Shown piece after piece: positions 1-64,000 of a stretch of 64,000 nt of DNA (position 1 is its first letter; each line of letters starts with the position of its first letter). The DNA is from Escherichia phage ECO340P2. The stretch lies in the sequence record OP172792; one strand, written 5' to 3'. Under the pieces are notes generated by a model. That model did no database searches. It had not been told where the DNA came from and was given only the letters and a program-made list of their open reading frames with translations. A program made the position numbers and the translations under genes.

Positions 1-1
1 A

Positions 2-547
2 GGTCGTTCAGCAGAACTGGATATTATTCATCGTAAAGTTAGCTATATCAACGATTATGGTTTCTTGGATAAAGCTAGTCGTAAGAAACTTATTGATGGG
101 GATACATTCTACTGCAACAAAGAATTCTGGGGTGATAAGAAGCTTGTGTTCATTGATGATGTAAATATCACTGGAACTCATGAAGACAAACTGATTGAGA
201 TCCTTGATGAAAATCAAGTTAAAAATGATGTTTACTTCTTGTATTTTGCAAAATATGAAGGTAATCAAGCAGATACCGAAGCTAAACTGAATTTTAACTA
301 TATTAATACACCAGAAGCATTTGTTAAAATGATTAATGAAGAACGTGATGCACAGTGTCTTGTTCGTCCTATTAAGTATCTTATGGGTCAAAATCACGAA
401 GACTTCAAAATCATTCTTAGCCAATTGCCACACTACTATGTAGAGCAGCTTTTCTTCGGATGTTTGGGAGAAGGTTACAACCGAATTGCAAAGTATGCTG
501 AAAACTTTGAGTTCTTGGATCGTTACACAAAACAACATATTCTGTGA
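2..547 (+). CDS. 5'-truncated ORF (continues upstream of window); phosphoribosyltransferase-like protein (tentative)
   Basis: Frame is open from window start; motif LVFIDDVNITGTHE resembles the PRPP-binding loop of type I PRTases (hydrophobic run, DD, then TG-T). Motif-level only. Confidence 0.35.
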   Translation, partial: GRSAELDIIHRKVSYINDYGFLDKASRKKLIDGDTFYCNKEFWGDKKLVFIDDVNITGTHEDKLIEILDENQVKNDVYFLYFAKYEGNQADTEAKLNFNYINTPEAFVKMINEERDAQCLVRPIKYLMGQNHEDFKIILSQLPHYYVEQLFFGCLGEGYNRIAKYAENFEFLDRYTKQHIL

Positions 548-560
548 TAAGGATCTAAAA

Positions 561-1046
561 ATGCTTAAAATGAAAACAGGTAATCTTATTGATGCCGCTA
601 AAGCAGGGGAAGTAACGGTTATTGCTCATTGTTGTAATTGTATGTGTAACATGGGGGCAGGTATTGCCCCACAAATAAAATATGCGTTTCCATATGCATA
701 CGAAGCAGATTTAGCTACAGGAGCAGGAAACCAGAAAAAGCTTGGTTCTTTTAGTTTAGGAGAACCAGAAGATTATCCTAATCCTATGGTATACAACCTT
801 TATGGACAATATCGTTATGGATATAATAGTAAAGGTCGTCAATTAGATTATGATGCACTGTATGATGCTCTTGCAGCTATGGCAATGGACTTACACAATT
901 ACGATAAAGGAGATCAACCAGCACATAAGATTGGTCTACCTATGATAGGTGCAGGTCATGCTGGAGGTAATTGGGCTATCATTGAAGTCATGATCAAAGA
1001 AACTTTAGTAAAAGCTGGTCACGATGTGACTATTTATAAACTTTAA
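561..1046 (+). CDS. Macro-domain protein, TARG1/OARD1/DarG-like (ADP-ribose removing)
   Basis: Motif VIAHCCNCMCNMGAGIA matches the TARG1-type macro signature (AHC..C.MGAGIA). Start moved to ATG 561 (AAGGA 7 nt upstream) instead of track start 486, which overlaps the previous gene. Confidence 0.6.
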   Translation: MLKMKTGNLIDAAKAGEVTVIAHCCNCMCNMGAGIAPQIKYAFPYAYEADLATGAGNQKKLGSFSLGEPEDYPNPMVYNLYGQYRYGYNSKGRQLDYDALYDALAAMAMDLHNYDKGDQPAHKIGLPMIGAGHAGGNWAIIEVMIKETLVKAGHDVTIYKL

Positions 1047-1058
1047 GAGGAGATTAGT

Positions 1059-1280
1059 ATGGGTGTTTTTGCAGGTATTGTTGCGGTGGTAGGGTTTTTT
1101 GTTATTGCTTTTATGCTTAGTTTGATCCCAGCTTGGTTACTGTTGCTGGCTTACAACTATGTTGCTGAAGTTATGGGTCATGCAGATATCACTGTTCCAG
1201 TAACCTTCTGGACCGTGGTTTGTGTTTCGTTTATTCTGGCTGTATTACGAGGAATCTTTTCCTCTAGTTCTTCTAAGTAA
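1059..1280 (+). CDS. Small hydrophobic membrane protein (2-3 predicted TM segments)
   Basis: ORF track; GAGG RBS upstream; sequence dominated by hydrophobic stretches (FFVIAFMLSLIPAWLLLLAY, WTVVCVSFILAVL). Confidence 0.5.
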   Translation: MGVFAGIVAVVGFFVIAFMLSLIPAWLLLLAYNYVAEVMGHADITVPVTFWTVVCVSFILAVLRGIFSSSSSK

Positions 1281-1300
1281 ATTTAAAACAGATGGAGGGC

Positions 1301-1525
1301 ATGATGAAAGTAGCTGTAGTAGAAACGGATACAGACTATCATGGAGCTTATGTTGACACCAAGATAATGGAATTCCCTTCTATGTTGGAGGCTGAAACCT
1401 GGTGTGATACAAGGTCTAGTAAAGGAAGTGCTTATTTTATCGACAAAAGCTTAACCAAAGCTTTGAACGAAGAGGAAAAGCCTAAGAAAGAGCCAGAAAA
1501 TAATATCAGCTTATCTTGGTATTAA
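1301..1525 (+). CDS. Hypothetical protein
   Basis: ORF track (1292..1525); GGAGGG RBS lies inside the 1292 start, so ATG 1301 is the likelier start. Confidence 0.45.
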   Translation: MMKVAVVETDTDYHGAYVDTKIMEFPSMLEAETWCDTRSSKGSAYFIDKSLTKALNEEEKPKKEPENNISLSWY

Positions 1526-1528
1526 CTG

Positions 1529-1557
1529 TTGACAAGCTTTTTAAAAAGAGTAAGATA
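1529..1557 (+). promoter_or_regulatory. Candidate sigma70-type promoter upstream of terC (weak -10)
   Basis: TTGACA at 1529-1534; best -10 is TAAGAT at 16-nt spacing. Confidence 0.3.
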
Positions 1558-1568
1558 TATCACATGAA

Positions 1569-1587
1569 GCGGGGAATAGTTCCCCGC
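1569..1587 (+). promoter_or_regulatory. GC-rich hairpin in the terC 5' leader
   Basis: GCGGGG-AATAGTT-CCCCGC, no U-tract, about 18 nt upstream of the terC start. Confidence 0.35.
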
Positions 1588-1604
1588 AAAGAGAGGAGAA
1601 AAGA

Positions 1605-2579
1605 ATGCAACTTGGTTTCCCAATTATTGATGTAGTTGTTTTAGTTGGTATTTTAGCATTGTCTATTGGTATCGATTTCTTTGGTCATAAAGAAAATAAA
1701 GAAATTGGAATCAAATCTGCTTTGCTTTGGTCTGTTTTTTGGATTGCTTTAGCTTTAGGGTATTACGCATTCATTTGGGTAGAACATGGTAAAGAATTTG
1801 CCGCGCTTTTCCTAAGTGGTTATGTGTTGGAAAAGAGTCTTTCTGTAGATAACCTAATGGTGTTCATGGCAATTTTTGCAAGCTTTGGAATTAAAAGCAC
1901 ACATCTCCAACATAAGATCTTACTTTGGGGGATTGCAGGAGCCATTGTCTTCCGAGGTATTTTTGTTGCAGCAGGCACCGCTTTGTTTAACCTTCATTGG
2001 TCGGTCCAAGTGTTGTTTGGTCTGATTGTAGCTTGGTCTGCCGTTGCTATTATCAAAGGGGGTGACGAAGAAGAGGATATTGATTACTCTAAACATTGGG
2101 CTGTTCGTTTAGTAGGTAAAGTTCTGCCTATGCACAATGCACTGGATGGTGAAAAGTTCATTACTATTAAGAATAGTATTAAATATGCAACCCCTGCTCT
2201 TCTTTGTGTGTTTGTTATTGAGCTTACAGATATTGTCTTCTCTTTTGATTCAGTTCCGGCTGTGATTGGTGTGACACAAGAACCTCTGCTAGTTTATTCT
2301 GCAATGCTGATGGCTGTTCTTGGCCTACGTGCACTTTTCTTTGTGTTAAGTGTAGCTGTGAAATATTTGGTTCACTTAGAGAAAGCTGTTGCTGTGGTTC
2401 TGGTGTTTGTTGGTGCTAAACTTATGTATCACCCGTTCGGTGAAACACTTCATGCCAAGTGGTCATTCCTCCCGCATGATATCTCTCCTAACGTAAGTTT
2501 AATGATTGTTCTAGGCACATTAGCTCTTGGTGTTATTGCAAGCTTTATCTTTCCTGAAAAAGAAGAAGCCACTGTTTAA
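1605..2579 (+). CDS. terC: TerC-family integral membrane protein
   Basis: Multi-pass hydrophobic protein carrying the TerC hallmark LEKSLSVDNLMVF; strong RBS GAGAGGAG upstream; followed by a terminator. Confidence 0.85.
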   Translation: MQLGFPIIDVVVLVGILALSIGIDFFGHKENKEIGIKSALLWSVFWIALALGYYAFIWVEHGKEFAALFLSGYVLEKSLSVDNLMVFMAIFASFGIKSTHLQHKILLWGIAGAIVFRGIFVAAGTALFNLHWSVQVLFGLIVAWSAVAIIKGGDEEEDIDYSKHWAVRLVGKVLPMHNALDGEKFITIKNSIKYATPALLCVFVIELTDIVFSFDSVPAVIGVTQEPLLVYSAMLMAVLGLRALFFVLSVAVKYLVHLEKAVAVVLVFVGAKLMYHPFGETLHAKWSFLPHDISPNVSLMIVLGTLALGVIASFIFPEKEEATV

Positions 2580-2585
2580 TAGATG

Positions 2586-2610
2586 AGCCTCCTTCGGGAG
2601 GCTATTTTAT
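2586..2610 (+). terminator. Rho-independent terminator after terC
   Basis: AGCCTCC-TTCG-GGAGGCT followed by ATTTTAT. Confidence 0.75.
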
Positions 2611-2621
2611 AGGAGAGACTT

Positions 2622-2972
2622 ATGAGTAATTTTGATGAAATTCAAGAACTTGTTTGGGATTTATGTGGTGATGTGGATTACGTTTCGGACTATCTTTCAA
2701 AAGTTTACCCTGGGGTAAGCGTTATGATTGTGACAAAAGATCCAATTAACTTACCTCCTAATGTGGTAGCTTGTTGTGGAAGTGGTTCAGGAGAAGTGGA
2801 GCCTGTATCTCGTTGGGAATTAACTAAAGCCGTTTCAAAACGAAACGGTGAAGTTTTGAATATTGATATCGAGCAAATATGGACTTCTCCAGCAGCCAAA
2901 TGGAATGATCCAAATGGTTGGGATTTGTTCTTTTGGGATAATGAAACTGATGATGAGGTATTTTTAAAATGA
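2622..2972 (+). CDS. Hypothetical protein
   Basis: ORF track; AGGAGAG RBS; no recognisable motif. Confidence 0.5.
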   Translation: MSNFDEIQELVWDLCGDVDYVSDYLSKVYPGVSVMIVTKDPINLPPNVVACCGSGSGEVEPVSRWELTKAVSKRNGEVLNIDIEQIWTSPAAKWNDPNGWDLFFWDNETDDEVFLK

Positions 2973-3214
2973 AATACTTGTTGGTTGTGTTTGAAAATAT
3001 TTGTTTTGCAATAGGTTTGTTTGTTGTAATTTTTGTATTGACAAGCGTAATCAACGGCAGTAAAGTGAGTTTATACCGAGATGGAGAGCAGCTTTATTGC
3101 TTCTCTGGAGATTTCAAACACAGATGTATTAATAGTCAAAACGAGGAAAGCAAATATGAAAAAACTAGCCCTGATTTTAATTGGTTGTATCTTTTTAACA
3201 GCTTGCGAGGATGA
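2969..3214 (+). CDS. Possible small single-TM protein (uncertain; overlaps next gene)
   Basis: ATGA start/stop overlap with preceding ORF; N-terminal hydrophobic helix LLVVFENICFAIGLFVVIFVL; overlaps the lipoprotein start by about 59 nt, so may be spurious. Confidence 0.25.
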   Translation: MKYLLVVFENICFAIGLFVVIFVLTSVINGSKVSLYRDGEQLYCFSGDFKHRCINSQNEESKYEKTSPDFNWLYLFNSLRG

Positions 3215-3593
3215 AACAAATCCTGCACAATACCAACAACCTCCTCAACAATACGCTCAACAAGGATCTGACGGAGATACAACTATTATCAACAATGGTG
3301 GCGGCTCTAGTAGTAGCGGTGTTGGGGAGTTTGCTACAGGTATGTTGTTAGGGCATATGATGAGCGGTGGTAGTAATCGTGGTGGCGGAGATTATAACGA
3401 TAACAGAACGATTATTAATAAACATTATAACACACCTAAACCAAAGACTAATTTTTATGGTAAACCTAAACAAGAGACAAAAACTTATGAAAAGCCGAGA
3501 CAAACTTTTAAAACAAATAGTAGCTATACAACTCGTAAATCTTACAGTAGCCCTTTAAGTAAAAAGAGTTCATCTCGTAGCAAGCGACGTTAA
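3156..3593 (+). CDS. Lipoprotein (signal peptide with lipobox LTAC), Q/G/S-rich, basic C-terminus
   Basis: MKKLALILIGCIFLTAC is a classic lipoprotein signal with lipobox Cys; GAGG RBS; start ATG 3156 preferred over track start 3081. Confidence 0.6.
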   Translation: MKKLALILIGCIFLTACEDETNPAQYQQPPQQYAQQGSDGDTTIINNGGGSSSSGVGEFATGMLLGHMMSGGSNRGGGDYNDNRTIINKHYNTPKPKTNFYGKPKQETKTYEKPRQTFKTNSSYTTRKSYSSPLSKKSSSRSKRR

Positions 3594-3607
3594 TAAGGAG
3601 AAAAACA

Positions 3608-4201
3608 ATGACAATTTCTATTCGTACTTCCATCGTAGGTGTTAAAAGGTTGCCTAATGCTTTGCAAATCACACGTGCTTTGAGGGATACGTTCTCTGCT
3701 GTGGATGAGCATAAAATGCTTGATAATCTCTCAAATTGGCCCTATTTTCATTATTTTAAAAATGAAGATGACGAGTTTATAGATGCTGTTTCTTATGGTT
3801 ATGATTTCGGTAAGGAGGTTTCTCCTGAAGAATTTGTAGCTACGGTATTCCCAAATGGTTTTCCTACTCGCAGCAAACGTAAAAAAGGACCAAAAAACAA
3901 GAAACGTGCTATTAATAAAGCTACCATTTTCTTTACTGATGGGACACAGTATACGATTAAAGATTTTGAAGAAGTATCTTATACAGCAGGTGGAAATCTT
4001 TCTTTCTACACCATCAAAAAACAAAACGCTACGTTCAGCCATGTTTCTAACATGATTGAAATGTTAGTAGAAGATATTGAAAGCGTGGCTGTGTTAGGTA
4101 TGCATAAAAGCTTTTTAATTACAAATATTTCAGATTTCAGTGCACGTTTATCTAGCCCTGATTTTGAAGCCACGACCACGCATTTCACTTTTAAGGTGTA
4201 A
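3608..4201 (+). CDS. Hypothetical protein
   Basis: ORF track; AAGGAG RBS; no recognisable motif. Confidence 0.5.
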   Translation: MTISIRTSIVGVKRLPNALQITRALRDTFSAVDEHKMLDNLSNWPYFHYFKNEDDEFIDAVSYGYDFGKEVSPEEFVATVFPNGFPTRSKRKKGPKNKKRAINKATIFFTDGTQYTIKDFEEVSYTAGGNLSFYTIKKQNATFSHVSNMIEMLVEDIESVAVLGMHKSFLITNISDFSARLSSPDFEATTTHFTFKV

Positions 4202-4204
4202 GTT

Positions 4205-4795
4205 ATGTATACCGAGAGAGACTTGCAACTCTTGTGGTGGGAAGTGATGCAGGAAATAAAAGAAGATTTTCCTGTTTACTACAACATGTTACGTGAAGCA
4301 GGATATAAAGCTTGCGTTAGAAACAAAGTGAATAACTCTTTTGGTTGGTGCAACTACCGAGATAAAATTGTTGTTGTAAATTGGCACTTGCATAAGAACT
4401 CTACAAGAGATATGATCGTGGATACAATGAAGCATGAAATTGCTCATGCTATTGATGGTTGTATGGGTAAGTTTAGTAGGCACGGTGCTCATTGGCAAAA
4501 ACTGGCAGCAGAATTAGGGGCTAATCCTAAAGCCACTTCCAAAGAGCCGTTGAACCACGAATATAAATATGTTCTTGTTCTGGTAGATAGGTTTGCGACA
4601 AGGTGTGTTAGAGGTTATAATCGTAAACCTAATCGCATGTACCCAGGTAAGCAACCTAATATGTGGTTGAAATCAGATAAAGAAGGGACCGAAGGAAAAT
4701 TATGGTTGTATAAATGGGACGATTGGGTTAAAGTAGCTAAAGAGTACGGTGTTTCACCATATATAAGAGATGCAGAAGAGGAGAATGAAGAATGA
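4205..4795 (+). CDS. HExxH zinc-metallopeptidase-like protein (SprT/Wss1-like)
   Basis: Motif MKHEIAHAIDGCMGKFSRHGAHW gives HExxH plus a downstream His; family assignment tentative. Confidence 0.5.
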   Translation: MYTERDLQLLWWEVMQEIKEDFPVYYNMLREAGYKACVRNKVNNSFGWCNYRDKIVVVNWHLHKNSTRDMIVDTMKHEIAHAIDGCMGKFSRHGAHWQKLAAELGANPKATSKEPLNHEYKYVLVLVDRFATRCVRGYNRKPNRMYPGKQPNMWLKSDKEGTEGKLWLYKWDDWVKVAKEYGVSPYIRDAEEENEE

Positions 4796-5904
4796 CAAGT
4801 CCATTTTTAAAAGCAGCTACTGGTGGTCAGAAGAAGTCTGAAATGAGTGTATTCGCTGCAACAACAGATGCAAGTAAATCTGTATTCGCGCCAAGCGTGT
4901 TAGATGCCAGTCCTGTTTATGCACCAGCCGCACCGCAAGAAGTCCCAGTTTTGCCTTCTATGACCCGACAAGAGATCGAAGAGATTGGGGCAGAGGCAGG
5001 AACAACCTTGCGTTCCTTGAATGCCGAGGTATTAAAACATCAACGTAGTAATCAAGGCGATCAGATGAGTGAACGACTCACAGCTTTGATTAAACAGGCA
5101 AAACAACTTGATCCAAACTCTATTAAACAAAGCAAGGGTATTACTAAACTCATTAAAAAGGTCATGGGTATGAAAGAAGACCTGTTCGGGGAGTTTGATA
5201 ATGTTAATAACCGTATTGAAGAGTTAGTAAAGAACCTTCAAATGGATATTCGCAAAGAAGAAGATTCCTTAGTATATCTTGAAAAACTACATCAAGCTAT
5301 TGGACAATATGCTGCAAGTTTGAACCGAGATATGCAGCTTCTAACAGCAACCTATGAAAAAGAAGAGCAAGCTTTGGCTGCTCTTCCAGAAGATGCAGTA
5401 GAACAGCGACAAGTGATCCGAGATACTTTGGATCTTCTGGAGATTCGTATTGCGGATTTAAAAGCATTGCGCCTACTGTGTGTCCAAATGGGACCACGTG
5501 TACAAGGTATGCAAAAAGTTTCTGCAAGCTTAATGCGATCTGCGCGTAACATAGTAAATAATGTTATCCCTGCTTACTCTGCTAACTTCTCAATGTATAT
5601 TGAGAGCTTACGTCAAATGAAAGCCGCAGAAACACAGAATAACGTTCTTGATGAATTTAACCTGGCAATTAAATTAGGTAGTGATTTGGCTACACAAAAT
5701 CAGATTGAAGCCGCAGCATTGGCTAACCGTCAAGTGTTAGATATTGATACTCTGCGACACGATCAGGAAAACTTAGTTAAAATGCTGGAAGAAACAAATC
5801 GCATCAATACAGAAGCCCGTGCTGCTCGTGTTGATTATATTAATGAAGTTCAATCTCTGGAAGACGGGATGGTAGCTGCTGTAAAACGAGGACTTGGTAA
5901 ATGA
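4792..5904 (+). CDS. TelA-like (toxic anion resistance family) coiled-coil protein, tentative
   Basis: About 370 aa, disordered N-terminus then long coiled-coil-prone helices; size, composition and position between terC and terD fit TelA/KlaA. No diagnostic motif verified. Confidence 0.4.
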   Translation: MTSPFLKAATGGQKKSEMSVFAATTDASKSVFAPSVLDASPVYAPAAPQEVPVLPSMTRQEIEEIGAEAGTTLRSLNAEVLKHQRSNQGDQMSERLTALIKQAKQLDPNSIKQSKGITKLIKKVMGMKEDLFGEFDNVNNRIEELVKNLQMDIRKEEDSLVYLEKLHQAIGQYAASLNRDMQLLTATYEKEEQALAALPEDAVEQRQVIRDTLDLLEIRIADLKALRLLCVQMGPRVQGMQKVSASLMRSARNIVNNVIPAYSANFSMYIESLRQMKAAETQNNVLDEFNLAIKLGSDLATQNQIEAAALANRQVLDIDTLRHDQENLVKMLEETNRINTEARAARVDYINEVQSLEDGMVAAVKRGLGK

Positions 5905-6095
5905 GAATCCGTGTTTATATGATTGATGATAGCTTTGGTGTCCGTTATGATGACGAAAAACGATTCGCGCCGATTAGCGGCATACATCCCCTAAGTGTTT
6001 TGGCAGCTTGTCGTGATAAATATCTCTATGAAGCTTGTAATCATTTTGGTTTTGAGCTTCTTTCAGATGTAGAGTTTAATGAGGAGGAAGGATGA
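5901..6095 (+). CDS. Small acidic hypothetical protein
   Basis: ORF track; ATGA overlap with upstream gene; acidic C-terminus. Confidence 0.4.
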   Translation: MRIRVYMIDDSFGVRYDDEKRFAPISGIHPLSVLAACRDKYLYEACNHFGFELLSDVEFNEEEG

Positions 6096-6265
6096 AAATA
6101 TTACGCGTGAATATTGAAACCGCTTGGTGCGGATGTAATGAGGTTGTGGATATTGAAATTGAAGATGATATGTCTAAAGAGGATATAGAAGATCTTGCAC
6201 ACGAAACCTTTCAGGACTATTGTAGCTATGGGTTCCATATTTTAGAGGAGGAAGAAGATGTATAA
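6092..6265 (+). CDS. Small acidic hypothetical protein (57 aa, not in ORF track)
   Basis: ATG 6092 preceded by GAGGAGGAAGG; read by hand to stop at 6263-6265; very acidic. Confidence 0.3.
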   Translation: MKILRVNIETAWCGCNEVVDIEIEDDMSKEDIEDLAHETFQDYCSYGFHILEEEEDV

Positions 6266-6656
6266 TCCAACAGGTATTCTTTTAAAACTCACAGTAACAG
6301 ATCCTACTCTTTTCACCAAGTTAGTCAGTGGTGAAGTCTATGAAGTAATGAAAGATGACGACGGTTGGTGTTATCTTTGTGGCTACTACCTCTGTGATGC
6401 AGAAGAGTTAGAATCCATTACAACTAAAGGTTTTTATGAAGAACCAGGCTTCCGTGTGGAAACTACACAGAAACCTGATACCATTACGTTGACTCGACAG
6501 GAACTGATCACAATCATTGAAGATGCTTTTATTGATGGTTGGAATACACAAGATAATGATTGGGGTGGACCTGAAGCTTTTCTAGAACATCATAAAGCTT
6601 ACGGAGAATTTTGTGAAACCACTGTAGCTCTTGATAATCTGAAGGAGGGTTTGTAA
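6258..6656 (+). CDS. Acidic hypothetical protein
   Basis: ORF track; GAGGAGGAAGAAG RBS; strongly D/E-rich. Confidence 0.5.
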   Translation: MYNPTGILLKLTVTDPTLFTKLVSGEVYEVMKDDDGWCYLCGYYLCDAEELESITTKGFYEEPGFRVETTQKPDTITLTRQELITIIEDAFIDGWNTQDNDWGGPEAFLEHHKAYGEFCETTVALDNLKEGL

Positions 6657-7219
6657 TGGGTTGTTTTAGCTTTTTGTGTAAGGAATCGGGCAAAGCTGCC
6701 CTTTCTACTTCTTTCGACGGATCGCCTTGCTATCTCTTTCTTTTGAAAGATGGTGTTGTTATTGAAGAGATGTATGGCAACTACGATAGTTATGGTTGTG
6801 TTTTCTCTGGAAAGGAGGACGAAAATGGCGTTCGTGAACGGTTTGATTGGGTTATGGATTGGAGTAAGGTTTGTGATTTGATGCATTCCTCAAATCCAAG
6901 GGACGGTATCGCTATGGTGCTGGAAGAGTACTTTACAGGTGAAATCCCTACAGAACAATCTGACAGAGATCCTAACCAAGGTTGGGGTGATGGTGAAGAA
7001 GATCCAGATTGTTTTTTCAGCACAGAAAAGAATAAGTTTAAACGTGTTGACAACCCTTATCACAAAGTGCATAATACTCTCATTGAAACAGAAGATGACA
7101 AGATGGAAATTGAAGAAGATGATCCTCTTGTAACACTTCCTATAAGCGAGTTACAAAAGATTACTAAAGAAGCTTACGATTTGGGCTTCAAAATTGGTAG
7201 AGGAGGTATGCGTGTTTAG
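6656..7219 (+). CDS. Hypothetical protein with acidic C-terminal half
   Basis: ORF track; GGAGGG RBS; several Cys pairs; no recognisable family. Confidence 0.5.
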   Translation: MGCFSFLCKESGKAALSTSFDGSPCYLFLLKDGVVIEEMYGNYDSYGCVFSGKEDENGVRERFDWVMDWSKVCDLMHSSNPRDGIAMVLEEYFTGEIPTEQSDRDPNQGWGDGEEDPDCFFSTEKNKFKRVDNPYHKVHNTLIETEDDKMEIEEDDPLVTLPISELQKITKEAYDLGFKIGRGGMRV

Positions 7220-7484
7220 ATTCAATATTCAAGAAGAAAAGTATAAGGATTTACCTGTTCCTTTCGAAGATCTTGACGTAGGGGATACATTCATGTATTA
7301 TGCTGCCTATGAAGATGCAGGGTTGGATACTTACATTAATTTGGTGTTCATTAAAAGTTCTCCAAACAGCGCAATCTGCATCAGTGGATCGCAACGAGGT
7401 TATACACATTGTATCCCGCCAGATACAAATATGGTGGAAGTAGATTTAGAAGTTACCAATATCACACTTAAGAAGGAGAAATAA
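7212..7484 (+). CDS. Small protein, paralog A of a duplicated pair (partner of the TerD-headed vWA gene)
   Basis: GTG 7212 preceded by GGAGG; motifs DLDVGDTFMYYAAYEDAGLD and EVDLEVTNITLKK are shared with ORF 8506..8775. Confidence 0.5.
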   Translation: MFRFNIQEEKYKDLPVPFEDLDVGDTFMYYAAYEDAGLDTYINLVFIKSSPNSAICISGSQRGYTHCIPPDTNMVEVDLEVTNITLKKEK

Positions 7485-7485
7485 T

Positions 7486-8280
7486 ATGTCCGAGAAAATC
7501 AGCCTGAAAAAACGTCAAGAAAACCTTGCTTTCTCTCTGAAAAAGAATAAGAACCTGAATGAAGGTAAGATTGTTCTTCGTGTAGCATGTGCTCTAGATA
7601 TTTCTGGTAGTATGCATGGTCTATATGCTCGTGGAGTAGTGAGTGATTTTGTAGGTAAACTGCTCCCTTTTGGTATGCTGTTCGACGATAATGAACAAAT
7701 TGATATGTGGGCCTTCAATACAAGTTCTCAAGAGCTTACTCCAGCAACAGCAGACGTTTACGATGATTATGTTGGTAAATGTATGCGTAATGTTCGTATC
7801 GGAGGTGGAACAAATTACGCCCCTGTAATGGCAGATATCTACGATGAGTATTTTGGCACTGTTACCAAATATATTACCACTAAACAAGTGGTACAAGAGG
7901 AGGCTCCAAAGAAAGGCTTCTTTAATCGTCTGCTTGGTAAAACTGAAACAGTATCTGTAGAGCGTGAAAAGGTTGTAGCTGTATCTGAACCAGGTGCTGA
8001 CGTTACCCCTGGTGTTGTATTCTTCCAGACGGATGGTGAGAATGGTGATCCTAGTGCTGTTCGTCGTCTTATTGAAGAGAATAAGAATAAACCTATTTAT
8101 TGGTTCATGGTTGGCGTCGGTAATGAGAAGTTTGGCTTCCTGAAAGAACTGGCAAATGCTTATGATAATGTTGGTTTTATTGGCATTAAAGATTTAGACT
8201 TGACAGATTCAGAGCTTTATGACAAACTCTTATCTGAAGAGTTCGGAGAGTGGGTTGTTAAAGTAGGTGCTAAAAAATGA
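7486..8280 (+). CDS. vWA (MIDAS) protein with TerD-like N-terminal head; TerF/TerY-like
   Basis: N-terminus MSEKISLKK...FSLKK mimics the TerD start; LRVACALDISGSM is a vWA MIDAS DxSxS motif. Confidence 0.65.
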   Translation: MSEKISLKKRQENLAFSLKKNKNLNEGKIVLRVACALDISGSMHGLYARGVVSDFVGKLLPFGMLFDDNEQIDMWAFNTSSQELTPATADVYDDYVGKCMRNVRIGGGTNYAPVMADIYDEYFGTVTKYITTKQVVQEEAPKKGFFNRLLGKTETVSVEREKVVAVSEPGADVTPGVVFFQTDGENGDPSAVRRLIEENKNKPIYWFMVGVGNEKFGFLKELANAYDNVGFIGIKDLDLTDSELYDKLLSEEFGEWVVKVGAKK

Positions 8281-8525
8281 TCGACGAGCTTGCCTCTCAA
8301 GTCGTAGAAAATTATTGGCGCGAGAGAGAAGCTTTCATTATGCGCAGTCTCAAAGAATATTTCATTGGGACTGTGCGGATGGAAGATATTGTAAGTAGAG
8401 TAGAGATTCATGTATGGCCTGATTATGAAGAATGGGTTGACAAAGAAAATGAAAATGCTATAATTCTTCGTATATACAAACCGGAGATAACATTAGGAGG
8501 AAGAAGTGTTAAACTTCGAAATTGA
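8277..8525 (+). CDS. Hypothetical protein
   Basis: ORF track; ATGA overlap with upstream gene. Confidence 0.4.
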   Translation: MIDELASQVVENYWREREAFIMRSLKEYFIGTVRMEDIVSRVEIHVWPDYEEWVDKENENAIILRIYKPEITLGGRSVKLRN

Positions 8526-8775
8526 TGAGCAAAAAATAAATAAACGATGCCTTACCATTAAAGATTTGGATGTAGGAGATACTTTCGTCTATGAAAATGC
8601 ATTTGACGAAAATGGTTTAGACCTTAGTGAAGTCATTGTTTATTTAAAAGTAGATGATGGGGAAAATGATTATTCTGCTGTAGAATTAAACCATCATGCA
8701 CAATTAGTAGCAATCCAAAACACATCTAAGCTTTTGGAAGTAGAATTGACTGTAACTGGTATTACACTTAAATAA
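8506..8775 (+). CDS. Small protein, paralog B of the duplicated pair (partner of terD)
   Basis: GTG 8506 preceded by AGGAGG; shares DLDVGDTF..Y and L.VELTVTGITLK motifs with ORF 7212..7484. Confidence 0.5.
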   Translation: MLNFEIDEQKINKRCLTIKDLDVGDTFVYENAFDENGLDLSEVIVYLKVDDGENDYSAVELNHHAQLVAIQNTSKLLEVELTVTGITLK

Positions 8776-8790
8776 TAGAGGAGACAAAAG

Positions 8791-9393
8791 ATGACTGATA
8801 AAATTTCCCTGAAAAAAGGCTCTAGCGAAAAAATTTCCCTGAAGAAAGTTGCTCCGGCTCTGAAAGAACTGCGCCTGGAATTCTCTTGGAAATCTGATTC
8901 TAAACTGGATCTGGATGTAAGTGCACTGGTTTGTCGTCATAATGCCGCTGGCAATCCTGAAATGCTGTCTGCACGTCATCTGGTTTGCTATGCTAACAAG
9001 TTTGATCCTGAACGTTCTACCTTTGCTGGTGACGATGTTCGTGATGGGACTGGCAGCATGGAGCAGATTGATATTACTCTGGCTAAAATCTCTCCCGATG
9101 CACAAGAGATTGCCTTTGTTCTGACCATTGATGATGATACAGGTCTGAAACGTTTTGGTCATGCTTCTGAAGGTATGCTTAAAATCTTCGACTCCGAGTG
9201 TAATGTGGAAATTCTGGATTTTGACTTCCTGGCTCCTGAAGTAGCTGGCAACACAATCTGCCACGTGGCTTCCTTGGTTCGTGAAGATGGTGAATGGAAG
9301 CTGAAAGCATATGGTGTAGGTAAAGCTGGTCTGGATATTTGTGATGTGGTGATGGCCTTCGGTGGTAAAAAAGAATGGTATGAATGTCCATAA
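8791..9393 (+). CDS. terD: TerD-family protein
   Basis: Collinear with remembered enterobacterial TerD: ISLKKGSSEKISLKK, LDLDVSALVC, GDDVRDGTGS..IDITL, FVLTIDD and GEWKLKAYGVGKAG all match. Confidence 0.9.
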   Translation: MTDKISLKKGSSEKISLKKVAPALKELRLEFSWKSDSKLDLDVSALVCRHNAAGNPEMLSARHLVCYANKFDPERSTFAGDDVRDGTGSMEQIDITLAKISPDAQEIAFVLTIDDDTGLKRFGHASEGMLKIFDSECNVEILDFDFLAPEVAGNTICHVASLVREDGEWKLKAYGVGKAGLDICDVVMAFGGKKEWYECP

Positions 9394-9412
9394 TAATTAA
9401 CAAATGATTTTG

Positions 9413-9434
9413 AGGGGGGAGAAATCCCCCTCTT
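9413..9434 (+). terminator. GC-rich hairpin after terD (possible terminator, short U-tract)
   Basis: GAGGGGG-AGAAAT-CCCCCTC followed by TT only. Confidence 0.4.
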
Positions 9435-9461
9435 GCAATAAAGCCTCTATCGTGTTATACT
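9433..9461 (+). promoter_or_regulatory. Sigma70-type promoter (TTGCAA-N17-TATACT) upstream of the cell-wall hydrolase gene
   Basis: -35 TTGCAA 9433-9438, 17-nt spacer, -10 TATACT 9456-9461. Confidence 0.55.
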
Positions 9462-9493
9462 AGAAGTTCGTTAACTTAAAAAGGAGGCAAAAT

Positions 9494-10015
9494 TTGCTGA
9501 TAAAAAACTTTGTAACAGTTGCGTTACTATCCTTAACTGCTTTTACATTTACACCTGTTGTGGCGAAAGCCGAAGCTGCAAACGTAAAAACCGCTAAAGT
9601 AGTTCACAAATGTACAAAGCAATATAATGATAAAATTCTATTAGCTTGTGCAATTTACGCAGAAGGTCGCGGTCTGGGTAAAAAAGGAATGAATGCCGTT
9701 GGGAATGTGGTAATCAATAGAAGAAATGATGCCTACTTTCCTAACACAGTCAGAGGAGTCTTGTTCCAGAAAGGACAATTTTCATATGCGAAAACTTTTA
9801 ACGTAACAGAGAAAGATAAGTGGCAGGAAGCAAAAGCAATAGCGGAGCGTTTACTTTATTTAGAGAAACATTTTCCTGAATTGCGATCTGTTTTAGATGT
9901 TACTAAAGGTGCTCTATACTTCAAGAAACGGAATATAAGGACACACTGGGAACGCGATATGCGTCTTGTTTATCGAGATAAAGTGCATGGTTTCTATCTA
10001 CCAAAGGAGAGTTAA
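9494..10015 (+). CDS. Secreted cell-wall hydrolase (SleB/CwlJ-type) with N-terminal signal peptide
   Basis: TTG start after AAAGGAGG; signal-like N-terminus; core CAIYAEGRGLGKKGMNAVGNVVINRRNDAYFPNTVRGVLFQKGQFS matches the SleB-type fold; own promoter upstream. Confidence 0.75.
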   Translation: MLIKNFVTVALLSLTAFTFTPVVAKAEAANVKTAKVVHKCTKQYNDKILLACAIYAEGRGLGKKGMNAVGNVVINRRNDAYFPNTVRGVLFQKGQFSYAKTFNVTEKDKWQEAKAIAERLLYLEKHFPELRSVLDVTKGALYFKKRNIRTHWERDMRLVYRDKVHGFYLPKES

Positions 10016-10016
10016 A

Positions 10017-10301
10017 ATGCAAGAAGATAATACTGTTGTTGTAGCAAGTTACCTGGTTGTCGGTCTTACCGAAGAGGATGTATACTACACCCGTAAACAT
10101 TTGGAAGCATACGCTACTTTGTTTATGGAAGATGAAAAGGATGTAGATAAATATAGCATTGATATGATCAACGACAGTATTTATCCTTGTATGGTTCTTA
10201 AAGTAGATGCTGTGTTGTGGGAGCGTTTTGCAAGGACTCATGATGCTGTAGAATGCTCCGCAGTAATGTCTCAAAACAACATTTTAGGGGAGATTCACTG
10301 A
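10017..10301 (+). CDS. Hypothetical protein
   Basis: ATG 10017 after AAGGAGAG; in frame with track ORF 9966..10301. Confidence 0.45.
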   Translation: MQEDNTVVVASYLVVGLTEEDVYYTRKHLEAYATLFMEDEKDVDKYSIDMINDSIYPCMVLKVDAVLWERFARTHDAVECSAVMSQNNILGEIH

Positions 10302-10531
10302 TGGGAGAAGTCATTGAAGTCAATTTTCGCACTAAACAAAAAGTGCAAAAGTATGTCGTTATTAAAAACATTTGCGTTGTCTGCTTCAATACAGTAATAT
10401 ACGACTCACGACGCGGAGAAAACGAAAATGAACCTTACATTGAAATTTCTAAGAACAAAGGTCAATGTATTTGTAAGAACTGTGCAGTAGCTATTAAGGA
10501 GGTTGTAAATGAAAACGCTTGGGACCAATGA
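10301..10531 (+). CDS. Small zinc-ribbon-like protein
   Basis: TGATG overlap; two CxxC pairs (CVVC, CKNC). Confidence 0.45.
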   Translation: MGEVIEVNFRTKQKVQKYVVIKNICVVCFNTVIYDSRRGENENEPYIEISKNKGQCICKNCAVAIKEVVNENAWDQ

Positions 10532-10700
10532 AACTGGCGAGATCTCTCTTCAAGAAGTGACAAACGACAAACTGATTAAACTACGAGATGTAGCTCGTGA
10601 CCATCTTCAAGAATCTTTTAAAGAATATATGGAAGCACGAGATCGTGTAATCCAGATCCAACAGGAAATGATTAAACGTGGGATTGTAGCCGACAGTTAA
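10509..10700 (+). CDS. Small hypothetical protein
   Basis: ORF track; AAGGAGG RBS. Confidence 0.35.
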   Translation: MKTLGTNETGEISLQEVTNDKLIKLRDVARDHLQESFKEYMEARDRVIQIQQEMIKRGIVADS

Positions 10701-10718
10701 TATAACGGAGGGGGGAGA

Positions 10719-11282
10719 ATGATTTATTATATTACTCCCTATCTGACAGGAAATATCGGCAAGGCTATTAATGAAGCCATTGCCGTTCTTCCAGATGATA
10801 GTTGGGTGTGTTTAAGAGATACTGATACAATGTTCCTTCTGCCTGATCAACCATCTATGTTGGAAGATCTTGTTATGTCAAACCCACCTTTTGATGTAAT
10901 AGGTGCAACTTGTAATAGACTAGGTAGTGGTTATCAGCTTTTCTCTAACCAAATTAATGATGACCCAGACATTCTAAACCATATAGAATATGCTAAAATT
11001 GCACGGGAATATCATAAAACAAACGTTGAAGAAGTTCCTTTTGGAACACCTTTAGCTGGTTTCTTTTTGCTTTTTAGAAAATCATTGTGGAATGAGATTC
11101 CTTTCGAAGAAAAATCTATCCAATTTGACTTAATTTTCTCTCGCACTTTACATGAAAAAGGAAAGAGGTTAGGATTGATGCGGGGAATGTATCTGTTCCA
11201 CATTTATAGGTTAGGTCAAACAAATCCTCAACGGTCTATAAACCATTTATTACACTGTCACGATCACAGTAAAACTATTTAG
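10719..11282 (+). CDS. Possible GT-A-type glycosyltransferase (tentative)
   Basis: GGAGGGGGGAG RBS; CLRDTDTMFL resembles a DxD-type nucleotide-sugar site; weak. Confidence 0.35.
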   Translation: MIYYITPYLTGNIGKAINEAIAVLPDDSWVCLRDTDTMFLLPDQPSMLEDLVMSNPPFDVIGATCNRLGSGYQLFSNQINDDPDILNHIEYAKIAREYHKTNVEEVPFGTPLAGFFLLFRKSLWNEIPFEEKSIQFDLIFSRTLHEKGKRLGLMRGMYLFHIYRLGQTNPQRSINHLLHCHDHSKTI

Positions 11283-11290
11283 GAGAGAAA

Positions 11291-11974
11291 ATGGAAAATA
11301 TTAAAATCGGAGTAGGTGTTATCACTGTAGGTGTCCGTCCACTTAAAGATTACCTTGTAACAGATCCACGTGCAGATTTTCGAGTATTCAACGATCCAGA
11401 TCGTAAAGGTGTAGCTTATGCCAGGAATGAACTTATGCACCAGTTCTATGAAGAAGGTTATGATTATTGGTTTATTTTTGACGATGATTGTTACCCAGTT
11501 ATGGAGGGATGGGAAACATATTTTGTAGACCAAGCTATTTCTGGAAGATGGGATTTCTTTGGTATGCCGGAGTATTTCAAAGATAAAGTTGTCGGAAGCA
11601 AAGGAGAAGTTATTCTCTGGGAACTTGCAATGTGTCAATTTGCAATGTATTCTCGTGCCGTTGTTGAGAAGATGGGTTATTTCCGCCCTTACACTCACGG
11701 TTATGGTTTTGAAGATGCCGAATGGGGACACCGTTTGAAAGCTGCTGGTTTGAATCATGGTATTCAGGCAACACCTTGTCCACTTCGCATTATGGCTTAT
11801 ATTCACCCAGACGATGTTTTTGGAAACAATCCTATGCCTTTTGCTAATCTGACTAAAGAAGAGAAAGAAGCCGCTATTGGGATTAACTGGGAAGAATATA
11901 AAGCGTCTTTAGAGGATATTAAAAATGGGAAAATCCGACTTTCCTATGAGGAGGCAATGGCACATGTCAAATAA
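11291..11974 (+). CDS. Glycosyltransferase, GT-A fold (DxD motif)
   Basis: Motif YWFIFDDDCYP in a GT2-like context; followed by two GT-B paralogs. Confidence 0.5.
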   Translation: MENIKIGVGVITVGVRPLKDYLVTDPRADFRVFNDPDRKGVAYARNELMHQFYEEGYDYWFIFDDDCYPVMEGWETYFVDQAISGRWDFFGMPEYFKDKVVGSKGEVILWELAMCQFAMYSRAVVEKMGYFRPYTHGYGFEDAEWGHRLKAAGLNHGIQATPCPLRIMAYIHPDDVFGNNPMPFANLTKEEKEAAIGINWEEYKASLEDIKNGKIRLSYEEAMAHVK

Positions 11975-12911
11975 AAAATGGTCTAAACTAAAAATTGATG
12001 CAAAACCTCACAGCGGTTGTGATTATCATCGTATTGTTATGCCATTTGACAACAATAATTTTCAACCTAAAAAAGATATTGTTGTGTTTAACCGTATTCA
12101 CTCTAAAGGAGCAGAATACGTTCTGTCTTTGAAACGTCAAGGTGTTAAGATTGTTGTAGATTTAGATGATTTCTACCAACTTAATCCAGAACACTATTTA
12201 GCAAGTTTATATGAGTCAAACACCCATGCTATTGTAGCTATGGTTAAGCTTGCAGATGTGGTTATTGTGACTACGGAATACTTGGCATATAAAATCCGAC
12301 ATTTAAATAGAAATGTTGTTGTGATCCGAAATGCACTTCCTTTTGATAGTGGACAGTTCACTTTGTCAAATGATCGTTCGTCCGGTACCCCTGTTGTATG
12401 GGCTGGCGGCGCTAGTCATGAACCTGATTTACGACTGGTTTCTAATACTTTTGATGATGAACTTCTTACTATTGCAGGATATGAAGCTTCACAGAGCATC
12501 ACAGGGCAAGAATGGATTAAGATCCGTAGAAATTTACCAAATGCTAAATATAAAGCTGCCGTAAAAGATTTAGATAATTACATGAGTGTTTATGAGAGTC
12601 ATGCTATTGCTATAGCTCCTTTGGTAGATAATGATTTTAATAATTGTAAAAGTAATCTCAAAATCCTGGAAGCTGGAGCAAAAGGTATTCCGATTGTTTG
12701 TTCTAAGGTGTTACCTTATTTTAACCCTGTAGATGCTCGCGCTGTTGCTTATGCAGAGAATAAAGCAGAGTGGCATTACGAAATTGTTAAGCTTCTTCGC
12801 AATCCAAACTATCGGGAAGATCGTGGTTTGTTCTTGGCGGAACATGTTCGAACACATTATAATCTGGCAGATGCAAACGAGTTGCGACGCCAGGTTATTG
12901 AAAGTTTGTAG
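11964..12911 (+). CDS. Glycosyltransferase, GT-B fold (GT1/GT4-like), paralog 1
   Basis: C-terminal NCKSNLKILEAGAKGIPIV resembles the GT4 EAxxxGxP sugar-donor motif; start ATG 11964 after GAGGAGG (track start 11925 lacks RBS). Confidence 0.5.
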   Translation: MSNKKWSKLKIDAKPHSGCDYHRIVMPFDNNNFQPKKDIVVFNRIHSKGAEYVLSLKRQGVKIVVDLDDFYQLNPEHYLASLYESNTHAIVAMVKLADVVIVTTEYLAYKIRHLNRNVVVIRNALPFDSGQFTLSNDRSSGTPVVWAGGASHEPDLRLVSNTFDDELLTIAGYEASQSITGQEWIKIRRNLPNAKYKAAVKDLDNYMSVYESHAIAIAPLVDNDFNNCKSNLKILEAGAKGIPIVCSKVLPYFNPVDARAVAYAENKAEWHYEIVKLLRNPNYREDRGLFLAEHVRTHYNLADANELRRQVIESL

Positions 12912-12918
12912 GTGAAGT

Positions 12919-13863
12919 ATGGGACAAATAATTCTTGACAATCGTAACGGAATCAATTATAGTGTCTGCGATTTCCATAGGGTAGTGCTGCCTTACTCAA
13001 GGCAGTTCTCTTCACAACCTAAACACAACGTTTTCGTTTTTAACGGAGTGCCAACAAAAGGTAAAGAGGGCTTTTTAGCCCTTAAAAACCTAGGCTTTAA
13101 AATGGTTATGGATTTGGATGACTCTTTAGTTATTCCAAAAGGACACATGTTAGAAGGTATTTTTGAATCAGGTATTCGTGAACATTTAAAATGGTTTTTA
13201 GAGCACAGTGACCTTGTTACAACTACGACACCTGCCTTGCAAGTTGAACTTTCACAATACAATGATAATGTGCACATAATCCCTAATGGACTTCCTTACG
13301 ATGAAGGTCAATTTGTGTTGACCCGTGATCGCTACTCCAAATCTCCTTTGGTCTGGGCTGGAAGTGAAACACATAAACAAGATTTGGCTATCTTGCCTGA
13401 TTTTGGTAAAGATCTTACAATATGTGGTTTTCGTAGGGATTCTGAAGTTTTAAGTAGTCGTGAATGGTCTGTAATCAGAGAAAATGTAGCACCAACTTGT
13501 GTTTATGAAGGTGTAAGACCATATTCCAACTACATGGAATCTTACGATGGTCATCAAATCAGTCTTGCACCATTAATCGATAACGTGTTTAATAATGCAA
13601 AAAGCAATCTTAAAATTCTTGAGGCAGGTGCTAAAGGTTTACCTTTAATCTGTTCTCCTCGTGAGAACTATCATACACAAGAGTTTAAAGATTTGTTATT
13701 CTTTGCTGAAACACCTTCCGAGTGGAAAGATATTACGGAATACTTATTAAGTGCTCCCGATGTTTGCATGGAGAAAGGATTAGCATTAGCTAAGTATGTC
13801 AGGACTCATTATCACATTGATGTGTTGAATGAGCGTCGTAGACTTTTATTTGAGGAGCTATAA
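12919..13863 (+). CDS. Glycosyltransferase, GT-B fold, paralog 2
   Basis: Collinear with 11964..12911 (APLIDNVFNNAKSNLKILEAGAKGLPLI versus APLVDNDFNNCKSNLKILEAGAKGIPIV). Confidence 0.5.
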   Translation: MGQIILDNRNGINYSVCDFHRVVLPYSRQFSSQPKHNVFVFNGVPTKGKEGFLALKNLGFKMVMDLDDSLVIPKGHMLEGIFESGIREHLKWFLEHSDLVTTTTPALQVELSQYNDNVHIIPNGLPYDEGQFVLTRDRYSKSPLVWAGSETHKQDLAILPDFGKDLTICGFRRDSEVLSSREWSVIRENVAPTCVYEGVRPYSNYMESYDGHQISLAPLIDNVFNNAKSNLKILEAGAKGLPLICSPRENYHTQEFKDLLFFAETPSEWKDITEYLLSAPDVCMEKGLALAKYVRTHYHIDVLNERRRLLFEEL

Positions 13864-14141
13864 TGATTAACACTTTTGATTTTGAATACACCACTCGTAA
13901 TGGGAAAACTTTAGTCGTGGAGGTGGATTACTATTATGAAGAACCTAATCCACTTTCTCGTGAAAGCGATTGGGACTACCACGGAGGGCTTTTAATTGAC
14001 GGTATTCGTTTTTATGAAGGATCTACAGAAGTTTTTGAAAAAGATTTAAATGTAACTGTGGCAGAAATTGCTTTTCAATTTAGAAAGCACATGGAAGAAC
14101 TAGAAGCAGAATATATGATGGAGACTAACGAACCATTTTAA
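13863..14141 (+). CDS. Hypothetical protein
   Basis: ORF track; ATGA overlap with upstream gene. Confidence 0.45.
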   Translation: MINTFDFEYTTRNGKTLVVEVDYYYEEPNPLSRESDWDYHGGLLIDGIRFYEGSTEVFEKDLNVTVAEIAFQFRKHMEELEAEYMMETNEPF

Positions 14142-14153
14142 CAGGAGAACAAA

Positions 14154-15932
14154 GTGTCGCACATTATAACTAAATATGGATTTGATGTTGATCTTAGCAA
14201 GGAAGGACATACAGGTTGTCCGCGCTGCATGAAAAATGGCAAGGATCGCTCTCGTAATAACCTGATGGTTTATGGATTAGATTCTAATGGAGAGCATAAA
14301 GGTGCTAAGTGCTTTGCGTGTGAATACACTATTCCTAGCGTAGAATGGTTACGAGAAAATGGTGAAGTTTTAGAAGAAGAGGAGGAGATTGTGGGTTCGG
14401 AATTTAATAAACAGATTCATCGTAAAATTGTTCAAGAAACATCAACCAACCCACGTGGTTATCGAGGCATTAAAGAAAAAGTTTCATCTTTCTATGGTGT
14501 TCGTTATGAATACCGTCAGGAAGGGGATCAGATGGTAGTAGAAAGCTGTTTATATCCAACTACTATCGGTAAAGAATTGGTTGGTTTCAAGCGTCGTATT
14601 CATCCTAAAGACTTCAGTAAGCCTATTGGTCAAGTAGGTAAAGATGTAGATCTTTTTGGACAAATTCGTTTTGCAGACCGTTCTCATACTGTTGTAATTA
14701 CAGGTGGTGAACACGATGCTCTGGCAGCTTATCAAATGCTGTCTGAAAACTTGGATAGTAAATATGAGCTTCCAGCAGTAGTAAGTGGCACAACTGGTGA
14801 AACCAGTATGTATAAACAAGTTCAGGCACAATATCCTTTCTTTGAAAAATTTAAGAAAATTATTGTTTGCATGGATAATGACAAAGCAGGTAATGAAGCA
14901 TTTGAAAATATTGTTAAGGTGCTGCCTCGTAACAAAGTATACCGTATGCAGATGGACCTTAAAGATGCCAATCAGTATCTGGAAGAAGGTCGTGCAAAAG
15001 ATTTCGTAAAAGCTTTTTGGAGTGCTCGTCTGTACACACCAGCAGGTGTTTATGCTTCCAACGTCTTGTATGAAGCTGCATTAGAATGCTTGGAATCCAA
15101 GATGATTACCTTGCCTCCTTTTATGCGTGTTGCTGCAAATATGCTGGGTGGTGGTTTAGTAGAAGAAGAGATTACAGTTATCCTGGCAAAGACTAGTATC
15201 GGTAAAACTTTGATGGTGAATGAGATCACCAAACATATTATCGTTGCGCACCCAGAACATACCCTAGGTATTCTGTCCTTGGAAGCAACTTATAAGAAAT
15301 ATTCTCGTAACCTGTTGTCCTCTTTCCTACACATTCCTCTACACAGGAAAACACCTGAAGAGAAATTTCAAATCTTGGAAGAGAATAAAGAAAAAATCCT
15401 AGATTTTTACGAAAGAGAAGATGGATCACCACGTTTTTATGTGTGTGATGATCGTGGAGCAGATGTGGAGTCTATCAAAGAAAAAGTTTTGGAGATGATC
15501 ATCTATTTTGGAGTAACAATTCTTGTTATCGACCCTTATTCTGATTTGCTTTCTGGTATGGATGTTCAAGCCCAGGAAGAGTTAGCAACATGGTTGAAGC
15601 GTATCATGAAAGAATATGCTATAACTATTATCGTCATCTCACACGTTAAGAAATCAGCTAATGGTGGCAATGAACACTTAACAGAAGACGATGCAATGGG
15701 TAGTAGTTTCTTGGCTAAAGGTGCTGGTATTACATTGGCTTTGGAACGAGATAAAGCTGCTGAAGACCCTGTAGAACGCAATACAACTCATTGCTTTATC
15801 CTAAAAAACCGTGAGTTCTCGGAAACTGGTCCGGCAGGGCAGTTTTACTATGACATTAGAACTGCAACTCTGCACGACAAAGAGCAGTATTTCAACAATC
15901 CTGCTAATTTGCCTACGGATAGCAACTACTAA
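14154..15932 (+). CDS. Bifunctional DNA primase-helicase (T7 gp4-like)
   Basis: GTG start after CAGGAG; N-terminal zinc ribbon (CPRC...CFAC), TOPRIM-like IVCMDNDKAGNEAF, DnaB-type Walker A AKTSIGKT and Walker B VLVIDPYSD. Confidence 0.8.
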   Translation: MSHIITKYGFDVDLSKEGHTGCPRCMKNGKDRSRNNLMVYGLDSNGEHKGAKCFACEYTIPSVEWLRENGEVLEEEEEIVGSEFNKQIHRKIVQETSTNPRGYRGIKEKVSSFYGVRYEYRQEGDQMVVESCLYPTTIGKELVGFKRRIHPKDFSKPIGQVGKDVDLFGQIRFADRSHTVVITGGEHDALAAYQMLSENLDSKYELPAVVSGTTGETSMYKQVQAQYPFFEKFKKIIVCMDNDKAGNEAFENIVKVLPRNKVYRMQMDLKDANQYLEEGRAKDFVKAFWSARLYTPAGVYASNVLYEAALECLESKMITLPPFMRVAANMLGGGLVEEEITVILAKTSIGKTLMVNEITKHIIVAHPEHTLGILSLEATYKKYSRNLLSSFLHIPLHRKTPEEKFQILEENKEKILDFYEREDGSPRFYVCDDRGADVESIKEKVLEMIIYFGVTILVIDPYSDLLSGMDVQAQEELATWLKRIMKEYAITIIVISHVKKSANGGNEHLTEDDAMGSSFLAKGAGITLALERDKAAEDPVERNTTHCFILKNREFSETGPAGQFYYDIRTATLHDKEQYFNNPANLPTDSNY

Positions 15933-15950
15933 GGGCTTCGGCCCTTTTAT
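15932..15950 (+). terminator. Rho-independent terminator after primase-helicase
   Basis: AGGGC-TTCG-GCCCT followed by TTTAT. Confidence 0.7.
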
Positions 15951-15961
15951 TAAAATACCTG

Positions 15962-15990
15962 TTGACAACTGTGCGGAAGGGATTTATACT
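15962..15990 (+). promoter_or_regulatory. Strong sigma70-type promoter (TTGACA-N17-TATACT)
   Basis: -35 TTGACA 15962-15967, 17-nt spacer, -10 TATACT 15985-15990; just after the primase-helicase terminator. Confidence 0.65.
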
Positions 15991-16023
15991 TGTCTCATCA
16001 ACCAAACAAGAGGAGAAGTAAAA

Positions 16024-16455
16024 ATGCGTATGACAATCGATCTGAATGCAAAAGTTAAAGCTGCTGGTGCTCTGGGTGCTGGTGTTATTAAACATAAACA
16101 AGCGTTGGCGTTTGCCATCCCACATATGATTGTTGAGGATCATCCTGAAGAGTTTGCTGTAAAAGTTGTTGAGAACAATGTCTCTGTTATTGAACATATC
16201 CCAACTGGACGTTCTTACCGTGTTGTTTCTTCTAAAGGTTTCCGTTTCGATGTAAGCCCTTCTTTCACAAAAGGGGCTGGTCGTAGTAAAGTAGGTATTC
16301 TTTCTTACAAATATTACATCAATAAAGTTGCAGATGGTGTTGCATTCTGTCGTGTAAGTGAGGGTAAAGTAGATATCATCTTTAAAAATACCAAAAACAT
16401 GGTTATTTCTGATGATGGTAAAGTTGACCTCACTATTGAGTTCGCTAACAACTAA
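16024..16455 (+). CDS. Hypothetical protein (first gene after a strong promoter)
   Basis: ATG 16024 after AGAGGAGAAG; the upstream part of the track ORF overlaps the primase gene. Confidence 0.5.
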   Translation: MRMTIDLNAKVKAAGALGAGVIKHKQALAFAIPHMIVEDHPEEFAVKVVENNVSVIEHIPTGRSYRVVSSKGFRFDVSPSFTKGAGRSKVGILSYKYYINKVADGVAFCRVSEGKVDIIFKNTKNMVISDDGKVDLTIEFANN

Positions 16456-16464
16456 GGAGGACTA

Positions 16465-17259
16465 TTGAGCAAGTTGAACACACTTGATCAATATTACACT
16501 AACCCCGCTTATGCGGGGTTCTTATGTGATAAGATCAAAGAAATTTTTGGAGAGGAAGCTAACTACGTAGAACCATCTGCGGGAGAAGGAGCTTTCTCTT
16601 CTTGTTTTAAAAACATAACTTCTTTTGATATTGACCCTAAGTTTGAAGATTGTATTGAGGCAGATTTTTTAGCCCAATCTGTTGAGTCTGTTGGTAGTGT
16701 AACTGCTTTTGTCGGTAATCCTCCATTTGGAAAAAATGCTAGTCTTGCCATTAAATTCTTTAACCATTGTGCTGAAATGCTAGATAACGAAGGTGGTATT
16801 TGTTTTATCTTGCCTCGCACATTTCAAAAAATCTTTTTTGCACACAAACTAAATCCCCACATGCATCTTCTTTACGAAGAAGAATGTCCAAAAGGATCTT
16901 TTATTCTTCATGGAGAACCTTGGGATGTTCCTTGTGTATTCCAGATATGGATTAAACGCAACGAGAAGCGTTCTCCCGTTGTTTTAGGAGAAAATCGACT
17001 ATTTGTATTAGGCAACAGTAAAGACTACGACATAGCCGTTAGGAGAGCGGGAGCAAGTGCAGGTAAAGTGTTATCAGAAGAAGATTCTTTATCTGAAGCG
17101 TCTACCTATTTTTTAAAAGCCTTGACTTCTGATCTTAAAACGCGTATCATTGAGGCTTACCCGTTACTTAAAGCTGAAGCTAGTAAAACTGCGGGAGTAA
17201 GAAGTTTAAGTTTAAAAGAACTTCAGTGGGTTCTGGAGAACATTAGAAAGGAGGAATAG
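16465..17259 (+). CDS. DNA methyltransferase (amino-MTase, likely N6-adenine; gamma-type motif order)
   Basis: TTG start after AAGGAGG; motif I-like EPSAGEGAF precedes catalytic NPPFG; N-terminal DQYYTNP. Confidence 0.55.
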   Translation: MSKLNTLDQYYTNPAYAGFLCDKIKEIFGEEANYVEPSAGEGAFSSCFKNITSFDIDPKFEDCIEADFLAQSVESVGSVTAFVGNPPFGKNASLAIKFFNHCAEMLDNEGGICFILPRTFQKIFFAHKLNPHMHLLYEEECPKGSFILHGEPWDVPCVFQIWIKRNEKRSPVVLGENRLFVLGNSKDYDIAVRRAGASAGKVLSEEDSLSEASTYFLKALTSDLKTRIIEAYPLLKAEASKTAGVRSLSLKELQWVLENIRKEE

Positions 17260-20200
17260 TGAGTAAGTTTACATGGGATATTGAAGCAAACGGATTGTTG
17301 AATAATGACACTATTGATTATTTGGCTAGTCCTTATCGTCTCAAAGACACATTTCAAATGCACTGTATTGTCTTAGAGAACCATGAAACAGGAGAAATAG
17401 TAGCTTTCCACGATGGCCCTAAATACATTTTTGATGGGCGTCCTTATGAAGAATCAGATGGTAAATACACGTATGTTCTTAAAGAGTATGTGGCGCAAGA
17501 TTACACACATTTTCAACTAAAAGATTTCCCAGACTTTATTAATCATGAAGGTTATTTTCAAGACAAGCCGGAATATCTGGTTGAAATGGCTGTGGCACAT
17601 AACGGTATCAACTACGACTGGTTGGCTACAAAACTGTTTTACGGATTGGATTACAGTGTTAAATATAATACATGGGGTAAAAGCAAGGTAAAACTTATTG
17701 ACTCCTTGATTTTGAGTAAAGTGTTGAACCCAGATCGAAAGATTGAGGGCAAATCAGGACATAGCTTGGCAGCACTTTCTCGAAAGGCAGGTGGTGATGT
17801 AAAAATAGATTTCCGTAAAGAGATTCCAGAAGAAGATCGATTTAAGACTTTTGCTGCGGATATGCTTTATTACTGTATCTATGACAACAAAGCCAATACG
17901 AGCGTATATAATTACCTTATGGAAGAATGGGGTGATTATGATAAATGGGAAGGTCCGTTTGAACTTGAACAACGTGTAGCAGACATTATTACACGCCAGG
18001 AACACCGTGGGTTTGCTTTTAACATGAAGCAAGCAGAAGAGAACCTTGCTTTTTTGGATGCCGAAATGGAGCGTCTTCGTTTACTCGTTGAGCCTATTTT
18101 GCCACCTAAGCCAGCAACAAAAGGTTATCTTAAGGCTTTTATCCCACCTAAGTTGCAAATTAAAAAGAACTTAGAACCAACTAACCATATGATCAATTTT
18201 GCTAAGAAACATGATGGTCATTTGGAAGAGAGAGATGGGGACTGGTGGTTAGTTATGTTGGGGAAAGAGTGGAAACTGCCAGTTGCAGCAGACGAACCTT
18301 TATGTGATCCTCATATCCCTGCAACATTGAATGATACAACCCATATTAAAAACTGGCTTGTAGGTTTAGGTTGGGTACCATCAGAATATAAAGATAAAGA
18401 CTTGACTCTTAAATCTGGCACCAAGATTAAAAAGAGTGAGGAAGAACTTCAGAAAGGTATTCGAGCTTACGTTGAGCAAACTCTATCTTCTAATTTTTGT
18501 CAGGATCGTTGTGATCACCTTGAGTGCACACCGGAAACCTTAGAAAGGAAAATTCAAGAGCGTATAGCAAAAGGTAAAGGTCGCGGTCTTAAAGTGTTGA
18601 CTAACCCATGTTTTACCAAAGGTCAGGAAAAAGAAATTTGTCCTAACCTGCAAGCTTTGGGTGAGAAATTTCCTTATGCTACACAGATTGTAGAATACTT
18701 AACGTATAAACATCGTAGGAACTCTATTTTAGGTGGTGGTGCTGATTGGGAAGAAGACGAAGAAGATCAAGAATACGATAAAGGTTTCTTAGCCGCAGTA
18801 AGGGCGGATGGTCGTATTCCTACCCCAGCCGCTACATGTGATGCTGCAACCTCTCGTATGAAGCATAGGTCTGTCGCTAATATTCCTCGTGTTACATCTT
18901 TGTTTGGATGGGAGATGCGTAACCTGTTTGGTGTGGAGGTTCCTAAATACTTCCAGATCGGCTACGACTTCGACTCTTTGGAAGCAAAAATTGAATCACA
19001 CTACTGTGTGCCGATGGATGCTCAAGCTTTGACTCGTAAAGGTTGGGTAGGATATCACGACCTGAAGGAAGGGGATGAGATTTTAGGGTACAATGCTGAA
19101 ACAGGTCTGAAAGAATGGACTAAAGTAAAAGGTAAGGTCTTCTATAAAAATAGTAAGACGTTTGAGATTAAAGGGAAATCACACACTTACCGTGCAACAG
19201 CAGATCACCGTTGGTATGTTAATACCCGTAGTAAAGGGAATACTTATGTGCCTAAAGTCAGAACAACTGCCGAGCTTTGCACAGGAGATAACATTATTTG
19301 TAATGCTCCATTTAATATGGAACAAGATCAGGTAAATAGTTTAACTTCTGTTCAACAAGGTAAATGGGATGTTCCGTGGGTAGAACGTGTAGTTAATATG
19401 TCTCATGCCGAGCGTGTAGCTTTCTTGGAAGGTTTCTTGATTGCAGATGGTTACTGGCACGAACATAAACAAAAACCTGTTTGGCGTTGGGCGCAGAACC
19501 CAGGTGAACTTTTTGAAGCAGCTTTAACTGCCTCGTACCTGGTGCATGGAGGCAATATCTCTGTAGCTTTCAATACAAAAGAGCAGAAAGTAAAAGTGGC
19601 AACATTGACTAACCGCTCTCACATTCCTGTTCAAAGTTTGACTATTGAAGAGTGGGGTGTAGAGGATGTTTGGTGTCCACAAACAGAACTTGGTACGTGG
19701 GTCATGCGTCAGAAAGACTGCATTACCATCACAGGAAACTGTTGGCGGTACGAGCCGGAGCCACACGAGTATTGTAACGCTCTGTTGTTAGAGAAACCTA
19801 ATGATGTTCACACAATGATGGCAAAACGTATCACTGAAACTATCGGACGTAAATTTGAACGTAGTCCTGCTAAATCTGTTAAGTATGGTATTACCTATGG
19901 TGCACAAGCCGACAAGGTTGCTAAAACAATTGGTAGCGATAAGTTTACAGGTCAATTAGTGTTTGATGCTTTCTGGGAAGCTGCATTCCCATTGGCGCGT
20001 CTTAAAGAACGTTTAAACGATTTCTGGGTTAAGACTGGTAAACAATATGTTTTGGGTATTGACGGTCGTAAGGTTCCTACTCGTTCTGCTCACGCGATTC
20101 TTAACTCTCTGTTCCAAAGTGGTGGGGTTATCTGTGCTAAACGTGCAATGGTTATTTATGACGACATGATCGAAGAAGAAGGACTAAGTGTTGACTTCTT

Positions 20201-20591
20201 TAAAGATGACTGGAAGAATAAAGACTTCGTGCAACAAATGATTGCATATCACGATGAAGCCCAGCTTGAAGTTTCTCGTAACCTTGTAGAATTTAAATGG
20301 TTTTCACCTGAATCATTAGGTTGGAAGAAAGTAGACGATCCTGAAGAACAAAAGAAAATTGATAAAGAATGCCTTGCTAAAGTTGAAGAATGGAAGCATA
20401 ATAAGGAAAAAGAGACGGGACAAATTTGGGCTAACATTCATGAATCTCCCAAAGGTGGATGGTTTACAGCCTATAGTCGGGCAGGTGAACTTGCTGCCTT
20501 AGCTGTTACTAAGGCTGGAGAATTTTACAATCTTAATGTTCAGCTTACTGCCGGATATGATGTGGGTAATTCTTGGGCGTCCTGTCACTGA
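17259..20591 (+). CDS. Family A DNA polymerase with 3'-5' exonuclease domain, interrupted by an intein
   Basis: Exo I WDIEANGL; motif A DFDSLEAKIESHY; after the insertion DVHT, motif B RSPAKSVKYGITYGAQ and motif C IAYHDEAQ. GTG start after AAGGAGGAA. Confidence 0.85.
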   Translation: MSKFTWDIEANGLLNNDTIDYLASPYRLKDTFQMHCIVLENHETGEIVAFHDGPKYIFDGRPYEESDGKYTYVLKEYVAQDYTHFQLKDFPDFINHEGYFQDKPEYLVEMAVAHNGINYDWLATKLFYGLDYSVKYNTWGKSKVKLIDSLILSKVLNPDRKIEGKSGHSLAALSRKAGGDVKIDFRKEIPEEDRFKTFAADMLYYCIYDNKANTSVYNYLMEEWGDYDKWEGPFELEQRVADIITRQEHRGFAFNMKQAEENLAFLDAEMERLRLLVEPILPPKPATKGYLKAFIPPKLQIKKNLEPTNHMINFAKKHDGHLEERDGDWWLVMLGKEWKLPVAADEPLCDPHIPATLNDTTHIKNWLVGLGWVPSEYKDKDLTLKSGTKIKKSEEELQKGIRAYVEQTLSSNFCQDRCDHLECTPETLERKIQERIAKGKGRGLKVLTNPCFTKGQEKEICPNLQALGEKFPYATQIVEYLTYKHRRNSILGGGADWEEDEEDQEYDKGFLAAVRADGRIPTPAATCDAATSRMKHRSVANIPRVTSLFGWEMRNLFGVEVPKYFQIGYDFDSLEAKIESHYCVPMDAQALTRKGWVGYHDLKEGDEILGYNAETGLKEWTKVKGKVFYKNSKTFEIKGKSHTYRATADHRWYVNTRSKGNTYVPKVRTTAELCTGDNIICNAPFNMEQDQVNSLTSVQQGKWDVPWVERVVNMSHAERVAFLEGFLIADGYWHEHKQKPVWRWAQNPGELFEAALTASYLVHGGNISVAFNTKEQKVKVATLTNRSHIPVQSLTIEEWGVEDVWCPQTELGTWVMRQKDCITITGNCWRYEPEPHEYCNALLLEKPNDVHTMMAKRITETIGRKFERSPAKSVKYGITYGAQADKVAKTIGSDKFTGQLVFDAFWEAAFPLARLKERLNDFWVKTGKQYVLGIDGRKVPTRSAHAILNSLFQSGGVICAKRAMVIYDDMIEEEGLSVDFFKDDWKNKDFVQQMIAYHDEAQLEVSRNLVEFKWFSPESLGWKKVDDPEEQKKIDKECLAKVEEWKHNKEKETGQIWANIHESPKGGWFTAYSRAGELAALAVTKAGEFYNLNVQLTAGYDVGNSWASCH
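19005..19739 (+). mobile_element. Intein (about 245 aa) in DNA polymerase, with a LAGLIDADG-like motif
   Basis: Starts with Cys right after motif A; block-B-like TADHRW; LEGFLIADGYW resembles LAGLIDADG; ends ...ITITGN followed by Cys +1. Penultimate Gly instead of His is non-canonical. Confidence 0.55.
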
Positions 20592-20610
20592 TCTAACATA
20601 TTGTTTTATA

Positions 20611-20630
20611 AGGGGCTTCTGCCCCTTTAT
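20611..20630 (+). terminator. Rho-independent terminator after DNA polymerase
   Basis: AGGGGC-TTCT-GCCCCT followed by TTAT. Confidence 0.6.
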
Positions 20631-20640
20631 AGGAGGAGAT

Positions 20641-20832
20641 ATGCATTACGATTTAGATTGTCTTGGTATGCCTTACCTACCAGATGAATTCGAAGGTGAA
20701 GAAGAACGTGAATGGGACGATGGGGATATCCGTTGTTGGTCTTGTGGTAAAGATATGTCTTATGAACAACATATGCACAATGATGGTTTCTGCATACATT
20801 GTTATAATGAAATTGATCTGGAGGAAGATTAA
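20641..20832 (+). CDS. Small acidic zinc-ribbon-like protein
   Basis: ATG after GGAGGAG; CxxC...CxxC; acidic tails. Confidence 0.4.
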   Translation: MHYDLDCLGMPYLPDEFEGEEEREWDDGDIRCWSCGKDMSYEQHMHNDGFCIHCYNEIDLEED

Positions 20833-20999
20833 TGGGAAATGGTATCATGATTTGCTATAAAATTGTGCGTATTGTCGGAGACGAAGTTACCACTCGGTAT
20901 TTTATGATAGAGTCTCAAGCCGATGAGGTTTACAATGACTGGCTTGAAAAAGGTGGATACGATTTTGTATCTAAAGAAACTTTCCGTTTAGAAGTATAA
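20832..20999 (+). CDS. Small hypothetical protein (55 aa, not in ORF track)
   Basis: Hand-read ORF; ATG 20832 overlaps upstream stop; weak support. Confidence 0.25.
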   Translation: MGNGIMICYKIVRIVGDEVTTRYFMIESQADEVYNDWLEKGGYDFVSKETFRLEV

Positions 21000-21009
21000 G
21001 GAGAAAACA

Positions 21010-21228
21010 ATGCGTAAATTAGTGAGCTTTAATGTTTCAATTCTTGTTGATGAACAAAATGAAGATGTTATTAAAGGTCTTGCAAATAAGATTGCAGGTG
21101 GAATGACGGAAGCTGAAGTGTGGGAAGAATGTGCTCGACTTTATGAGGAAGGTGTTATTGAGGTCTTAGGGGATGAGATTAATATGGACGATGTTGTAAA
21201 AGTAACTGTGGAGCGTATCAATGACTAA
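21010..21228 (+). CDS. Hypothetical protein
   Basis: ORF track; AAGGAGAAAAC RBS. Confidence 0.4.
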   Translation: MRKLVSFNVSILVDEQNEDVIKGLANKIAGGMTEAEVWEECARLYEEGVIEVLGDEINMDDVVKVTVERIND

Positions 21229-21814
21229 ATCAAAACAAATCAATATTGCCAAAGAAATTCTTACCATATTAAAGATCGCTGATCCTAATTCTGTCTTGGC
21301 TGGCGGTGCTGTTCGTGATTGGCGTATTCTTGATATTGCTGGACGTGATCTGGATTTCTATACATCCCTTCCTGCACATCGGACTGAAGAACAAATACAA
21401 GGATTAATTGCATCTGCTTTAATGGGAACCAATATTCGTAAACTAGGAAACAAAGAGGCTTCTGACAATTATGAAGGTGTTACTGGTCTTAAACACGTTT
21501 TTGAGTTTGAACGTGATGGTCAGCTTTGCAACCTTATGATTATGGAACCAAGCGTAATGACAACCTTTCTAAATGAGTTCGATCTGTCCATCTGCCAGGC
21601 TGCATTTGATGGGAAGGACTGTTATTATTCTAAAGATTTTGAAACAACCTTGGAAACAGGGATCTGCTTCTTGCACAAAGATGTTAGAGAAGATGCCAAA
21701 CATGTTATTAAAATTGCTACACGTTTCCCATATCTTCGTTTTGTGAAAGAGGTTAAGGTTCCACGTCCACCTCAAGTAGATACCAGATTGGAAGAAGATG
21801 ATATTCCTTGGTAA
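21221..21814 (+). CDS. Minimal nucleotidyltransferase, CCA-adding/poly(A) polymerase head-domain-like
   Basis: Motif VLAGGAVRDWRILDIAGRDLDF matches the GG.VRD...D.D catalytic signature of CCA-type nucleotidyltransferases; only about 197 aa, so head domain only. Confidence 0.5.
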   Translation: MTKSKQINIAKEILTILKIADPNSVLAGGAVRDWRILDIAGRDLDFYTSLPAHRTEEQIQGLIASALMGTNIRKLGNKEASDNYEGVTGLKHVFEFERDGQLCNLMIMEPSVMTTFLNEFDLSICQAAFDGKDCYYSKDFETTLETGICFLHKDVREDAKHVIKIATRFPYLRFVKEVKVPRPPQVDTRLEEDDIPW

Positions 21815-21821
21815 TTAAAGC

Positions 21822-21851
21822 TTGACAATATTAAACATTTTATGATAGGAT
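21822..21851 (+). promoter_or_regulatory. Candidate promoter (TTGACA with weak -10)
   Basis: TTGACA 21822-21827; best -10 is TAGGAT at 18-nt spacing. Confidence 0.3.
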
Positions 21852-21859
21852 AGCATTCA

Positions 21860-22252
21860 ATGACTGAACGTTCTAAGATAGCTGTTGAAACTGTTTATGG
21901 AAACTATACCAGTTTGACACTAGTTGAGAAAAATGTTGTAGGTCTTGACAACTCTTTTTATTTTCAAATTTTGGTTATTCAAGGTGGAAACAAGAAGCTA
22001 ACTGCTCGTGTCGAAACATCTGAAATAATTGAAACCACTGTTACAAACAAAGAATTCATTTCACTGCAAGATACAATCCGAAACGTTATAGACGAAGAAG
22101 GCAAAGCTGCCACAATTAAACTCGGAGGTTTCCCAGTGCAAATAGTTCATTTTCCTAATGGTGAAATTGGAGTTGGAATAGGTAAAGGTAAATACCTGTT
22201 AGAGCAAGATGATATGGAAAGACTCCGCTCTTTCTGTGCAAAATTAATGTAA
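21860..22252 (+). CDS. Hypothetical protein
   Basis: ORF track; preceded by a candidate promoter. Confidence 0.45.
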   Translation: MTERSKIAVETVYGNYTSLTLVEKNVVGLDNSFYFQILVIQGGNKKLTARVETSEIIETTVTNKEFISLQDTIRNVIDEEGKAATIKLGGFPVQIVHFPNGEIGVGIGKGKYLLEQDDMERLRSFCAKLM

Positions 22253-22268
22253 TGTAGAGGAGATAATA

Positions 22269-23201
22269 ATGTCCGTAATTAATACTGAAACTGATCGTAA
22301 AGGCAAAACCGTAACTTATGCAACTGGTATCGTAGACTACGTTAAACTGGATAAATTCGCTGAACCTAAAACTTTCCATTGGGAAGGAAAAACGATTGTT
22401 TCAACTCACCGAGCTTCTCTTGTTCTGAAAGAGAAAGGTGCTAAACCAGATGAGAAAGGTGTTTGGATTTCTCTTGGTGACATTGAACTGAAAGAAGGTT
22501 ATGAAAACCTGCAAGTCAAAGAAGGTGATAATTGGATCACTATTGAAAAAGGTGTAGAAGTAAGTATTGATATTGATCGCGTTGATAATAAAGGCGGTAA
22601 AACTTACTACAATACTAAAAAATCTCGTATTACAGTATTGTCTACCGAGGGTGTTCAGAAGTCTAACAAATCTTCTGGCAATAAAGGTTCCAACGATGCT
22701 GCTCCTAAGCAATCCTATAAAAAACGTGATACTGTAGGTCTGGAAACTGGTCACGCAGTAAATGGTGCACTGGAACTGATTCGTAATGGTGTTAAAGGCG
22801 ATGCTTTCGATATCGCTGGGGTTGTTCAATCTGCAACTGTCACGCTGAAATCGGAAATTGCTGAATCTCGTGGCGTTGATATTAATGATTATGATCTTGG
22901 GGCATCTGTTGGTCACGCTATCCTCAATGCTTGTAAAGACCATACCATTAAGACTGTATCTGTAGAAGATTTGATTGACTCTGCTCGTAAAGTTCTAGCT
23001 TTGTCTGATAAAGTTGCTGCTGCCATTCGTGGTTCCGTAGAACAACCTAAGAAAGAAGAGAAGAAAGAAGTTAAAAAGCCTGAACCACAACCAGAACCAA
23101 CTCCAAGCAATCAAGAAGAACCTCCAATGGACTTCGATGATGATATTCCATTTGCTCCTATTGGACTGCAATATGGTCGAAACTTCCTGCATTGCTTCTA
23201 A
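22269..23201 (+). CDS. Putative ssDNA-binding protein carrying a host-SSB-like acidic MDFDDDIPF motif 15 aa before its C-terminus
   Basis: MDFDDDIPF is identical to the E. coli SSB C-terminal tip but is followed by APIGLQYGRNFLHCF; GGAG RBS; last plus-strand gene before a bidirectional terminator. Confidence 0.5.
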   Translation: MSVINTETDRKGKTVTYATGIVDYVKLDKFAEPKTFHWEGKTIVSTHRASLVLKEKGAKPDEKGVWISLGDIELKEGYENLQVKEGDNWITIEKGVEVSIDIDRVDNKGGKTYYNTKKSRITVLSTEGVQKSNKSSGNKGSNDAAPKQSYKKRDTVGLETGHAVNGALELIRNGVKGDAFDIAGVVQSATVTLKSEIAESRGVDINDYDLGASVGHAILNACKDHTIKTVSVEDLIDSARKVLALSDKVAAAIRGSVEQPKKEEKKEVKKPEPQPEPTPSNQEEPPMDFDDDIPFAPIGLQYGRNFLHCF

Positions 23202-23241
23202 GGTTTGTTTCAAGTGCGTGAGGTTGAATGCTGAATAAAAG

Positions 23242-23263
23242 AAAGGAGCCAAATGGCTCCTTT
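23242..23263. terminator. Bidirectional terminator at the convergence of early (+) and late (-) transcription
   Basis: AAAGGAGCC-AAAT-GGCTCCTTT flanked by A-run on one side and T-run on the other. Confidence 0.75.
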
Positions 23264-23265
23264 TC

Positions 23266-25938
23266 TTATTTATAACCCGAAGGAATATTATTATAATCAG
23301 AAAGTTTTGTGCAATACCTGAATAGGTAACTATTAGCTACTCCGCCTAATGTATTTGTTAATGTTGTTCCTGTTCCTGTAAGATTTGTGCATCCACTAAA
23401 GAAAGAAGATAATGCTCCACGTTTACCACAAACAGTTAACCCTGGGTTGTCATTAAAGATTTTATTAAAATCTGTAAGTGCTAAACAACCTTGGAATGTA
23501 GCTGTTAAAGAGGTCACTTTCGTTGGAATATTATCAAACATTCCTGCTGGAACTTCTGCAAGAGAGGTGCAATCTTTAAAGGTGTAAGAATATCTTGTAA
23601 CTTTTGATAGATTCTTAAATAAATCTGAAGGAATAGATGTTAAAGATGTACAACCTTCAAACGTGCTTGACATTGTTGTCATTGAAGGAAATAAAGCATC
23701 ACTGAATAATCCTTCAGGGATAGCTGTCAAACTTGTGCAGCCAGAGAAGATACCGCTTATAGATGTTCCGGTGTAAGATGTGTTACTAAAACAATCAGAA
23801 GTTATTCGTCTTAAGTTAGCACAACCTTTTAAGAATTGTGAGGCTGGGCTTGTAGAATAACCAATTCTGTTGCCGCCCCATAATTCTAAAAGATTTGGAT
23901 TTGCTTCCATAGACACATCAACACTATTCACTACTGAAGCACTTGCAAATTCAATAGCCAGTCTATATTCTCCTGCTGGATAACTATCCACTGTAGAGAA
24001 AGCTTTATTTCTAAATATTACTTTATTTGAAGGTATTACAACGTCATCCACTTTAACTACAAAGTTAGCTGGTGTGACAGTACCCGATAAAATTGGGAAC
24101 GTAATTGCCCCATCTGCCGAGTGGTTGAAATATCCGTTTAGAACCGTTAAACTACTACTCGGAGATGGAGCTAACTCCTTTCCCGCAACAGCATTCACCG
24201 TTAAATAAGAACTATCGGAAGCGGTAACAACACCTTGATACGTAGCTGTGCAACCAATCCTACAACCACCATCACCAACACCAGTTATTACACCAGTTGT
24301 AGGATCTACTGTAGCAACACTAGAATCTGTAGTTGTATATTCAACAACCATGCCAGGTAAGCTTGCTGCCCCTGTTGGCGTTATTTCTGCTACCATTGTT
24401 TGTGTTGTTCCTACATCCATCGCAGATAAGCTAGGGGTGTAAACACTCAATGTTGAAGCATATCCTCCAGAGGTATCTGATAAAGTTGTTCCTTCAGCGT
24501 TTAAGGCTGTCATACCTGCATCAAAACCACCTTCTGCATGGAAAGTCATTAAACCAGTAGATGATATTGTCATGTTTGCAGGGGCAGAAGAAGTGTATTT
24601 AATATTGAAAAGTTTACCTCCTTCTGGGCTAACAGAATGTGTCAACTGTTTAGTTCCACCTACAATACAAACTCCTAAAGAATCTGTAGTTAAGCTAGTT
24701 GCCAGCACATCTCCCGTAATCACAGAGCTTGCTATCGGTGTGAATTTATTATAATTTAGACCACTGTTGAACAGATACGAGGCTTTCCCATCTTTCCAAA
24801 TACCGGAATAATACATATCCCCGTTATAAACGAAAAAGGTTCCTTGATAACCTAATTGGTTAGTAATATCCATATTCAGCGTATGAACGCTTGTGAGCTT
24901 GTTTATATCCCAAGAACCCACTCCTTCAGGTTTAACTGGTTTTCCCACTTGGAGTGGATCTCCGCTCGCAGAATCATACCCCAAACCTAAGTTTGCAGTG
25001 TAGTTCTTACCAATAGCCCACAAGGAATTGTTGATCCCAACGAAAAAAGAGTGGCGGCTTGGTGGAAATTTCCATGTTGAGAAACCTGCTGCAAAGGTAT
25101 CCAGTTTAGTGTAGGTTGTTTCTGTATTAGACCTGACATATAAGTAGTTTACCGTGCCCGTACCACCAGAGGTGTCTCCTACAACTATTGTCTGGGAAAC
25201 TGTATTGATGTAATCTTTGACATACACTGTTTCAGTAGTGGATATCGTGGCATTGACAAAAGCGGTTGTTGTGTTATTATTACCTGCTAAACCTTTACTA
25301 GCTCCACAAACACGCAAGGTTCCCACATTGTTGACATAAGAGCATTGGTTGTAACCTGCATCAAAAGCAACTGCTGAACTTGTTATCTGACGAGGAGTAG
25401 AAACTTCGTTAGTAGTGCTTGCACCTAAACTACCTACTGTGTTTTGACCCGATCCATAAAGAACACCGCTATTCATTAACCAGAGAGTATTGTTATACCC
25501 TCCTTTAACCTCTTTAAGATTGGCTAAAGAAATAGTCCCTGTTATTACAGATGGAAAGCTGGTCCAAGTAGTTACACATGCATCCGTACCACCTGCTGCT
25601 ATAGATCCTACCAACCCTGCTGTCAATCCTGAATATTGCCATCCCCCACTGTTAGTTTTAATAACAAAACAACGATCTGCGGTAAACACATCCGCTACTA
25701 CAGTAGAAGCTAAGTGGAAATTATTGAATCGTGCACTACGAGTTCCATCTGCAATCTCACCAAAGAGGTTTGCGCCTTGAGTAAACAATCTACCATCATT
25801 AAGCAAAATTGCTAAACTGTTGTTAGAATTACCAGCGTTATCTGGGTAATCTAAAGTGATTACTTTTTTAACAATACCTGCTGGCAGAGGAACGACACCA
25901 GTGCTGGTCATAATAGTAAATATTGGAATTGGAAACAT
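23266..25938 (-). CDS. Tail fibre/adhesin with C-terminal BspA-type leucine-rich repeats
   Basis: C-terminal tandem units F.GCTSLT.IP..LF ... FKDCTSLAEVP ... FQGCLALT ... FSGCTNLT fit BspA-type LRRs; last gene of the late strand. Confidence 0.5.
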   Translation of the reverse strand: MFPIPIFTIMTSTGVVPLPAGIVKKVITLDYPDNAGNSNNSLAILLNDGRLFTQGANLFGEIADGTRSARFNNFHLASTVVADVFTADRCFVIKTNSGGWQYSGLTAGLVGSIAAGGTDACVTTWTSFPSVITGTISLANLKEVKGGYNNTLWLMNSGVLYGSGQNTVGSLGASTTNEVSTPRQITSSAVAFDAGYNQCSYVNNVGTLRVCGASKGLAGNNNTTTAFVNATISTTETVYVKDYINTVSQTIVVGDTSGGTGTVNYLYVRSNTETTYTKLDTFAAGFSTWKFPPSRHSFFVGINNSLWAIGKNYTANLGLGYDSASGDPLQVGKPVKPEGVGSWDINKLTSVHTLNMDITNQLGYQGTFFVYNGDMYYSGIWKDGKASYLFNSGLNYNKFTPIASSVITGDVLATSLTTDSLGVCIVGGTKQLTHSVSPEGGKLFNIKYTSSAPANMTISSTGLMTFHAEGGFDAGMTALNAEGTTLSDTSGGYASTLSVYTPSLSAMDVGTTQTMVAEITPTGAASLPGMVVEYTTTDSSVATVDPTTGVITGVGDGGCRIGCTATYQGVVTASDSSYLTVNAVAGKELAPSPSSSLTVLNGYFNHSADGAITFPILSGTVTPANFVVKVDDVVIPSNKVIFRNKAFSTVDSYPAGEYRLAIEFASASVVNSVDVSMEANPNLLELWGGNRIGYSTSPASQFLKGCANLRRITSDCFSNTSYTGTSISGIFSGCTSLTAIPEGLFSDALFPSMTTMSSTFEGCTSLTSIPSDLFKNLSKVTRYSYTFKDCTSLAEVPAGMFDNIPTKVTSLTATFQGCLALTDFNKIFNDNPGLTVCGKRGALSSFFSGCTNLTGTGTTLTNTLGGVANSYLFRYCTKLSDYNNIPSGYK

Positions 25939-25949
25939 TTAAACCCTCC

Positions 25950-25975
25950 ATAAAAAGAAAGCCCCTTTCGGGGCT
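25950..25975 (-). terminator. Rho-independent terminator after collagen-like fibre gene
   Basis: Minus strand: AGCCCC-GAAA-GGGGCT followed by TTCTTTTTAT. Confidence 0.7.
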
Positions 25976-25979
25976 TCTG

Positions 25980-28004
25980 TTATCGTGTTACAACAACCAT
26001 GTCCACGACATTACCCACACCAGGATACGTTAATTGCAAAATTGTTACTGCGTTAGCAGTAGTTGCTATTTCTGTATCATTCAGTGCTCCATAAGACGCA
26101 TCTAGTGTAACCGTGTGTCCCGTTGTATCTTGAATCAAATAAATCATTGCTGAAAACGCTTTAGGCTTTGTAGAGCCAGTGACACCAGGCCATGCTCCAA
26201 CTGTCAGAGCGTCAGTTACTGTAACAACATACATATTGGAAGTTCCAGAAGGAGTCCAAGATGCTCCAGAGTTGGCAGTAGTTGTTTCAAGTTCCATGAA
26301 ACCTGCTGTAACTTTAGTTGGTGTTATAGCTTCTGTAGGATCTGATCCTGATATTTCGATCCAGTTTCCATCAGAACGACCATACGTCAAGCCATCTTGA
26401 GGGGCTTCTGGTATACTAGGAAGAGTGCCTATAAGTATCCACGTAGAAGAATCTGTTTTCTTAAACACTGCTCCAGTGTTAGTATTGAAGGCGTAATCAT
26501 TGATAACACCGTCTCCTGCGACTGGATTAGTTGTTGCTACAAACCACTGTGCGCCGTCCTTACCGTTGGTCCCATCAGTACCATTGGTTCCGTTTGTTCC
26601 AGGATCACCCTTATCTCCTTTATCCCCTTTTTCACCTTTGTCACCTTTAATACTTCCCATGTCAACAAAAGATGCGGAATTAGTGTCTTGATCGTAGGTA
26701 TAGATGTAAAGATTACTAGTGTCTTCAGTTAAATAGGCATCACCATAGTTATTATAAACAGGGAGAGCTTCACTGTTCGGAACATGACCTTTAGCTGTAA
26801 TTGATGTTCCTCCAAGACTGCCAACATTCATCCATTCCGTAGCATCTTGAATCCAAACATACAAATCATTATTAATTTTATATGCATCACCTACTTCTCC
26901 AGTAGGAGGAAGTTCAGCTTCACTGTTCAGAACCCCGATAATCTCTAAGCCTGATCCTGTTGCACCCACTGGTCCTTGTGGACCTAGTTCACCTTGTGGA
27001 CCTCGCTCTCCTTGATCACCCTTGTCTCCTTTTGGACCTTTAAGTGAGGCAATAAAATCTACTTCTGTCCCTTCATTACCAGCATCCAGCCAACTTTGAT
27101 ATGCAGATTTCCCTTCATCTCCATCTGTTCCATCAAGACCGTCTTTACCTGCCTCACCTTGTGGACCTTGAGGACCAACAATATTACCCATGTTGACCCA
27201 AGCTGTCCCATTAGAGACATAAAGATTACCATTGATAGAATAAGCTTGGCTTACGTTTTCAGAGTTAGGTTGTGGTAAGTTACTTGTAGAAGGCAAATCC
27301 CCACGATAATCAAAACCGTTGGCGTTAACACCAGGTGCTCCCTGTGGCCCTGTAGGACCAACATCACCTTTATCACCTTTTATAGAGGTAAGAAAATCAT
27401 AAACAGATCCTGTATTACCATCTGCCAACCATACCTCGTAAGCTGATTTACCTTCTGGCCCAAGAGAAGAAATAAGTTTCCAAACAGAACCATCCCAAGC
27501 GTAGATTACATCACCTACGATATAACCATCCCCTGCAACGTTACCTGTGGATGGTAGTTCACTAGTGCTTGCTAATGATCCTTTAATATTAAGTTGAGCA
27601 CCAGTATCCCCTTTCAAAGAAGCAAGCCATTGTGCTTCTGTTCCAACAAAACCATTATCAAGTGCGATCTGATAAGCCGATTTACCAGCTTCAGGTATTG
27701 TTTCCGACAGATCATCAATTTGTTGCTGCATTGCCGTAAACTTGGCATTGATAATTGCTATATCATCAGCGGTCCCAACACTTTGCCATGCAAGGGAAGA
27801 AATACCACCTGTGGTGGCTGGCGTAGAGTTTGCTGGAACTACTTTAGGAAAAGTTCCTTTCCATTGGTAATAATTCCCTTCTGCTGCTAACAGCAAAACT
27901 TCACGGGAATTACGTAATGTAAAACCTGCCTCAAAGCTGCGACGTTTTCGATAAGTAGCTTCTACCAGATCGGCTATCGCACTATTAGGTCTTGTTAAAT
28001 TCAT
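25980..28004 (-). CDS. Tail fibre with interrupted collagen-like (G-X-Y) segments and phage tail-fibre repeats
   Basis: Four G-X-Y runs (e.g. GDKGEKGDKGDKGDPGTNGTNGTDGTNGKDG) alternate with three GKSAY...L..G..GT...(W/F)L.S(L/I)KG modules. Confidence 0.65.
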   Translation of the reverse strand: MNLTRPNSAIADLVEATYRKRRSFEAGFTLRNSREVLLLAAEGNYYQWKGTFPKVVPANSTPATTGGISSLAWQSVGTADDIAIINAKFTAMQQQIDDLSETIPEAGKSAYQIALDNGFVGTEAQWLASLKGDTGAQLNIKGSLASTSELPSTGNVAGDGYIVGDVIYAWDGSVWKLISSLGPEGKSAYEVWLADGNTGSVYDFLTSIKGDKGDVGPTGPQGAPGVNANGFDYRGDLPSTSNLPQPNSENVSQAYSINGNLYVSNGTAWVNMGNIVGPQGPQGEAGKDGLDGTDGDEGKSAYQSWLDAGNEGTEVDFIASLKGPKGDKGDQGERGPQGELGPQGPVGATGSGLEIIGVLNSEAELPPTGEVGDAYKINNDLYVWIQDATEWMNVGSLGGTSITAKGHVPNSEALPVYNNYGDAYLTEDTSNLYIYTYDQDTNSASFVDMGSIKGDKGEKGDKGDKGDPGTNGTNGTDGTNGKDGAQWFVATTNPVAGDGVINDYAFNTNTGAVFKKTDSSTWILIGTLPSIPEAPQDGLTYGRSDGNWIEISGSDPTEAITPTKVTAGFMELETTTANSGASWTPSGTSNMYVVTVTDALTVGAWPGVTGSTKPKAFSAMIYLIQDTTGHTVTLDASYGALNDTEIATTANAVTILQLTYPGVGNVVDMVVVTR

Positions 28005-28030
28005 TTATCTCTCCTATCATTAGACCATTC

Positions 28031-28060
28031 TATTGGAAGAAGAGGGGGGATTCCCCCTCT
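28031..28060 (-). terminator. Hairpin after tailspike gene (probable terminator)
   Basis: AGAGGGGG-GATT-CCCCCTCT with a T/C-rich tail on the minus strand. Confidence 0.5.
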
Positions 28061-28066
28061 ATTCCA

Positions 28067-31000
28067 TTAGGTTGTTGGCACATCTACTACTGGCGTTGGG
28101 CGAATAACCGCAGTATTACCTACAGAAACATTACTGGAATCATTAGGTATGGTTTTAATTCTAACTCCAGCACTTGTAGGCGTTACAATGGGATCTGCAA
28201 TGTCTATTTTAACTGGGTTAGTCCACGTATCATTATCTTGATAAGGTGCACGAGTAATAACTGTGTCCAAATCTGCTCCACCTACGCCAGCACCAGGAAT
28301 ACGGATACGTGTCCCTGCTGACAGAGGGTAATGATACAACCAAGAAGCATTTGTTGCTGTCCCGTTAGGAGTCAAGTTCTGTGTCAGGAAGGTATCTCCT
28401 GCTTGTGTAGCTCGAATACCGAAAGCTGGGATATCTGGAATATATGCCCCACTTGTTGTTACAAGGAAGAACGTATTATCCGCCTTGACTATCATATCAC
28501 CTTTGTCAAACTCTTTCCCTGTTGGGAAATGCATTCCATCAATGTTTCGACTAGGATTAGGCTCTAAGTAATAAACTTTGCCCGTTGTCCCTACAATAGC
28601 TCCAATACCACCTGCGATATTGGTATACATATTAGCTTCAACATTACAGTTGACACGATGAATATCCGAGTAACGGCAACGGCTCCACTGTGGACGACCA
28701 GTAACCATCGTCTTGCCATCTGGGTAACAGTTTACGTTAACCATTTCAAGAACAGATTTTTCTCTACGGAAGAATCCATCATAAAATGTCCCTGGACCAG
28801 ATTCAGGTTGACCAACACAATCGAAGATATTACAGGTGATGTTAGACATTGAAAGCCAAGAAGCTATACCGAACAACTGCAATGCAGCGCAACGAATATT
28901 TTCAAAGCTAACTCTGTTTTCATAACCTGGCCCAGCGGAAACTCCCGCAAAAACACGCCCAGTTTTGGTGTGAATGTTACGAACAGAATAGTTAAAGCAT
29001 GGGTTTGAAGGTCTACCCTGTGCCGGAACTACCGGATTACCCTCTTCGTCCAGAACTGCGTTAGTTCCCCACTCCAAATAAATCATACGGATATTACTTG
29101 CAAGTGTGCTACCGTCTGTTTTAGGCTCTCCATAAACACCGTCAATCGTAAAATCTTTACTTCCATACATTACAACTGCGCCAGTTGCCAAACCTGTCCC
29201 AACAGATACAGTCTGGTCTGGATCGCCATGAATGTTTTCGATAGAGATATTACGACCAACTTCTACGTGGACAATCTGACGACAACGTTTTGCAAAAACG
29301 TTACGAATTGTAATATTCTTGCAATATTGATCATCAGGGATTCCGTAACCATATGGTCCTTTACCAGCTACACCGATACCGATACCCCAGTTGGACAGAG
29401 GAATAGGAGCGTTAGTCCCATCGATATTAGACAGGTAAATATTCTCAATCACACAACCATCGTCATAATGTTTATTGATGACGTTCAGTTCTATTGCATC
29501 ACCTTGCATGTCCATGAAGGTAAGGTTACGGAAGACACCACGTGTTACTGGTTCCCCTGTTCCTTGTTGAAGGATGCCGTACAACCCGTTTTTAAAAGTA
29601 CAGTTATCAATTTCAAAAGTACCTGATATTGGGTTGCCTTGGAATACCAAGCTACCAACTTGACCTGGGCGAGGAGCACCGTCCCACAAACAATCGAACA
29701 TGCGCACAGCACCACCCCAATACATAACACGAGAGTTACGGAAAGTTGTGCCTTCTACTGTAGCATTCTGCACACGATAGTCGCGTTGACCACGGAACAC
29801 ACCACCACGCAAAGTGATATCTTGAATATCAAAAGAGCTTGTCGTGAAAGTCATATCGCAACCGTAAGCATCGAGAATCTTACTTTTCGAAGCTTTTGCT
29901 GCTAACAGTGCCGCCTGGAAAGCTGCTTCTGGTGTGGTATAGGTAGTTGTATTGTTAGCAAATTCGGACAAGTAAACAACATCGAATAAATCGTTGTATG
30001 TTCCACCACGAGGGGTTAACAGTCCTTCTGTATTAGTTAAAACCCATGCATTTGGACCTAATCCACCGCTTGTCTCCAATGTATCGGAGGCCAAAATACT
30101 TTTTGGTAAACTTCCAGCCCAACGATAACGACCAGCACCACGTCCAATCGTCTGATTTTTAGCTGTCAGAGTTACGTTGTTACCAAAGCTTGTAGGCAAA
30201 TGAACAAACTGTCCACGTTCAACAGCTAGTGCAGAAAGATCTACAGACCCCCCAGAATAAGTCATTACTCCAGAAACAGACAAGGATGTTAAAGTTCCTG
30301 TGATGTTAGGAGGTAATGTGTAGGAAGACTGTGCTACTGGATCATACAGAGCTTTAATCCCTGTTAACGATTGACCTGCTGTTGCGTAAGCCACCTCATC
30401 ATCTAACAAACCATATTTACGAGCAATAGTTTGCAGAGGGACTTTATCCATGCTTTCTGTTAGTTCTTCCGTTTTTGTTTCTAAACTAACAAGACGGTTC
30501 TCTAGATTAGGATCTGTATCTGCTGAAGCTACGATTTTACCAATATAAGCAAAAAGCTTGTTTGGCAGTCCTGTTGCAGGATCGTGTCCCAAAGGTTCAG
30601 ATAAGATGATCTTACTATCTTCTATACGGAAAGCTTCCCCCAGAACCTGAATAACACCATTGATCGTAACAATAGCACTATCAAAGATGTAAGGAGGACT
30701 AATTACTGTTTCATAACCAGTTGCACCAGAATATACCCAAGGGGTGACTTCTGTTGCCAATTGTTCTGTCTTCAGTCCCCACAATACCCAGTTGTTATCT
30801 CCTACTGGAGTCCCTTGCATAGGGATAGGGTTAACCAATGTAGCGTTAGGAGCATAGTAATAACCGCTCAATACTCCATTCTGGAAATAACGAAGTTGGT
30901 TAAAAACCGTTTCATTTGTGCCTTGCGCCCAATCCAATGGGCTTTTAAAGAAAAAGTTATCAACAAGGGCTTTTCTCAGGGTTGGTATCAATCCTGATTC

Positions 31001-31120
31001 TGTCTCAATACTTTCTGTCGCACTTCCATTAATAACATCATGAAGTTGATTGGACGAGAAAATAACCAGATCTACGCCCTGTTCAAGAGACGTTGCTGGA
31101 TACGTTGGGAATGTTGCCAT
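28067..31120 (-). CDS. Tailspike with right-handed parallel beta-helix (pectate-lyase-like) domain; putative depolymerase
   Basis: 1017 aa; central region has beta-helix-type N/G/I-rich rungs (NITIRNVFAKRCRQIVHVEVGRNISIENIHGD); depolymerase activity is inferred. Confidence 0.5.
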   Translation of the reverse strand: MATFPTYPATSLEQGVDLVIFSSNQLHDVINGSATESIETESGLIPTLRKALVDNFFFKSPLDWAQGTNETVFNQLRYFQNGVLSGYYYAPNATLVNPIPMQGTPVGDNNWVLWGLKTEQLATEVTPWVYSGATGYETVISPPYIFDSAIVTINGVIQVLGEAFRIEDSKIILSEPLGHDPATGLPNKLFAYIGKIVASADTDPNLENRLVSLETKTEELTESMDKVPLQTIARKYGLLDDEVAYATAGQSLTGIKALYDPVAQSSYTLPPNITGTLTSLSVSGVMTYSGGSVDLSALAVERGQFVHLPTSFGNNVTLTAKNQTIGRGAGRYRWAGSLPKSILASDTLETSGGLGPNAWVLTNTEGLLTPRGGTYNDLFDVVYLSEFANNTTTYTTPEAAFQAALLAAKASKSKILDAYGCDMTFTTSSFDIQDITLRGGVFRGQRDYRVQNATVEGTTFRNSRVMYWGGAVRMFDCLWDGAPRPGQVGSLVFQGNPISGTFEIDNCTFKNGLYGILQQGTGEPVTRGVFRNLTFMDMQGDAIELNVINKHYDDGCVIENIYLSNIDGTNAPIPLSNWGIGIGVAGKGPYGYGIPDDQYCKNITIRNVFAKRCRQIVHVEVGRNISIENIHGDPDQTVSVGTGLATGAVVMYGSKDFTIDGVYGEPKTDGSTLASNIRMIYLEWGTNAVLDEEGNPVVPAQGRPSNPCFNYSVRNIHTKTGRVFAGVSAGPGYENRVSFENIRCAALQLFGIASWLSMSNITCNIFDCVGQPESGPGTFYDGFFRREKSVLEMVNVNCYPDGKTMVTGRPQWSRCRYSDIHRVNCNVEANMYTNIAGGIGAIVGTTGKVYYLEPNPSRNIDGMHFPTGKEFDKGDMIVKADNTFFLVTTSGAYIPDIPAFGIRATQAGDTFLTQNLTPNGTATNASWLYHYPLSAGTRIRIPGAGVGGADLDTVITRAPYQDNDTWTNPVKIDIADPIVTPTSAGVRIKTIPNDSSNVSVGNTAVIRPTPVVDVPTT

Positions 31121-31123
31121 TAA

Positions 31124-31459
31124 TTACCCCTTATTCTGTGTACGTTTAACTATGTCATCTAGCATCATTTGGATAGTCGCATTCTTGAGGTCCATAATCT
31201 TTTCAATTTTTTGCTCAAGAGTGTTATTATTTGCCATTAATGTAGAGTTAATTTGATTTAGCATCTGGGTAAGTTCGGCTTTAGTTGCATAAGTTGATTC
31301 AACAAAGACCAACTTCTTCTCTAGCTCTCGACTTTTCTCCTCCATTTCCTCAAGATCAGAGCCGAATTTATCCATTTTTTGTTTGAAAAAGAACCAGATG
31401 ACTCCGATTAAAGGGATTATTGCATCCTTTGCAAGTCCCCATGCTTCTTGAAATTCCAT
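31124..31459 (-). CDS. Membrane-anchored coiled-coil protein (function unknown)
   Basis: N-terminal hydrophobic helix IIPLIGVIWFFF followed by a charged helical region. Confidence 0.4.
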   Translation of the reverse strand: MEFQEAWGLAKDAIIPLIGVIWFFFKQKMDKFGSDLEEMEEKSRELEKKLVFVESTYATKAELTQMLNQINSTLMANNNTLEQKIEKIMDLKNATIQMMLDDIVKRTQNKG

Positions 31460-31468
31460 AATGATCCC

Positions 31469-32014
31469 TTATTCCGTTGGTAATGTAGGCCAATCTATAG
31501 TGTAAGGATAGTCTTTTTGAAGCGGAACACGGTTTAGTTTAACCACATAAACTTGAAGATTTTTAAGATAAGCTAATTCATCTTCAGTAGCCATTTCTAA
31601 ATCTTTAGCATACTGTAAAGGTGTTATAAGTGCTACCGCTGTTTCTTGTAAAGAGCGAATTTTTGCACTAGCTTGTGTCATCAACTCTTCACGGGAATAC
31701 TCTTTATCCTTAAGAGTCAAAGTTTCTAAATCCAGAACCTTGTTTCTAATATCCTCAAAAGTGTCTATATTAAAGTCCACTTGTGCTATAGAAAGATCTT
31801 CAGGGCAAAGTAATGTAGGATCAGTGTTCCAAAACACAATACGATTTTGATCGTCAAAAACGACTTTCATTTTATCGTTATTGAATTCTGTGCTACGTAA
31901 ATCATACCAATCGTAACCTTGATCGCAACGAAGAAAAAGAATGTTCTCTACTTCTACCAATTCTTTTAGTTCGGGATCTTCGGGAATATATCTTTTAAAA
32001 TTTGTAAATATCAT
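31469..32014 (-). CDS. Tail fibre assembly protein (Tfa-like)
   Basis: C-terminal ALITPLQYAKDLEMATEDELAYLKNLQVYVVKLNRV matches the conserved tail-fibre-assembly core; directly downstream of a fibre gene. Confidence 0.6.
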   Translation of the reverse strand: MIFTNFKRYIPEDPELKELVEVENILFLRCDQGYDWYDLRSTEFNNDKMKVVFDDQNRIVFWNTDPTLLCPEDLSIAQVDFNIDTFEDIRNKVLDLETLTLKDKEYSREELMTQASAKIRSLQETAVALITPLQYAKDLEMATEDELAYLKNLQVYVVKLNRVPLQKDYPYTIDWPTLPTE

Positions 32015-33076
32015 TTAGCCTCCGATATCGTACCAGTTTCCGTTAACGTTGCGCTGGAGGCGTTTGAAATAAACCCCACCGATGTTATCCGCAGAACTAC
32101 GTCCTGTTTCCTGGACAATAATACCAGAAAGAACATAACCAGAAGAACAGATATAAGTCCAAGAAACTTCGTTCCCTGGTGGATAATACACGCCTTGGCT
32201 AGTGTAACGAATATCTCTTACAAAGGTTCCGTTAGCATAGTTGTAGTTGTTTGTAATCTGACTTTGATGATTACTTTCTACATTGTTTATACGGGAAGAG
32301 AGGTTGCTGTTAACACTATTCAGGTTGTTTTGAACAGTGTTAATATTCGTCTGCAATGTGTTCTGAAGAGAAGTCAAACGAGAATTCAGATAATCTAAGC
32401 GAACTAAAGCATTTCCGTTAGAAGTATCTTGTCCACTGTTTGATCTTGGACTGTCTATTAGAACATAACCTGCATCATATAAACGAACACCTGCTGATAC
32501 ACTACCTGTGCTAGGATTTCTACGATAAATATAAAGCTGACCTCCACTTTGGTATTCGGCAGAAATCTCACCATTAGTTTGTCCTGCAAAGTTTTTGAAA
32601 AACAGTGTCGCAGGATCTGTTGTGGAAGTACCGTTAACATAAACATCACCACCATAAATAGCACCACCCGCATCACGTTTTACCAACACGTTTGGTGTTA
32701 CTGTTGAACTAGTAGCATCTGTAATGTTTGCCGACAAGTGATTATGACTGTTATCTTGAACTTGGATAGATAAAGTAACTTCTTTATTACCATTCCAAGT
32801 AGCCTCACCAGTAGCATCACCTGCCATTGTAATCTTAGTTCCAACTAAAGGCAAGTAAGTATCAGGTAAAGTTGGAAGAAAGTCATCCACCAAATAGCGA
32901 ATCCATAAACCGATATTATTAAGAATCCAGTTCATTTCTTCGCAAGTCATGATTTGACCATAATCCATACCAACTGTGCGGATGGTTTCTTTAGGTCTAA
33001 TTTTGTTTGTGTTTAAAGTTCCTGGGAGCGTTACAGTTTGTGTAGCCCAGTCAGGATAATATATTGGCTTCGCCAT
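32015..33076 (-). CDS. Tail fibre protein
   Basis: Position between baseplate-like genes and Tfa; N/S/T-rich repetitive sequence. Confidence 0.5.
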   Translation of the reverse strand: MAKPIYYPDWATQTVTLPGTLNTNKIRPKETIRTVGMDYGQIMTCEEMNWILNNIGLWIRYLVDDFLPTLPDTYLPLVGTKITMAGDATGEATWNGNKEVTLSIQVQDNSHNHLSANITDATSSTVTPNVLVKRDAGGAIYGGDVYVNGTSTTDPATLFFKNFAGQTNGEISAEYQSGGQLYIYRRNPSTGSVSAGVRLYDAGYVLIDSPRSNSGQDTSNGNALVRLDYLNSRLTSLQNTLQTNINTVQNNLNSVNSNLSSRINNVESNHQSQITNNYNYANGTFVRDIRYTSQGVYYPPGNEVSWTYICSSGYVLSGIIVQETGRSSADNIGGVYFKRLQRNVNGNWYDIGG

Positions 33077-33085
33077 TTAAACTCC

Positions 33086-33715
33086 TTAATCTATTTGCTT
33101 GAGAAGCGTACACATGCGTCCTGTTTCATCCCCAGTAGATTCCATGTACAGGGAACCTAAACCACCAATACCATGAGGCGGTTTGGTAGCATAATAAGAA
33201 CTAAAACCAAAAGCTGATCCTGCTTTTGCTCCAAGACGGTAGCTACTAATAATAGGGAAAACACTTAGCAACTGCTCTAAAGCTTGATCAGATTGAAGAC
33301 ACAGGTTGTAGAAAAACACATCAAAGGTTTTATTCAAACCTACGTAAGTATTAAGCGTTTCACGCTCTGTTCCTGTGAAACGGGCGAAGATATCAATTAT
33401 GTCACCACGAGTCCCCGATGAGGCTACGCGGTAAGCCCTGATTTTTAATATTGTTCTATACTCTTCATCATCAGAGCCATTACGTTCGATCCCCATTTCT
33501 TCTCCTAAGATATCTAGGTATTTGCCTGTGGCTGTGGAGATCAAGCGGTGTTTAGCAAGATAGATCATTGCCTGATCTATCTTTTGCTTTTCACTGGATA
33601 CGATGTAGAGGAGCTTGACAATGTTAGGAGAAGATTTAAAATCTTCAATCAGAAGGTTTTTAACGTCTTCATTGATACTGGCCCAAGTTGTTACATGGTC
33701 AACACTCACTGCCAT
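33086..33715 (-). CDS. Baseplate protein (P2 gpI / Mu gp48-like, tentative)
   Basis: Assigned by size and position between a J-like gene and the fibre gene; no motif verified. Confidence 0.35.
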   Translation of the reverse strand: MAVSVDHVTTWASINEDVKNLLIEDFKSSPNIVKLLYIVSSEKQKIDQAMIYLAKHRLISTATGKYLDILGEEMGIERNGSDDEEYRTILKIRAYRVASSGTRGDIIDIFARFTGTERETLNTYVGLNKTFDVFFYNLCLQSDQALEQLLSVFPIISSYRLGAKAGSAFGFSSYYATKPPHGIGGLGSLYMESTGDETGRMCTLLKQID

Positions 33716-33717
33716 TT

Positions 33718-35205
33718 TTACACTCCATACTCGTAAGAAATGTTATCAAGGTCAAAAGAAGGGACAACATTATAAGCAGGAACTATATTATTCTCTGTAT
33801 ATTTACTGTCATCCTCAGTATTAAGTTTAACATAAACACGAAGAGAAGTCAAGCGTCCAAAAGCAAGTGCTGCATAAATAACACCTTTGATTTGATCGTT
33901 CGTTACTGAAGAACCTAATTCAAAGTAAGCTTGCAGGTTTTGTAAAGCTTCTACAATGTTTTGTTTTTCTGTTCCACTTAAAGTTGTTCCGTTGACAGTT
34001 TGATAAACAAGTTTTACGGAATACGTAGCAGAAGCACCAGGAGAAAAACGAATAATTTCTTGTCCTCCGTCTTCCGTTGTAACAGTTATGTTGGTTGTTC
34101 CATGTGTCAAACTGTTGATTGGTTTAGTTTTGTAAATAACTTCAGCAACTTCTTCAGCACTTCCTCCATAAACTATAGTCTGGAAAGTCATAGCCGGAGC
34201 ATGTTCTTGATCATGTAATGTAGGGTTATCATAAATCTTCACCTTAGTAACACCATCTGTAAGTAGCAGAGCTTTCACAATAGCTGCTCGTGTCCCTGCG
34301 TTAGCTTCATCAACGTTGTCATTGAAACGAGAGCGGAATTCTGCGTCTGTCTCAACATCCCGACCAGGAGAAAATGAATAAAAGTTACCACTGTCAAGAT
34401 AACCTGTAAAGGTAGAAGATATCCCTGTAATAGACTCCACGCCAACAGGGTTGTATCCTTTCTCTGCTGCAACTACCGGAATCTCACTCCACTTGGTTCC
34501 AACCGGAACACTAGCATAAAATTTAATAGGAGTTACCAGTCCCACTGGAGTATCACTAGTTAAAGAAGTAAAACCAATTGATAAGTTACCTGAATCAGAA
34601 AATACAAGACTACGATCAGCTTCTGTTAAATTTGCCTTGATAAAAGTTTCAAGATCGGTTATAAATGTAGAAGAACCAGGTGCAAGTGTTTTACTGTTTA
34701 GTCCTCCATCTACCGCACTTTGTGCATAAAAAGTAATATTTGGAACACCTGTAGCAGTTGCATTAGCACGAGAGATTTGATAAGCTGCAATCTTAGCATT
34801 CAACATAGTTGGTGTGCTAACATAGTAGTTCATATCACTATCAGAGTTGAAGTAAATATCCGTGCCTAGCTCATAAGTCCAAGCTGCTTTGTTATTGCTC
34901 TTAACATATGCATAACCTGTACTTGCTGCTGCCCCTGCTCGATAGAAACCGCGTTTAGAAAAGATTTCGTCAAGATAAATACCTTCTGCACCATCCAGTG
35001 TTTGAGTATTATAAACACCTTGCATACCTTCCCACAATGTGTAATCTGTGTATGCAATTATTCTAAACAGTTGCCCGATCACAGTATCTTCCGAAGTGGC
35101 TGCATCTGCACCAAATGTGTTTTTTACTGCTGTCATGTAGTTGTTTAAAACATCGTCAAAAGTCGGGATTACAAATCCCGCATCTGTCAAACCATATTCG
35201 TCCAT
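33718..35205 (-). CDS. Baseplate J-like protein (tentative)
   Basis: Assigned by size (495 aa) and position upstream of the I-like and fibre genes. Confidence 0.4.
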   Translation of the reverse strand: MDEYGLTDAGFVIPTFDDVLNNYMTAVKNTFGADAATSEDTVIGQLFRIIAYTDYTLWEGMQGVYNTQTLDGAEGIYLDEIFSKRGFYRAGAAASTGYAYVKSNNKAAWTYELGTDIYFNSDSDMNYYVSTPTMLNAKIAAYQISRANATATGVPNITFYAQSAVDGGLNSKTLAPGSSTFITDLETFIKANLTEADRSLVFSDSGNLSIGFTSLTSDTPVGLVTPIKFYASVPVGTKWSEIPVVAAEKGYNPVGVESITGISSTFTGYLDSGNFYSFSPGRDVETDAEFRSRFNDNVDEANAGTRAAIVKALLLTDGVTKVKIYDNPTLHDQEHAPAMTFQTIVYGGSAEEVAEVIYKTKPINSLTHGTTNITVTTEDGGQEIIRFSPGASATYSVKLVYQTVNGTTLSGTEKQNIVEALQNLQAYFELGSSVTNDQIKGVIYAALAFGRLTSLRVYVKLNTEDDSKYTENNIVPAYNVVPSFDLDNISYEYGV

Positions 35206-35468
35206 TAGTCATCCTCTTTAGTAGATTGTGATCTGCCCCAACGTAAATCAATAAGATTTTTCATGAGGCGAGAAGGGGTTATCATGAAAACAAAAGCCCA
35301 ACCCATCCATTCAGGAATTTCTTTTTCTATTCCTAAAAAGATAAACATGCCTGTCATAACAGACATGCCTACAGCGTTCCAGACTTTCGTAGAGCTTACC
35401 CCGTTGCCGGGGTAAGTGCAGAACATTCCGCGAATAAATTTTTTAAAACCGTTTTTCTCTTTAGCCAT
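35205..35468 (-). CDS. Small membrane protein
   Basis: ORF track; two hydrophobic segments. Confidence 0.4.
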   Translation of the reverse strand: MAKEKNGFKKFIRGMFCTYPGNGVSSTKVWNAVGMSVMTGMFIFLGIEKEIPEWMGWAFVFMITPSRLMKNLIDLRWGRSQSTKEDD

Positions 35469-35516
35469 GAGTACCTCTAAGTGAGATATAAAGATTGAAA
35501 TACCACCTAAGCTGTA

Positions 35517-38282
35517 TTATTTACTTTCCAGGGTTGCAAGTCTTTCTTCAAGAGCTTTTAACTTTTTACGTTGATAAGCCATCTCAATAAAAAACATTTG
35601 GTCAGCGCGGATACCCCATCGCGATCCTGCTGGAATTATTTCGATAGTTTCTACAACATCTTCTACGATTGTTACTGGATTACCTTCTTCATCAATTACA
35701 ACATTCCCTTCATCATCAAATAAAGGGATTTCTTTTTGTCCCGTAACAACACTATCGTACATAGCAGGGTATTCATCATAACACAGAAAAGCATACTTAC
35801 AATCAGTGCTATTTTCATCCATTAAACCATAATTAATCAGAATATCTCTTACATCTTGAGCTATAACACCAAAATGAATACGCGCAGAATCTCCTTTCTC
35901 CGCGACAGCACTAAGCCATTGGTAAGAGATTACATGAATATCTTCCCATGCTTTCAGTAAAATATCTTCAATCTCTGTAGGTTTAGTTTTTAATGTTCCA
36001 TCCGAAGTATTAATGGTTCCTGTAGATGCGTACACTTCTGACCATCTGTTAGACGCACCGCCTAATGCAACTTGTCCATCTAAATACGGCATGAAATTAT
36101 TTTGGGTATATGCTCCTCCTGGGGCATATAAAACTGCTCTGTTTGGATACGTATGGTTTGAACCATATAGTTGTAATAGCGATCCATCCGTAACGTAAGG
36201 AGTTTCTCCTCCACATAGGATTAGTCGCTGTTCAGAAGGATTTTTTATTGGGACATTTTTTGCAACAACCCCATAATCACCGTCTAATTTTATTCTAACG
36301 GCAGATTGTTGCGTCCCATCATGCTCAAGGCCAGTAACTGTTAAAGAGTATACTTGTACATCATTATCAAAAGTTACAGGGGCTGAGACATGCCTTACCC
36401 CATCTGTACCCATAGATACAGGCAACGTACGGTTTGGCGTAGCTCCATATTTGAAATCACGTGATACAAAATCATGTTCGGTAATCTTTAGTCTATAACT
36501 ATATAAATCGGCTGGATGACCATCATGCTTGTACCATAATTTTTTACTATTATCTCCAATAGACCAAGGAGATAAGAAATCTTCGCCTCCAAAGATATAA
36601 TATAACCAACCATCTTTAACACATACCGAACCAACACCACATGCAGAATTAACAATATGCCCTTGATACATCTGATCAGTGATATTAAACCATTGAACAT
36701 CGGATAAAGATGTAGGCCATGAAGATACATTAATCTTGCACATAAACGTTCGAGGATACGTGCCTTTATATCTATTATCTAGTTCTTCTCCTTCCCATTC
36801 TCCGAATGAACGTTCTGTACCAAAGATATAAAGGTAGTTACCAACTTTTGCAAATGGTAAGTTTGTATGATGAACGTTGTTAGGGAATCTTAAGTAATTC
36901 CAGTTTTCTCCAAGGTCGGTACTCATTGCTAATGTAGAACCAGCAGCAGAAGTTGAAGTACCTCTAGTAGTTAAATATAAAATTCCATCATAATATTTAA
37001 TGCAGGGTTCTGCTGCATTGTCAGCATATTCTTGACTAATTGTTCTACGAGTAAAAGAACTTGGGTCAGAGTAAGCATTATTGAAATACAAAATACCTAA
37101 TCTTCTTGGGGAAACATCACCATTGTGATAACCAACAGCAAAAGTGTAATTATCATCATCTATAACTGTAAAACTATGGGTTTCTGTAACACATAAATCT
37201 GCATTAGTAGAATAGGCAACATCTGGTAATTCTGTAATTTCCCAAGGGCTATCCCAGAAACGTGTTCCAAAATGCCAAGTAGTTCCTGTATTATCTATAT
37301 TAGATGTGGCAGCACTCGCTAATGTAACAGTAAATGTATCCTTGTTAATTACAGATGCAACAGTCATATTTCCAGATACGCCAGTTGCACCTGAATTGGA
37401 AAAGTTAACAGCATCTCCAACTTTAAGACCATGCTTTTCTAAAACAATTGTCGCTGTAGTAGACCCAGAACTAATTGTTATGCCTCCAGTTGGCCTTCTA
37501 TAATAAGGCATTGGACGTGACCAAAGTTCTGCTTTCTTCAATCGCATGTTAGATAAGTAACGGGTTTCGATCACTGCATATAAGCGATTACCACATACAC
37601 CCATACTCATACAATGATAGTTAACTTTGTTTGCTGAAGAGGCATTATAATCAGGATGAATTGGAGTTAACCATTCTGGCATAGACCAAGTTTGTCCATC
37701 ATCTCCTGATTTAACCCACGCTACATGGAGGTTTTGTACACCATGACGTTCGCCAGCCATAAATGGTGCATATATAACATTGTCATAAACAAACGTCTTA
37801 TCTTGCGTCCAAGCATTGTAAAATGGTGTATCCGTAATTTTTGTCAGATTTCCATCGAAGAAACCCGCAGATACGTAAGTAAGGGGTTGTCCAACAATAC
37901 GCTCATAAACAAAAGCGGCGTTTTTAAACTTGCTTATATCTGGTAGTGTTGTAACCTTGAAAGTGAGATTACGCCCATCAACAATCCATCCATCAGGCAT
38001 AGCAGCAAGAAGCTGTGTTATGGCATTAGTATCGTCTGTTGCTCCGTCACCTACTGCTCCCCATCCTCTAGGATCACCTTCATCTCTCCAACGTGACATT
38101 TGAAGTTCTGGATACTTGGTAGCACCATCTGTATCTTTCAACTGGGTGGCTAAAACCACCCCAGTGTCAGTAAGAAAGTTGGAAACTGTGCTTTTAACAG
38201 TCTTATCAGGTTGGTCTAAAACCAGGTAATCAGAAGCATTAACTTTTGATGTTTCGGGTAAATTAGTAATTGTAGTTGACAT
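35517..38282 (-). CDS. Tail spike/fibre with C-terminal intramolecular-chaperone (peptidase S74-like) domain
   Basis: C-terminal GGASNRWSEVYASTGTINTSDG...ARIHFGVIAQDVRDIL resembles the autoproteolytic chaperone of endosialidase/L-shaped fibre proteins. Confidence 0.6.
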   Translation of the reverse strand: MSTTITNLPETSKVNASDYLVLDQPDKTVKSTVSNFLTDTGVVLATQLKDTDGATKYPELQMSRWRDEGDPRGWGAVGDGATDDTNAITQLLAAMPDGWIVDGRNLTFKVTTLPDISKFKNAAFVYERIVGQPLTYVSAGFFDGNLTKITDTPFYNAWTQDKTFVYDNVIYAPFMAGERHGVQNLHVAWVKSGDDGQTWSMPEWLTPIHPDYNASSANKVNYHCMSMGVCGNRLYAVIETRYLSNMRLKKAELWSRPMPYYRRPTGGITISSGSTTATIVLEKHGLKVGDAVNFSNSGATGVSGNMTVASVINKDTFTVTLASAATSNIDNTGTTWHFGTRFWDSPWEITELPDVAYSTNADLCVTETHSFTVIDDDNYTFAVGYHNGDVSPRRLGILYFNNAYSDPSSFTRRTISQEYADNAAEPCIKYYDGILYLTTRGTSTSAAGSTLAMSTDLGENWNYLRFPNNVHHTNLPFAKVGNYLYIFGTERSFGEWEGEELDNRYKGTYPRTFMCKINVSSWPTSLSDVQWFNITDQMYQGHIVNSACGVGSVCVKDGWLYYIFGGEDFLSPWSIGDNSKKLWYKHDGHPADLYSYRLKITEHDFVSRDFKYGATPNRTLPVSMGTDGVRHVSAPVTFDNDVQVYSLTVTGLEHDGTQQSAVRIKLDGDYGVVAKNVPIKNPSEQRLILCGGETPYVTDGSLLQLYGSNHTYPNRAVLYAPGGAYTQNNFMPYLDGQVALGGASNRWSEVYASTGTINTSDGTLKTKPTEIEDILLKAWEDIHVISYQWLSAVAEKGDSARIHFGVIAQDVRDILINYGLMDENSTDCKYAFLCYDEYPAMYDSVVTGQKEIPLFDDEGNVVIDEEGNPVTIVEDVVETIEIIPAGSRWGIRADQMFFIEMAYQRKKLKALEERLATLESK

Positions 38283-38290
38283 TTTTACTC

Positions 38291-40444
38291 CTATATATAA
38301 AATTTTTGTGTTGTTACTAAATCTTCTCCAGATTTAGTAGCTAATGTAATTCCACTTATGGTAGCAATCTCAACATTTGCTTGTTTAAGATTGATATCTT
38401 GCAAATAACAATTCAAAGGCACATTACCCATATAGAAAACTTGGGATTGAGAGTTAACTACCGTAATGGAATCGTGCATTATTTGAGGATAGGCCCATAT
38501 ATATTGTGTAAGTCCGTTAAACTTGTTGGCGTTCAACACTATATTACCTATAATCATTTTCCAAAGATACGTGCGGTAGTTTGATTCAGGATCGAAGCCA
38601 TACAAAGGCGCAAGAGTAGCATCTGGAACAAAACCTGAAAGATAGTGAATATCAGAATATTCAAAACCTAATTTTTCATGTGGTATGGTAATTGCATCAA
38701 ATGCTTTCATCATCTTACCTTCCAGAAGCCAGTCGTAACACTCTGAACAGTAAAAATCAAAAGCTTCAGGAATGTAGTAATCAGACGGAAAGTTAACTTT
38801 CTCCATCAAACCGTTGCCGATAATCGATGGTAAGAACGGAAGCAATGTTACTTTAGCTCCTGGGTAAGATGCTCTAGTATCTGTTGCAAACTTTGTAACT
38901 CTTAATCCTAGTTTACGAGACAAAAACGCATAATATTCGTCAAACGGCGTTCCTGTTTTATAATTATCTATTGTTCCTGCATCTTGTGCAAATAAGCCAG
39001 TTTCTGTGTTGAATGCCAGTTTGGTAGTGTAATCGTATATGCAAGGCATTTTACTTGCTGTATTATACCACCACCAAGGTTCACCAATTTGAATGACGAC
39101 TGGAATATTGTTAGCTTGAGAAATAGATGCTATTTTGTTAATAACATTTTGCAAATATTCCATGCCTTCGTCAATAGTTGGAGACAACACGTAACTAGGA
39201 GGCTTATACCCTGTTGCTGCAAGAGCATCGTTCCAATCATGCTGGACCCATTCAACAGGACAAACTGTGCTCATCAACTCAAAACTTAAAGAGTTCATTA
39301 TTGTGTAACCCTTCTCGTTCGCTATAGAATGGAAACTATTTAGCCAAGCTTCTGTAGCTGGATTCAGGAAGACAGATCTATTTAAAGCCCAAGATGTTCC
39401 GTTCCATGAGAACTCATAATAGTGAGACATTCCGTTGTAATGGTTAATCATTCCACGATAACCTAGTGCATATGTATTATAAATAACTCTCTCTGGAGTC
39501 AGGTTATACATATCATCATAAGATGTGCACATGCGAATATCATGTTCAGGCTGGACAAGGTTGCTGACTTTCATCATACTATAACCAGAGGTAGGTTCAA
39601 GAAGAGTGAAAGTAAACCAAGCCTCTTGACTGCCAATAGGTACAACCTCTTCTATTTCTTCATACCTTGCTGTAATCAAAGAGAAGAAAATATTATCTAC
39701 AGCACTCATATCCAAAGGAATATCATTATTAGGGCCAGAAAAGATATTACCAAAATCTAACTTTATTGTGGCTGTTTTACCATCTTCTGAAATATCTGAA
39801 GCGTAGAATCCTAAACTGACATAATGAACACTTTTATCCAGGAGAGTTACAGTCAAAGTCGGCACCAAAGGTTCTTCTTTAAAACCTGGCATGTTTTGAC
39901 TAATTTCCATTTTAAACCAAAGTTTCTCTGAACTTAAATCTGTGTGAGGCAAATACCCAACACCTTTATGATCATATTTGTCAACTGTACTCCAGATAAC
40001 CCCTGCCAAACCTGCTGTTGTTCTGTTTACAAATCTTGCAGTAAAAGAGTCTCCATGAGATACAATAGAACAACTTTCCGTTGCTTGAGAATCTATTGTC
40101 CAATACATAGGAGAGAACATTTTAACGTCTTTTGTAGTCCAAGTTATTGGAGTAGTATTTTCTTGGATAGTAGTTATAATACAATTGATGGTTGTTTCAA
40201 CCATCATGTTATTTTGACTAATCCCTGAAACTTGGAGGGAGAAGTTAAGATCTATTGAGTTCTTTGGTCGTTCAAATACTTCAACCACAATAGTAGCAGA
40301 ATCAGCATCATCAGGGAACACAAGTGTTCCCGATTTTGCAATATAATCTCTACCAGCGACTGCTGTTCCGTCAACAGTCGTGTAGTTAAATGAACTCGCA
40401 TTTACTCTCTTGTCTCGCGTGACAGTAAATATAGCTTGTTTCAT
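38291..40444 (-). CDS. Large tail-associated protein with N-terminal Calx-beta-like domain
   Basis: N-terminal VNASSFNYTTVDGTAVAGRDYIAKSGTLVFPDDADSATIVVEVFERP fits the Calx-beta signature; remainder unassigned. Confidence 0.45.
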   Translation of the reverse strand: MKQAIFTVTRDKRVNASSFNYTTVDGTAVAGRDYIAKSGTLVFPDDADSATIVVEVFERPKNSIDLNFSLQVSGISQNNMMVETTINCIITTIQENTTPITWTTKDVKMFSPMYWTIDSQATESCSIVSHGDSFTARFVNRTTAGLAGVIWSTVDKYDHKGVGYLPHTDLSSEKLWFKMEISQNMPGFKEEPLVPTLTVTLLDKSVHYVSLGFYASDISEDGKTATIKLDFGNIFSGPNNDIPLDMSAVDNIFFSLITARYEEIEEVVPIGSQEAWFTFTLLEPTSGYSMMKVSNLVQPEHDIRMCTSYDDMYNLTPERVIYNTYALGYRGMINHYNGMSHYYEFSWNGTSWALNRSVFLNPATEAWLNSFHSIANEKGYTIMNSLSFELMSTVCPVEWVQHDWNDALAATGYKPPSYVLSPTIDEGMEYLQNVINKIASISQANNIPVVIQIGEPWWWYNTASKMPCIYDYTTKLAFNTETGLFAQDAGTIDNYKTGTPFDEYYAFLSRKLGLRVTKFATDTRASYPGAKVTLLPFLPSIIGNGLMEKVNFPSDYYIPEAFDFYCSECYDWLLEGKMMKAFDAITIPHEKLGFEYSDIHYLSGFVPDATLAPLYGFDPESNYRTYLWKMIIGNIVLNANKFNGLTQYIWAYPQIMHDSITVVNSQSQVFYMGNVPLNCYLQDINLKQANVEIATISGITLATKSGEDLVTTQKFYI

Positions 40445-40452
40445 TTTACCCC

Positions 40453-43329
40453 TTACTCGGTAACGTCCACACTAATGTTTGCCATTGTCAAAACAGTAAG
40501 TGCAGGAATATTGCTCGAATCCAAAACAGGTAATGCATTTTGGGGATTAAGTTTTTTGTATAAAGCATACAACCCAAAACCACGTAACAACTCTCCAGCG
40601 TGGAAGCCAAAGAAGACTCCGTTATCACTGTCTGGTCTAGGAGCAGCACTCCAACAACCATTCATAACGTGATTAGGACCAAGAACAATATAGTTTTCCT
40701 GAATAAGTTCAAAACAGCGGTCTGCTACTATTTTAATGTTAGGGATTTCTGAATCATATCCAGCCATCCCCATTATAGCACATCCCGCCATAAAGAGCGC
40801 AGACATGTGACTTGTAAAGTCATCTACAGGCGCAGCCACTTCTCCGTTGGGATAAAATATTGTTGGTGTTCTTCCTTCGTTGTTATCTTGGAACCACTTC
40901 AGGTAGTTGATCCAGTTTTTACAAACTGTTAAAAGTTTTTCAGGAACTTCGGCTCCTCGTCGCTTTAGTTCGTATACCGTATGACACGCACAGAAGAATG
41001 CTCGTGCTTCATAACCATCCCAAGCTTTATCGTTCCAATGATACATTGTGAACTCATTTTTGTTTCCATATTTATGAGCATCCCAACGATCCCAAACATA
41101 AGCTTGTGCCATTGGCCCAGGCATTACAGGGGCAAACTTATTATAAAACCACATTTGTGAATCATATAAAAAGTCTATACTGTTGTTCATACGAACCCAG
41201 TCAATATCTCTCCCTTTAAAACAATATAAGGATGGGTATTGATAACCTGGGTAAGGAATACCACGCCAACCGTCATATAATGCTGTGTTAGGATCACTAA
41301 TATTGGAAAATGGAATGATTCCTGGAGTATAATTCAAACTGTCAAGTTTGTAGTCCAGTATTGTACAATCTCCAAGTTTTGCTGTATAAGGATTTTCAGA
41401 TGAAACTGTAACCCTGAAATACATTGTGTAATCATCACCAGCGGCTGAAGAATACAAAGATGGGATATCGTTAACACAATAAAAATCGATTGCCCCTGTC
41501 AAGCCATTTGCAGGTTCAGAATCCAATGCAATGTTGATCTGATCAACAGCAGTCAGGTTTATTGACGAAGGTTTTGTCTCTGTGTCGTTATGATTGGGTT
41601 GCCAAGTGCTTAATTTGAAATCAGCAGGACTTAAAGCTTTAGTAACCCATGTAGAATTTGTTTTTTCTAACATGGCCCACCATCTCCAACCTGCGGAATC
41701 CGTAATAGTGATGTTAAAATCATCTGCGTATGAACGATATGTAATAGATTTTAAATTGGCTGTTTTAGTTGGTGTTAACCAAAACCCAACAGTAAAACCA
41801 CCATCTGAATCCATATTAGCAGAAACTATCTGATCACTATTTGTCCCAGCAATACCAGTTGCATATTTATATTGTATCACAGTATTGCTTCCCCAGTCAA
41901 CAATGATTCTAGGTTCAGCAATAATATATACACCGCCTCCAGGAGGTTCAGTGCGCATAAAACTGGATAAAGGTATATCCATCTTAGTCATATTAGCTGC
42001 ACCAAGAGGTAAGCCACAACGATATGTAACTGTATCTGTTTCACTCTTAGTTTTGCTTAATTCTAACTCTGGACGGAAAAGAACACCTTCCCCTGCATCA
42101 TCTACACCTTGAAACTCAATACGAAGTTTTGAATTCTGATCCACTCTGAACCAAACTGCCTGTTGTTCTAGAGTTGTTTGTGCTGAAACATCTTGGCGAA
42201 TTACTGTGTATCCTAATTCGTCACGAGAATATTTAGGTATTGCTGTAGATGGGTATGAGTAATCATACGAGATACCATCTGTAAAAGGAATTATTGCTGT
42301 CGTAGATCTACGGAAGAATTTATCAAACATATCTATGTTTGAGTAGTCTTGACACAACAATAAAGAAGATTGCCAGCAAAGCCAGTATTTTCTCTCTCCT
42401 GTGATCTGATACATCAAGTAGTTTGCATCACACCACCACGTTTCAGCATCGGAAGCATTATCTTGATAACCTAACTCTACCGGAACGTTTACAGGACGGT
42501 TATGCCACATCTCATTACGCTTAAGAAGATACCCACCGTGTTCTACAGGATTGCATGTAGCGTAGTTGAATTTATAGTCCCCGTTCACAGAAGCATTTTT
42601 AAGTTGCACTGTTCCATATTCTGCGAAGCTGTGCCCTGTAGATAAAATGTTACCGTCCCAATCAACTTTACGTCCTAGACGATCTATAATCCATTCAACG
42701 TCCCACTGATCTCCATATTCTTTCCAGTTGGTTGAACCATCTGGGTTAGTTGCATAAACTGTTGCGTTAACGGAGTTCCAACCAAGATTGCCATTGAAAG
42801 CAAACCAAGCTTTATCTAAGTATTCCCCCCAATGCGGTGCACCTTTAGGAATAACAGTCCTTCCGTTAATCCAAGTCATCATGCTACCTTTGAACCCGCC
42901 GTGCGTAGGATACCCATCATCTGTGAGAGGGTAATGTGCTAAACGTGGTTCTTTACCATTGATGATCCAGTTGGGACGATATTTAGCTGGAGGATCAGGG
43001 ATAGGTTGGCCCCCGAAGAAGTGATCTATATAGGCTTGCCAATACTTCTCGGCAGATTCAAGATATTTTTTATCCCCTGTAGCCAAATATGCATAAGCAA
43101 AACCAGTGATAAGCACAGATTGACCTTCGGTAGTAGCGTCACCGTTTGGTTGCCCTTCCTGCGCTGTCCAGTTAATAAAGTGTCTGTTGTTCGCCAATAC
43201 GTTTTGTGGGTTGATAATGTAATGCTGAACCGTAGGATCTATGGTAAGCCCAGTATTTCTTTCCAAAAACTGAACCAACCCTTCAATCAACTGAAACGTG
43301 TTGTCAATATTGTGCTTAACTCTTGACAT
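40453..43329 (-). CDS. Large tail-associated protein, possible glycan-degrading enzyme (tentative)
   Basis: 958 aa, W/Y-rich and enzyme-like; fold not determined. Confidence 0.35.
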   Translation of the reverse strand: MSRVKHNIDNTFQLIEGLVQFLERNTGLTIDPTVQHYIINPQNVLANNRHFINWTAQEGQPNGDATTEGQSVLITGFAYAYLATGDKKYLESAEKYWQAYIDHFFGGQPIPDPPAKYRPNWIINGKEPRLAHYPLTDDGYPTHGGFKGSMMTWINGRTVIPKGAPHWGEYLDKAWFAFNGNLGWNSVNATVYATNPDGSTNWKEYGDQWDVEWIIDRLGRKVDWDGNILSTGHSFAEYGTVQLKNASVNGDYKFNYATCNPVEHGGYLLKRNEMWHNRPVNVPVELGYQDNASDAETWWCDANYLMYQITGERKYWLCWQSSLLLCQDYSNIDMFDKFFRRSTTAIIPFTDGISYDYSYPSTAIPKYSRDELGYTVIRQDVSAQTTLEQQAVWFRVDQNSKLRIEFQGVDDAGEGVLFRPELELSKTKSETDTVTYRCGLPLGAANMTKMDIPLSSFMRTEPPGGGVYIIAEPRIIVDWGSNTVIQYKYATGIAGTNSDQIVSANMDSDGGFTVGFWLTPTKTANLKSITYRSYADDFNITITDSAGWRWWAMLEKTNSTWVTKALSPADFKLSTWQPNHNDTETKPSSINLTAVDQINIALDSEPANGLTGAIDFYCVNDIPSLYSSAAGDDYTMYFRVTVSSENPYTAKLGDCTILDYKLDSLNYTPGIIPFSNISDPNTALYDGWRGIPYPGYQYPSLYCFKGRDIDWVRMNNSIDFLYDSQMWFYNKFAPVMPGPMAQAYVWDRWDAHKYGNKNEFTMYHWNDKAWDGYEARAFFCACHTVYELKRRGAEVPEKLLTVCKNWINYLKWFQDNNEGRTPTIFYPNGEVAAPVDDFTSHMSALFMAGCAIMGMAGYDSEIPNIKIVADRCFELIQENYIVLGPNHVMNGCWSAAPRPDSDNGVFFGFHAGELLRGFGLYALYKKLNPQNALPVLDSSNIPALTVLTMANISVDVTE

Positions 43330-43802
43330 TAAATAACTCCTGCTAAAACTAAGCTACCTGTCCAAGTTGCACCATTATCATAACTGATAAACTCAAAAGT
43401 GTCTGTTGCACCTTGACGATAACTCAAAACTGGGGAACGACCAAAACTCCATTTTACAGAAGAAGGCCATACGACTTTATTTGCGCCACTTCCTTGACGC
43501 AAAGCTAAAGTAAAGTTTAAAACTGCATTCGTTGCTACTGGAATATTAGTAAAACTAACTGTGCATGTTGCAGAAGATAAAGTTGCCGAAAAATATTCTG
43601 CTGAACTAATATCTAATGCCAAGGTGCTAGTTACTGTTCCACGTGCATTTAAACGGTTTCTAGTTACCCCTGCACCACTCAACAGCACTTTCAAAGAAGT
43701 CTTCTTTGTTATTCCAGCCTGATCTGTTACAAAGAAATCTGTATCAGATACAGAGGTTGTTTGTGTAAGATCAGAAACTTTGATCGTAGTTAAATCTGCC
43801 AT
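43329..43802 (-). CDS. Baseplate/tail fibre-associated hypothetical protein
   Basis: ORF track; S/T-rich beta-like sequence in the baseplate cluster. Confidence 0.4.
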   Translation of the reverse strand: MADLTTIKVSDLTQTTSVSDTDFFVTDQAGITKKTSLKVLLSGAGVTRNRLNARGTVTSTLALDISSAEYFSATLSSATCTVSFTNIPVATNAVLNFTLALRQGSGANKVVWPSSVKWSFGRSPVLSYRQGATDTFEFISYDNGATWTGSLVLAGVI

Positions 43803-44425
43803 TATTCTACTCCTGTCATAGCTGTTATACCGAAATTATTGTTTGTAGCTAATGCATCACCTTTTTCGTTAACCATGATTCTTTCCCCTGCTGACTCTGT
43901 AGACCATTCATTCCACCAAGTAGAGTAGGTATCACGTGGCAAACCAACAAAGTTGATAAAGCGATAAAGTCTATTCGAATTCTCAACAATACTGTAAGCT
44001 TCACAAATGATCGCTGCATTGTCTTCACCAGCTTCAGGGTAAATAAACTCTTCAGAAGGTTGAGTATTGAATATGGATGTTACTGTATCTGCTCCAACTG
44101 TCACCATAACTGTCATTGAGTAATAACGTTGGTCCATGTCATAAGCAGATTTATAACTGTTTATTGTATCTATGTAAACGTTTTTGGCAATCTCCGCTAA
44201 AAATATTCTGTCTACAATATCTTTCTTTCTAGCAACACCAATAATCTCTTGTAAGTAAGGAACACCGAAGTTAGTATTTAAAAACCACTCTCCACGATAC
44301 GTGTTCAGAGTTATCCCAAGAGTTTGTGCTGCAATTTCTGTTCTGGTTGTGGTGAGGACCAAATCCCCATCGTCCATGATGAGGTCGTTGTTTGGTCCAA
44401 GCTTTAAGTCAAAAGGGATTCCCAT
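43802..44425 (-). CDS. Baseplate wedge protein (gp25/W-like, tentative)
   Basis: Directly downstream of the spike gene; assigned by position. Confidence 0.35.
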   Translation of the reverse strand: MGIPFDLKLGPNNDLIMDDGDLVLTTTRTEIAAQTLGITLNTYRGEWFLNTNFGVPYLQEIIGVARKKDIVDRIFLAEIAKNVYIDTINSYKSAYDMDQRYYSMTVMVTVGADTVTSIFNTQPSEEFIYPEAGEDNAAIICEAYSIVENSNRLYRFINFVGLPRDTYSTWWNEWSTESAGERIMVNEKGDALATNNNFGITAMTGVE

Positions 44426-44426
44426 G

Positions 44427-45161
44427 TTAGGCTCCTGTTGGTTTTAAGGACTCGGCACTTGAGTTACCGCTCTGAATGTTACGAACCGTGTGCGTGTGAG
44501 TATGGAATCCGATGCCATTGCCATCTGTCATCAAACCGTTCTGATCTATTTTAAGACCATTGATATCTGCCACGCCGCCTTTGAAAGTTAAATTACCACC
44601 TTTTAAATCCAAAGTCCCTGTGCCATCTGTAATAGTAATACCGGAGGTAGTAATATCTATTTTCATCCCTTGACTATTCCATATTGAAATATTACCTGTA
44701 GGGTCGAAAGAAGCGTACGTGTTTTTGTTATTAGAAATAACTACCTTTTCAGAATCTACAGCTTCTGTTGAATCTGTTCCTGTAGCTATTTTGGGAATAA
44801 AACAAATAGGGTATAATCCACAAGGCTGCATAAAAGTGGATGATGAAGAGGTTTCTCCACTAGTTTGCAGTGCATTAGAAGGATCTCTTTCAGAAAATAT
44901 AACAGTTCCTAAATCGCCAGCTTTAATAGGGAATGAGATTCTTCCTGTCCCACCCCCGTTAACCATAAAAGGAACATCTTCAAAAGTAGGGTAATCTATT
45001 TCATCTTCACTAGATCGTGTGTTTTTAACAATAGATTCTAAAGTGACAGTTTTAGCACCATAATTAACGCCAGTCACACGGACTGGCAGGGCTGTATGGA
45101 CTTCTGCTAATTGTTCTGTCATTAAGCCACGCATTGCTGTGACAAAATTTAATGCATCCAT
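44427..45161 (-). CDS. Baseplate central spike (gpV/gp45-like) with HxH apex motif
   Basis: C-terminal GIGFHTHTHTV provides the HxH motif typical of spike tips; downstream of hub-like gene. Confidence 0.5.
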   Translation of the reverse strand: MDALNFVTAMRGLMTEQLAEVHTALPVRVTGVNYGAKTVTLESIVKNTRSSEDEIDYPTFEDVPFMVNGGGTGRISFPIKAGDLGTVIFSERDPSNALQTSGETSSSSTFMQPCGLYPICFIPKIATGTDSTEAVDSEKVVISNNKNTYASFDPTGNISIWNSQGMKIDITTSGITITDGTGTLDLKGGNLTFKGGVADINGLKIDQNGLMTDGNGIGFHTHTHTVRNIQSGNSSAESLKPTGA

Positions 45162-46171
45162 TATTTCTCCTTAGTCATTATTTCAGACACGGATACACAC
45201 TCCACTTCAGTAACCCACTCTTTACCCTCTTTATCACCATTGTGAGAAACAGAAACAACTTTAAATGGACCATCATAATCTCGGCTTTTTAACCAGATTG
45301 TTTTTTCTGGTAATATTGCACCATTCATTTGGCATTTGAATTTAACACCATCTGTAGGTTTCTTTGCCTTCTTAGAGGACTTGGTAACTTTTTTAGTAGG
45401 TTTTATATCGTTGTGGAATGGTTCTGGGCTTCCTATCAGACCAGTTTCAGGGCTAATGTAGGCGCTACGTGCACTAGACATTTGTGAACGAGGAGTGACA
45501 TAAACAGATCCATCTTGTATTGACACATTGTGATCAATACTTTTACAAATATGTTCTAGGTAATGTGAAGTGTTTCCACACATAGCTGTTGCTGAGGATA
45601 AGGTTTGATCATTATCTACGTGTATATTACCTTCTGTAGTTCCTAAATCCTTTACCAAATCTGTCACAACACGTTTGATTTTAGTTCCTTTTGGATAACT
45701 GCGGCTTGTTCTTGCTTCTGCAATGTTAATACCGCCATCCAAACAGTGTAAAGTGGTTTTCCTGTCTACCGAGTCAAAAGTATCACTGACCCACTGGATA
45801 GTTCCTTTGAAGACCATAACCAACTCTTCACCTTCGTATCCTACCGCTAAAGCAACAGCCAAGTTATTTCGGATACCACGGTTTATATAGTTAACAGTAT
45901 CATCCGAAAGGTTATAAACTACAATCTCTGCTTGGTTAGGATCTTTGTTATTATCTTTCTTAATACTGAAGGTTATTTGATGGTCTTGCAACAAATACAA
46001 ATTAGAAGAGGATTTTTCTGTTGTCCCTAACTTGGTATCCAAATCTACTGTAGATTTAAATGCCGAGTTCTTAGTTCTCTTCTGTATTGTGTTTGTGGCA
46101 GAACCAATTAATAATTTGTATGCCCTGTTTAAATTAGGGGCAGGAGCTTTTGTATACTCTCTTTCTGCCAT
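45161..46171 (-). CDS. Baseplate hub protein (gpD/gpP-like, tentative)
   Basis: 336 aa, directly upstream of the spike gene; assigned by position. Confidence 0.4.
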   Translation of the reverse strand: MAEREYTKAPAPNLNRAYKLLIGSATNTIQKRTKNSAFKSTVDLDTKLGTTEKSSSNLYLLQDHQITFSIKKDNNKDPNQAEIVVYNLSDDTVNYINRGIRNNLAVALAVGYEGEELVMVFKGTIQWVSDTFDSVDRKTTLHCLDGGINIAEARTSRSYPKGTKIKRVVTDLVKDLGTTEGNIHVDNDQTLSSATAMCGNTSHYLEHICKSIDHNVSIQDGSVYVTPRSQMSSARSAYISPETGLIGSPEPFHNDIKPTKKVTKSSKKAKKPTDGVKFKCQMNGAILPEKTIWLKSRDYDGPFKVVSVSHNGDKEGKEWVTEVECVSVSEIMTKEK

Positions 46172-46180
46172 ATTATCTCC

Positions 46181-46594
46181 TTACGCCTGATTAGGTTTGT
46201 TATCAATATAAACCAATACAAAACGTTTATCTCGACCTGTAGTTGTATACCCAGGACGACCATTAATCTTAACTGTATCTACTATATACAATTGACCATC
46301 TGGCACACTTTCAAGATATTTATAAGGTTTAAGAAGATCTAAACCATTTGTAACTTTAAAACTTATACTTGGATCATCTCCAGATAATCCTATCTGACAT
46401 TGCCAAGACTCGTCCCTAGTGTTCCACCTTAAACGAATGTCATAATCAACTCCATCCAATGTAACTGTATATGTTTGATCAGGGTACTCTTCAGTTTTCA
46501 GATACCATGCAAAATAAGTAGAATGGTCCTCCAGATAAACCGCACTGTAGCCTGTATTACTTGTAGACCTTGTTGTTTTAGAATAAGTTGTCAC
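46181..46594 (-). CDS. Tail/baseplate hypothetical protein
   Basis: ORF track; between tape measure and hub genes. Confidence 0.4.
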   Translation of the reverse strand: MTTYSKTTRSTSNTGYSAVYLEDHSTYFAWYLKTEEYPDQTYTVTLDGVDYDIRLRWNTRDESWQCQIGLSGDDPSISFKVTNGLDLLKPYKYLESVPDGQLYIVDTVKINGRPGYTTTGRDKRFVLVYIDNKPNQA

Positions 46595-46596
46595 TA

Positions 46597-47298
46597 TTAA
46601 CCTCCGTTGTTTGTTGGGGTATTAGTAGCTTCAGCAGTTCTTACTGTAATATCTGACTTAGGACCATTAGAAGCGACTTGACCTTTCACATCACCACCAG
46701 TTGACTTATTTGGTGCTGTTTTTACAGCAATAGCATTAGTAGTGGCCTTAGAGACTAGACGAATTTGTTCGAACTCTAAATCAAATTGCATAGCAAATTC
46801 AGATTTATAATCATAAGAGTAACCTTTCAGAATAACATTTTCAAAAGTCCTGTGTTCTGTCAAAAGAACTATTGGTTGTCTTGACTCAAATATTTGATCT
46901 AGATATTCTATTGCTTGAGAAATCCTTGCCCCATTTACACCTGCACTGTATAATTGATCTCGCATAAGCCGAATTGGTGTTTCGGTAATTATACCTGAAA
47001 GTTTAAATCTGTTGTTTTTTATTTGAACGTGGTCACTTACATCCGATCCTGATTCTACTGGAAAACTTGTAACATCTGCTTCACGAGTTACACCTACTTC
47101 AGGGACCGAATCGAAAGTAATTGCTTTAAAGTTTTGAATGTATTGATCACTTGAACTATTATAAACACTTGCTAAAATGCAGAAACCATTATCACCCTTT
47201 ACAGTAGATGCCGAGGTATTTTTATTCTCGGTAGAGTTGATTTCCTGTTCTGCCTTATAGACGGCTCTCACCGACTGTTGTGGAGTCATTGCTGCCAT
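46597..47298 (-). CDS. Tail/baseplate protein (first gene after tape measure)
   Basis: ORF track; preceded on minus strand by a candidate promoter and the tape-measure terminator. Confidence 0.4.
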   Translation of the reverse strand: MAAMTPQQSVRAVYKAEQEINSTENKNTSASTVKGDNGFCILASVYNSSSDQYIQNFKAITFDSVPEVGVTREADVTSFPVESGSDVSDHVQIKNNRFKLSGIITETPIRLMRDQLYSAGVNGARISQAIEYLDQIFESRQPIVLLTEHRTFENVILKGYSYDYKSEFAMQFDLEFEQIRLVSKATTNAIAVKTAPNKSTGGDVKGQVASNGPKSDITVRTAEATNTPTNNGG

Positions 47299-47357
47299 GA
47301 TAACCTCGTAGTAATGATAATGCCAAAAGGAAGATGCAAGATCTTCCCATATTGATT

Positions 47358-47387
47358 ATTGTAACACATATAGAAACTTCGTGTCAA
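47358..47387 (-). promoter_or_regulatory. Candidate promoter downstream of the tape-measure terminator (TTGACA-N18-TACAAT)
   Basis: Minus strand: -35 TTGACA (plus 47382-47387), 18-nt spacer, -10 TACAAT (plus 47358-47363). Confidence 0.45.
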
Positions 47388-47394
47388 GGGAAAC

Positions 47395-47420
47395 GAAAAA
47401 ACCCCGCCGAAGCGAGGTAT
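47395..47420 (-). terminator. Rho-independent terminator immediately after tape measure gene
   Basis: Minus strand: CCUCGC-UUCG-GCGGGG followed by UUUUUUU. Confidence 0.8.
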
Positions 47421-47424
47421 TTTA

Positions 47425-49413
47425 TTAACCACCAGTGTTAGATTGTCCACTTAGAGTTGAAAGAGACAAACGTTGGAAAATACTATTTCCGCTATTTTGA
47501 ATTCTTGCATCAAGAATATTTCCAAACTCTGAAGAAGGGCTGATCGTAACTTTGATAAGATCACTTGGTATTGCTACCGTATTCTCAACAACAGGTTGAT
47601 TACGAGCCAAACTTACGTTAGGTGTATAGGCTGATTCACGTAAATCTTCAAGAGGATTACCAAATCCAAAAGCACGTGTCCTTGTTTGTTCTCCTCTCCA
47701 CATACGACCAATATCTTGTGTATCAATACCTGTTAAATTGTACAACCAATCTGCTACAGGATTGCTGTCTCCACTTTGCGTTGCCTCGTATGCTTTTTGT
47801 GCCATAGATTTATTAGGATCTGTGTTATCTCCGAATGTATCTGGGAATGTTTCTTTAAGCCAATTGGTAAAAGATCCGAAACCATCTCCCAATTCTTTAG
47901 CAAAACCTCCTAATTGAACTGTTGTCTTACCGAGTTCTTCACCTAAATCTTTGGCAAACTGATCTAGCACTTTAACATTATCCAACCAAGAATCATCTTT
48001 AGGTAAGGCTTTCACAAAACCCTCTAAGAAGTGGTTCTGCATACCTTGACCTACAAGCTGAACTGTTGCAGCAAAACGAGTAAACTCTTTAGAAGCATCT
48101 ATTTGTTCTTGAGTTAATGTTGCACCTGTTCTTTGAAGCATTTTCAATACTTCATTATACCCTTCGCCGTTTTTACTAAACATACGTTGGTAGTGCATAA
48201 GGTCATCACCAAGGTTTTCAAGAAGTCGCCCGATTTGAGCAGAGTTCATACCTCGACGTTCACCTTCATTAACAGTAGCCTGAATAAAAGCTAAAGGATC
48301 GTTCTGTAAAGGTTTAAGCTGTTCTGGATTCCATCCAAACAAGTTCATAATGTCATTTATGCCATTATCACCGCCTTTCCACTTCCCTTCTTTCTCATTC
48401 CATTTTGAGGCTAAAACTGTATTACCAAGACGTTCACGAACGTCTTTAATATTATCTATTGACTTAATAATATTTGCAGAGTCTACACCGTTCTGTTCAC
48501 CCCAAGCTGTCATTGCCAAAATAGCGTTGGCGTTTGTCTGAACGTTTTCAGCACCACGACTTACAAGTTTAATTCTTTCGTTAGTATTCATCAACGTGTT
48601 ACCAACTACAGAACCACCTGCAAACAGCCCAGCACCTATTAAAGAGGATGCAATCATGCGTGGATTAAGACCTGCTGCACCTTCTTTTAATTGTCCATAT
48701 CGACGATCACGATCACGTTTTTGTTGAGCTAATTCACGCTTACGGTTGCGTTCTATATCTCTAAGTTCACGATTTCGCATACGTATACGCATTTTAGCTT
48801 CTGCTTCTAGCTCTCTACGAATACGGCGACGACCGCGAACCTCGTCTTCTATTTCAGCATTCTTTTCACGATGAGATCTGCGTAAGGCATCTAACTGGTG
48901 AGCAAGAGCTTGGTTCATACGTTGAAGAGTTATTTCACCCTTTTTGTATTGCTCTACAGCTTTACCCATAACGTCTCTAGCTTCTTGCATAGCGCCAGGA
49001 CTAGCTTTACTAAATGCTCTTGCTCGATAGTTAAAGTTCTGCAAACGAAGATTACCTAAATCTTCCCTACGTGCTGCTGCTTTAGCTTCGCGTTCAGCAG
49101 CTTTACGAGCTTTTTCTTCTTCTCTTCCTTGCGGGGTTTTAGGAGTTCTAGGTCTACCAGATCCGCCTACAGGAGCACCCGCTCCAGCGGGAGTAGGTGC
49201 TCGCATAGGTTTTTGACTTTGAGTTTGAGCTTTCTTAAGTTCACGCTCAATCTCTTTCATTTGTTGTCTAAACTTGGTCATGTTCATAGTGGGTTGCATT
49301 TTATTTGCAAACTTCTGAACACTCAACACGGCATCTTTTGCTTCCTTGAGACTGTTCTTGTCCACCTTAAACGTAACCACGTTACTAATTTTGGAGGCGT
49401 TAATTTCTAACAA
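47425..49413 (-). CDS. Tail tape measure protein
   Basis: 662 aa, long charged helical segments (KARKAAEREAKAAARRED), immediately after the frameshifted chaperone genes. Confidence 0.65.
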   Translation of the reverse strand: MLEINASKISNVVTFKVDKNSLKEAKDAVLSVQKFANKMQPTMNMTKFRQQMKEIERELKKAQTQSQKPMRAPTPAGAGAPVGGSGRPRTPKTPQGREEEKARKAAEREAKAAARREDLGNLRLQNFNYRARAFSKASPGAMQEARDVMGKAVEQYKKGEITLQRMNQALAHQLDALRRSHREKNAEIEDEVRGRRRIRRELEAEAKMRIRMRNRELRDIERNRKRELAQQKRDRDRRYGQLKEGAAGLNPRMIASSLIGAGLFAGGSVVGNTLMNTNERIKLVSRGAENVQTNANAILAMTAWGEQNGVDSANIIKSIDNIKDVRERLGNTVLASKWNEKEGKWKGGDNGINDIMNLFGWNPEQLKPLQNDPLAFIQATVNEGERRGMNSAQIGRLLENLGDDLMHYQRMFSKNGEGYNEVLKMLQRTGATLTQEQIDASKEFTRFAATVQLVGQGMQNHFLEGFVKALPKDDSWLDNVKVLDQFAKDLGEELGKTTVQLGGFAKELGDGFGSFTNWLKETFPDTFGDNTDPNKSMAQKAYEATQSGDSNPVADWLYNLTGIDTQDIGRMWRGEQTRTRAFGFGNPLEDLRESAYTPNVSLARNQPVVENTVAIPSDLIKVTISPSSEFGNILDARIQNSGNSIFQRLSLSTLSGQSNTGG

Positions 49414-49433
49414 AGTATGTTCCTCGTGTTGGA

Positions 49434-50182
49434 TTAAACAAGTTTCTTAAACAAATCTGACATTTTATTTGTCTGGTTTTGATGTTTTCTCTTTATTGAA
49501 GTGTCTTTAACATACATGGCTTCAACATACTCTTCGTATGTTAAATACTCATATAGTTTTAAAAGATAATCTACACCGTAGTTATCCAATGTTTTCAGTG
49601 TTTCCGAGGTATCTTTAACGACTTTGCAAAGAATAACCTCATACCACTTCAAAGTAAGGGTTTTCGTTGCTATGTCGATAGCATGTTCAATCGCAGGTGT
49701 TAATTTGCTGCTAAACTCGTCATCGCCTGAAGCTGTGTGAACAGTTTTCCGAAACCTCGTTTGAAAAAAGGGCCGTAGTTTACCTCCAGAACTTTAGCAG
49801 TAAGATCTAACACTAGTTCTGGGTGAGCCATAAATAATTCATCAAAATTTTCTGCAACGTTATAACCGTCTTGAGTATAAACCTCATCTAAAATTTTACG
49901 CAAAAAGACAGTTAAATTCTTTTCTTCCAAACCTGCAAAAAGTTGGATCAATGCCATAGCAATACGTGACTCAAGGTCTTCGTCTGCGGACATTGTTGCT
50001 GTGCTATACATAGTCATAGGAACAACCAGAACACTACCTAATTCTGGAATCCTGTCAAACACTTTAGATGGACTCCACTTCATAATACGGAAAGTAACAG
50101 ATCTGTTTCCATCTAACGGAATCTCAACTACTTCTTCTGGTCGAGCATATTTTTGAATTGTGTTATCTTGTTCTTGTGACAT
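49434..50182 (-). CDS. Tail assembly chaperone, long form made by programmed -1 frameshift (gpGT / E+E'-like)
   Basis: The -1 frame is open from the slippery site (49763-49769) to the stop at 49434; the downstream ORF has no ATG start (track start is TTG), consistent with expression by frameshift only. Confidence 0.5.
49700..50182 (-). CDS. Tail assembly chaperone, short form (gpG / P2 E-like)
   Basis: Sits between tail tube and tape measure; slippery heptamer T_TTT_TTC lies 20 codons before its stop. Confidence 0.55.
   Translation of the reverse strand: MSQEQDNTIQKYARPEEVVEIPLDGNRSVTFRIMKWSPSKVFDRIPELGSVLVVPMTMYSTATMSADEDLESRIAMALIQLFAGLEEKNLTVFLRKILDEVYTQDGYNVAENFDELFMAHPELVLDLTAKVLEVNYGPFFKRGFGKLFTQLQAMTSLAAN
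49763..49769 (-). promoter_or_regulatory. -1 ribosomal frameshift slippery heptamer T_TTT_TTC
   Basis: Zero frame reads CCT TTT TTC (P F F); X_XXY_YYZ pattern in the correct register. Confidence 0.5.
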
Positions 50183-50202
50183 ATTTTCCTCTCTAATGAT
50201 AA

Positions 50203-50220
50203 AAAGGGCATTTCTGCCCT
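50203..50220 (-). terminator. Terminator after tail tube gene
   Basis: AGGGCA-TTTC-TGCCCT flanked by T-runs on both strands. Confidence 0.65.
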
Positions 50221-50227
50221 TTATTTA

Positions 50228-50707
50228 TTATTGAATTGTCAGAGCAGAGATTGAGTTAAGGGTGCTCAAACCTACACCAACTTCATTACGCAGAAGGCTT
50301 GCATCTTTAAGACCAATAACCCATTGGTTCTCTGTAATCATTTCGCCAATAGTATCTTCAGGCTGACTTTGAATCCATCCAATCGTGCTAATGTAATAGC
50401 CACGTGGGTCTTCTAAATAAACACTGAACGCTACTTGACGAGTAGAATACATTGTTTGTGCATATGTTGCAAGTACTTCGTTAGCTGGAGATGTGCGTTG
50501 CAAAGACATTGTGAGTGTTCCCAAACGGTTACGACTCAAAGCTAGTGAAACGTCGCCATCAGTCCCTGCATAAGGGTTGATAATATCGTTAGATTTAGCA
50601 ATAACGATTTTAGTATCAGCCGCAAAACCCCACGGTTCCCAACCACCTAATGAAAGGATAACTTGAGATGGGTCGTAGGCCATTACGCCAGTAAGCATTT
50701 TATCCAT
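50228..50707 (-). CDS. Tail tube protein
   Basis: 159 aa directly downstream of the sheath gene and followed by a terminator. Confidence 0.6.
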   Translation of the reverse strand: MDKMLTGVMAYDPSQVILSLGGWEPWGFAADTKIVIAKSNDIINPYAGTDGDVSLALSRNRLGTLTMSLQRTSPANEVLATYAQTMYSTRQVAFSVYLEDPRGYYISTIGWIQSQPEDTIGEMITENQWVIGLKDASLLRNEVGVGLSTLNSISALTIQ

Positions 50708-50730
50708 TATAGATCCTCTTTATTTTGATA

Positions 50731-50747
50731 ACGGGGGCTTAACCCCC
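50731..50747 (-). promoter_or_regulatory. GC hairpin between sheath and tube genes (possible attenuator)
   Basis: CGGGGG-CTTAA-CCCCCG, no clear U-tract. Confidence 0.3.
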
Positions 50748-50753
50748 GCCGTA

Positions 50754-52127
50754 TTAGTTTGCAGTACGGTTAGTCAGGACGTTGACCTGAACTTTAACGT
50801 AATGGAAGAAGCCAGCGTAAACATATTCAATCTTCATCCCATCTACCAGACGAGCATTGATTTGCGCATCGGTCATATCAGCACGAGAAGGAATATAAAC
50901 AATAGGTTTCAGATCGACACGCAAACCAGTCTCTTCAGAAGTAACAACTTCATTAGCGATGGAACCGTTGAGGATACCTACTTGGATCGGGTTAGCCAGA
51001 ACAGCTTGTCGAATCAAAGCCAGACCGTTTGAAGTAGCACGAACACCACCACCCAGCATAGACTGTTGTTTAAACAGTGTAAACAGTGATTCTTCTGTGC
51101 GAGCTTTAAACCACAAAGCATGAACAACATAGTCAACAAAGAAACCGCTAACCATCAATCCATCACGATAGAACAGAGTTCCATGCTCTTTACGATAGAT
51201 GTTGCCGTTCTGTTGAACAATATTGTTTTCCGAAGTCTGATCCAGTTTCTCGATCTCTACACCTACCAGTGTTTTACCGTGAAGAGTAGTTAAACCAGGT
51301 TGACGAGAACAGATTGCACCAACAACTGCTGCTTCTGGGAATACAGAATCTGCATCGGTCATCCACAAAGCAAAGCAAGTGTTATTATAACCGAGGTCAT
51401 TCAGTCGTTCCAGAACGTTATCTTCTGCTTTCGTTTTAATTCCAGGTTCAGAGCTAGAGAAGAAGTAAACTTTATCATTCTCTTCTACCCATGCAGCCAA
51501 AGCTAGAACATCTTCTGTTTCATGGGAATCTGAAAGGGTCCAGAACCAGCTACTATCGATATCATGCAGAGCAGCAATATCTTCCGTAATAGCATTAGCA
51601 TAGACAGTTTCTTGAGTGAAACCTGTGCTGTCAATAGAACCAAACTTACCTTCTACTGGAGTGAAAGTCATTGCAGCGCCGTTGTTAGCTACTGTAAACA
51701 GTGGGCCATAAACAAGATCTGCATTGATCATTTCAGTCAGACCAACTACAATCTCTTGTGCAGTTGCAGTGTCATCAGCAATGAATTTAAATTCTTTTTT
51801 CTTGGTACCATTTTTGATGGTAATTGTGTAAGTTGCACTATCTTCTACGATTGGAGTTAGAGTAAAGTTTGTAACTTCACGCTTACCAACCATGACTTGA
51901 TCTGGTGGGAACAAACCGTTAAACAGTTTGACTGCCATAATATACGCTGGATCATTTAATCCATAACCTGCTTCCAAAAGTGCATCGGAAGAAGAGTAAT
52001 ATTGAATCGCTTCGCCAGTTACGTTCTGACCTGTAAGGATCAGGGGAATATCGAACTGGGTTTCACGAATTGATGTAGCACCATACAGTAAAGTTACGGT
52101 TGCTACCTTTTCACGAAAAGTTGCCAT
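50754..52127 (-). CDS. Contractile tail sheath protein
   Basis: 457 aa immediately upstream of tube gene, after the head-tail joining genes. Confidence 0.6.
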   Translation of the reverse strand: MATFREKVATVTLLYGATSIRETQFDIPLILTGQNVTGEAIQYYSSSDALLEAGYGLNDPAYIMAVKLFNGLFPPDQVMVGKREVTNFTLTPIVEDSATYTITIKNGTKKKEFKFIADDTATAQEIVVGLTEMINADLVYGPLFTVANNGAAMTFTPVEGKFGSIDSTGFTQETVYANAITEDIAALHDIDSSWFWTLSDSHETEDVLALAAWVEENDKVYFFSSSEPGIKTKAEDNVLERLNDLGYNNTCFALWMTDADSVFPEAAVVGAICSRQPGLTTLHGKTLVGVEIEKLDQTSENNIVQQNGNIYRKEHGTLFYRDGLMVSGFFVDYVVHALWFKARTEESLFTLFKQQSMLGGGVRATSNGLALIRQAVLANPIQVGILNGSIANEVVTSEETGLRVDLKPIVYIPSRADMTDAQINARLVDGMKIEYVYAGFFHYVKVQVNVLTNRTAN

Positions 52128-52161
52128 TTATGCTCCTGTTAGAAACTTAATTCCAATGAGT

Positions 52162-52821
52162 TTATTCGGTAGGGTTGTTAAATAATGATCCATTTTGATT
52201 GACTGACGAGTATTCGCCTGGAACCAAAGTAATTGCATAAACCCTGTTTAGAATTAAATCTAAAGGGATAGGATCATTGTAACTATCTCTGAATGAACGG
52301 ATGTGCATGTTGATTGCTTCTATTGGTGTAGTAGCAATATCTTCAATACTCATACGAGTGTTGAACGTCATAACCATACGCGCTCTTAATTCAGTCTTAT
52401 CTCCGTCTACAATTGTATTGGCTTGAGCTATATTGGAGGCTCCTAAAAAACCAAGACCTTTAGAATAGAGATGTTTGTATTTTAATTCCTCTGCACCACG
52501 GAGAGCAGCCAGAACATAGCTCATCAAAGTGGTAGGTCTTCCACGATAGGCTACAAGTTCAATCTCGTAGGTATTATCCATCTCGTAGGAATACATATCA
52601 TTTTGAATAGAGCTTCGGTAAGACCAACCTCCAGAATCGCTGGAAGTGATAATACGTAGTGCTAGGTAAGGAGTATCCGGTTTAATGAATGGCTTATCCA
52701 TAACATAGACTGGCAACCCCACTAATTCTTGAAGGAAGCCACCTATATTTAAGTAGATGGCATTTTCGTATGCTTCTATTTGTTGGTAAATATTAGCCAA
52801 AGTTTCCTCCTTCTGTTCCAT
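52162..52821 (-). CDS. Tail/neck hypothetical protein
   Basis: ORF track; between connector genes and sheath. Confidence 0.4.
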   Translation of the reverse strand: MEQKEETLANIYQQIEAYENAIYLNIGGFLQELVGLPVYVMDKPFIKPDTPYLALRIITSSDSGGWSYRSSIQNDMYSYEMDNTYEIELVAYRGRPTTLMSYVLAALRGAEELKYKHLYSKGLGFLGASNIAQANTIVDGDKTELRARMVMTFNTRMSIEDIATTPIEAINMHIRSFRDSYNDPIPLDLILNRVYAITLVPGEYSSVNQNGSLFNNPTE

Positions 52822-53242
52822 AAGACCAGGAGTTGTTTTGATCGTCTAATATTGCAACACAGTGATGATGGACTAAGAAAGATGTTCTGGTCCAATCTTT
52901 AAGGGAATAAACAGAATACCATTTACCATCTATCAGTATTTGATCTGATAACTGTTCTGTTCCTTGTTGTAACCCCTTCATTTCTGTTTTAGTCCAGAAA
53001 CTATATTGAGCCTTAGATCTGTAACCTTCAGGTAGTGCATTCAGTGTTTTACCAGATATCGGTTGTAAGCTTGCCGCTTCAATGGTAAATGGTTCATATT
53101 CTACACTACTTTCTAAGTTAGCAATAACTGAACCAACTGCCTCTTTGTAGACTCGTCTACGACCTTGGTATTCAGTTAGATCAAGGAGAGTAAATTGATC
53201 TAGTAACACTTGTATCTCCTTTTTAGTATACATCAAAAACAA
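52793..53242 (-). CDS. Neck/tail completion protein (tentative)
   Basis: ORF track; position. Confidence 0.4.
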   Translation of the reverse strand: MFLMYTKKEIQVLLDQFTLLDLTEYQGRRRVYKEAVGSVIANLESSVEYEPFTIEAASLQPISGKTLNALPEGYRSKAQYSFWTKTEMKGLQQGTEQLSDQILIDGKWYSVYSLKDWTRTSFLVHHHCVAILDDQNNSWSYGTEGGNFG

Positions 53243-53254
53243 AGTTTATGCAAG

Positions 53255-53743
53255 TTATTTTTTAGACTTGCTTTTTGTGATTTTTGTTTCGATTGCATTT
53301 ATCATGTGTGCCGTATCTATTAAGATATGATTAGAATAGTTGCCTTTATCTTGTCGTATCTTAATTGTCACAGGAGATAAAGGACGATAACGTTGCATTG
53401 CAATCGCTTGAGCTATTCCTTCTTTAGAGGCTCTCGCTATAGGCTCAAAAACAGCTAACCCGACATTATTCAGTAAGTAATTTGCAAACACCTGCTTCAT
53501 CTTTTTAGCGATATTGTTCTGTGAGATAACAGCACCATCTGTTATAAAAGGGCGAGCAGGTATGTTATTTGTTTCATTACCATATTGTTGAATAGCTGCT
53601 ATTGCAGGAATAGTGAGATCTGATTCAGGATGCCTTTTGTTTGTTAAAAAACCAGCCTCGATTTGAACTTGTTCAAGGTCCATCATCTTTTTGATAATGG
53701 TTTCCCAATCTGTATCGTCACCTGGTAAGATCTCACTTTCCAT
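53255..53743 (-). CDS. Head-tail connector protein (tentative)
   Basis: ORF track; position downstream of capsid gene. Confidence 0.4.
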   Translation of the reverse strand: MESEILPGDDTDWETIIKKMMDLEQVQIEAGFLTNKRHPESDLTIPAIAAIQQYGNETNNIPARPFITDGAVISQNNIAKKMKQVFANYLLNNVGLAVFEPIARASKEGIAQAIAMQRYRPLSPVTIKIRQDKGNYSNHILIDTAHMINAIETKITKSKSKK

Positions 53744-54291
53744 TATTTGTCCCTACGATAAAAAGAAACAGGTCCGTAATTTCGCAAATAATTAACGTTG
53801 CGTGTATTACGATCAACACTTGCAACATTACCAAGACCATTTACAGAGTTAGGATCGCTGTTTACTCGATCAATCTCACGAGCATCCACACCGCCAATAA
53901 GAACTTTGCTGGTTGCTCCTCGTCCTGCCGTGCACCCAGGGATCACCATAAGACCATTTAAATAGTTATGATAGATATCTTCCCACGGAGATTTATAAGT
54001 GACTTGACCGTTGTTAAATTTAACTTCAACTTCGACTTCACCCATCTTTTCTCTGCGGGACATAGCTCCTCCTGTTTGAGTACTGTTGTTAAGAACATCG
54101 TTGTTCCATAAATACTCTAAAACAGAAATCAAGCTGTTCCACAATACTGCACACTTATCCTTATCTTCATTCCCTATAATATCAATCCAAGTTTGGATGA
54201 TCTGAATCAGCATCGCATCTGGCAATACTTCTTGAGAAGGGTTATAAACAAGAATTCGGATCAGTGGTGCCAACTCTACCGCATTCAGCAT
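53743..54291 (-). CDS. Head-tail adaptor protein (tentative)
   Basis: ORF track; position. Confidence 0.4.
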   Translation of the reverse strand: MLNAVELAPLIRILVYNPSQEVLPDAMLIQIIQTWIDIIGNEDKDKCAVLWNSLISVLEYLWNNDVLNNSTQTGGAMSRREKMGEVEVEVKFNNGQVTYKSPWEDIYHNYLNGLMVIPGCTAGRGATSKVLIGGVDAREIDRVNSDPNSVNGLGNVASVDRNTRNVNYLRNYGPVSFYRRDK

Positions 54292-54300
54292 AAGCCCACC

Positions 54301-54696
54301 TTATTTTTTACGAAGGGAACGTTTTTTAGCTGGAGTGTCTACCGCTTCTACTTTTAAAACTTCTTCTTTGATTTTTACAGGCGAATAGTCTTCGTAACTT
54401 ACAAGATAGTAACCCATGTGTTCTTCACTTGCAAAAGGATGCACAAGAATACCTGTTTCTTCTCTCAAACGCGTGAGGAAGTGAATGAAGTTTCCACCTA
54501 ATGCAATACGACCATCTTTCAGATAGAAAGACATTGGTGGCGCAGATACTAATGTTTTATCAGCATCGATCAGTGGTGAAAGCGATTCGAAATCACGAAT
54601 CATTTCGTGATAACTAAAGTAACGTTTCAATTCTGGGTTTGACATATCAATCTCCTCATTGTAAACTCTTATTGTAAACAGAAAAGGCTCGCCCAT
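54301..54696 (-). CDS. Head completion/connector protein (tentative)
   Basis: ATG at 54694-54696 (track start 54699 is GTG one codon upstream); first gene after the capsid terminator. Confidence 0.4.
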   Translation of the reverse strand: MGEPFLFTIRVYNEEIDMSNPELKRYFSYHEMIRDFESLSPLIDADKTLVSAPPMSFYLKDGRIALGGNFIHFLTRLREETGILVHPFASEEHMGYYLVSYEDYSPVKIKEEVLKVEAVDTPAKKRSLRKK

Positions 54697-54712
54697 CACG
54701 GACGAGCCTCTA
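54680..54712 (-). terminator. Terminator after major capsid gene; hairpin loop contains the start codon of the next gene
   Basis: Minus strand: AGGCUCG-(loop with GUGAUG)-CGAGCCU followed by UUUUCUGUUU. Confidence 0.65.
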
Positions 54713-54729
54713 ATATTAACAGAGTTCTA

Positions 54730-55731
54730 TTAAGCCGTAGTCAGTTTAACTACCAGTTCTGGACGGGTGTTAACTGCGAGCAGCGAGAATTCAGACTGAA
54801 GCTGAATAGTGCGGTGCTGGCTGATCATGAAGGTATACAGTTCACGAGCCTGGGTGTTAGCCAGTTCTGGAGTATCCGCAGGAGCGTAGTGCGCCTGGAA
54901 CATACCTTCGATACCCATAGGCAGAACATATGCTTCACCAGCAGGGATGTTACCGTGGATATCTTCAATGTAAGTTACACCGTTCCATTCGAACACCTGA
55001 ACATCCATGTTACCGCTAAGGCGGTCACGCAGAAGGTTAGGAGTTCCCTGGAAATACTGATATGCCTGGCGAACAAATGGAGAGTTAACCAGAGATGCGA
55101 AAAACTCACGAGAACACAGAGCTACGATACGGGTAGCGGTAGAGCCATCTTGTTTAGTATCGATGATGTAAGCACGAGCTTCTTGTTCGATAGTGGCTGC
55201 TGGAGAAACAGTGGTAGAAGCAAAGTCTACAGCAACAGATTTCTGGGTAGCACCCCATTCGGTATACCAGTTGTATGCAGAGTTAGCTGCACCACCTACG
55301 CCGTTATAGGCACGACCCATAACTGCTTCTGCAAAGATTTTTTCTTTGGTTTTTGCTACGTCACGCAGAATCTGGGACATATAGCGGTTAACAACTTCAG
55401 CGTCTGTGCGCAGAGAGTCATTGATTCCTGCCATTGCAAAGCTACGGAAAGATTGAATATCTTGAGCTTTGATGTTTTTATCCAGAGGGAAGAACGGAAT
55501 GCGGAACGCTTTCAGTTCTGGATTTTTCATGGTCAGGAAGTTACGCTCACCACCACGCTCACGAGCGGAGATCAGAGCATCTTCAGCTTTTTCTTTACCG
55601 ATTTCAATAGCGGTAGTTGAATGATAGTCAACACTGAACAGATTCAGGCTGGCAATCAGTGTATCAGGGGAATCCTGAAGTTCGATCATAGGGCTGAAAT
55701 CTACAACCTGATCTAAAATTACTGCTGGCAT
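54730..55731 (-). CDS. Major capsid protein
   Basis: 333 aa between decoration/scaffold genes and connector genes, followed by a strong terminator. Confidence 0.7.
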   Translation of the reverse strand: MPAVILDQVVDFSPMIELQDSPDTLIASLNLFSVDYHSTTAIEIGKEKAEDALISARERGGERNFLTMKNPELKAFRIPFFPLDKNIKAQDIQSFRSFAMAGINDSLRTDAEVVNRYMSQILRDVAKTKEKIFAEAVMGRAYNGVGGAANSAYNWYTEWGATQKSVAVDFASTTVSPAATIEQEARAYIIDTKQDGSTATRIVALCSREFFASLVNSPFVRQAYQYFQGTPNLLRDRLSGNMDVQVFEWNGVTYIEDIHGNIPAGEAYVLPMGIEGMFQAHYAPADTPELANTQARELYTFMISQHRTIQLQSEFSLLAVNTRPELVVKLTTA

Positions 55732-55752
55732 TATATTAATCTCCTATTAAAA

Positions 55753-56151
55753 TTAAGAAGTGAAAACGACTTTTTCGGTCAGTTTCAGATCATGTGTTTC
55801 CAGTGCTGCTACGCCAGCGTCATCTACCAGGGAGCCATCTTTGTAGTATACTGCAAAGCGGTTCAGAGTAAGATCACGTACGCCAACAACTGCGGTGAAA
55901 GTGTCACCTACTGCTACATCGTCAATACCGAACAGAGCATCAGTCCAAATCAGAACTTTAGCAGCGTCGGCAGCTTCAGCTTTAGCAGCTTCAGTGTTGT
56001 CAGCTTTCAGGATAGAACCAATTTTCATGGTTGCTGTTTTAACCAGGTTAACTTCACGTACACAGTGTCCAAGGTCAGAGCTAAACACTCCACCCAGAAC
56101 CAGGTGTCCGAATTCCTGGCGAGAGTTAGATAAAGTAATTCCTTTAGCCAT
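55753..56151 (-). CDS. Head decoration protein (tentative)
   Basis: 132 aa between scaffold and major capsid genes. Confidence 0.45.
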   Translation of the reverse strand: MAKGITLSNSRQEFGHLVLGGVFSSDLGHCVREVNLVKTATMKIGSILKADNTEAAKAEAADAAKVLIWTDALFGIDDVAVGDTFTAVVGVRDLTLNRFAVYYKDGSLVDDAGVAALETHDLKLTEKVVFTS

Positions 56152-56170
56152 TTAATTTAATCTCCTAAGA

Positions 56171-64000: not shown

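Follow-up and report, generated by a model that had tools for sequence, protein, structure and literature searches.

The 20-kb tail-fibre/baseplate gene cluster of Escherichia phage ECO340P2 (sequence record OP172792) is very probably the late-operon tail-fibre and baseplate module of Phapecoctavirus (Stephanstirmvirinae), and would encode a multivalent adsorption apparatus of the phi92 type. The cluster lies on the minus strand at positions 23266-43329 of the window, the whole stretch of 64,000 nucleotides that was analysed. All functional assignments for ECO340P2 proteins are by homology. An initial annotation had described seven large fibre- or spike-like genes here, and the ORF listing contains all seven with exactly the same coordinates and lengths on the minus strand. 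The features of the cluster and its upstream flank are as follows.

23266-25938, minus: 890-aa tail protein "TfpM1" (PHROG 11922 "tail protein", E 0)
25980-28004, minus: collagen-like tail fibre, 674 aa, phi92 gp151 homologue (~60% aa identity; PHROG 15437, tail fibre)
28067-31120, minus: tailspike, 1017 aa, phi92 gp150 colanidase homologue (PDB 6e0v, E 1.5e-78)
31124-31459, minus: phi92 gp149 homologue, 111 aa (76% aa identity)
31469-32014, minus: tail fibre assembly chaperone (Tfa), 181 aa, at the phi92 gp148 position (Pfam Caudo_TAP)
32015-33076, minus: short tail fibre, 353 aa, phi92 gp147 (fibre III) homologue, Mu GpS-like (PHROG 4465, E 6.5e-107)
33086-33715, minus: baseplate wedge protein, 209 aa, phi92 gp146 homologue (86.6% aa identity)
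33718-35205, minus: baseplate wedge protein, Baseplate_J-like, 495 aa, phi92 gp145 homologue (80% aa identity)
35205-35468, minus: phi92 gp144 homologue, 87 aa (annotated as a membrane protein in relatives)
35517-38282, minus: endosialidase tailspike of the phi92 gp143/EndoN92 type, 921 aa, with C-terminal S74 intramolecular chaperone (Pfam, PDB 4hiz)
38291-40444, minus: 717-aa phi92 gp142 homologue (76.6% identity)
40453-43329, minus: 958-aa phi92 gp141 homologue "TfpL" (83% identity)
43329-43802, minus: phi92 gp140 homologue, 157 aa (83% aa identity; annotated small tail fibre protein)
43802-44425, minus: phi92 gp139 homologue, 207 aa (73% aa identity; sheath initiator)

Relatives and gene order

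By megablast, MRostami-2023b and ESCO5 match 100% of the 20-kb region at 96.9-98.1% DNA identity, phAPEC8 matches 95% of it at 97.9%, and coverage is 80% or more in 61 phage records. ESCO5, phAPEC8, MRostami-2023b and REC, all Phapecoctavirus (Stephanstirmvirinae), match ECO340P2 in gene order and lengths (890/891, 674, 1017, 353, 921, 717 and 958 aa), and these relatives differ from the region by 2-3% point differences. ESCO5, REC, nepoznato and MRostami-2023b share with ECO340P2 both the endosialidase and the leucine-rich repeat (LRR) cassette of the 890-aa protein, whereas phAPEC8-type genomes have another C-terminal cassette on that protein and SF1-1-type genomes have another spike in the endosialidase slot.

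Using tblastn and pairwise alignments, we also observed one-to-one synteny with gp134-gp151 of phi92 (Justusliebigvirus), with the order of 17 orthologous pairs kept from the tape measure gene to gp151. Most pairs have 60-87% aa identity, the exceptions being the endosialidase (97%), the colanidase body (~33%) and Tfa (27.5%). Both phages have homologous colanidases, short fibres with Tfa, wedge proteins, gp141 and gp142, but the phi92 short-fibre tip and Tfa are unlike those of ECO340P2. Where ECO340P2 has its 890-aa RCC1/Ig/LRR protein, phi92 has an Ig-only gp152 (202 aa) and gp153; no counterpart of gp153 was found in the 64,000-nt window. The cluster genes are all on one strand, with very short spacers or 1-base overlaps and with 42-62-nt spacers at three junctions. 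That the genes only seem to form a functional unit, through chimeric assembly or because large ORFs happen to be concentrated here, has a negligible probability, and we reject it on the basis of this closely packed ORF layout, the same arrangement in the 61 independent records and the full synteny with phi92.

The wedge pair at 33086-35205 has Baseplate_J and DUF2612 matches in Pfam, in keeping with the wedge role of gp145 and gp146 in phi92 (PMC13450770). The upstream boundary, called "W-like" in the initial annotation, corresponds to the gp140 and gp139 homologues (43329-44425), gp139 being the sheath initiator of phi92 (PMC13450770). The three large genes that had been placed between a W-like and a J-like gene do lie between these homologues and the Baseplate_J-like wedge gene. 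With a phi92-type tail sheath initiator and a Baseplate_J wedge, the region encodes the baseplate of a contractile tail. The gp149 homologue is labelled as a lipoprotein in the ESCO5 and phi92 records.

Fibres and putative enzymatic spikes

The check proposed with the initial annotation, by HMM and structure prediction, upheld its LRR and Calx-beta calls, both taken up below, and its other modules were found as well. The 674-aa fibre, described there as collagen-like, has an N-terminal Tail_spike_N anchor (aa 12-77, Pfam E 1.3e-19), a Collagen match (PF01391, 46.4 bits against a cut-off of 27.2, E 3.3e-12) with Gly-X-Y tracts visible in the translation, and a tip (aa 561-671) that matches a fibre chain of PDB 9cuy. 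The 353-aa fibre is 74.5% identical to gp147, which is fibre III of phi92 (PMC13450770), over aa 1-267 only; its C-terminal tip is unlike that of phi92, and aa 286-353 match the "Short tail fiber" chain of PDB 9cuy (E 5.7e-23). This fibre had been called Tfa-served, and Caudo_TAP (PF02413, 50.4 bits against 22.1, E 3.3e-13) was recovered in the next ORF downstream (181 aa), which borders on the fibre gene at 32015. Since this Tfa is only 27.5% identical to gp148, it appears to have diverged together with the fibre tip.

The S74 chaperone of the 921-aa spike (Peptidase_S74, 48 bits against 22) proved to belong to a complete endosialidase. End_N_terminal, End_beta_propel (E 3.7e-213), End_beta_barrel, End_tail_spike and Peptidase_S74 are all above their Pfam cut-offs and make up the full GH58 endosialidase domain set, that is, an N-terminal extension, a beta-propeller with inserted beta-barrel, a stalk and the C-terminal Peptidase_S74. 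The phi92 EndoN structure (PDB 4hiz) matches aa 75-759 at 1572 bits, and a chaperone structure (PDB 3gw6) matches with E 1.7e-70. Identity to phi92 gp143 is 96.3% in nucleotides and 97.1% in amino acids, against only 71-80% in nucleotides for the neighbouring genes. SF1-1 has a different spike body in this slot, preceded by a conserved N-terminus of 125 aa. The ESCO5 depolymerase has likewise been reported as 96% identical to phi92 EndoN (PMC10269720). From its 97% identity to the characterised phi92 enzyme (PMC13450770), the ECO340P2 spike would be expected to cleave polysialic acid.

The 1017-aa protein had been described as a beta-helix tailspike. The Pfam Beta_helix score is sub-threshold (16.1 against 25.9), but the solved phi92 gp150 (PDB 6e0v) is matched strongly, and PHROG 6117, "colanic acid degradation", is matched with E 6.8e-283; NCBIfam gives partial WcaM matches. 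The protein combines a gp150-like N-terminus (aa 1-215, 75% identity), CBA120-TSP-like N-terminal domains that include Tail_spike_N (aa ~226-400) and a colanidase body (aa ~426-1000, ~33% identity to gp150). It is 213 aa longer than phi92 gp150, the CBA120-TSP-like portion being inserted, and the N-terminal domains of CBA120 TSP1, TSP3 and TSP4 match aa 226-399 with E 1e-26 to 1e-29 (PDB). Ackermannviridae (CBA120/Vi1), with their branched TSP1-4 complex, resemble ECO340P2 in having several enzymatic spikes per baseplate, but only the anchoring domains are held in common, namely the Tail_spike_N (TSP1/gp66 N-terminal) domains that occur in both the 674-aa and the 1017-aa protein; the two systems have no relation in baseplate, spike bodies or genome type.

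Several features were absent from the initial annotation: the complete endosialidase, the colanidase homology, the NCTSP_N and TIM-barrel_NCTSP domains of the 717-aa protein, and the RCC1-like propeller and Ig-like/Big_2 domains of the 890-aa protein.

The 717-aa and 958-aa proteins

The Calx-beta head claimed for the 717-aa protein is present at aa 4-82 (PF03160, 42.2 bits against a cut-off of 27), and NCX Calx-beta structures in the PDB match at E ~1e-4. It is followed by NCTSP_N (aa 107-292, 59 bits, cut-off 27) and TIM-barrel_NCTSP (aa 299-658, 266.1 bits, cut-off 27, Pfam E 5.8e-79). These two domains are shared with the gp65/gp64 sheath of phage N4 (PDB 9lc0, 9yf4), the PDB matches being 9lc0_M (gp64, E 2.9e-30) and 9lc0_I (sheath gp65, E 2.6e-12), and homology of the gp142-type protein to N4 Gp64 has been remarked on before (PMC8594841). 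In N4, a podovirus, gp65 and gp64 form a six-fold sheath around the tail tube. The 717-aa protein is instead encoded among the fibre genes of a myovirus; a Calx-beta domain is added at its N-terminus, and most of the ten domains of gp65 are missing. We considered an NCTSP sheath around a non-contractile tail and rejected it, as a contractile-tail baseplate is encoded; the domain is shared, not the sheath architecture.

The 958-aa protein has no sequence match in Pfam, NCBIfam or the PDB, and only a structure-based search with its AF2 model (pLDDT 86.7) was informative. In the model, N- and C-terminal helices form an (alpha/alpha)6 glycoside-hydrolase-like toroid with beta-sandwich insertions at aa ~350-690, so that the protein is predicted to have the fold of GH8, GH76, GH88 and GH105-like hydrolases. 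This accords with its earlier description as "enzyme-like". Sequence identity to (alpha/alpha)6 hydrolases is 7-14%, and the (alpha/alpha)6 and TIM-barrel domains of the two proteins have ~10% identity to known enzymes. Many Asp/Glu residues are invariant in the family alignment. The family is widespread: its 307 homologues (42-55% identity) come from distant phages and prophages whose hosts include Enterobacteriaceae, Pseudomonas, Stenotrophomonas and marine bacteria. In one homologue (P0223), 958-like and 717-like (NCTSP) domains are fused as one 1557-aa polypeptide. Within the lineage, the identity of the two proteins is 98.6-99.8% to phAPEC8 and SF1-1 and 96-99% to ESCO5, while neighbouring spikes have been swapped.

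Conservation across distant phages and the fusion are in keeping with two proteins that serve one fibre together, as scaffold or as enzymes. They most likely make up the proximal arm or adaptor, or the conserved-glycan-binding part, of the fibre carrying the exchangeable spike; gp141 and gp142 have no place in the 2026 phi92 cryo-EM model. A more austere reading is that only three to four of the seven proteins bind receptors, the 958-aa and 717-aa proteins being structural scaffold whose enzyme-like folds are catalytically dead relics, with less multivalency as a result. We regard this as a serious minority prospect. It draws on the same fusion and near-identity beside swapped spikes, on family conservation across very different hosts, which is unlike variable receptor-binding proteins, and on the mere three fibre sets seen in phi92 by cryo-EM. 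However, the TIM barrel has its homologues in gp64/gp65, which form the receptor-binding sheath of N4 (PMC13434306), and the module has been tied to dependence on the conserved glycan ECA, common to N4 and Vequintavirinae (PMC8594841), so that conservation may reflect a conserved receptor instead of the absence of one. The many invariant acidic residues in the 958-aa family also argue against a dead relic.

The 890-aa protein and its exchangeable cassette

Along its length, the 890-aa protein has an RCC1-like beta-propeller at aa ~1-400, a pair of Ig-like/Big_2 domains at ~410-585, a beta-sandwich at ~598-686 and, at ~700-890, an LRR solenoid of the BspA/DUF285 type. Pfam supports the N-terminal portion (RCC1 23.8 bits, cut-off 21.7; Big_2 34.8 bits). 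The LRR domain had been claimed in the initial annotation, and here the evidence is mixed. LRR_5 (PF13306, 17.4 bits against 27.7, E 0.0043) and DUF285 (PF03382, 15.4 bits against 25, E 0.016) are both below the Pfam gathering thresholds. The C-terminal 306 aa nevertheless have 198 homologues, many with precomputed PF13306/PF03382 assignments and one (P0007) named a BspA family LRR surface protein. The homologue alignment gives the repeat consensus FxGCTSLTSIPxGLFxxNxxVTxF, of which ~6-7 copies are readable in the protein, and the AF2 model of the C-terminus is a predicted LRR solenoid (pLDDT 90.2) whose Foldseek matches, though weak (E 0.013), are also LRR proteins. A BspA-type LRR is thus supported by homology, by a Cys-containing repeat of ~25-30 aa and by predicted fold. 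The FxGCxSLxxIP repeat and solenoid of the C-terminal ~190 aa are shared with BspA-like/DUF285 surface proteins of gut bacteria, but those sit on a bacterial cell-surface anchor, whereas in ECO340P2 the LRR is on a phage tail protein and has only ~6-7 repeats. We found no description of BspA-type LRRs in tail fibres of this lineage in the literature. Predicted LRR domains are mentioned in host-recognition proteins of Goslar.

The C-terminal 306 aa are swapped as a cassette between close relatives. The protein shares aa 1-584 with phAPEC8 gp086 (96.7%), the C-terminus being unrelated, and phi92 gp152 matches over aa 411-584 only (65.5%); there is no phi92 counterpart past the Ig-like core, and the N-terminal propeller is not known as a fibre anchor. 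The alternative cassette of phAPEC8 has no Pfam match at E<=0.1. A natural variant, seen as an assembled phage contig, has lost aa 1 to ~580 of the protein and most of the collagen fibre, and joins the LRR cassette in frame to a Tail_spike_N anchor (a 396-aa fusion).

We tentatively propose that this protein is a genus-specific, virion-borne host-range adhesin on a gp152 Ig scaffold, with an acquired propeller, a swappable and portable cassette, and ligand binding by the LRR. In ~35 genomes the cassette is of the BspA-type LRR kind; genomes of the phAPEC8 type have an unrelated domain in its place. Incorporation of the protein into the virion is something we infer. The LRR might recognise a protein or glycan ligand other than the polysaccharides targeted by the enzymatic spikes, and the natural 396-aa fusion suggests that it could be portable onto a Tail_spike_N anchor. 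Alternatively, the protein may be a monomeric decoration or adhesin (like Hoc or the C-terminus of lambda gpV, for environmental or mucosal ligands) or a non-essential accessory, not a receptor-binding fibre, a minority but credible reading. Ig-like domains are typical of phage decoration proteins, and the conserved core here is two Big_2 Ig-like domains, held in common with the small phi92 gp152, with no recognisable trimeric fibre anchor. The deletion variant was still assembled as a phage contig, and the protein is missing from Justusliebigvirus (PMC12695924). Against a mere decoration, the gene is the last of the tail-fibre operon and its product falls within PHROG 11922, exchange of the cassette among close relatives is a signature of host-range determinants, and the in-frame fusion would display the LRR as a fibre tip.

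A probable phi92-type adsorption apparatus

The primary paper on phi92 is reportedly that of Schwarzer et al. (2012), said to include virion mass spectrometry. In recent work on phi92, the wedge is seen to carry three fibre sets; gp143 is the inferred fibre I, and gp147 has been assigned to fibre III (PMC13450770). Endosialidase activity of gp143 and colanidase activity of gp150 have been demonstrated (PMC13450770, PMC5380687, PMC8594841), and phi92 has at least five receptor-binding proteins (PMC5380687). The arrangement has been described as a "Swiss army knife", with orthologous loci in phAPEC8-like phages (PMC8594841). Given the cryo-EM of co-expressed fibre sets, the two enzyme activities and the orthology, the multi-receptor reading is the accepted one for the lineage. 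The initial suggestion of a multi-receptor adsorption apparatus is therefore supported for ECO340P2 by gene-for-gene orthology with gp134-gp151, by analogy with the several fibre sets on one phi92 baseplate. The number of independent receptor binders is probably lower than seven, given the three fibre sets that cryo-EM shows for phi92 and, for the 958-aa and 717-aa proteins, their conservation and occasional fusion.

By orthology to phi92, the gp145/gp146 homologues (33086-35205) would be the attachment point of several fibre sets, each made of six trimeric fibres. The endosialidase spike (35517-38282) would sit at the tip of an L-shaped fibre and cut K1/K92 polysialic-acid capsule, with its S74 chaperone released after folding, and the colanidase spike (28067-31120) would digest colanic acid. 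The short Mu-GpS-like fibre (32015-33076), folding with its own Tfa chaperone (31469-32014), would attach stably to the LPS core or to the outer membrane and help trigger contraction. Further binding specificity may come from the collagen-like fibre (25980-28004) and, via its exchangeable C-terminal domain, here a BspA-type LRR, from the 890-aa protein. Exchange of entire spikes, or of C-terminal cassettes, on conserved N-terminal anchors would then adjust the host range.

Implications

The arsenal had been called unusually large. It is ordinary within its lineage, being standard equipment of Stephanstirmvirinae and Vequintavirinae, and Phapecoctavirus tail-fibre genes, including TfpL, TfpM1 and TfpS1, are already catalogued (PMC12695924). 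As the multi-fibre set of the phAPEC8/phi92 group is published, the observation is correct but unexceptional. In genome annotation, phi92 and Phapecoctavirus orthologues allow the module to be labelled with confidence. The predicted activity on K1/K92-encapsulated and colanic-acid-producing E. coli is of interest for phage therapy of APEC and ExPEC. None of this is new, since the apparatus, endosialidase and tail-fibre gene set have been published for the lineage. What is useful beyond it is that the 958-aa protein, a member of the gp141 family, is predicted to fold as an (alpha/alpha)6 hydrolase, and that other phages have a 958-aa/717-aa fusion, which bears on the assignment of fibre components in phi92. 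Residual interest also attaches to the 890-aa protein with its swappable BspA-type LRR cassette.

Organization and lineage of the tail fibre module

The seven large ORFs that the initial annotation had placed at 23266-43329 match exactly on the minus strand, encoding proteins of 890, 674, 1017, 353, 921, 717 and 958 aa, with small ORFs interleaved among them and junctions that are mostly very short spacers or single-base overlaps. At ~23 kb, the minus-strand structural genes abut plus-strand genes for replication (DNA polymerase, SSB), and the sign of the GC skew flips. In a megablast search of 50,697 phage records, 61 covered at least 80% of the 20-kb region, the best matches being Escherichia phage MRostami-2023b (98.1%) and ESCO5 and REC (both 96.9%); phAPEC8 is 97.9% identical over 95% of the region. 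All four belong to the genus Phapecoctavirus, subfamily Stephanstirmvirinae. The window genes are also collinear with gp134-gp151 of the Justusliebigvirus phi92, their products being mostly 60-87% identical in amino acid sequence, in the order tape measure, tube initiator, plug, hub, spike, sheath initiator, gp140 and onward.

Window proteins and their phi92 counterparts
958-aa protein, 40453-43329, minus strand: gp141
717-aa protein, 38291-40444, minus strand: gp142
921-aa protein, 35517-38282, minus strand: gp143
495- and 209-aa proteins: gp145 and gp146, wedge proteins
353-aa protein, 32015-33076, minus strand: gp147
181-aa protein: gp148, the tail fibre assembly chaperone (Tfa)
1017-aa protein, minus strand: gp150
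674-aa protein, 25980-28004, minus strand: gp151
Central spike homologue, 44427-45161: the phi92 gene between gp137 and gp139

Every feature open to in silico testing places the locus in the phi92/phAPEC8 module, and an arsenal first described as unusually large is in fact standard for this lineage. The idea of a multi-fibre "Swiss army knife" goes back to 2012 and has been taken up repeatedly since (PMC5380687, PMC8594841, PMC13450770), and a published catalogue of the Phapecoctavirus tail fibre gene set (PMC12695924) lists the 890/891-aa "TfpM1" and the 958-aa "TfpL" among its members, so the finding of a multi-fibre module is correct but already known.

The endosialidase spike

The 921-aa protein does carry Peptidase_S74, but the label of S74-chaperone spike is incomplete, as Pfam recovers a full endosialidase architecture of End_N_terminal, beta-propeller (E 3.7e-213), beta-barrel, stalk and Peptidase_S74. 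It matches the crystal structure of the phi92 endosialidase EndoN (4hiz) with 1572 bits. At the nucleotide level, its gene is 96.3% identical to phi92 gp143 (13765-16521 of the phi92 sequence L002, local coordinates), whereas identity is only 71-80% for each of the 16 orthologous genes around it, which indicates that the whole spike gene, N-terminal anchor included, moved recently between the two genera. For the ESCO5 spike, 96% protein identity to EndoN had been noted previously (PMC10269720). Only 13 phage records have the endosialidase at high coverage, and in Phapecoctaviruses of the Shigella phage SF1-1 type the same slot holds a different spike body behind a related N-terminus (~125 aa, 64% identity). 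The SF1-1 spike (L004 15275-17501) is annotated with Tail_spike_N and "Endo-alpha-sialidase", and a small 70-aa ORF fragment adjoins it.

The colanidase spike and the two fibres

Three further assignments of the initial annotation were borne out. The 1017-aa beta-helix tailspike is a homologue of the phi92 colanidase gp150 (PDB 6e0v, E 1.5e-78 over aa 426-1000; PHROG "colanic acid degradation", E 6.8e-283), with an inserted block at aa ~226-400 that shares homology with the N-terminal domains of CBA120 tailspikes. The 674-aa fibre combines a Tail_spike_N anchor with collagen repeats, both above threshold, and the gene for the 353-aa fibre is directly followed by that of a Caudo_TAP chaperone, in keeping with a Tfa-served fibre. 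The phi92 counterpart of the 353-aa protein is fibre III (PMC13450770), and the protein corresponds to the Mu GpS/GpU-like short-fibre locus (PMC8594841). Its tip and Tfa diverge jointly from phi92, Tfa being just 27.5% identical. In one solved phage structure (PDB 9cuy/9mjn), two different fibre chains, named "Short tail fiber" and "Putative tail fiber protein", match the distal tips of the 353-aa (aa 286-353) and 674-aa (aa 561-671) fibres, which suggests that the receptor-binding tips of both may be shared with another phage group.

The 717-aa and 958-aa proteins

The Calx-beta head proposed for the 717-aa protein is genuine (42.2 bits vs. 27) and is followed by NCTSP_N and TIM-barrel_NCTSP, domains of the N4-type non-contractile tail sheath. 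These are common to gp64 and gp65 of phage N4 (PDB 9lc0, E 2.9e-30 and 2.6e-12), the receptor-binding sheath of that phage (PMC13434306), and it is because of them that the ESCO5 homologue is annotated as "non-contractile tail sheath". Homology to N4 Gp64 was reported earlier in Vequintavirinae and tied to dependence on enterobacterial common antigen (PMC8594841).

The 958-aa protein had no match in Pfam, NCBIfam or PDB sequence searches. An AlphaFold2 model built from 35 homologues (pLDDT 86.7) predicts an (alpha/alpha)6 toroid into which beta-sandwiches are inserted, the toroid itself being formed by N- and C-terminal helices; such a fold agrees with the "glycosidase" label that PMC5380687 credits to Schwarzer et al. 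2012. Across the three Phapecoctavirus genomes that were compared, identity of the protein is 99.3-99.8%, and the family keeps 42-55% identity among phages and prophages from widely different hosts. Its invariant Asp/Glu positions include D63, E67, D293 and E295 of the 958-aa protein.

In a 1557-aa metagenomic homologue (P0223), a 958-like part is naturally fused to NCTSP_N and the TIM barrel of a 717-like part that lacks Calx-beta, which suggests that the two window proteins may act in one complex. In other ~1600-aa homologues of the 958-aa protein, PF21722 takes the place of the NCTSP domains. Cryo-EM of phi92 resolved three fibre sets, with fibre II unassigned, and the 2026 phi92 structure leaves gp141 and gp142 unplaced (PMC13450770). 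Together, the fusion, the conservation of the 958-aa family and the three fibre sets of phi92 suggest that the 958- and 717-aa proteins are parts of a single structure, which we infer is probably the proximal arm of an L-shaped fibre carrying the exchangeable spike. The multi-receptor apparatus originally envisaged is supported by phi92 synteny and orthology, but given P0223 and the three fibre sets it probably has fewer independent binders than were first counted.

The 890-aa protein and its exchangeable LRR cassette

The 890-aa protein matches phi92 only at aa 411-584, where it is 65.5% identical to the 202-aa Ig-like gp152. After gp152, phi92 encodes a 295-aa "tail protein", gp153 (L002 26096-26983), which has no counterpart in the window and whose sequence (IIWGQGENDA...) by eye resembles SGNH/sialate-O-acetylesterase-type motifs. 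Big_2 Ig-like domains and an RCC1-like propeller (Pfam RCC1, 23.8 vs. 21.7; PHROG 4219, E 2.9e-32) are present in the 890-aa protein. The BspA-type LRRs claimed for its C-terminus fall below the Pfam threshold in the protein itself (LRR_5, 17.4 vs. 27.7 bits; DUF285, E 0.016). Nevertheless, the last 306 aa have 198 database homologues, many with PF13306/PF03382 and one named as a BspA family LRR surface protein, and six to seven copies of the repeat in their alignment, FxGCTSLTSIPxGLFxxNxxVTxF, are readable in the 890-aa protein, so the BspA-type call is supported despite its score. For Goslar, another E. coli phage, LRR domains were predicted earlier in proteins of host recognition; our literature search found no published description of the TfpM1 cassette.

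These 306 aa occur in 35 records. In phAPEC8 gp086, aa 1-584 are 96.7% identical to the 890-aa protein and the last 307 aa are unrelated (L003 2076-3000 vs. window 23266-24186), with no Pfam match and no LRR repeat motif. In a more distant phage (Logan SRR17660019, 127.8-kb contig, L006 4592-6076), a 494-aa protein with Ig-like domains carries the same LRR cassette at 55% identity and, as in the window, its gene comes last among the structural genes and faces the replication module. The 494-aa protein lacks the RCC1 propeller, which is therefore an optional insertion. A Logan contig of a related Phapecoctavirus (SRR10359460, L005 6001-7191, corresponding to window 23266-28004) encodes a 396-aa protein in which the Tail_spike_N anchor of the collagen-like fibre (aa 1-74) is joined in frame to the beta-sandwich and LRR of the 890-aa protein (aa ~580-890). 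About 3.5 kb are deleted and both flanking genes are intact, so that the contig may represent either a genuine deletion or an error of assembly.

The behaviour of the cassette and its position in the operon lead us to favour a putative host-range function for the 890-aa protein, while the Ig-like core and the lack of a recognisable trimeric anchor would also allow a decoration or adhesin role.

Modularity and adsorption

The swap patterns fit the usual rule of conserved N-terminal anchors and exchangeable distal receptor-binding or enzymatic parts. In phi92, four steps of adsorption have been shown (PMC13450770), and by orthology ECO340P2 may follow the same course: wedge proteins would hold the fibres, the endosialidase spike would depolymerise K1/K92 polysialic acid, the colanidase would remove colanic acid, and the short fibre would bind near the outer membrane, its rearrangement helping to trigger sheath contraction.

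What the first reader, a model, noticed from the sequence alone, without database searches (positions are those of the whole stretch)
49434..50182. Programmed -1 frameshift in the tail assembly chaperone gene
Slippery heptamer T_TTT_TTC (plus 49763-49769, minus strand) sits 20 codons before the stop of the chaperone gene. The -1 frame is open from there through a downstream ORF that has no ATG of its own, ending just before the tape measure gene. This is the conserved G/GT (P2 E/E') arrangement, predicting an extended product of about 250 aa.
Basis: partly seen in the sequence, partly recalled or inferred. Interest (0 to 1): 0.4.

Follow-up and report, generated by a model that had tools for sequence, protein, structure and literature searches.

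The report
Tail chaperone G/GT frameshift, unannotated
This phAPEC8-like E. coli phage almost certainly makes its long tail-assembly chaperone by a -1 ribosomal slip on T_TTT_TTC, the ordinary lambda G/GT or P2 E/E' trick, which none of the 21 database records I inspected for this phage group annotates.

Summary
The window is a Phapecoctavirus (phAPEC8-like) genome. On the minus strand the order is sheath, tube, chaperone G (50182..49700, Pfam Phage_TAC_15), a -1 ORF (to 49434), then tape measure (49413..47425). T_TTT_TTC (49769..49763) is in the correct phase, 20 codons before the G stop. The -1 frame is open for 119 codons and ends 20 nt before the tape measure start. The predicted fusion is 249 aa.

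The heptamer alone is not significant: 16 copies in the window against 31 expected. Comparison carries the case.
- The in-phase heptamer and an 79-97-codon -1 extension occur in all 54 relatives that keep the Phe-Phe site.
- Slip-site codons are frozen (TTT 26/26, TTC 26/26), while other invariant Phe codons vary.
- The -1 ORF shows a coding pattern and has no conserved start or Shine-Dalgarno (SD) sequence.
- Rheinheimera phage Barba18A replaced the T-run with lambda's G_GGA_AAG and kept the architecture.

No downstream RNA structure was found. An SD-like GGAGG lies 13 nt upstream. None of 21 inspected records annotates the fusion. A 2025 paper proposes the same frameshift in sister families.

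Verdict: real, mechanistically ordinary, a new member of a known kind.

The parts
50754..52127 (-). Tail sheath gene (457 aa), upstream context
   Evidence: phrog_205 tail sheath 2.9e-100 and PF11863. RefSeq phAPEC8 annotates it as 'tail sheath'.
50228..50707 (-). Tail tube / virion structural protein gene (159 aa)
   Evidence: PF11681 KPP10_Orf10 and phrog_280. The orthologue phi92 gp131 is the tail tube protein (PMC13450770).
50203..50222 (-). Terminator-like hairpin between the tube gene and the chaperone gene
   Evidence: Stem of 8 pairs followed by a T-run. Annotated as a putative terminator in phAPEC8.
49700..50182 (-). Gene G: short tail assembly chaperone, 160 aa, zero-frame product
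   Evidence: ORF. PF21822 Phage_TAC_15 1.3e-23 and phrog_3840 2.8e-55. SD GAGAGGA at 50193..50187.
49783..49787 (-). Internal SD-like GGAGG, 13 nt upstream of the heptamer; candidate frameshift stimulator (inferred)
   Evidence: Sequence. An SD-like element lies 12-14 nt upstream in 19 of 29 distinct contexts. It also encodes the conserved residues L-E-V, so RNA-level selection is not shown.
49766..49772 (-). Overlapping in-phase heptamer C_CCT_TTT (Stephanstirmvirinae only)
   Evidence: A slip here gives the same peptide as a slip on T_TTT_TTC.
49763..49769 (-). Slippery heptamer T_TTT_TTC, the proposed site of the -1 shift
   Evidence: Phase is correct. Present in all 54 relatives that keep the Phe-Phe site. 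Codons TTT and TTC are each fixed 26/26, while other invariant Phe columns vary.
49434..49763 (-). T segment: -1 frame extension, 109 codons plus stop. It has a linker, a conserved domain of about 65 aa and a basic tail.
   Evidence: Translation. Alignment and codon-position entropy 1.09/0.90/1.63. phrog_16039 9.9e-45, function unknown. No conserved start or SD.
49434..50182 (-). Predicted GT fusion, 249 aa: join(50182..49763, 49763..49434) on the minus strand, with base 49763 read twice
   Evidence: Built. tblastn with the fusion finds both halves as two adjacent pieces, consistent with two reading frames. In 135 phage records one such place covers at least 80% of the fusion.
47425..49413 (-). 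Tape measure protein gene (662 aa, TTG start), downstream context
   Evidence: phrog_16051 at E = 0. RefSeq annotation. SD GAGGA at 49425..49421.
47401..47418 (-). Terminator-like hairpin after the tape measure gene
   Evidence: Annotated as a putative terminator in phAPEC8.

Best explanation
Ribosomes translate the chaperone gene G (50182..49700). Most of them terminate at TAA 49702..49700 and give the 160-aa chaperone G.

A minority slip when tRNA-Phe occupies both the P site (UUU) and the A site (UUC) on U_UUU_UUC (49769..49763). Both tRNAs re-pair one base back on UUU UUU. Decoding then continues in the -1 frame from CAA at 49763 to TAA at 49436..49434. The product is a 249-aa GT protein made of G residues 1-140 plus a 109-aa T segment.

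By analogy with lambda G/GT and P2 E/E+E', the G part would coat the tape measure protein encoded immediately downstream. The T domain would recruit the tube protein, and neither protein would end up in the virion.

What is shown here: the signal, its phase, its conservation and the coding nature of the -1 ORF. What is inferred: the slip itself, its efficiency (probably a few per cent) and the protein functions. No downstream RNA structure is needed. An SD-like GGAGG 13 nt upstream may help, as it does in dnaX.
For: 1. Anatomy. The in-phase heptamer lies inside a 30-codon overlap. The -1 frame is open for 119 codons, after 10 stops in the preceding 90 codons, and ends 20 nt before the tape measure start. 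The +1 frame is closed.

2. Identity. G matches PF21822 Phage_TAC_15 (1.3e-23) and phrog_3840 (2.8e-55), with tube upstream and tape measure downstream.

3. Conservation. The in-phase T_TTT_TTC and a -1 extension of 79-97 codons occur in 12 other GenBank loci from Stephanstirmvirinae and Vequintavirinae, with G identity down to about 25%. They also occur in 39 of 39 IMG/VR loci, one with its extension cut by the contig end, and in Klebsiella phage FKP3 and Aeromonas phage phiA019.

4. Synonymous sites are frozen. The slip-site Phe codons are TTT 26/26 and TTC 26/26. Two other invariant Phe columns use TTC/TTT at 18/8 and 20/6. The preceding codon is CCT, TGT or AGT: three different amino acids, always ending in T.

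5. The T segment is a real protein. It aligns across both subfamilies, and the third codon position is the most variable in the -1 frame (1.09/0.90/1.63). In rV5 a ttc-to-tta change is F-to-L in the zero frame but Arg-to-Arg in the -1 frame, and the -1 motif RFR is kept.

6. No independent start. No conserved ATG, GTG or TTG with an SD exists. In L007, L008 and L027 the first possible start lies at T codon 64-84, inside or after the conserved domain.

7. Slip-site turnover. Rheinheimera phage Barba18A lost the Phe-Phe site and carries an in-phase G_GGA_AAG, lambda's heptamer, a few codons downstream. It keeps a homologous T domain in the -1 frame.

8. Published measurements. U_UU.U_UU.C and C_CC.U_UU.U belong to the efficient H_HH.U_UU.Y class in E. 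coli. U_UU.U_UU.C gives more than 0.1% shifting without any stimulator (PMC4066793). P2 uses an in-phase T_TTT_TTG for E+E'.
Against: - There is no direct evidence that the 249-aa product exists. No fused protein appears among 5.8 billion predicted proteins, though gene callers cannot produce one.
- No downstream stimulatory structure was found. The 103 nt after the heptamer fold no better than shuffles (z = -0.26), and there is no conserved or covarying helix in either subfamily.
- The IMG/VR loci were retrieved with a peptide pattern that required Phe-Phe. That set is therefore biased towards keeping the site, although not towards the codon choice.
- The Phe-Phe residues are also invariant in protein G, so part of the nucleotide conservation reflects protein constraint.
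- The T domain has no detectable similarity to any characterised T domain.
- A weak in-phase A_AAA tetramer lies 5 codons downstream (gga aaa, my reading). It could contribute a minor second shift site in Stephanstirmvirinae.
Confidence: 0.9

Rival explanations
1. Transcriptional slippage. RNA polymerase adds one extra U while copying the T6 run. A fraction of mRNAs then carry G and T in a single frame, and standard translation produces GT.
For: The conserved element is a homopolymer run, and one inserted U would give the same -1 frame product. [quoted passage not shown] I could not read that paper.
Against: The run is only 6 T. Bacterial transcriptional slippage is described for runs of about 9 A or T (PMC5009743). 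The run is fixed at exactly T6 followed by C, and always in the X_XXY_YYZ phase. Phase matters to a ribosome but not to a polymerase. Barba18A replaced the run with G_GGA_AAG, a ribosomal slip site that is not a homopolymer.
Confidence: 0.05
2. Independent gene. The downstream ORF is translated on its own from TTG 49652 as a 72-aa protein, as RefSeq annotates it (phAPEC8 G377_gp105).
For: Gene callers and RefSeq annotate a separate 'hypothetical protein' here. 18 clusters of 64-85-aa proteins exist in the protein collection.
Against: No SD precedes the TTG. The codon encodes a conserved Leu of the domain rather than a start. Start positions differ in every relative, and in some the first possible start lies after most of the conserved domain. 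Protein conservation in the -1 frame begins right after the heptamer, with RFR, upstream of any start. This model gives no reason for the frozen synonymous sites at the heptamer.
Confidence: 0.03
3. No recoding. The heptamer and the open -1 frame are coincidental, and the intergenic stretch is non-coding.
For: TTTTTTC is common in this AT-rich genome and even under-represented relative to shuffles. The window holds 70 in-phase X_XXY_YYZ heptamers with Y = A or T in ORFs of at least 100 aa.
Against: A 119-codon open frame follows a stretch with about 0.11 stops per codon. The -1 ORF shows a coding-type substitution pattern and is conserved as protein in phages whose G proteins share only about 25-35% identity. 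The arrangement holds in every relative examined.
Confidence: 0.01

Closest known systems
Phage P2 E / E+E' tail chaperone frameshift
   Same: Both are myoviruses. The chaperone gene lies between the tube gene and the tape measure gene. The -1 shift occurs on an in-phase T6 run: T_TTT_TTG in P2, annotated as a joined CDS in RefSeq. The extension ends at the start of the tape measure gene.
   Different: The last base is C rather than G. The slip lies 20 codons before the G stop here, against 6 in P2. G and GT are larger: 160 and 249 aa, against 91 and 142 aa implied by the P2 CDS coordinates. No sequence similarity to P2 E was detected; the window's G matches a different Pfam family, PF21822.
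Phage lambda G / GT frameshift (Levin 1993; Xu, Hendrix and Duda 2004, 2013, 2014)
   Same: The logic is the same: an abundant G and a rare GT from one mRNA. In lambda, G binds the tape measure protein and T binds the tube protein, and neither is in the virion (PMC5009743). The relative Barba18A uses lambda's exact heptamer G_GGA_AAG.
   Different: Lambda is a siphovirus with a different heptamer in this position. No sequence or fold similarity of the T domain was detected. The functions are inferred here, not shown.
Proposed -1 frameshift in the tail chaperone of Vandenendeviridae (Pakpunavirus Adele) and Andersonviridae (PMC12846349, Viruses 2025)
   Same: These clades have related virion modules. 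[quoted passage not shown] The window's tube protein matches the KPP10 family PF11681.
   Different: That paper analyses Vandenendeviridae and Andersonviridae. It names Vequintavirinae and Stephanstirmvirinae only as related clades and does not report the chaperone frameshift for them. tblastn did not link the chaperones across these groups.
E. coli dnaX -1 frameshift
   Same: A -1 shift on a homopolymeric heptamer with an SD-like sequence 10-14 nt upstream. Here GGAGG lies 13 nt upstream.
   Different: dnaX also has a strong downstream hairpin and shifts at about 50%, which is my own knowledge and was not checked here. No downstream structure exists here. The SD-like element is absent in about a third of the relatives.

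Membership tests
G/GT-type tail assembly chaperone with programmed -1 frameshift (lambda G/GT, P2 E/E+E') | The gene pair lies between the major tail (tube) gene and the tape measure gene. | tested here: met
   Order on the minus strand is sheath, tube, G, T, tape measure.
G/GT-type tail assembly chaperone with programmed -1 frameshift (lambda G/GT, P2 E/E+E') | The upstream ORF is a tail assembly chaperone. | tested here: met
   PF21822 Phage_TAC_15 at 84.3 bits against a cut-off of 22, and phrog_3840 at 2.8e-55.
G/GT-type tail assembly chaperone with programmed -1 frameshift (lambda G/GT, P2 E/E+E') | The second ORF is in the -1 frame, overlaps the 3' end of G and has no initiation signals of its own. 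| tested here: met
   The overlap is 30 codons, the extension 87 codons past the G stop, and no conserved start or SD exists.
G/GT-type tail assembly chaperone with programmed -1 frameshift (lambda G/GT, P2 E/E+E') | A canonical X_XXY_YYZ slippery heptamer lies in the zero-frame phase inside the overlap. | tested here: met
   T_TTT_TTC at 49769..49763, plus C_CCT_TTT at 49772..49766. This motif class is efficient in E. coli (PMC4066793).
G/GT-type tail assembly chaperone with programmed -1 frameshift (lambda G/GT, P2 E/E+E') | The two-frame arrangement is conserved among divergent relatives. | tested here: met
   All relatives examined keep it: 54 carry the T-run site, and Barba18A carries a substituted G_GGA_AAG.
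G/GT-type tail assembly chaperone with programmed -1 frameshift (lambda G/GT, P2 E/E+E') | The fusion protein is made at a low fixed ratio to G and is required for tail assembly. | not testable with these tools
   This needs mass spectrometry, reporter assays and phage genetics.
G/GT-type tail assembly chaperone with programmed -1 frameshift (lambda G/GT, P2 E/E+E') | The T domain resembles a characterised T domain in sequence or fold. | tested here: inconclusive
   No Pfam or NCBIfam family matched, and the PHROG matches have unknown function. The T model has pLDDT of only 64, and the BFVD fold search gave nothing below E = 2.5. Such chaperones diverge strongly, so this says little against membership.
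dnaX-type stimulated -1 frameshift (upstream SD plus downstream hairpin) | An SD-like sequence lies about 10-14 nt 5' of the heptamer. | tested here: met
   GGAGG at 49787..49783, 13 nt upstream. It is conserved in only 19 of 29 distinct contexts and is confounded with the conserved L-E-V codons.
dnaX-type stimulated -1 frameshift (upstream SD plus downstream hairpin) | A stable stem-loop or pseudoknot lies 5-9 nt 3' of the heptamer. | tested here: not met
   z = -0.26 against shuffles. The consensus folds show no downstream helix with support. There was no Rfam match.
Programmed transcriptional slippage | A homopolymer run long enough for polymerase realignment, about 9 A or T in bacteria. 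| tested here: not met
   The run is exactly 6 T in all loci. The threshold comes from PMC5009743.

The most novel reading that the evidence does not exclude
The phase-locked T6C slip site may be one ancient recoding signal inherited by a whole supergroup of large lytic myoviruses: Stephanstirmvirinae, Vequintavirinae, Plateaulakevirus and, through the GTTTTT motif reported elsewhere, Andersonviridae and Vandenendeviridae. On this reading it works without any downstream RNA structure, and in many members it is helped by an internal Shine-Dalgarno-like sequence 12-14 nt upstream. It would then be an unusually deeply frozen slippery sequence and a natural case of SD-only stimulated -1 frameshifting. 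Barbavirus would be the one lineage that swapped it for G_GGA_AAG.
Probability: 0.35. Interest if true: 0.4.

Novelty: new member of a known kind. Interest (0 to 1): 0.25.

Why it matters
The main consequence is for annotation. The T ORF is called a separate 'hypothetical protein', or left blank, in all 21 related GenBank and RefSeq records I inspected. A tblastn search with the fusion finds related loci in 358 phage records, and many of these phages are phage-therapy candidates (Phapecoctavirus, Justusliebigvirus, rV5-like). They should carry a joined tail assembly chaperone CDS.

It also extends the G/GT rule to two more myovirus subfamilies and two further genera. It gives a clean natural example of slip-site replacement (T_TTT_TTC to G_GGA_AAG) with the architecture preserved. 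Finally, it offers an E. coli-based system for asking whether an upstream SD-like element alone can set a low frameshift ratio. It does not change the understanding of tail assembly.

Tried and rejected
- **Downstream stimulatory structure.** The 103 nt after the heptamer fold no better than shuffles (z = -0.26). RNAalifold on 10 Stephanstirmvirinae and 11 Vequintavirinae sequences gave no supported helix. The only pairing was the heptamer itself with a downstream GGAAAA, and that is absent in Vequintavirinae. Rfam gave only two sub-threshold sRNA matches elsewhere.
- **Structure prediction.** The GT fusion as a single sequence gave pLDDT 45 and is unusable. The T segment with 17 close homologues gave pLDDT 64, all helical. 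The BFVD fold search found nothing below E = 2.5.
- **Solved structures.** The G profile had only a marginal hit to 5ir0_A, 'Uncharacterized protein ORF19' (E = 0.031). I did not pursue it.
- **Annotated or natural in-frame fusions.** Protein searches with GT and with T alone returned only 158-175-aa G proteins and 64-85-aa T fragments.
- **Literature.** Five full-text searches found no report of this frameshift in phAPEC8, rV5, phi92, PVP-SE1, Vequintavirinae or Stephanstirmvirinae. Subscription journals are mostly not held, so an earlier report cannot be excluded. Vladimirov et al. 2022 on T4-like tail chaperones could not be read.
- **Reaching sister families by tblastn.** Searches from rV5 G and from phiA019 GT did not reach Felix O1 or Pakpunavirus chaperones.
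- **A second candidate in the window.** ORF 6258..6656 has G_GGT_TTG ahead of a long -1 ORF. That ORF is simply the next gene, with its own ATG at 6656.
- **The heptamer as stand-alone evidence.** Rejected, because it is not enriched in the window.

Full report
**What the window is.** The 1-kb stretch around the finding is 99.7-100% identical to many Phapecoctavirus genomes, including phAPEC8, Mt1B1_P17 and ESCO5 (subfamily Stephanstirmvirinae). These are E. coli myoviruses of about 150 kb. On the minus strand the gene order is as follows:
- tail sheath, 52127..50754
- tail tube, 50707..50228
- a terminator-like hairpin, 50222..50203
- a 160-aa ORF, 50182..49700
- a gap that RefSeq fills with a 72-aa 'hypothetical protein' starting at TTG 49652
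- the tape measure gene, 49413..47425, with a TTG start
- a second terminator-like hairpin, 47418..47401

The 160-aa protein is a tail assembly chaperone. It matches PF21822 Phage_TAC_15 at 1.3e-23 and phrog_3840 at 2.8e-55.

**Checking the observation.** The sequence shows ggc ccT TTT TTC aaa in the zero frame.
- TTTTTTC occupies 49769..49763 in the X_XXY_YYZ phase.
- 20 sense codons follow before TAA at 49702..49700.
- In the -1 frame there are 10 stops in the 90 codons upstream. A 119-codon open stretch then runs from 49793 to 49437.
- That stretch ends 20 nt before the tape measure start.
- The +1 frame closes after 3 codons.
- Joining G residues 1-140 to the 109 codons read from 49763 gives a 249-aa protein.

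Two details need adjusting. Two ATGs do occur late in the -1 ORF, and an overlapping C_CCT_TTT heptamer at 49772..49766 would give the same product. The heptamer alone proves nothing. TTTTTTC occurs 16 times in the window against 31 expected, and there are 70 in-phase X_XXY_YYZ heptamers with Y = A or T in the window's longer ORFs.

**Comparative evidence.** A tblastn search with the predicted fusion finds its two halves as two adjacent pieces, consistent with different frames. In 135 phage records one such place covers at least 80% of the fusion. I fetched 12 further loci spanning Phapecoctavirus, Justusliebigvirus (phi92), KP13-16, Vequintavirus (rV5), Henunavirus, Mydovirus, Seunavirus, Certrevirus, Avunavirus and unclassified Vequintavirinae. 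G-protein identity to the window falls to about 25%.
- Every locus has an in-phase T_TTT_TTC at the homologous N-Y-x-x-F-F site.
- Every locus has a -1 frame open 79-91 codons beyond the G stop, ending 11-79 nt before the tape measure start.
- Every locus has a closed +1 frame.
- The same holds for 39 of 39 IMG/VR loci, one with its extension cut by the contig end. These were retrieved with a peptide pattern that required Phe-Phe, which biases the set.
- It also holds for Klebsiella phage FKP3 and for Aeromonas phage phiA019 (Plateaulakevirus), which lies outside both subfamilies.

**Codon-level control.** Among 26 non-redundant sequences the two slip-site Phe codons are TTT 26/26 and TTC 26/26. 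Two other invariant Phe columns use TTC/TTT at 18/8 and 20/6, and invariant Pro, Val and Tyr columns also vary. The codon before the run is CCT (Pro), TGT (Cys) or AGT (Ser). The amino acid differs, yet the third base is always T. The nucleotide string is therefore conserved beyond what the protein requires.

**The -1 ORF encodes a protein and has no start of its own.** The translated -1 segments align across both subfamilies. Each has a near-invariant R-F-R just after the slip, a Gly/Ser/Pro-rich linker of variable length, a conserved domain of about 65 aa and a basic tail. Column entropy by codon position in the -1 frame is 1.09, 0.90 and 1.63, the signature of purifying selection on that frame. 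In rV5 a ttc-to-tta change is Phe-to-Leu in the zero frame but Arg-to-Arg in the -1 frame. This argues that the -1 frame is already being read immediately after the T-run. No start codon with an SD is conserved. In several loci the first ATG, GTG or TTG lies at T codon 64-84, too late to encode the conserved domain.

**Slip-site turnover.** Rheinheimera phage Barba18A has lost the Phe-Phe site. It carries an in-phase G_GGA_AAG a few codons downstream, followed by a homologous T domain in the -1 frame. That is lambda's own heptamer. Selection has evidently kept the ability to shift -1 at the end of G rather than a T-run as such. This favours ribosomal frameshifting over transcriptional slippage. 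The short run points the same way: it is 6 T, against about 9 needed in bacteria (PMC5009743). So does the strict phase of the run.

**Stimulators.** None is present.
- The 103 nt after the heptamer fold no better than shuffles (z = -0.26).
- Consensus folding in each subfamily finds no supported helix.
- Rfam has no match.
- Upstream, GGAGG at 49787..49783 lies 13 nt from the heptamer. An SD-like GGAGG, GAGGT or GGAG sits 12-14 nt upstream in 19 of 29 distinct contexts.

This resembles the dnaX upstream stimulator. The same bases encode the conserved L-E-V, however, and a third of the relatives lack the element. I count it as a candidate stimulator only. Published E. coli measurements place U_UU.U_UU.C and C_CC.U_UU.U in the efficient H_HH.U_UU.Y class, and U_UU.U_UU.C shifts measurably without any stimulator (PMC4066793). 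That fits a low, fixed G:GT ratio.

**Mechanism and function.** The most likely mechanism is tandem slippage of two tRNA-Phe on U_UUU_UUC in a small fraction of ribosomes, giving GT alongside abundant G. The functions are inferred from lambda, where G coats the tape measure protein, T recruits the tube protein, and both are absent from virions (PMC5009743). They were not tested here. The G-specific tail is long, 20 aa here and 30-34 aa in Vequintavirinae. The overlap is therefore a dual-coding stretch, which explains the conserved GGTTTCG block (G-F-G in one frame, R-F-R in the other).

**Comparison with what is known.** The P2 RefSeq record annotates E+E' as a joined CDS, and its slip site is an in-phase T_TTT_TTG. 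A 2025 paper proposes a conserved -1 frameshift with a GTTTTT motif in the tail chaperone of Vandenendeviridae and Andersonviridae. It notes that the downstream ORF is routinely mis-annotated (PMC12846349). It names Vequintavirinae and Stephanstirmvirinae as related clades but does not report the frameshift for them. I found no report for this group in the held literature. None of the 21 GenBank and RefSeq records inspected has a joined chaperone CDS. No fused protein exists in the large protein collection.

**Verdict.** It is a new member of a well-known kind. It is useful for correcting annotation across several hundred phage genomes and mildly interesting for the slip-site swap and the lack of a downstream stimulator. 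It would not surprise a specialist. Interest is 0.25.

Noticed in passing
window 50203..50222 and 47401..47418 (minus strand): Terminator-like hairpins bracket the chaperone and tape measure unit, one between the tube gene and G and one after the tape measure gene. The first would lower transcription of the chaperone and tape measure genes relative to sheath and tube, which would suit their lower stoichiometry.
   Followed up: partly
L058:1832-2470 (Rheinheimera phage Barba18A) and L011:2299-3177 (Pectobacterium phage DU_PP_IV): In Barba18A an HNH endonuclease gene on the opposite strand is inserted between the end of the T ORF and the tape measure gene. In DU_PP_IV two extra ORFs sit in the same place. 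This junction seems to tolerate insertions, possibly of mobile elements.
   Followed up: no
L006:1551-1919 (phage rV5, GenBank DQ832317, ORF 50): The original rV5 annotation starts ORF 50 at a CTG codon 3 nt before the slippery heptamer, in the -1 frame and overlapping ORF 51 by 109 nt. The annotators captured the whole open -1 frame without calling a frameshift.
   Followed up: partly
(public records, not the window): Several records labelled 'Campylobacter phage' (MG0656xx) match rV5-type E. coli phages at the chaperone locus; the best (C11) is 100% identical to rV5 G at the protein level. 'Acinetobacter phage vB_AbaM_ABPW7' is 100% identical to E. coli Phapecoctavirus over this 1 kb. The host labels may be wrong or the samples contaminated.
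   Followed up: no
window 63107..63673 (minus strand): A cluster of five tRNA genes: Met(CAT), Ile(GAT), Pro(TGG), Gln(TTG) and Gly(TCC). There is no tRNA-Phe in the window, so the slip would use the host tRNA-Phe. The phage tRNA-Pro(UGG) could read the CCU codon of the overlapping C_CCU_UUU heptamer.
   Followed up: no
window, both strands: TTTTTTC is under-represented in the window: 16 copies against 31 +/- 5.5 expected from dinucleotide-preserving shuffles. This is consistent with general avoidance of shift-prone runs.
   Followed up: no
window 49769..49744 (minus strand): In Stephanstirmvirinae the heptamer UUUUUC can pair with a conserved GGAAAA 13 nt downstream (6 pairs, no covariation). 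The same gga aaa forms a weak in-phase A_AAA tetramer that could be a minor second -1 shift site. Neither feature is present in Vequintavirinae.
   Followed up: partly
window 6258..7219 (plus strand): ORF 6258..6656 has an in-phase G_GGT_TTG ahead of a long -1 ORF. That ORF is simply the next gene, with its own ATG at 6656 overlapping the stop by one base. It is not a recoding candidate.
   Followed up: yes
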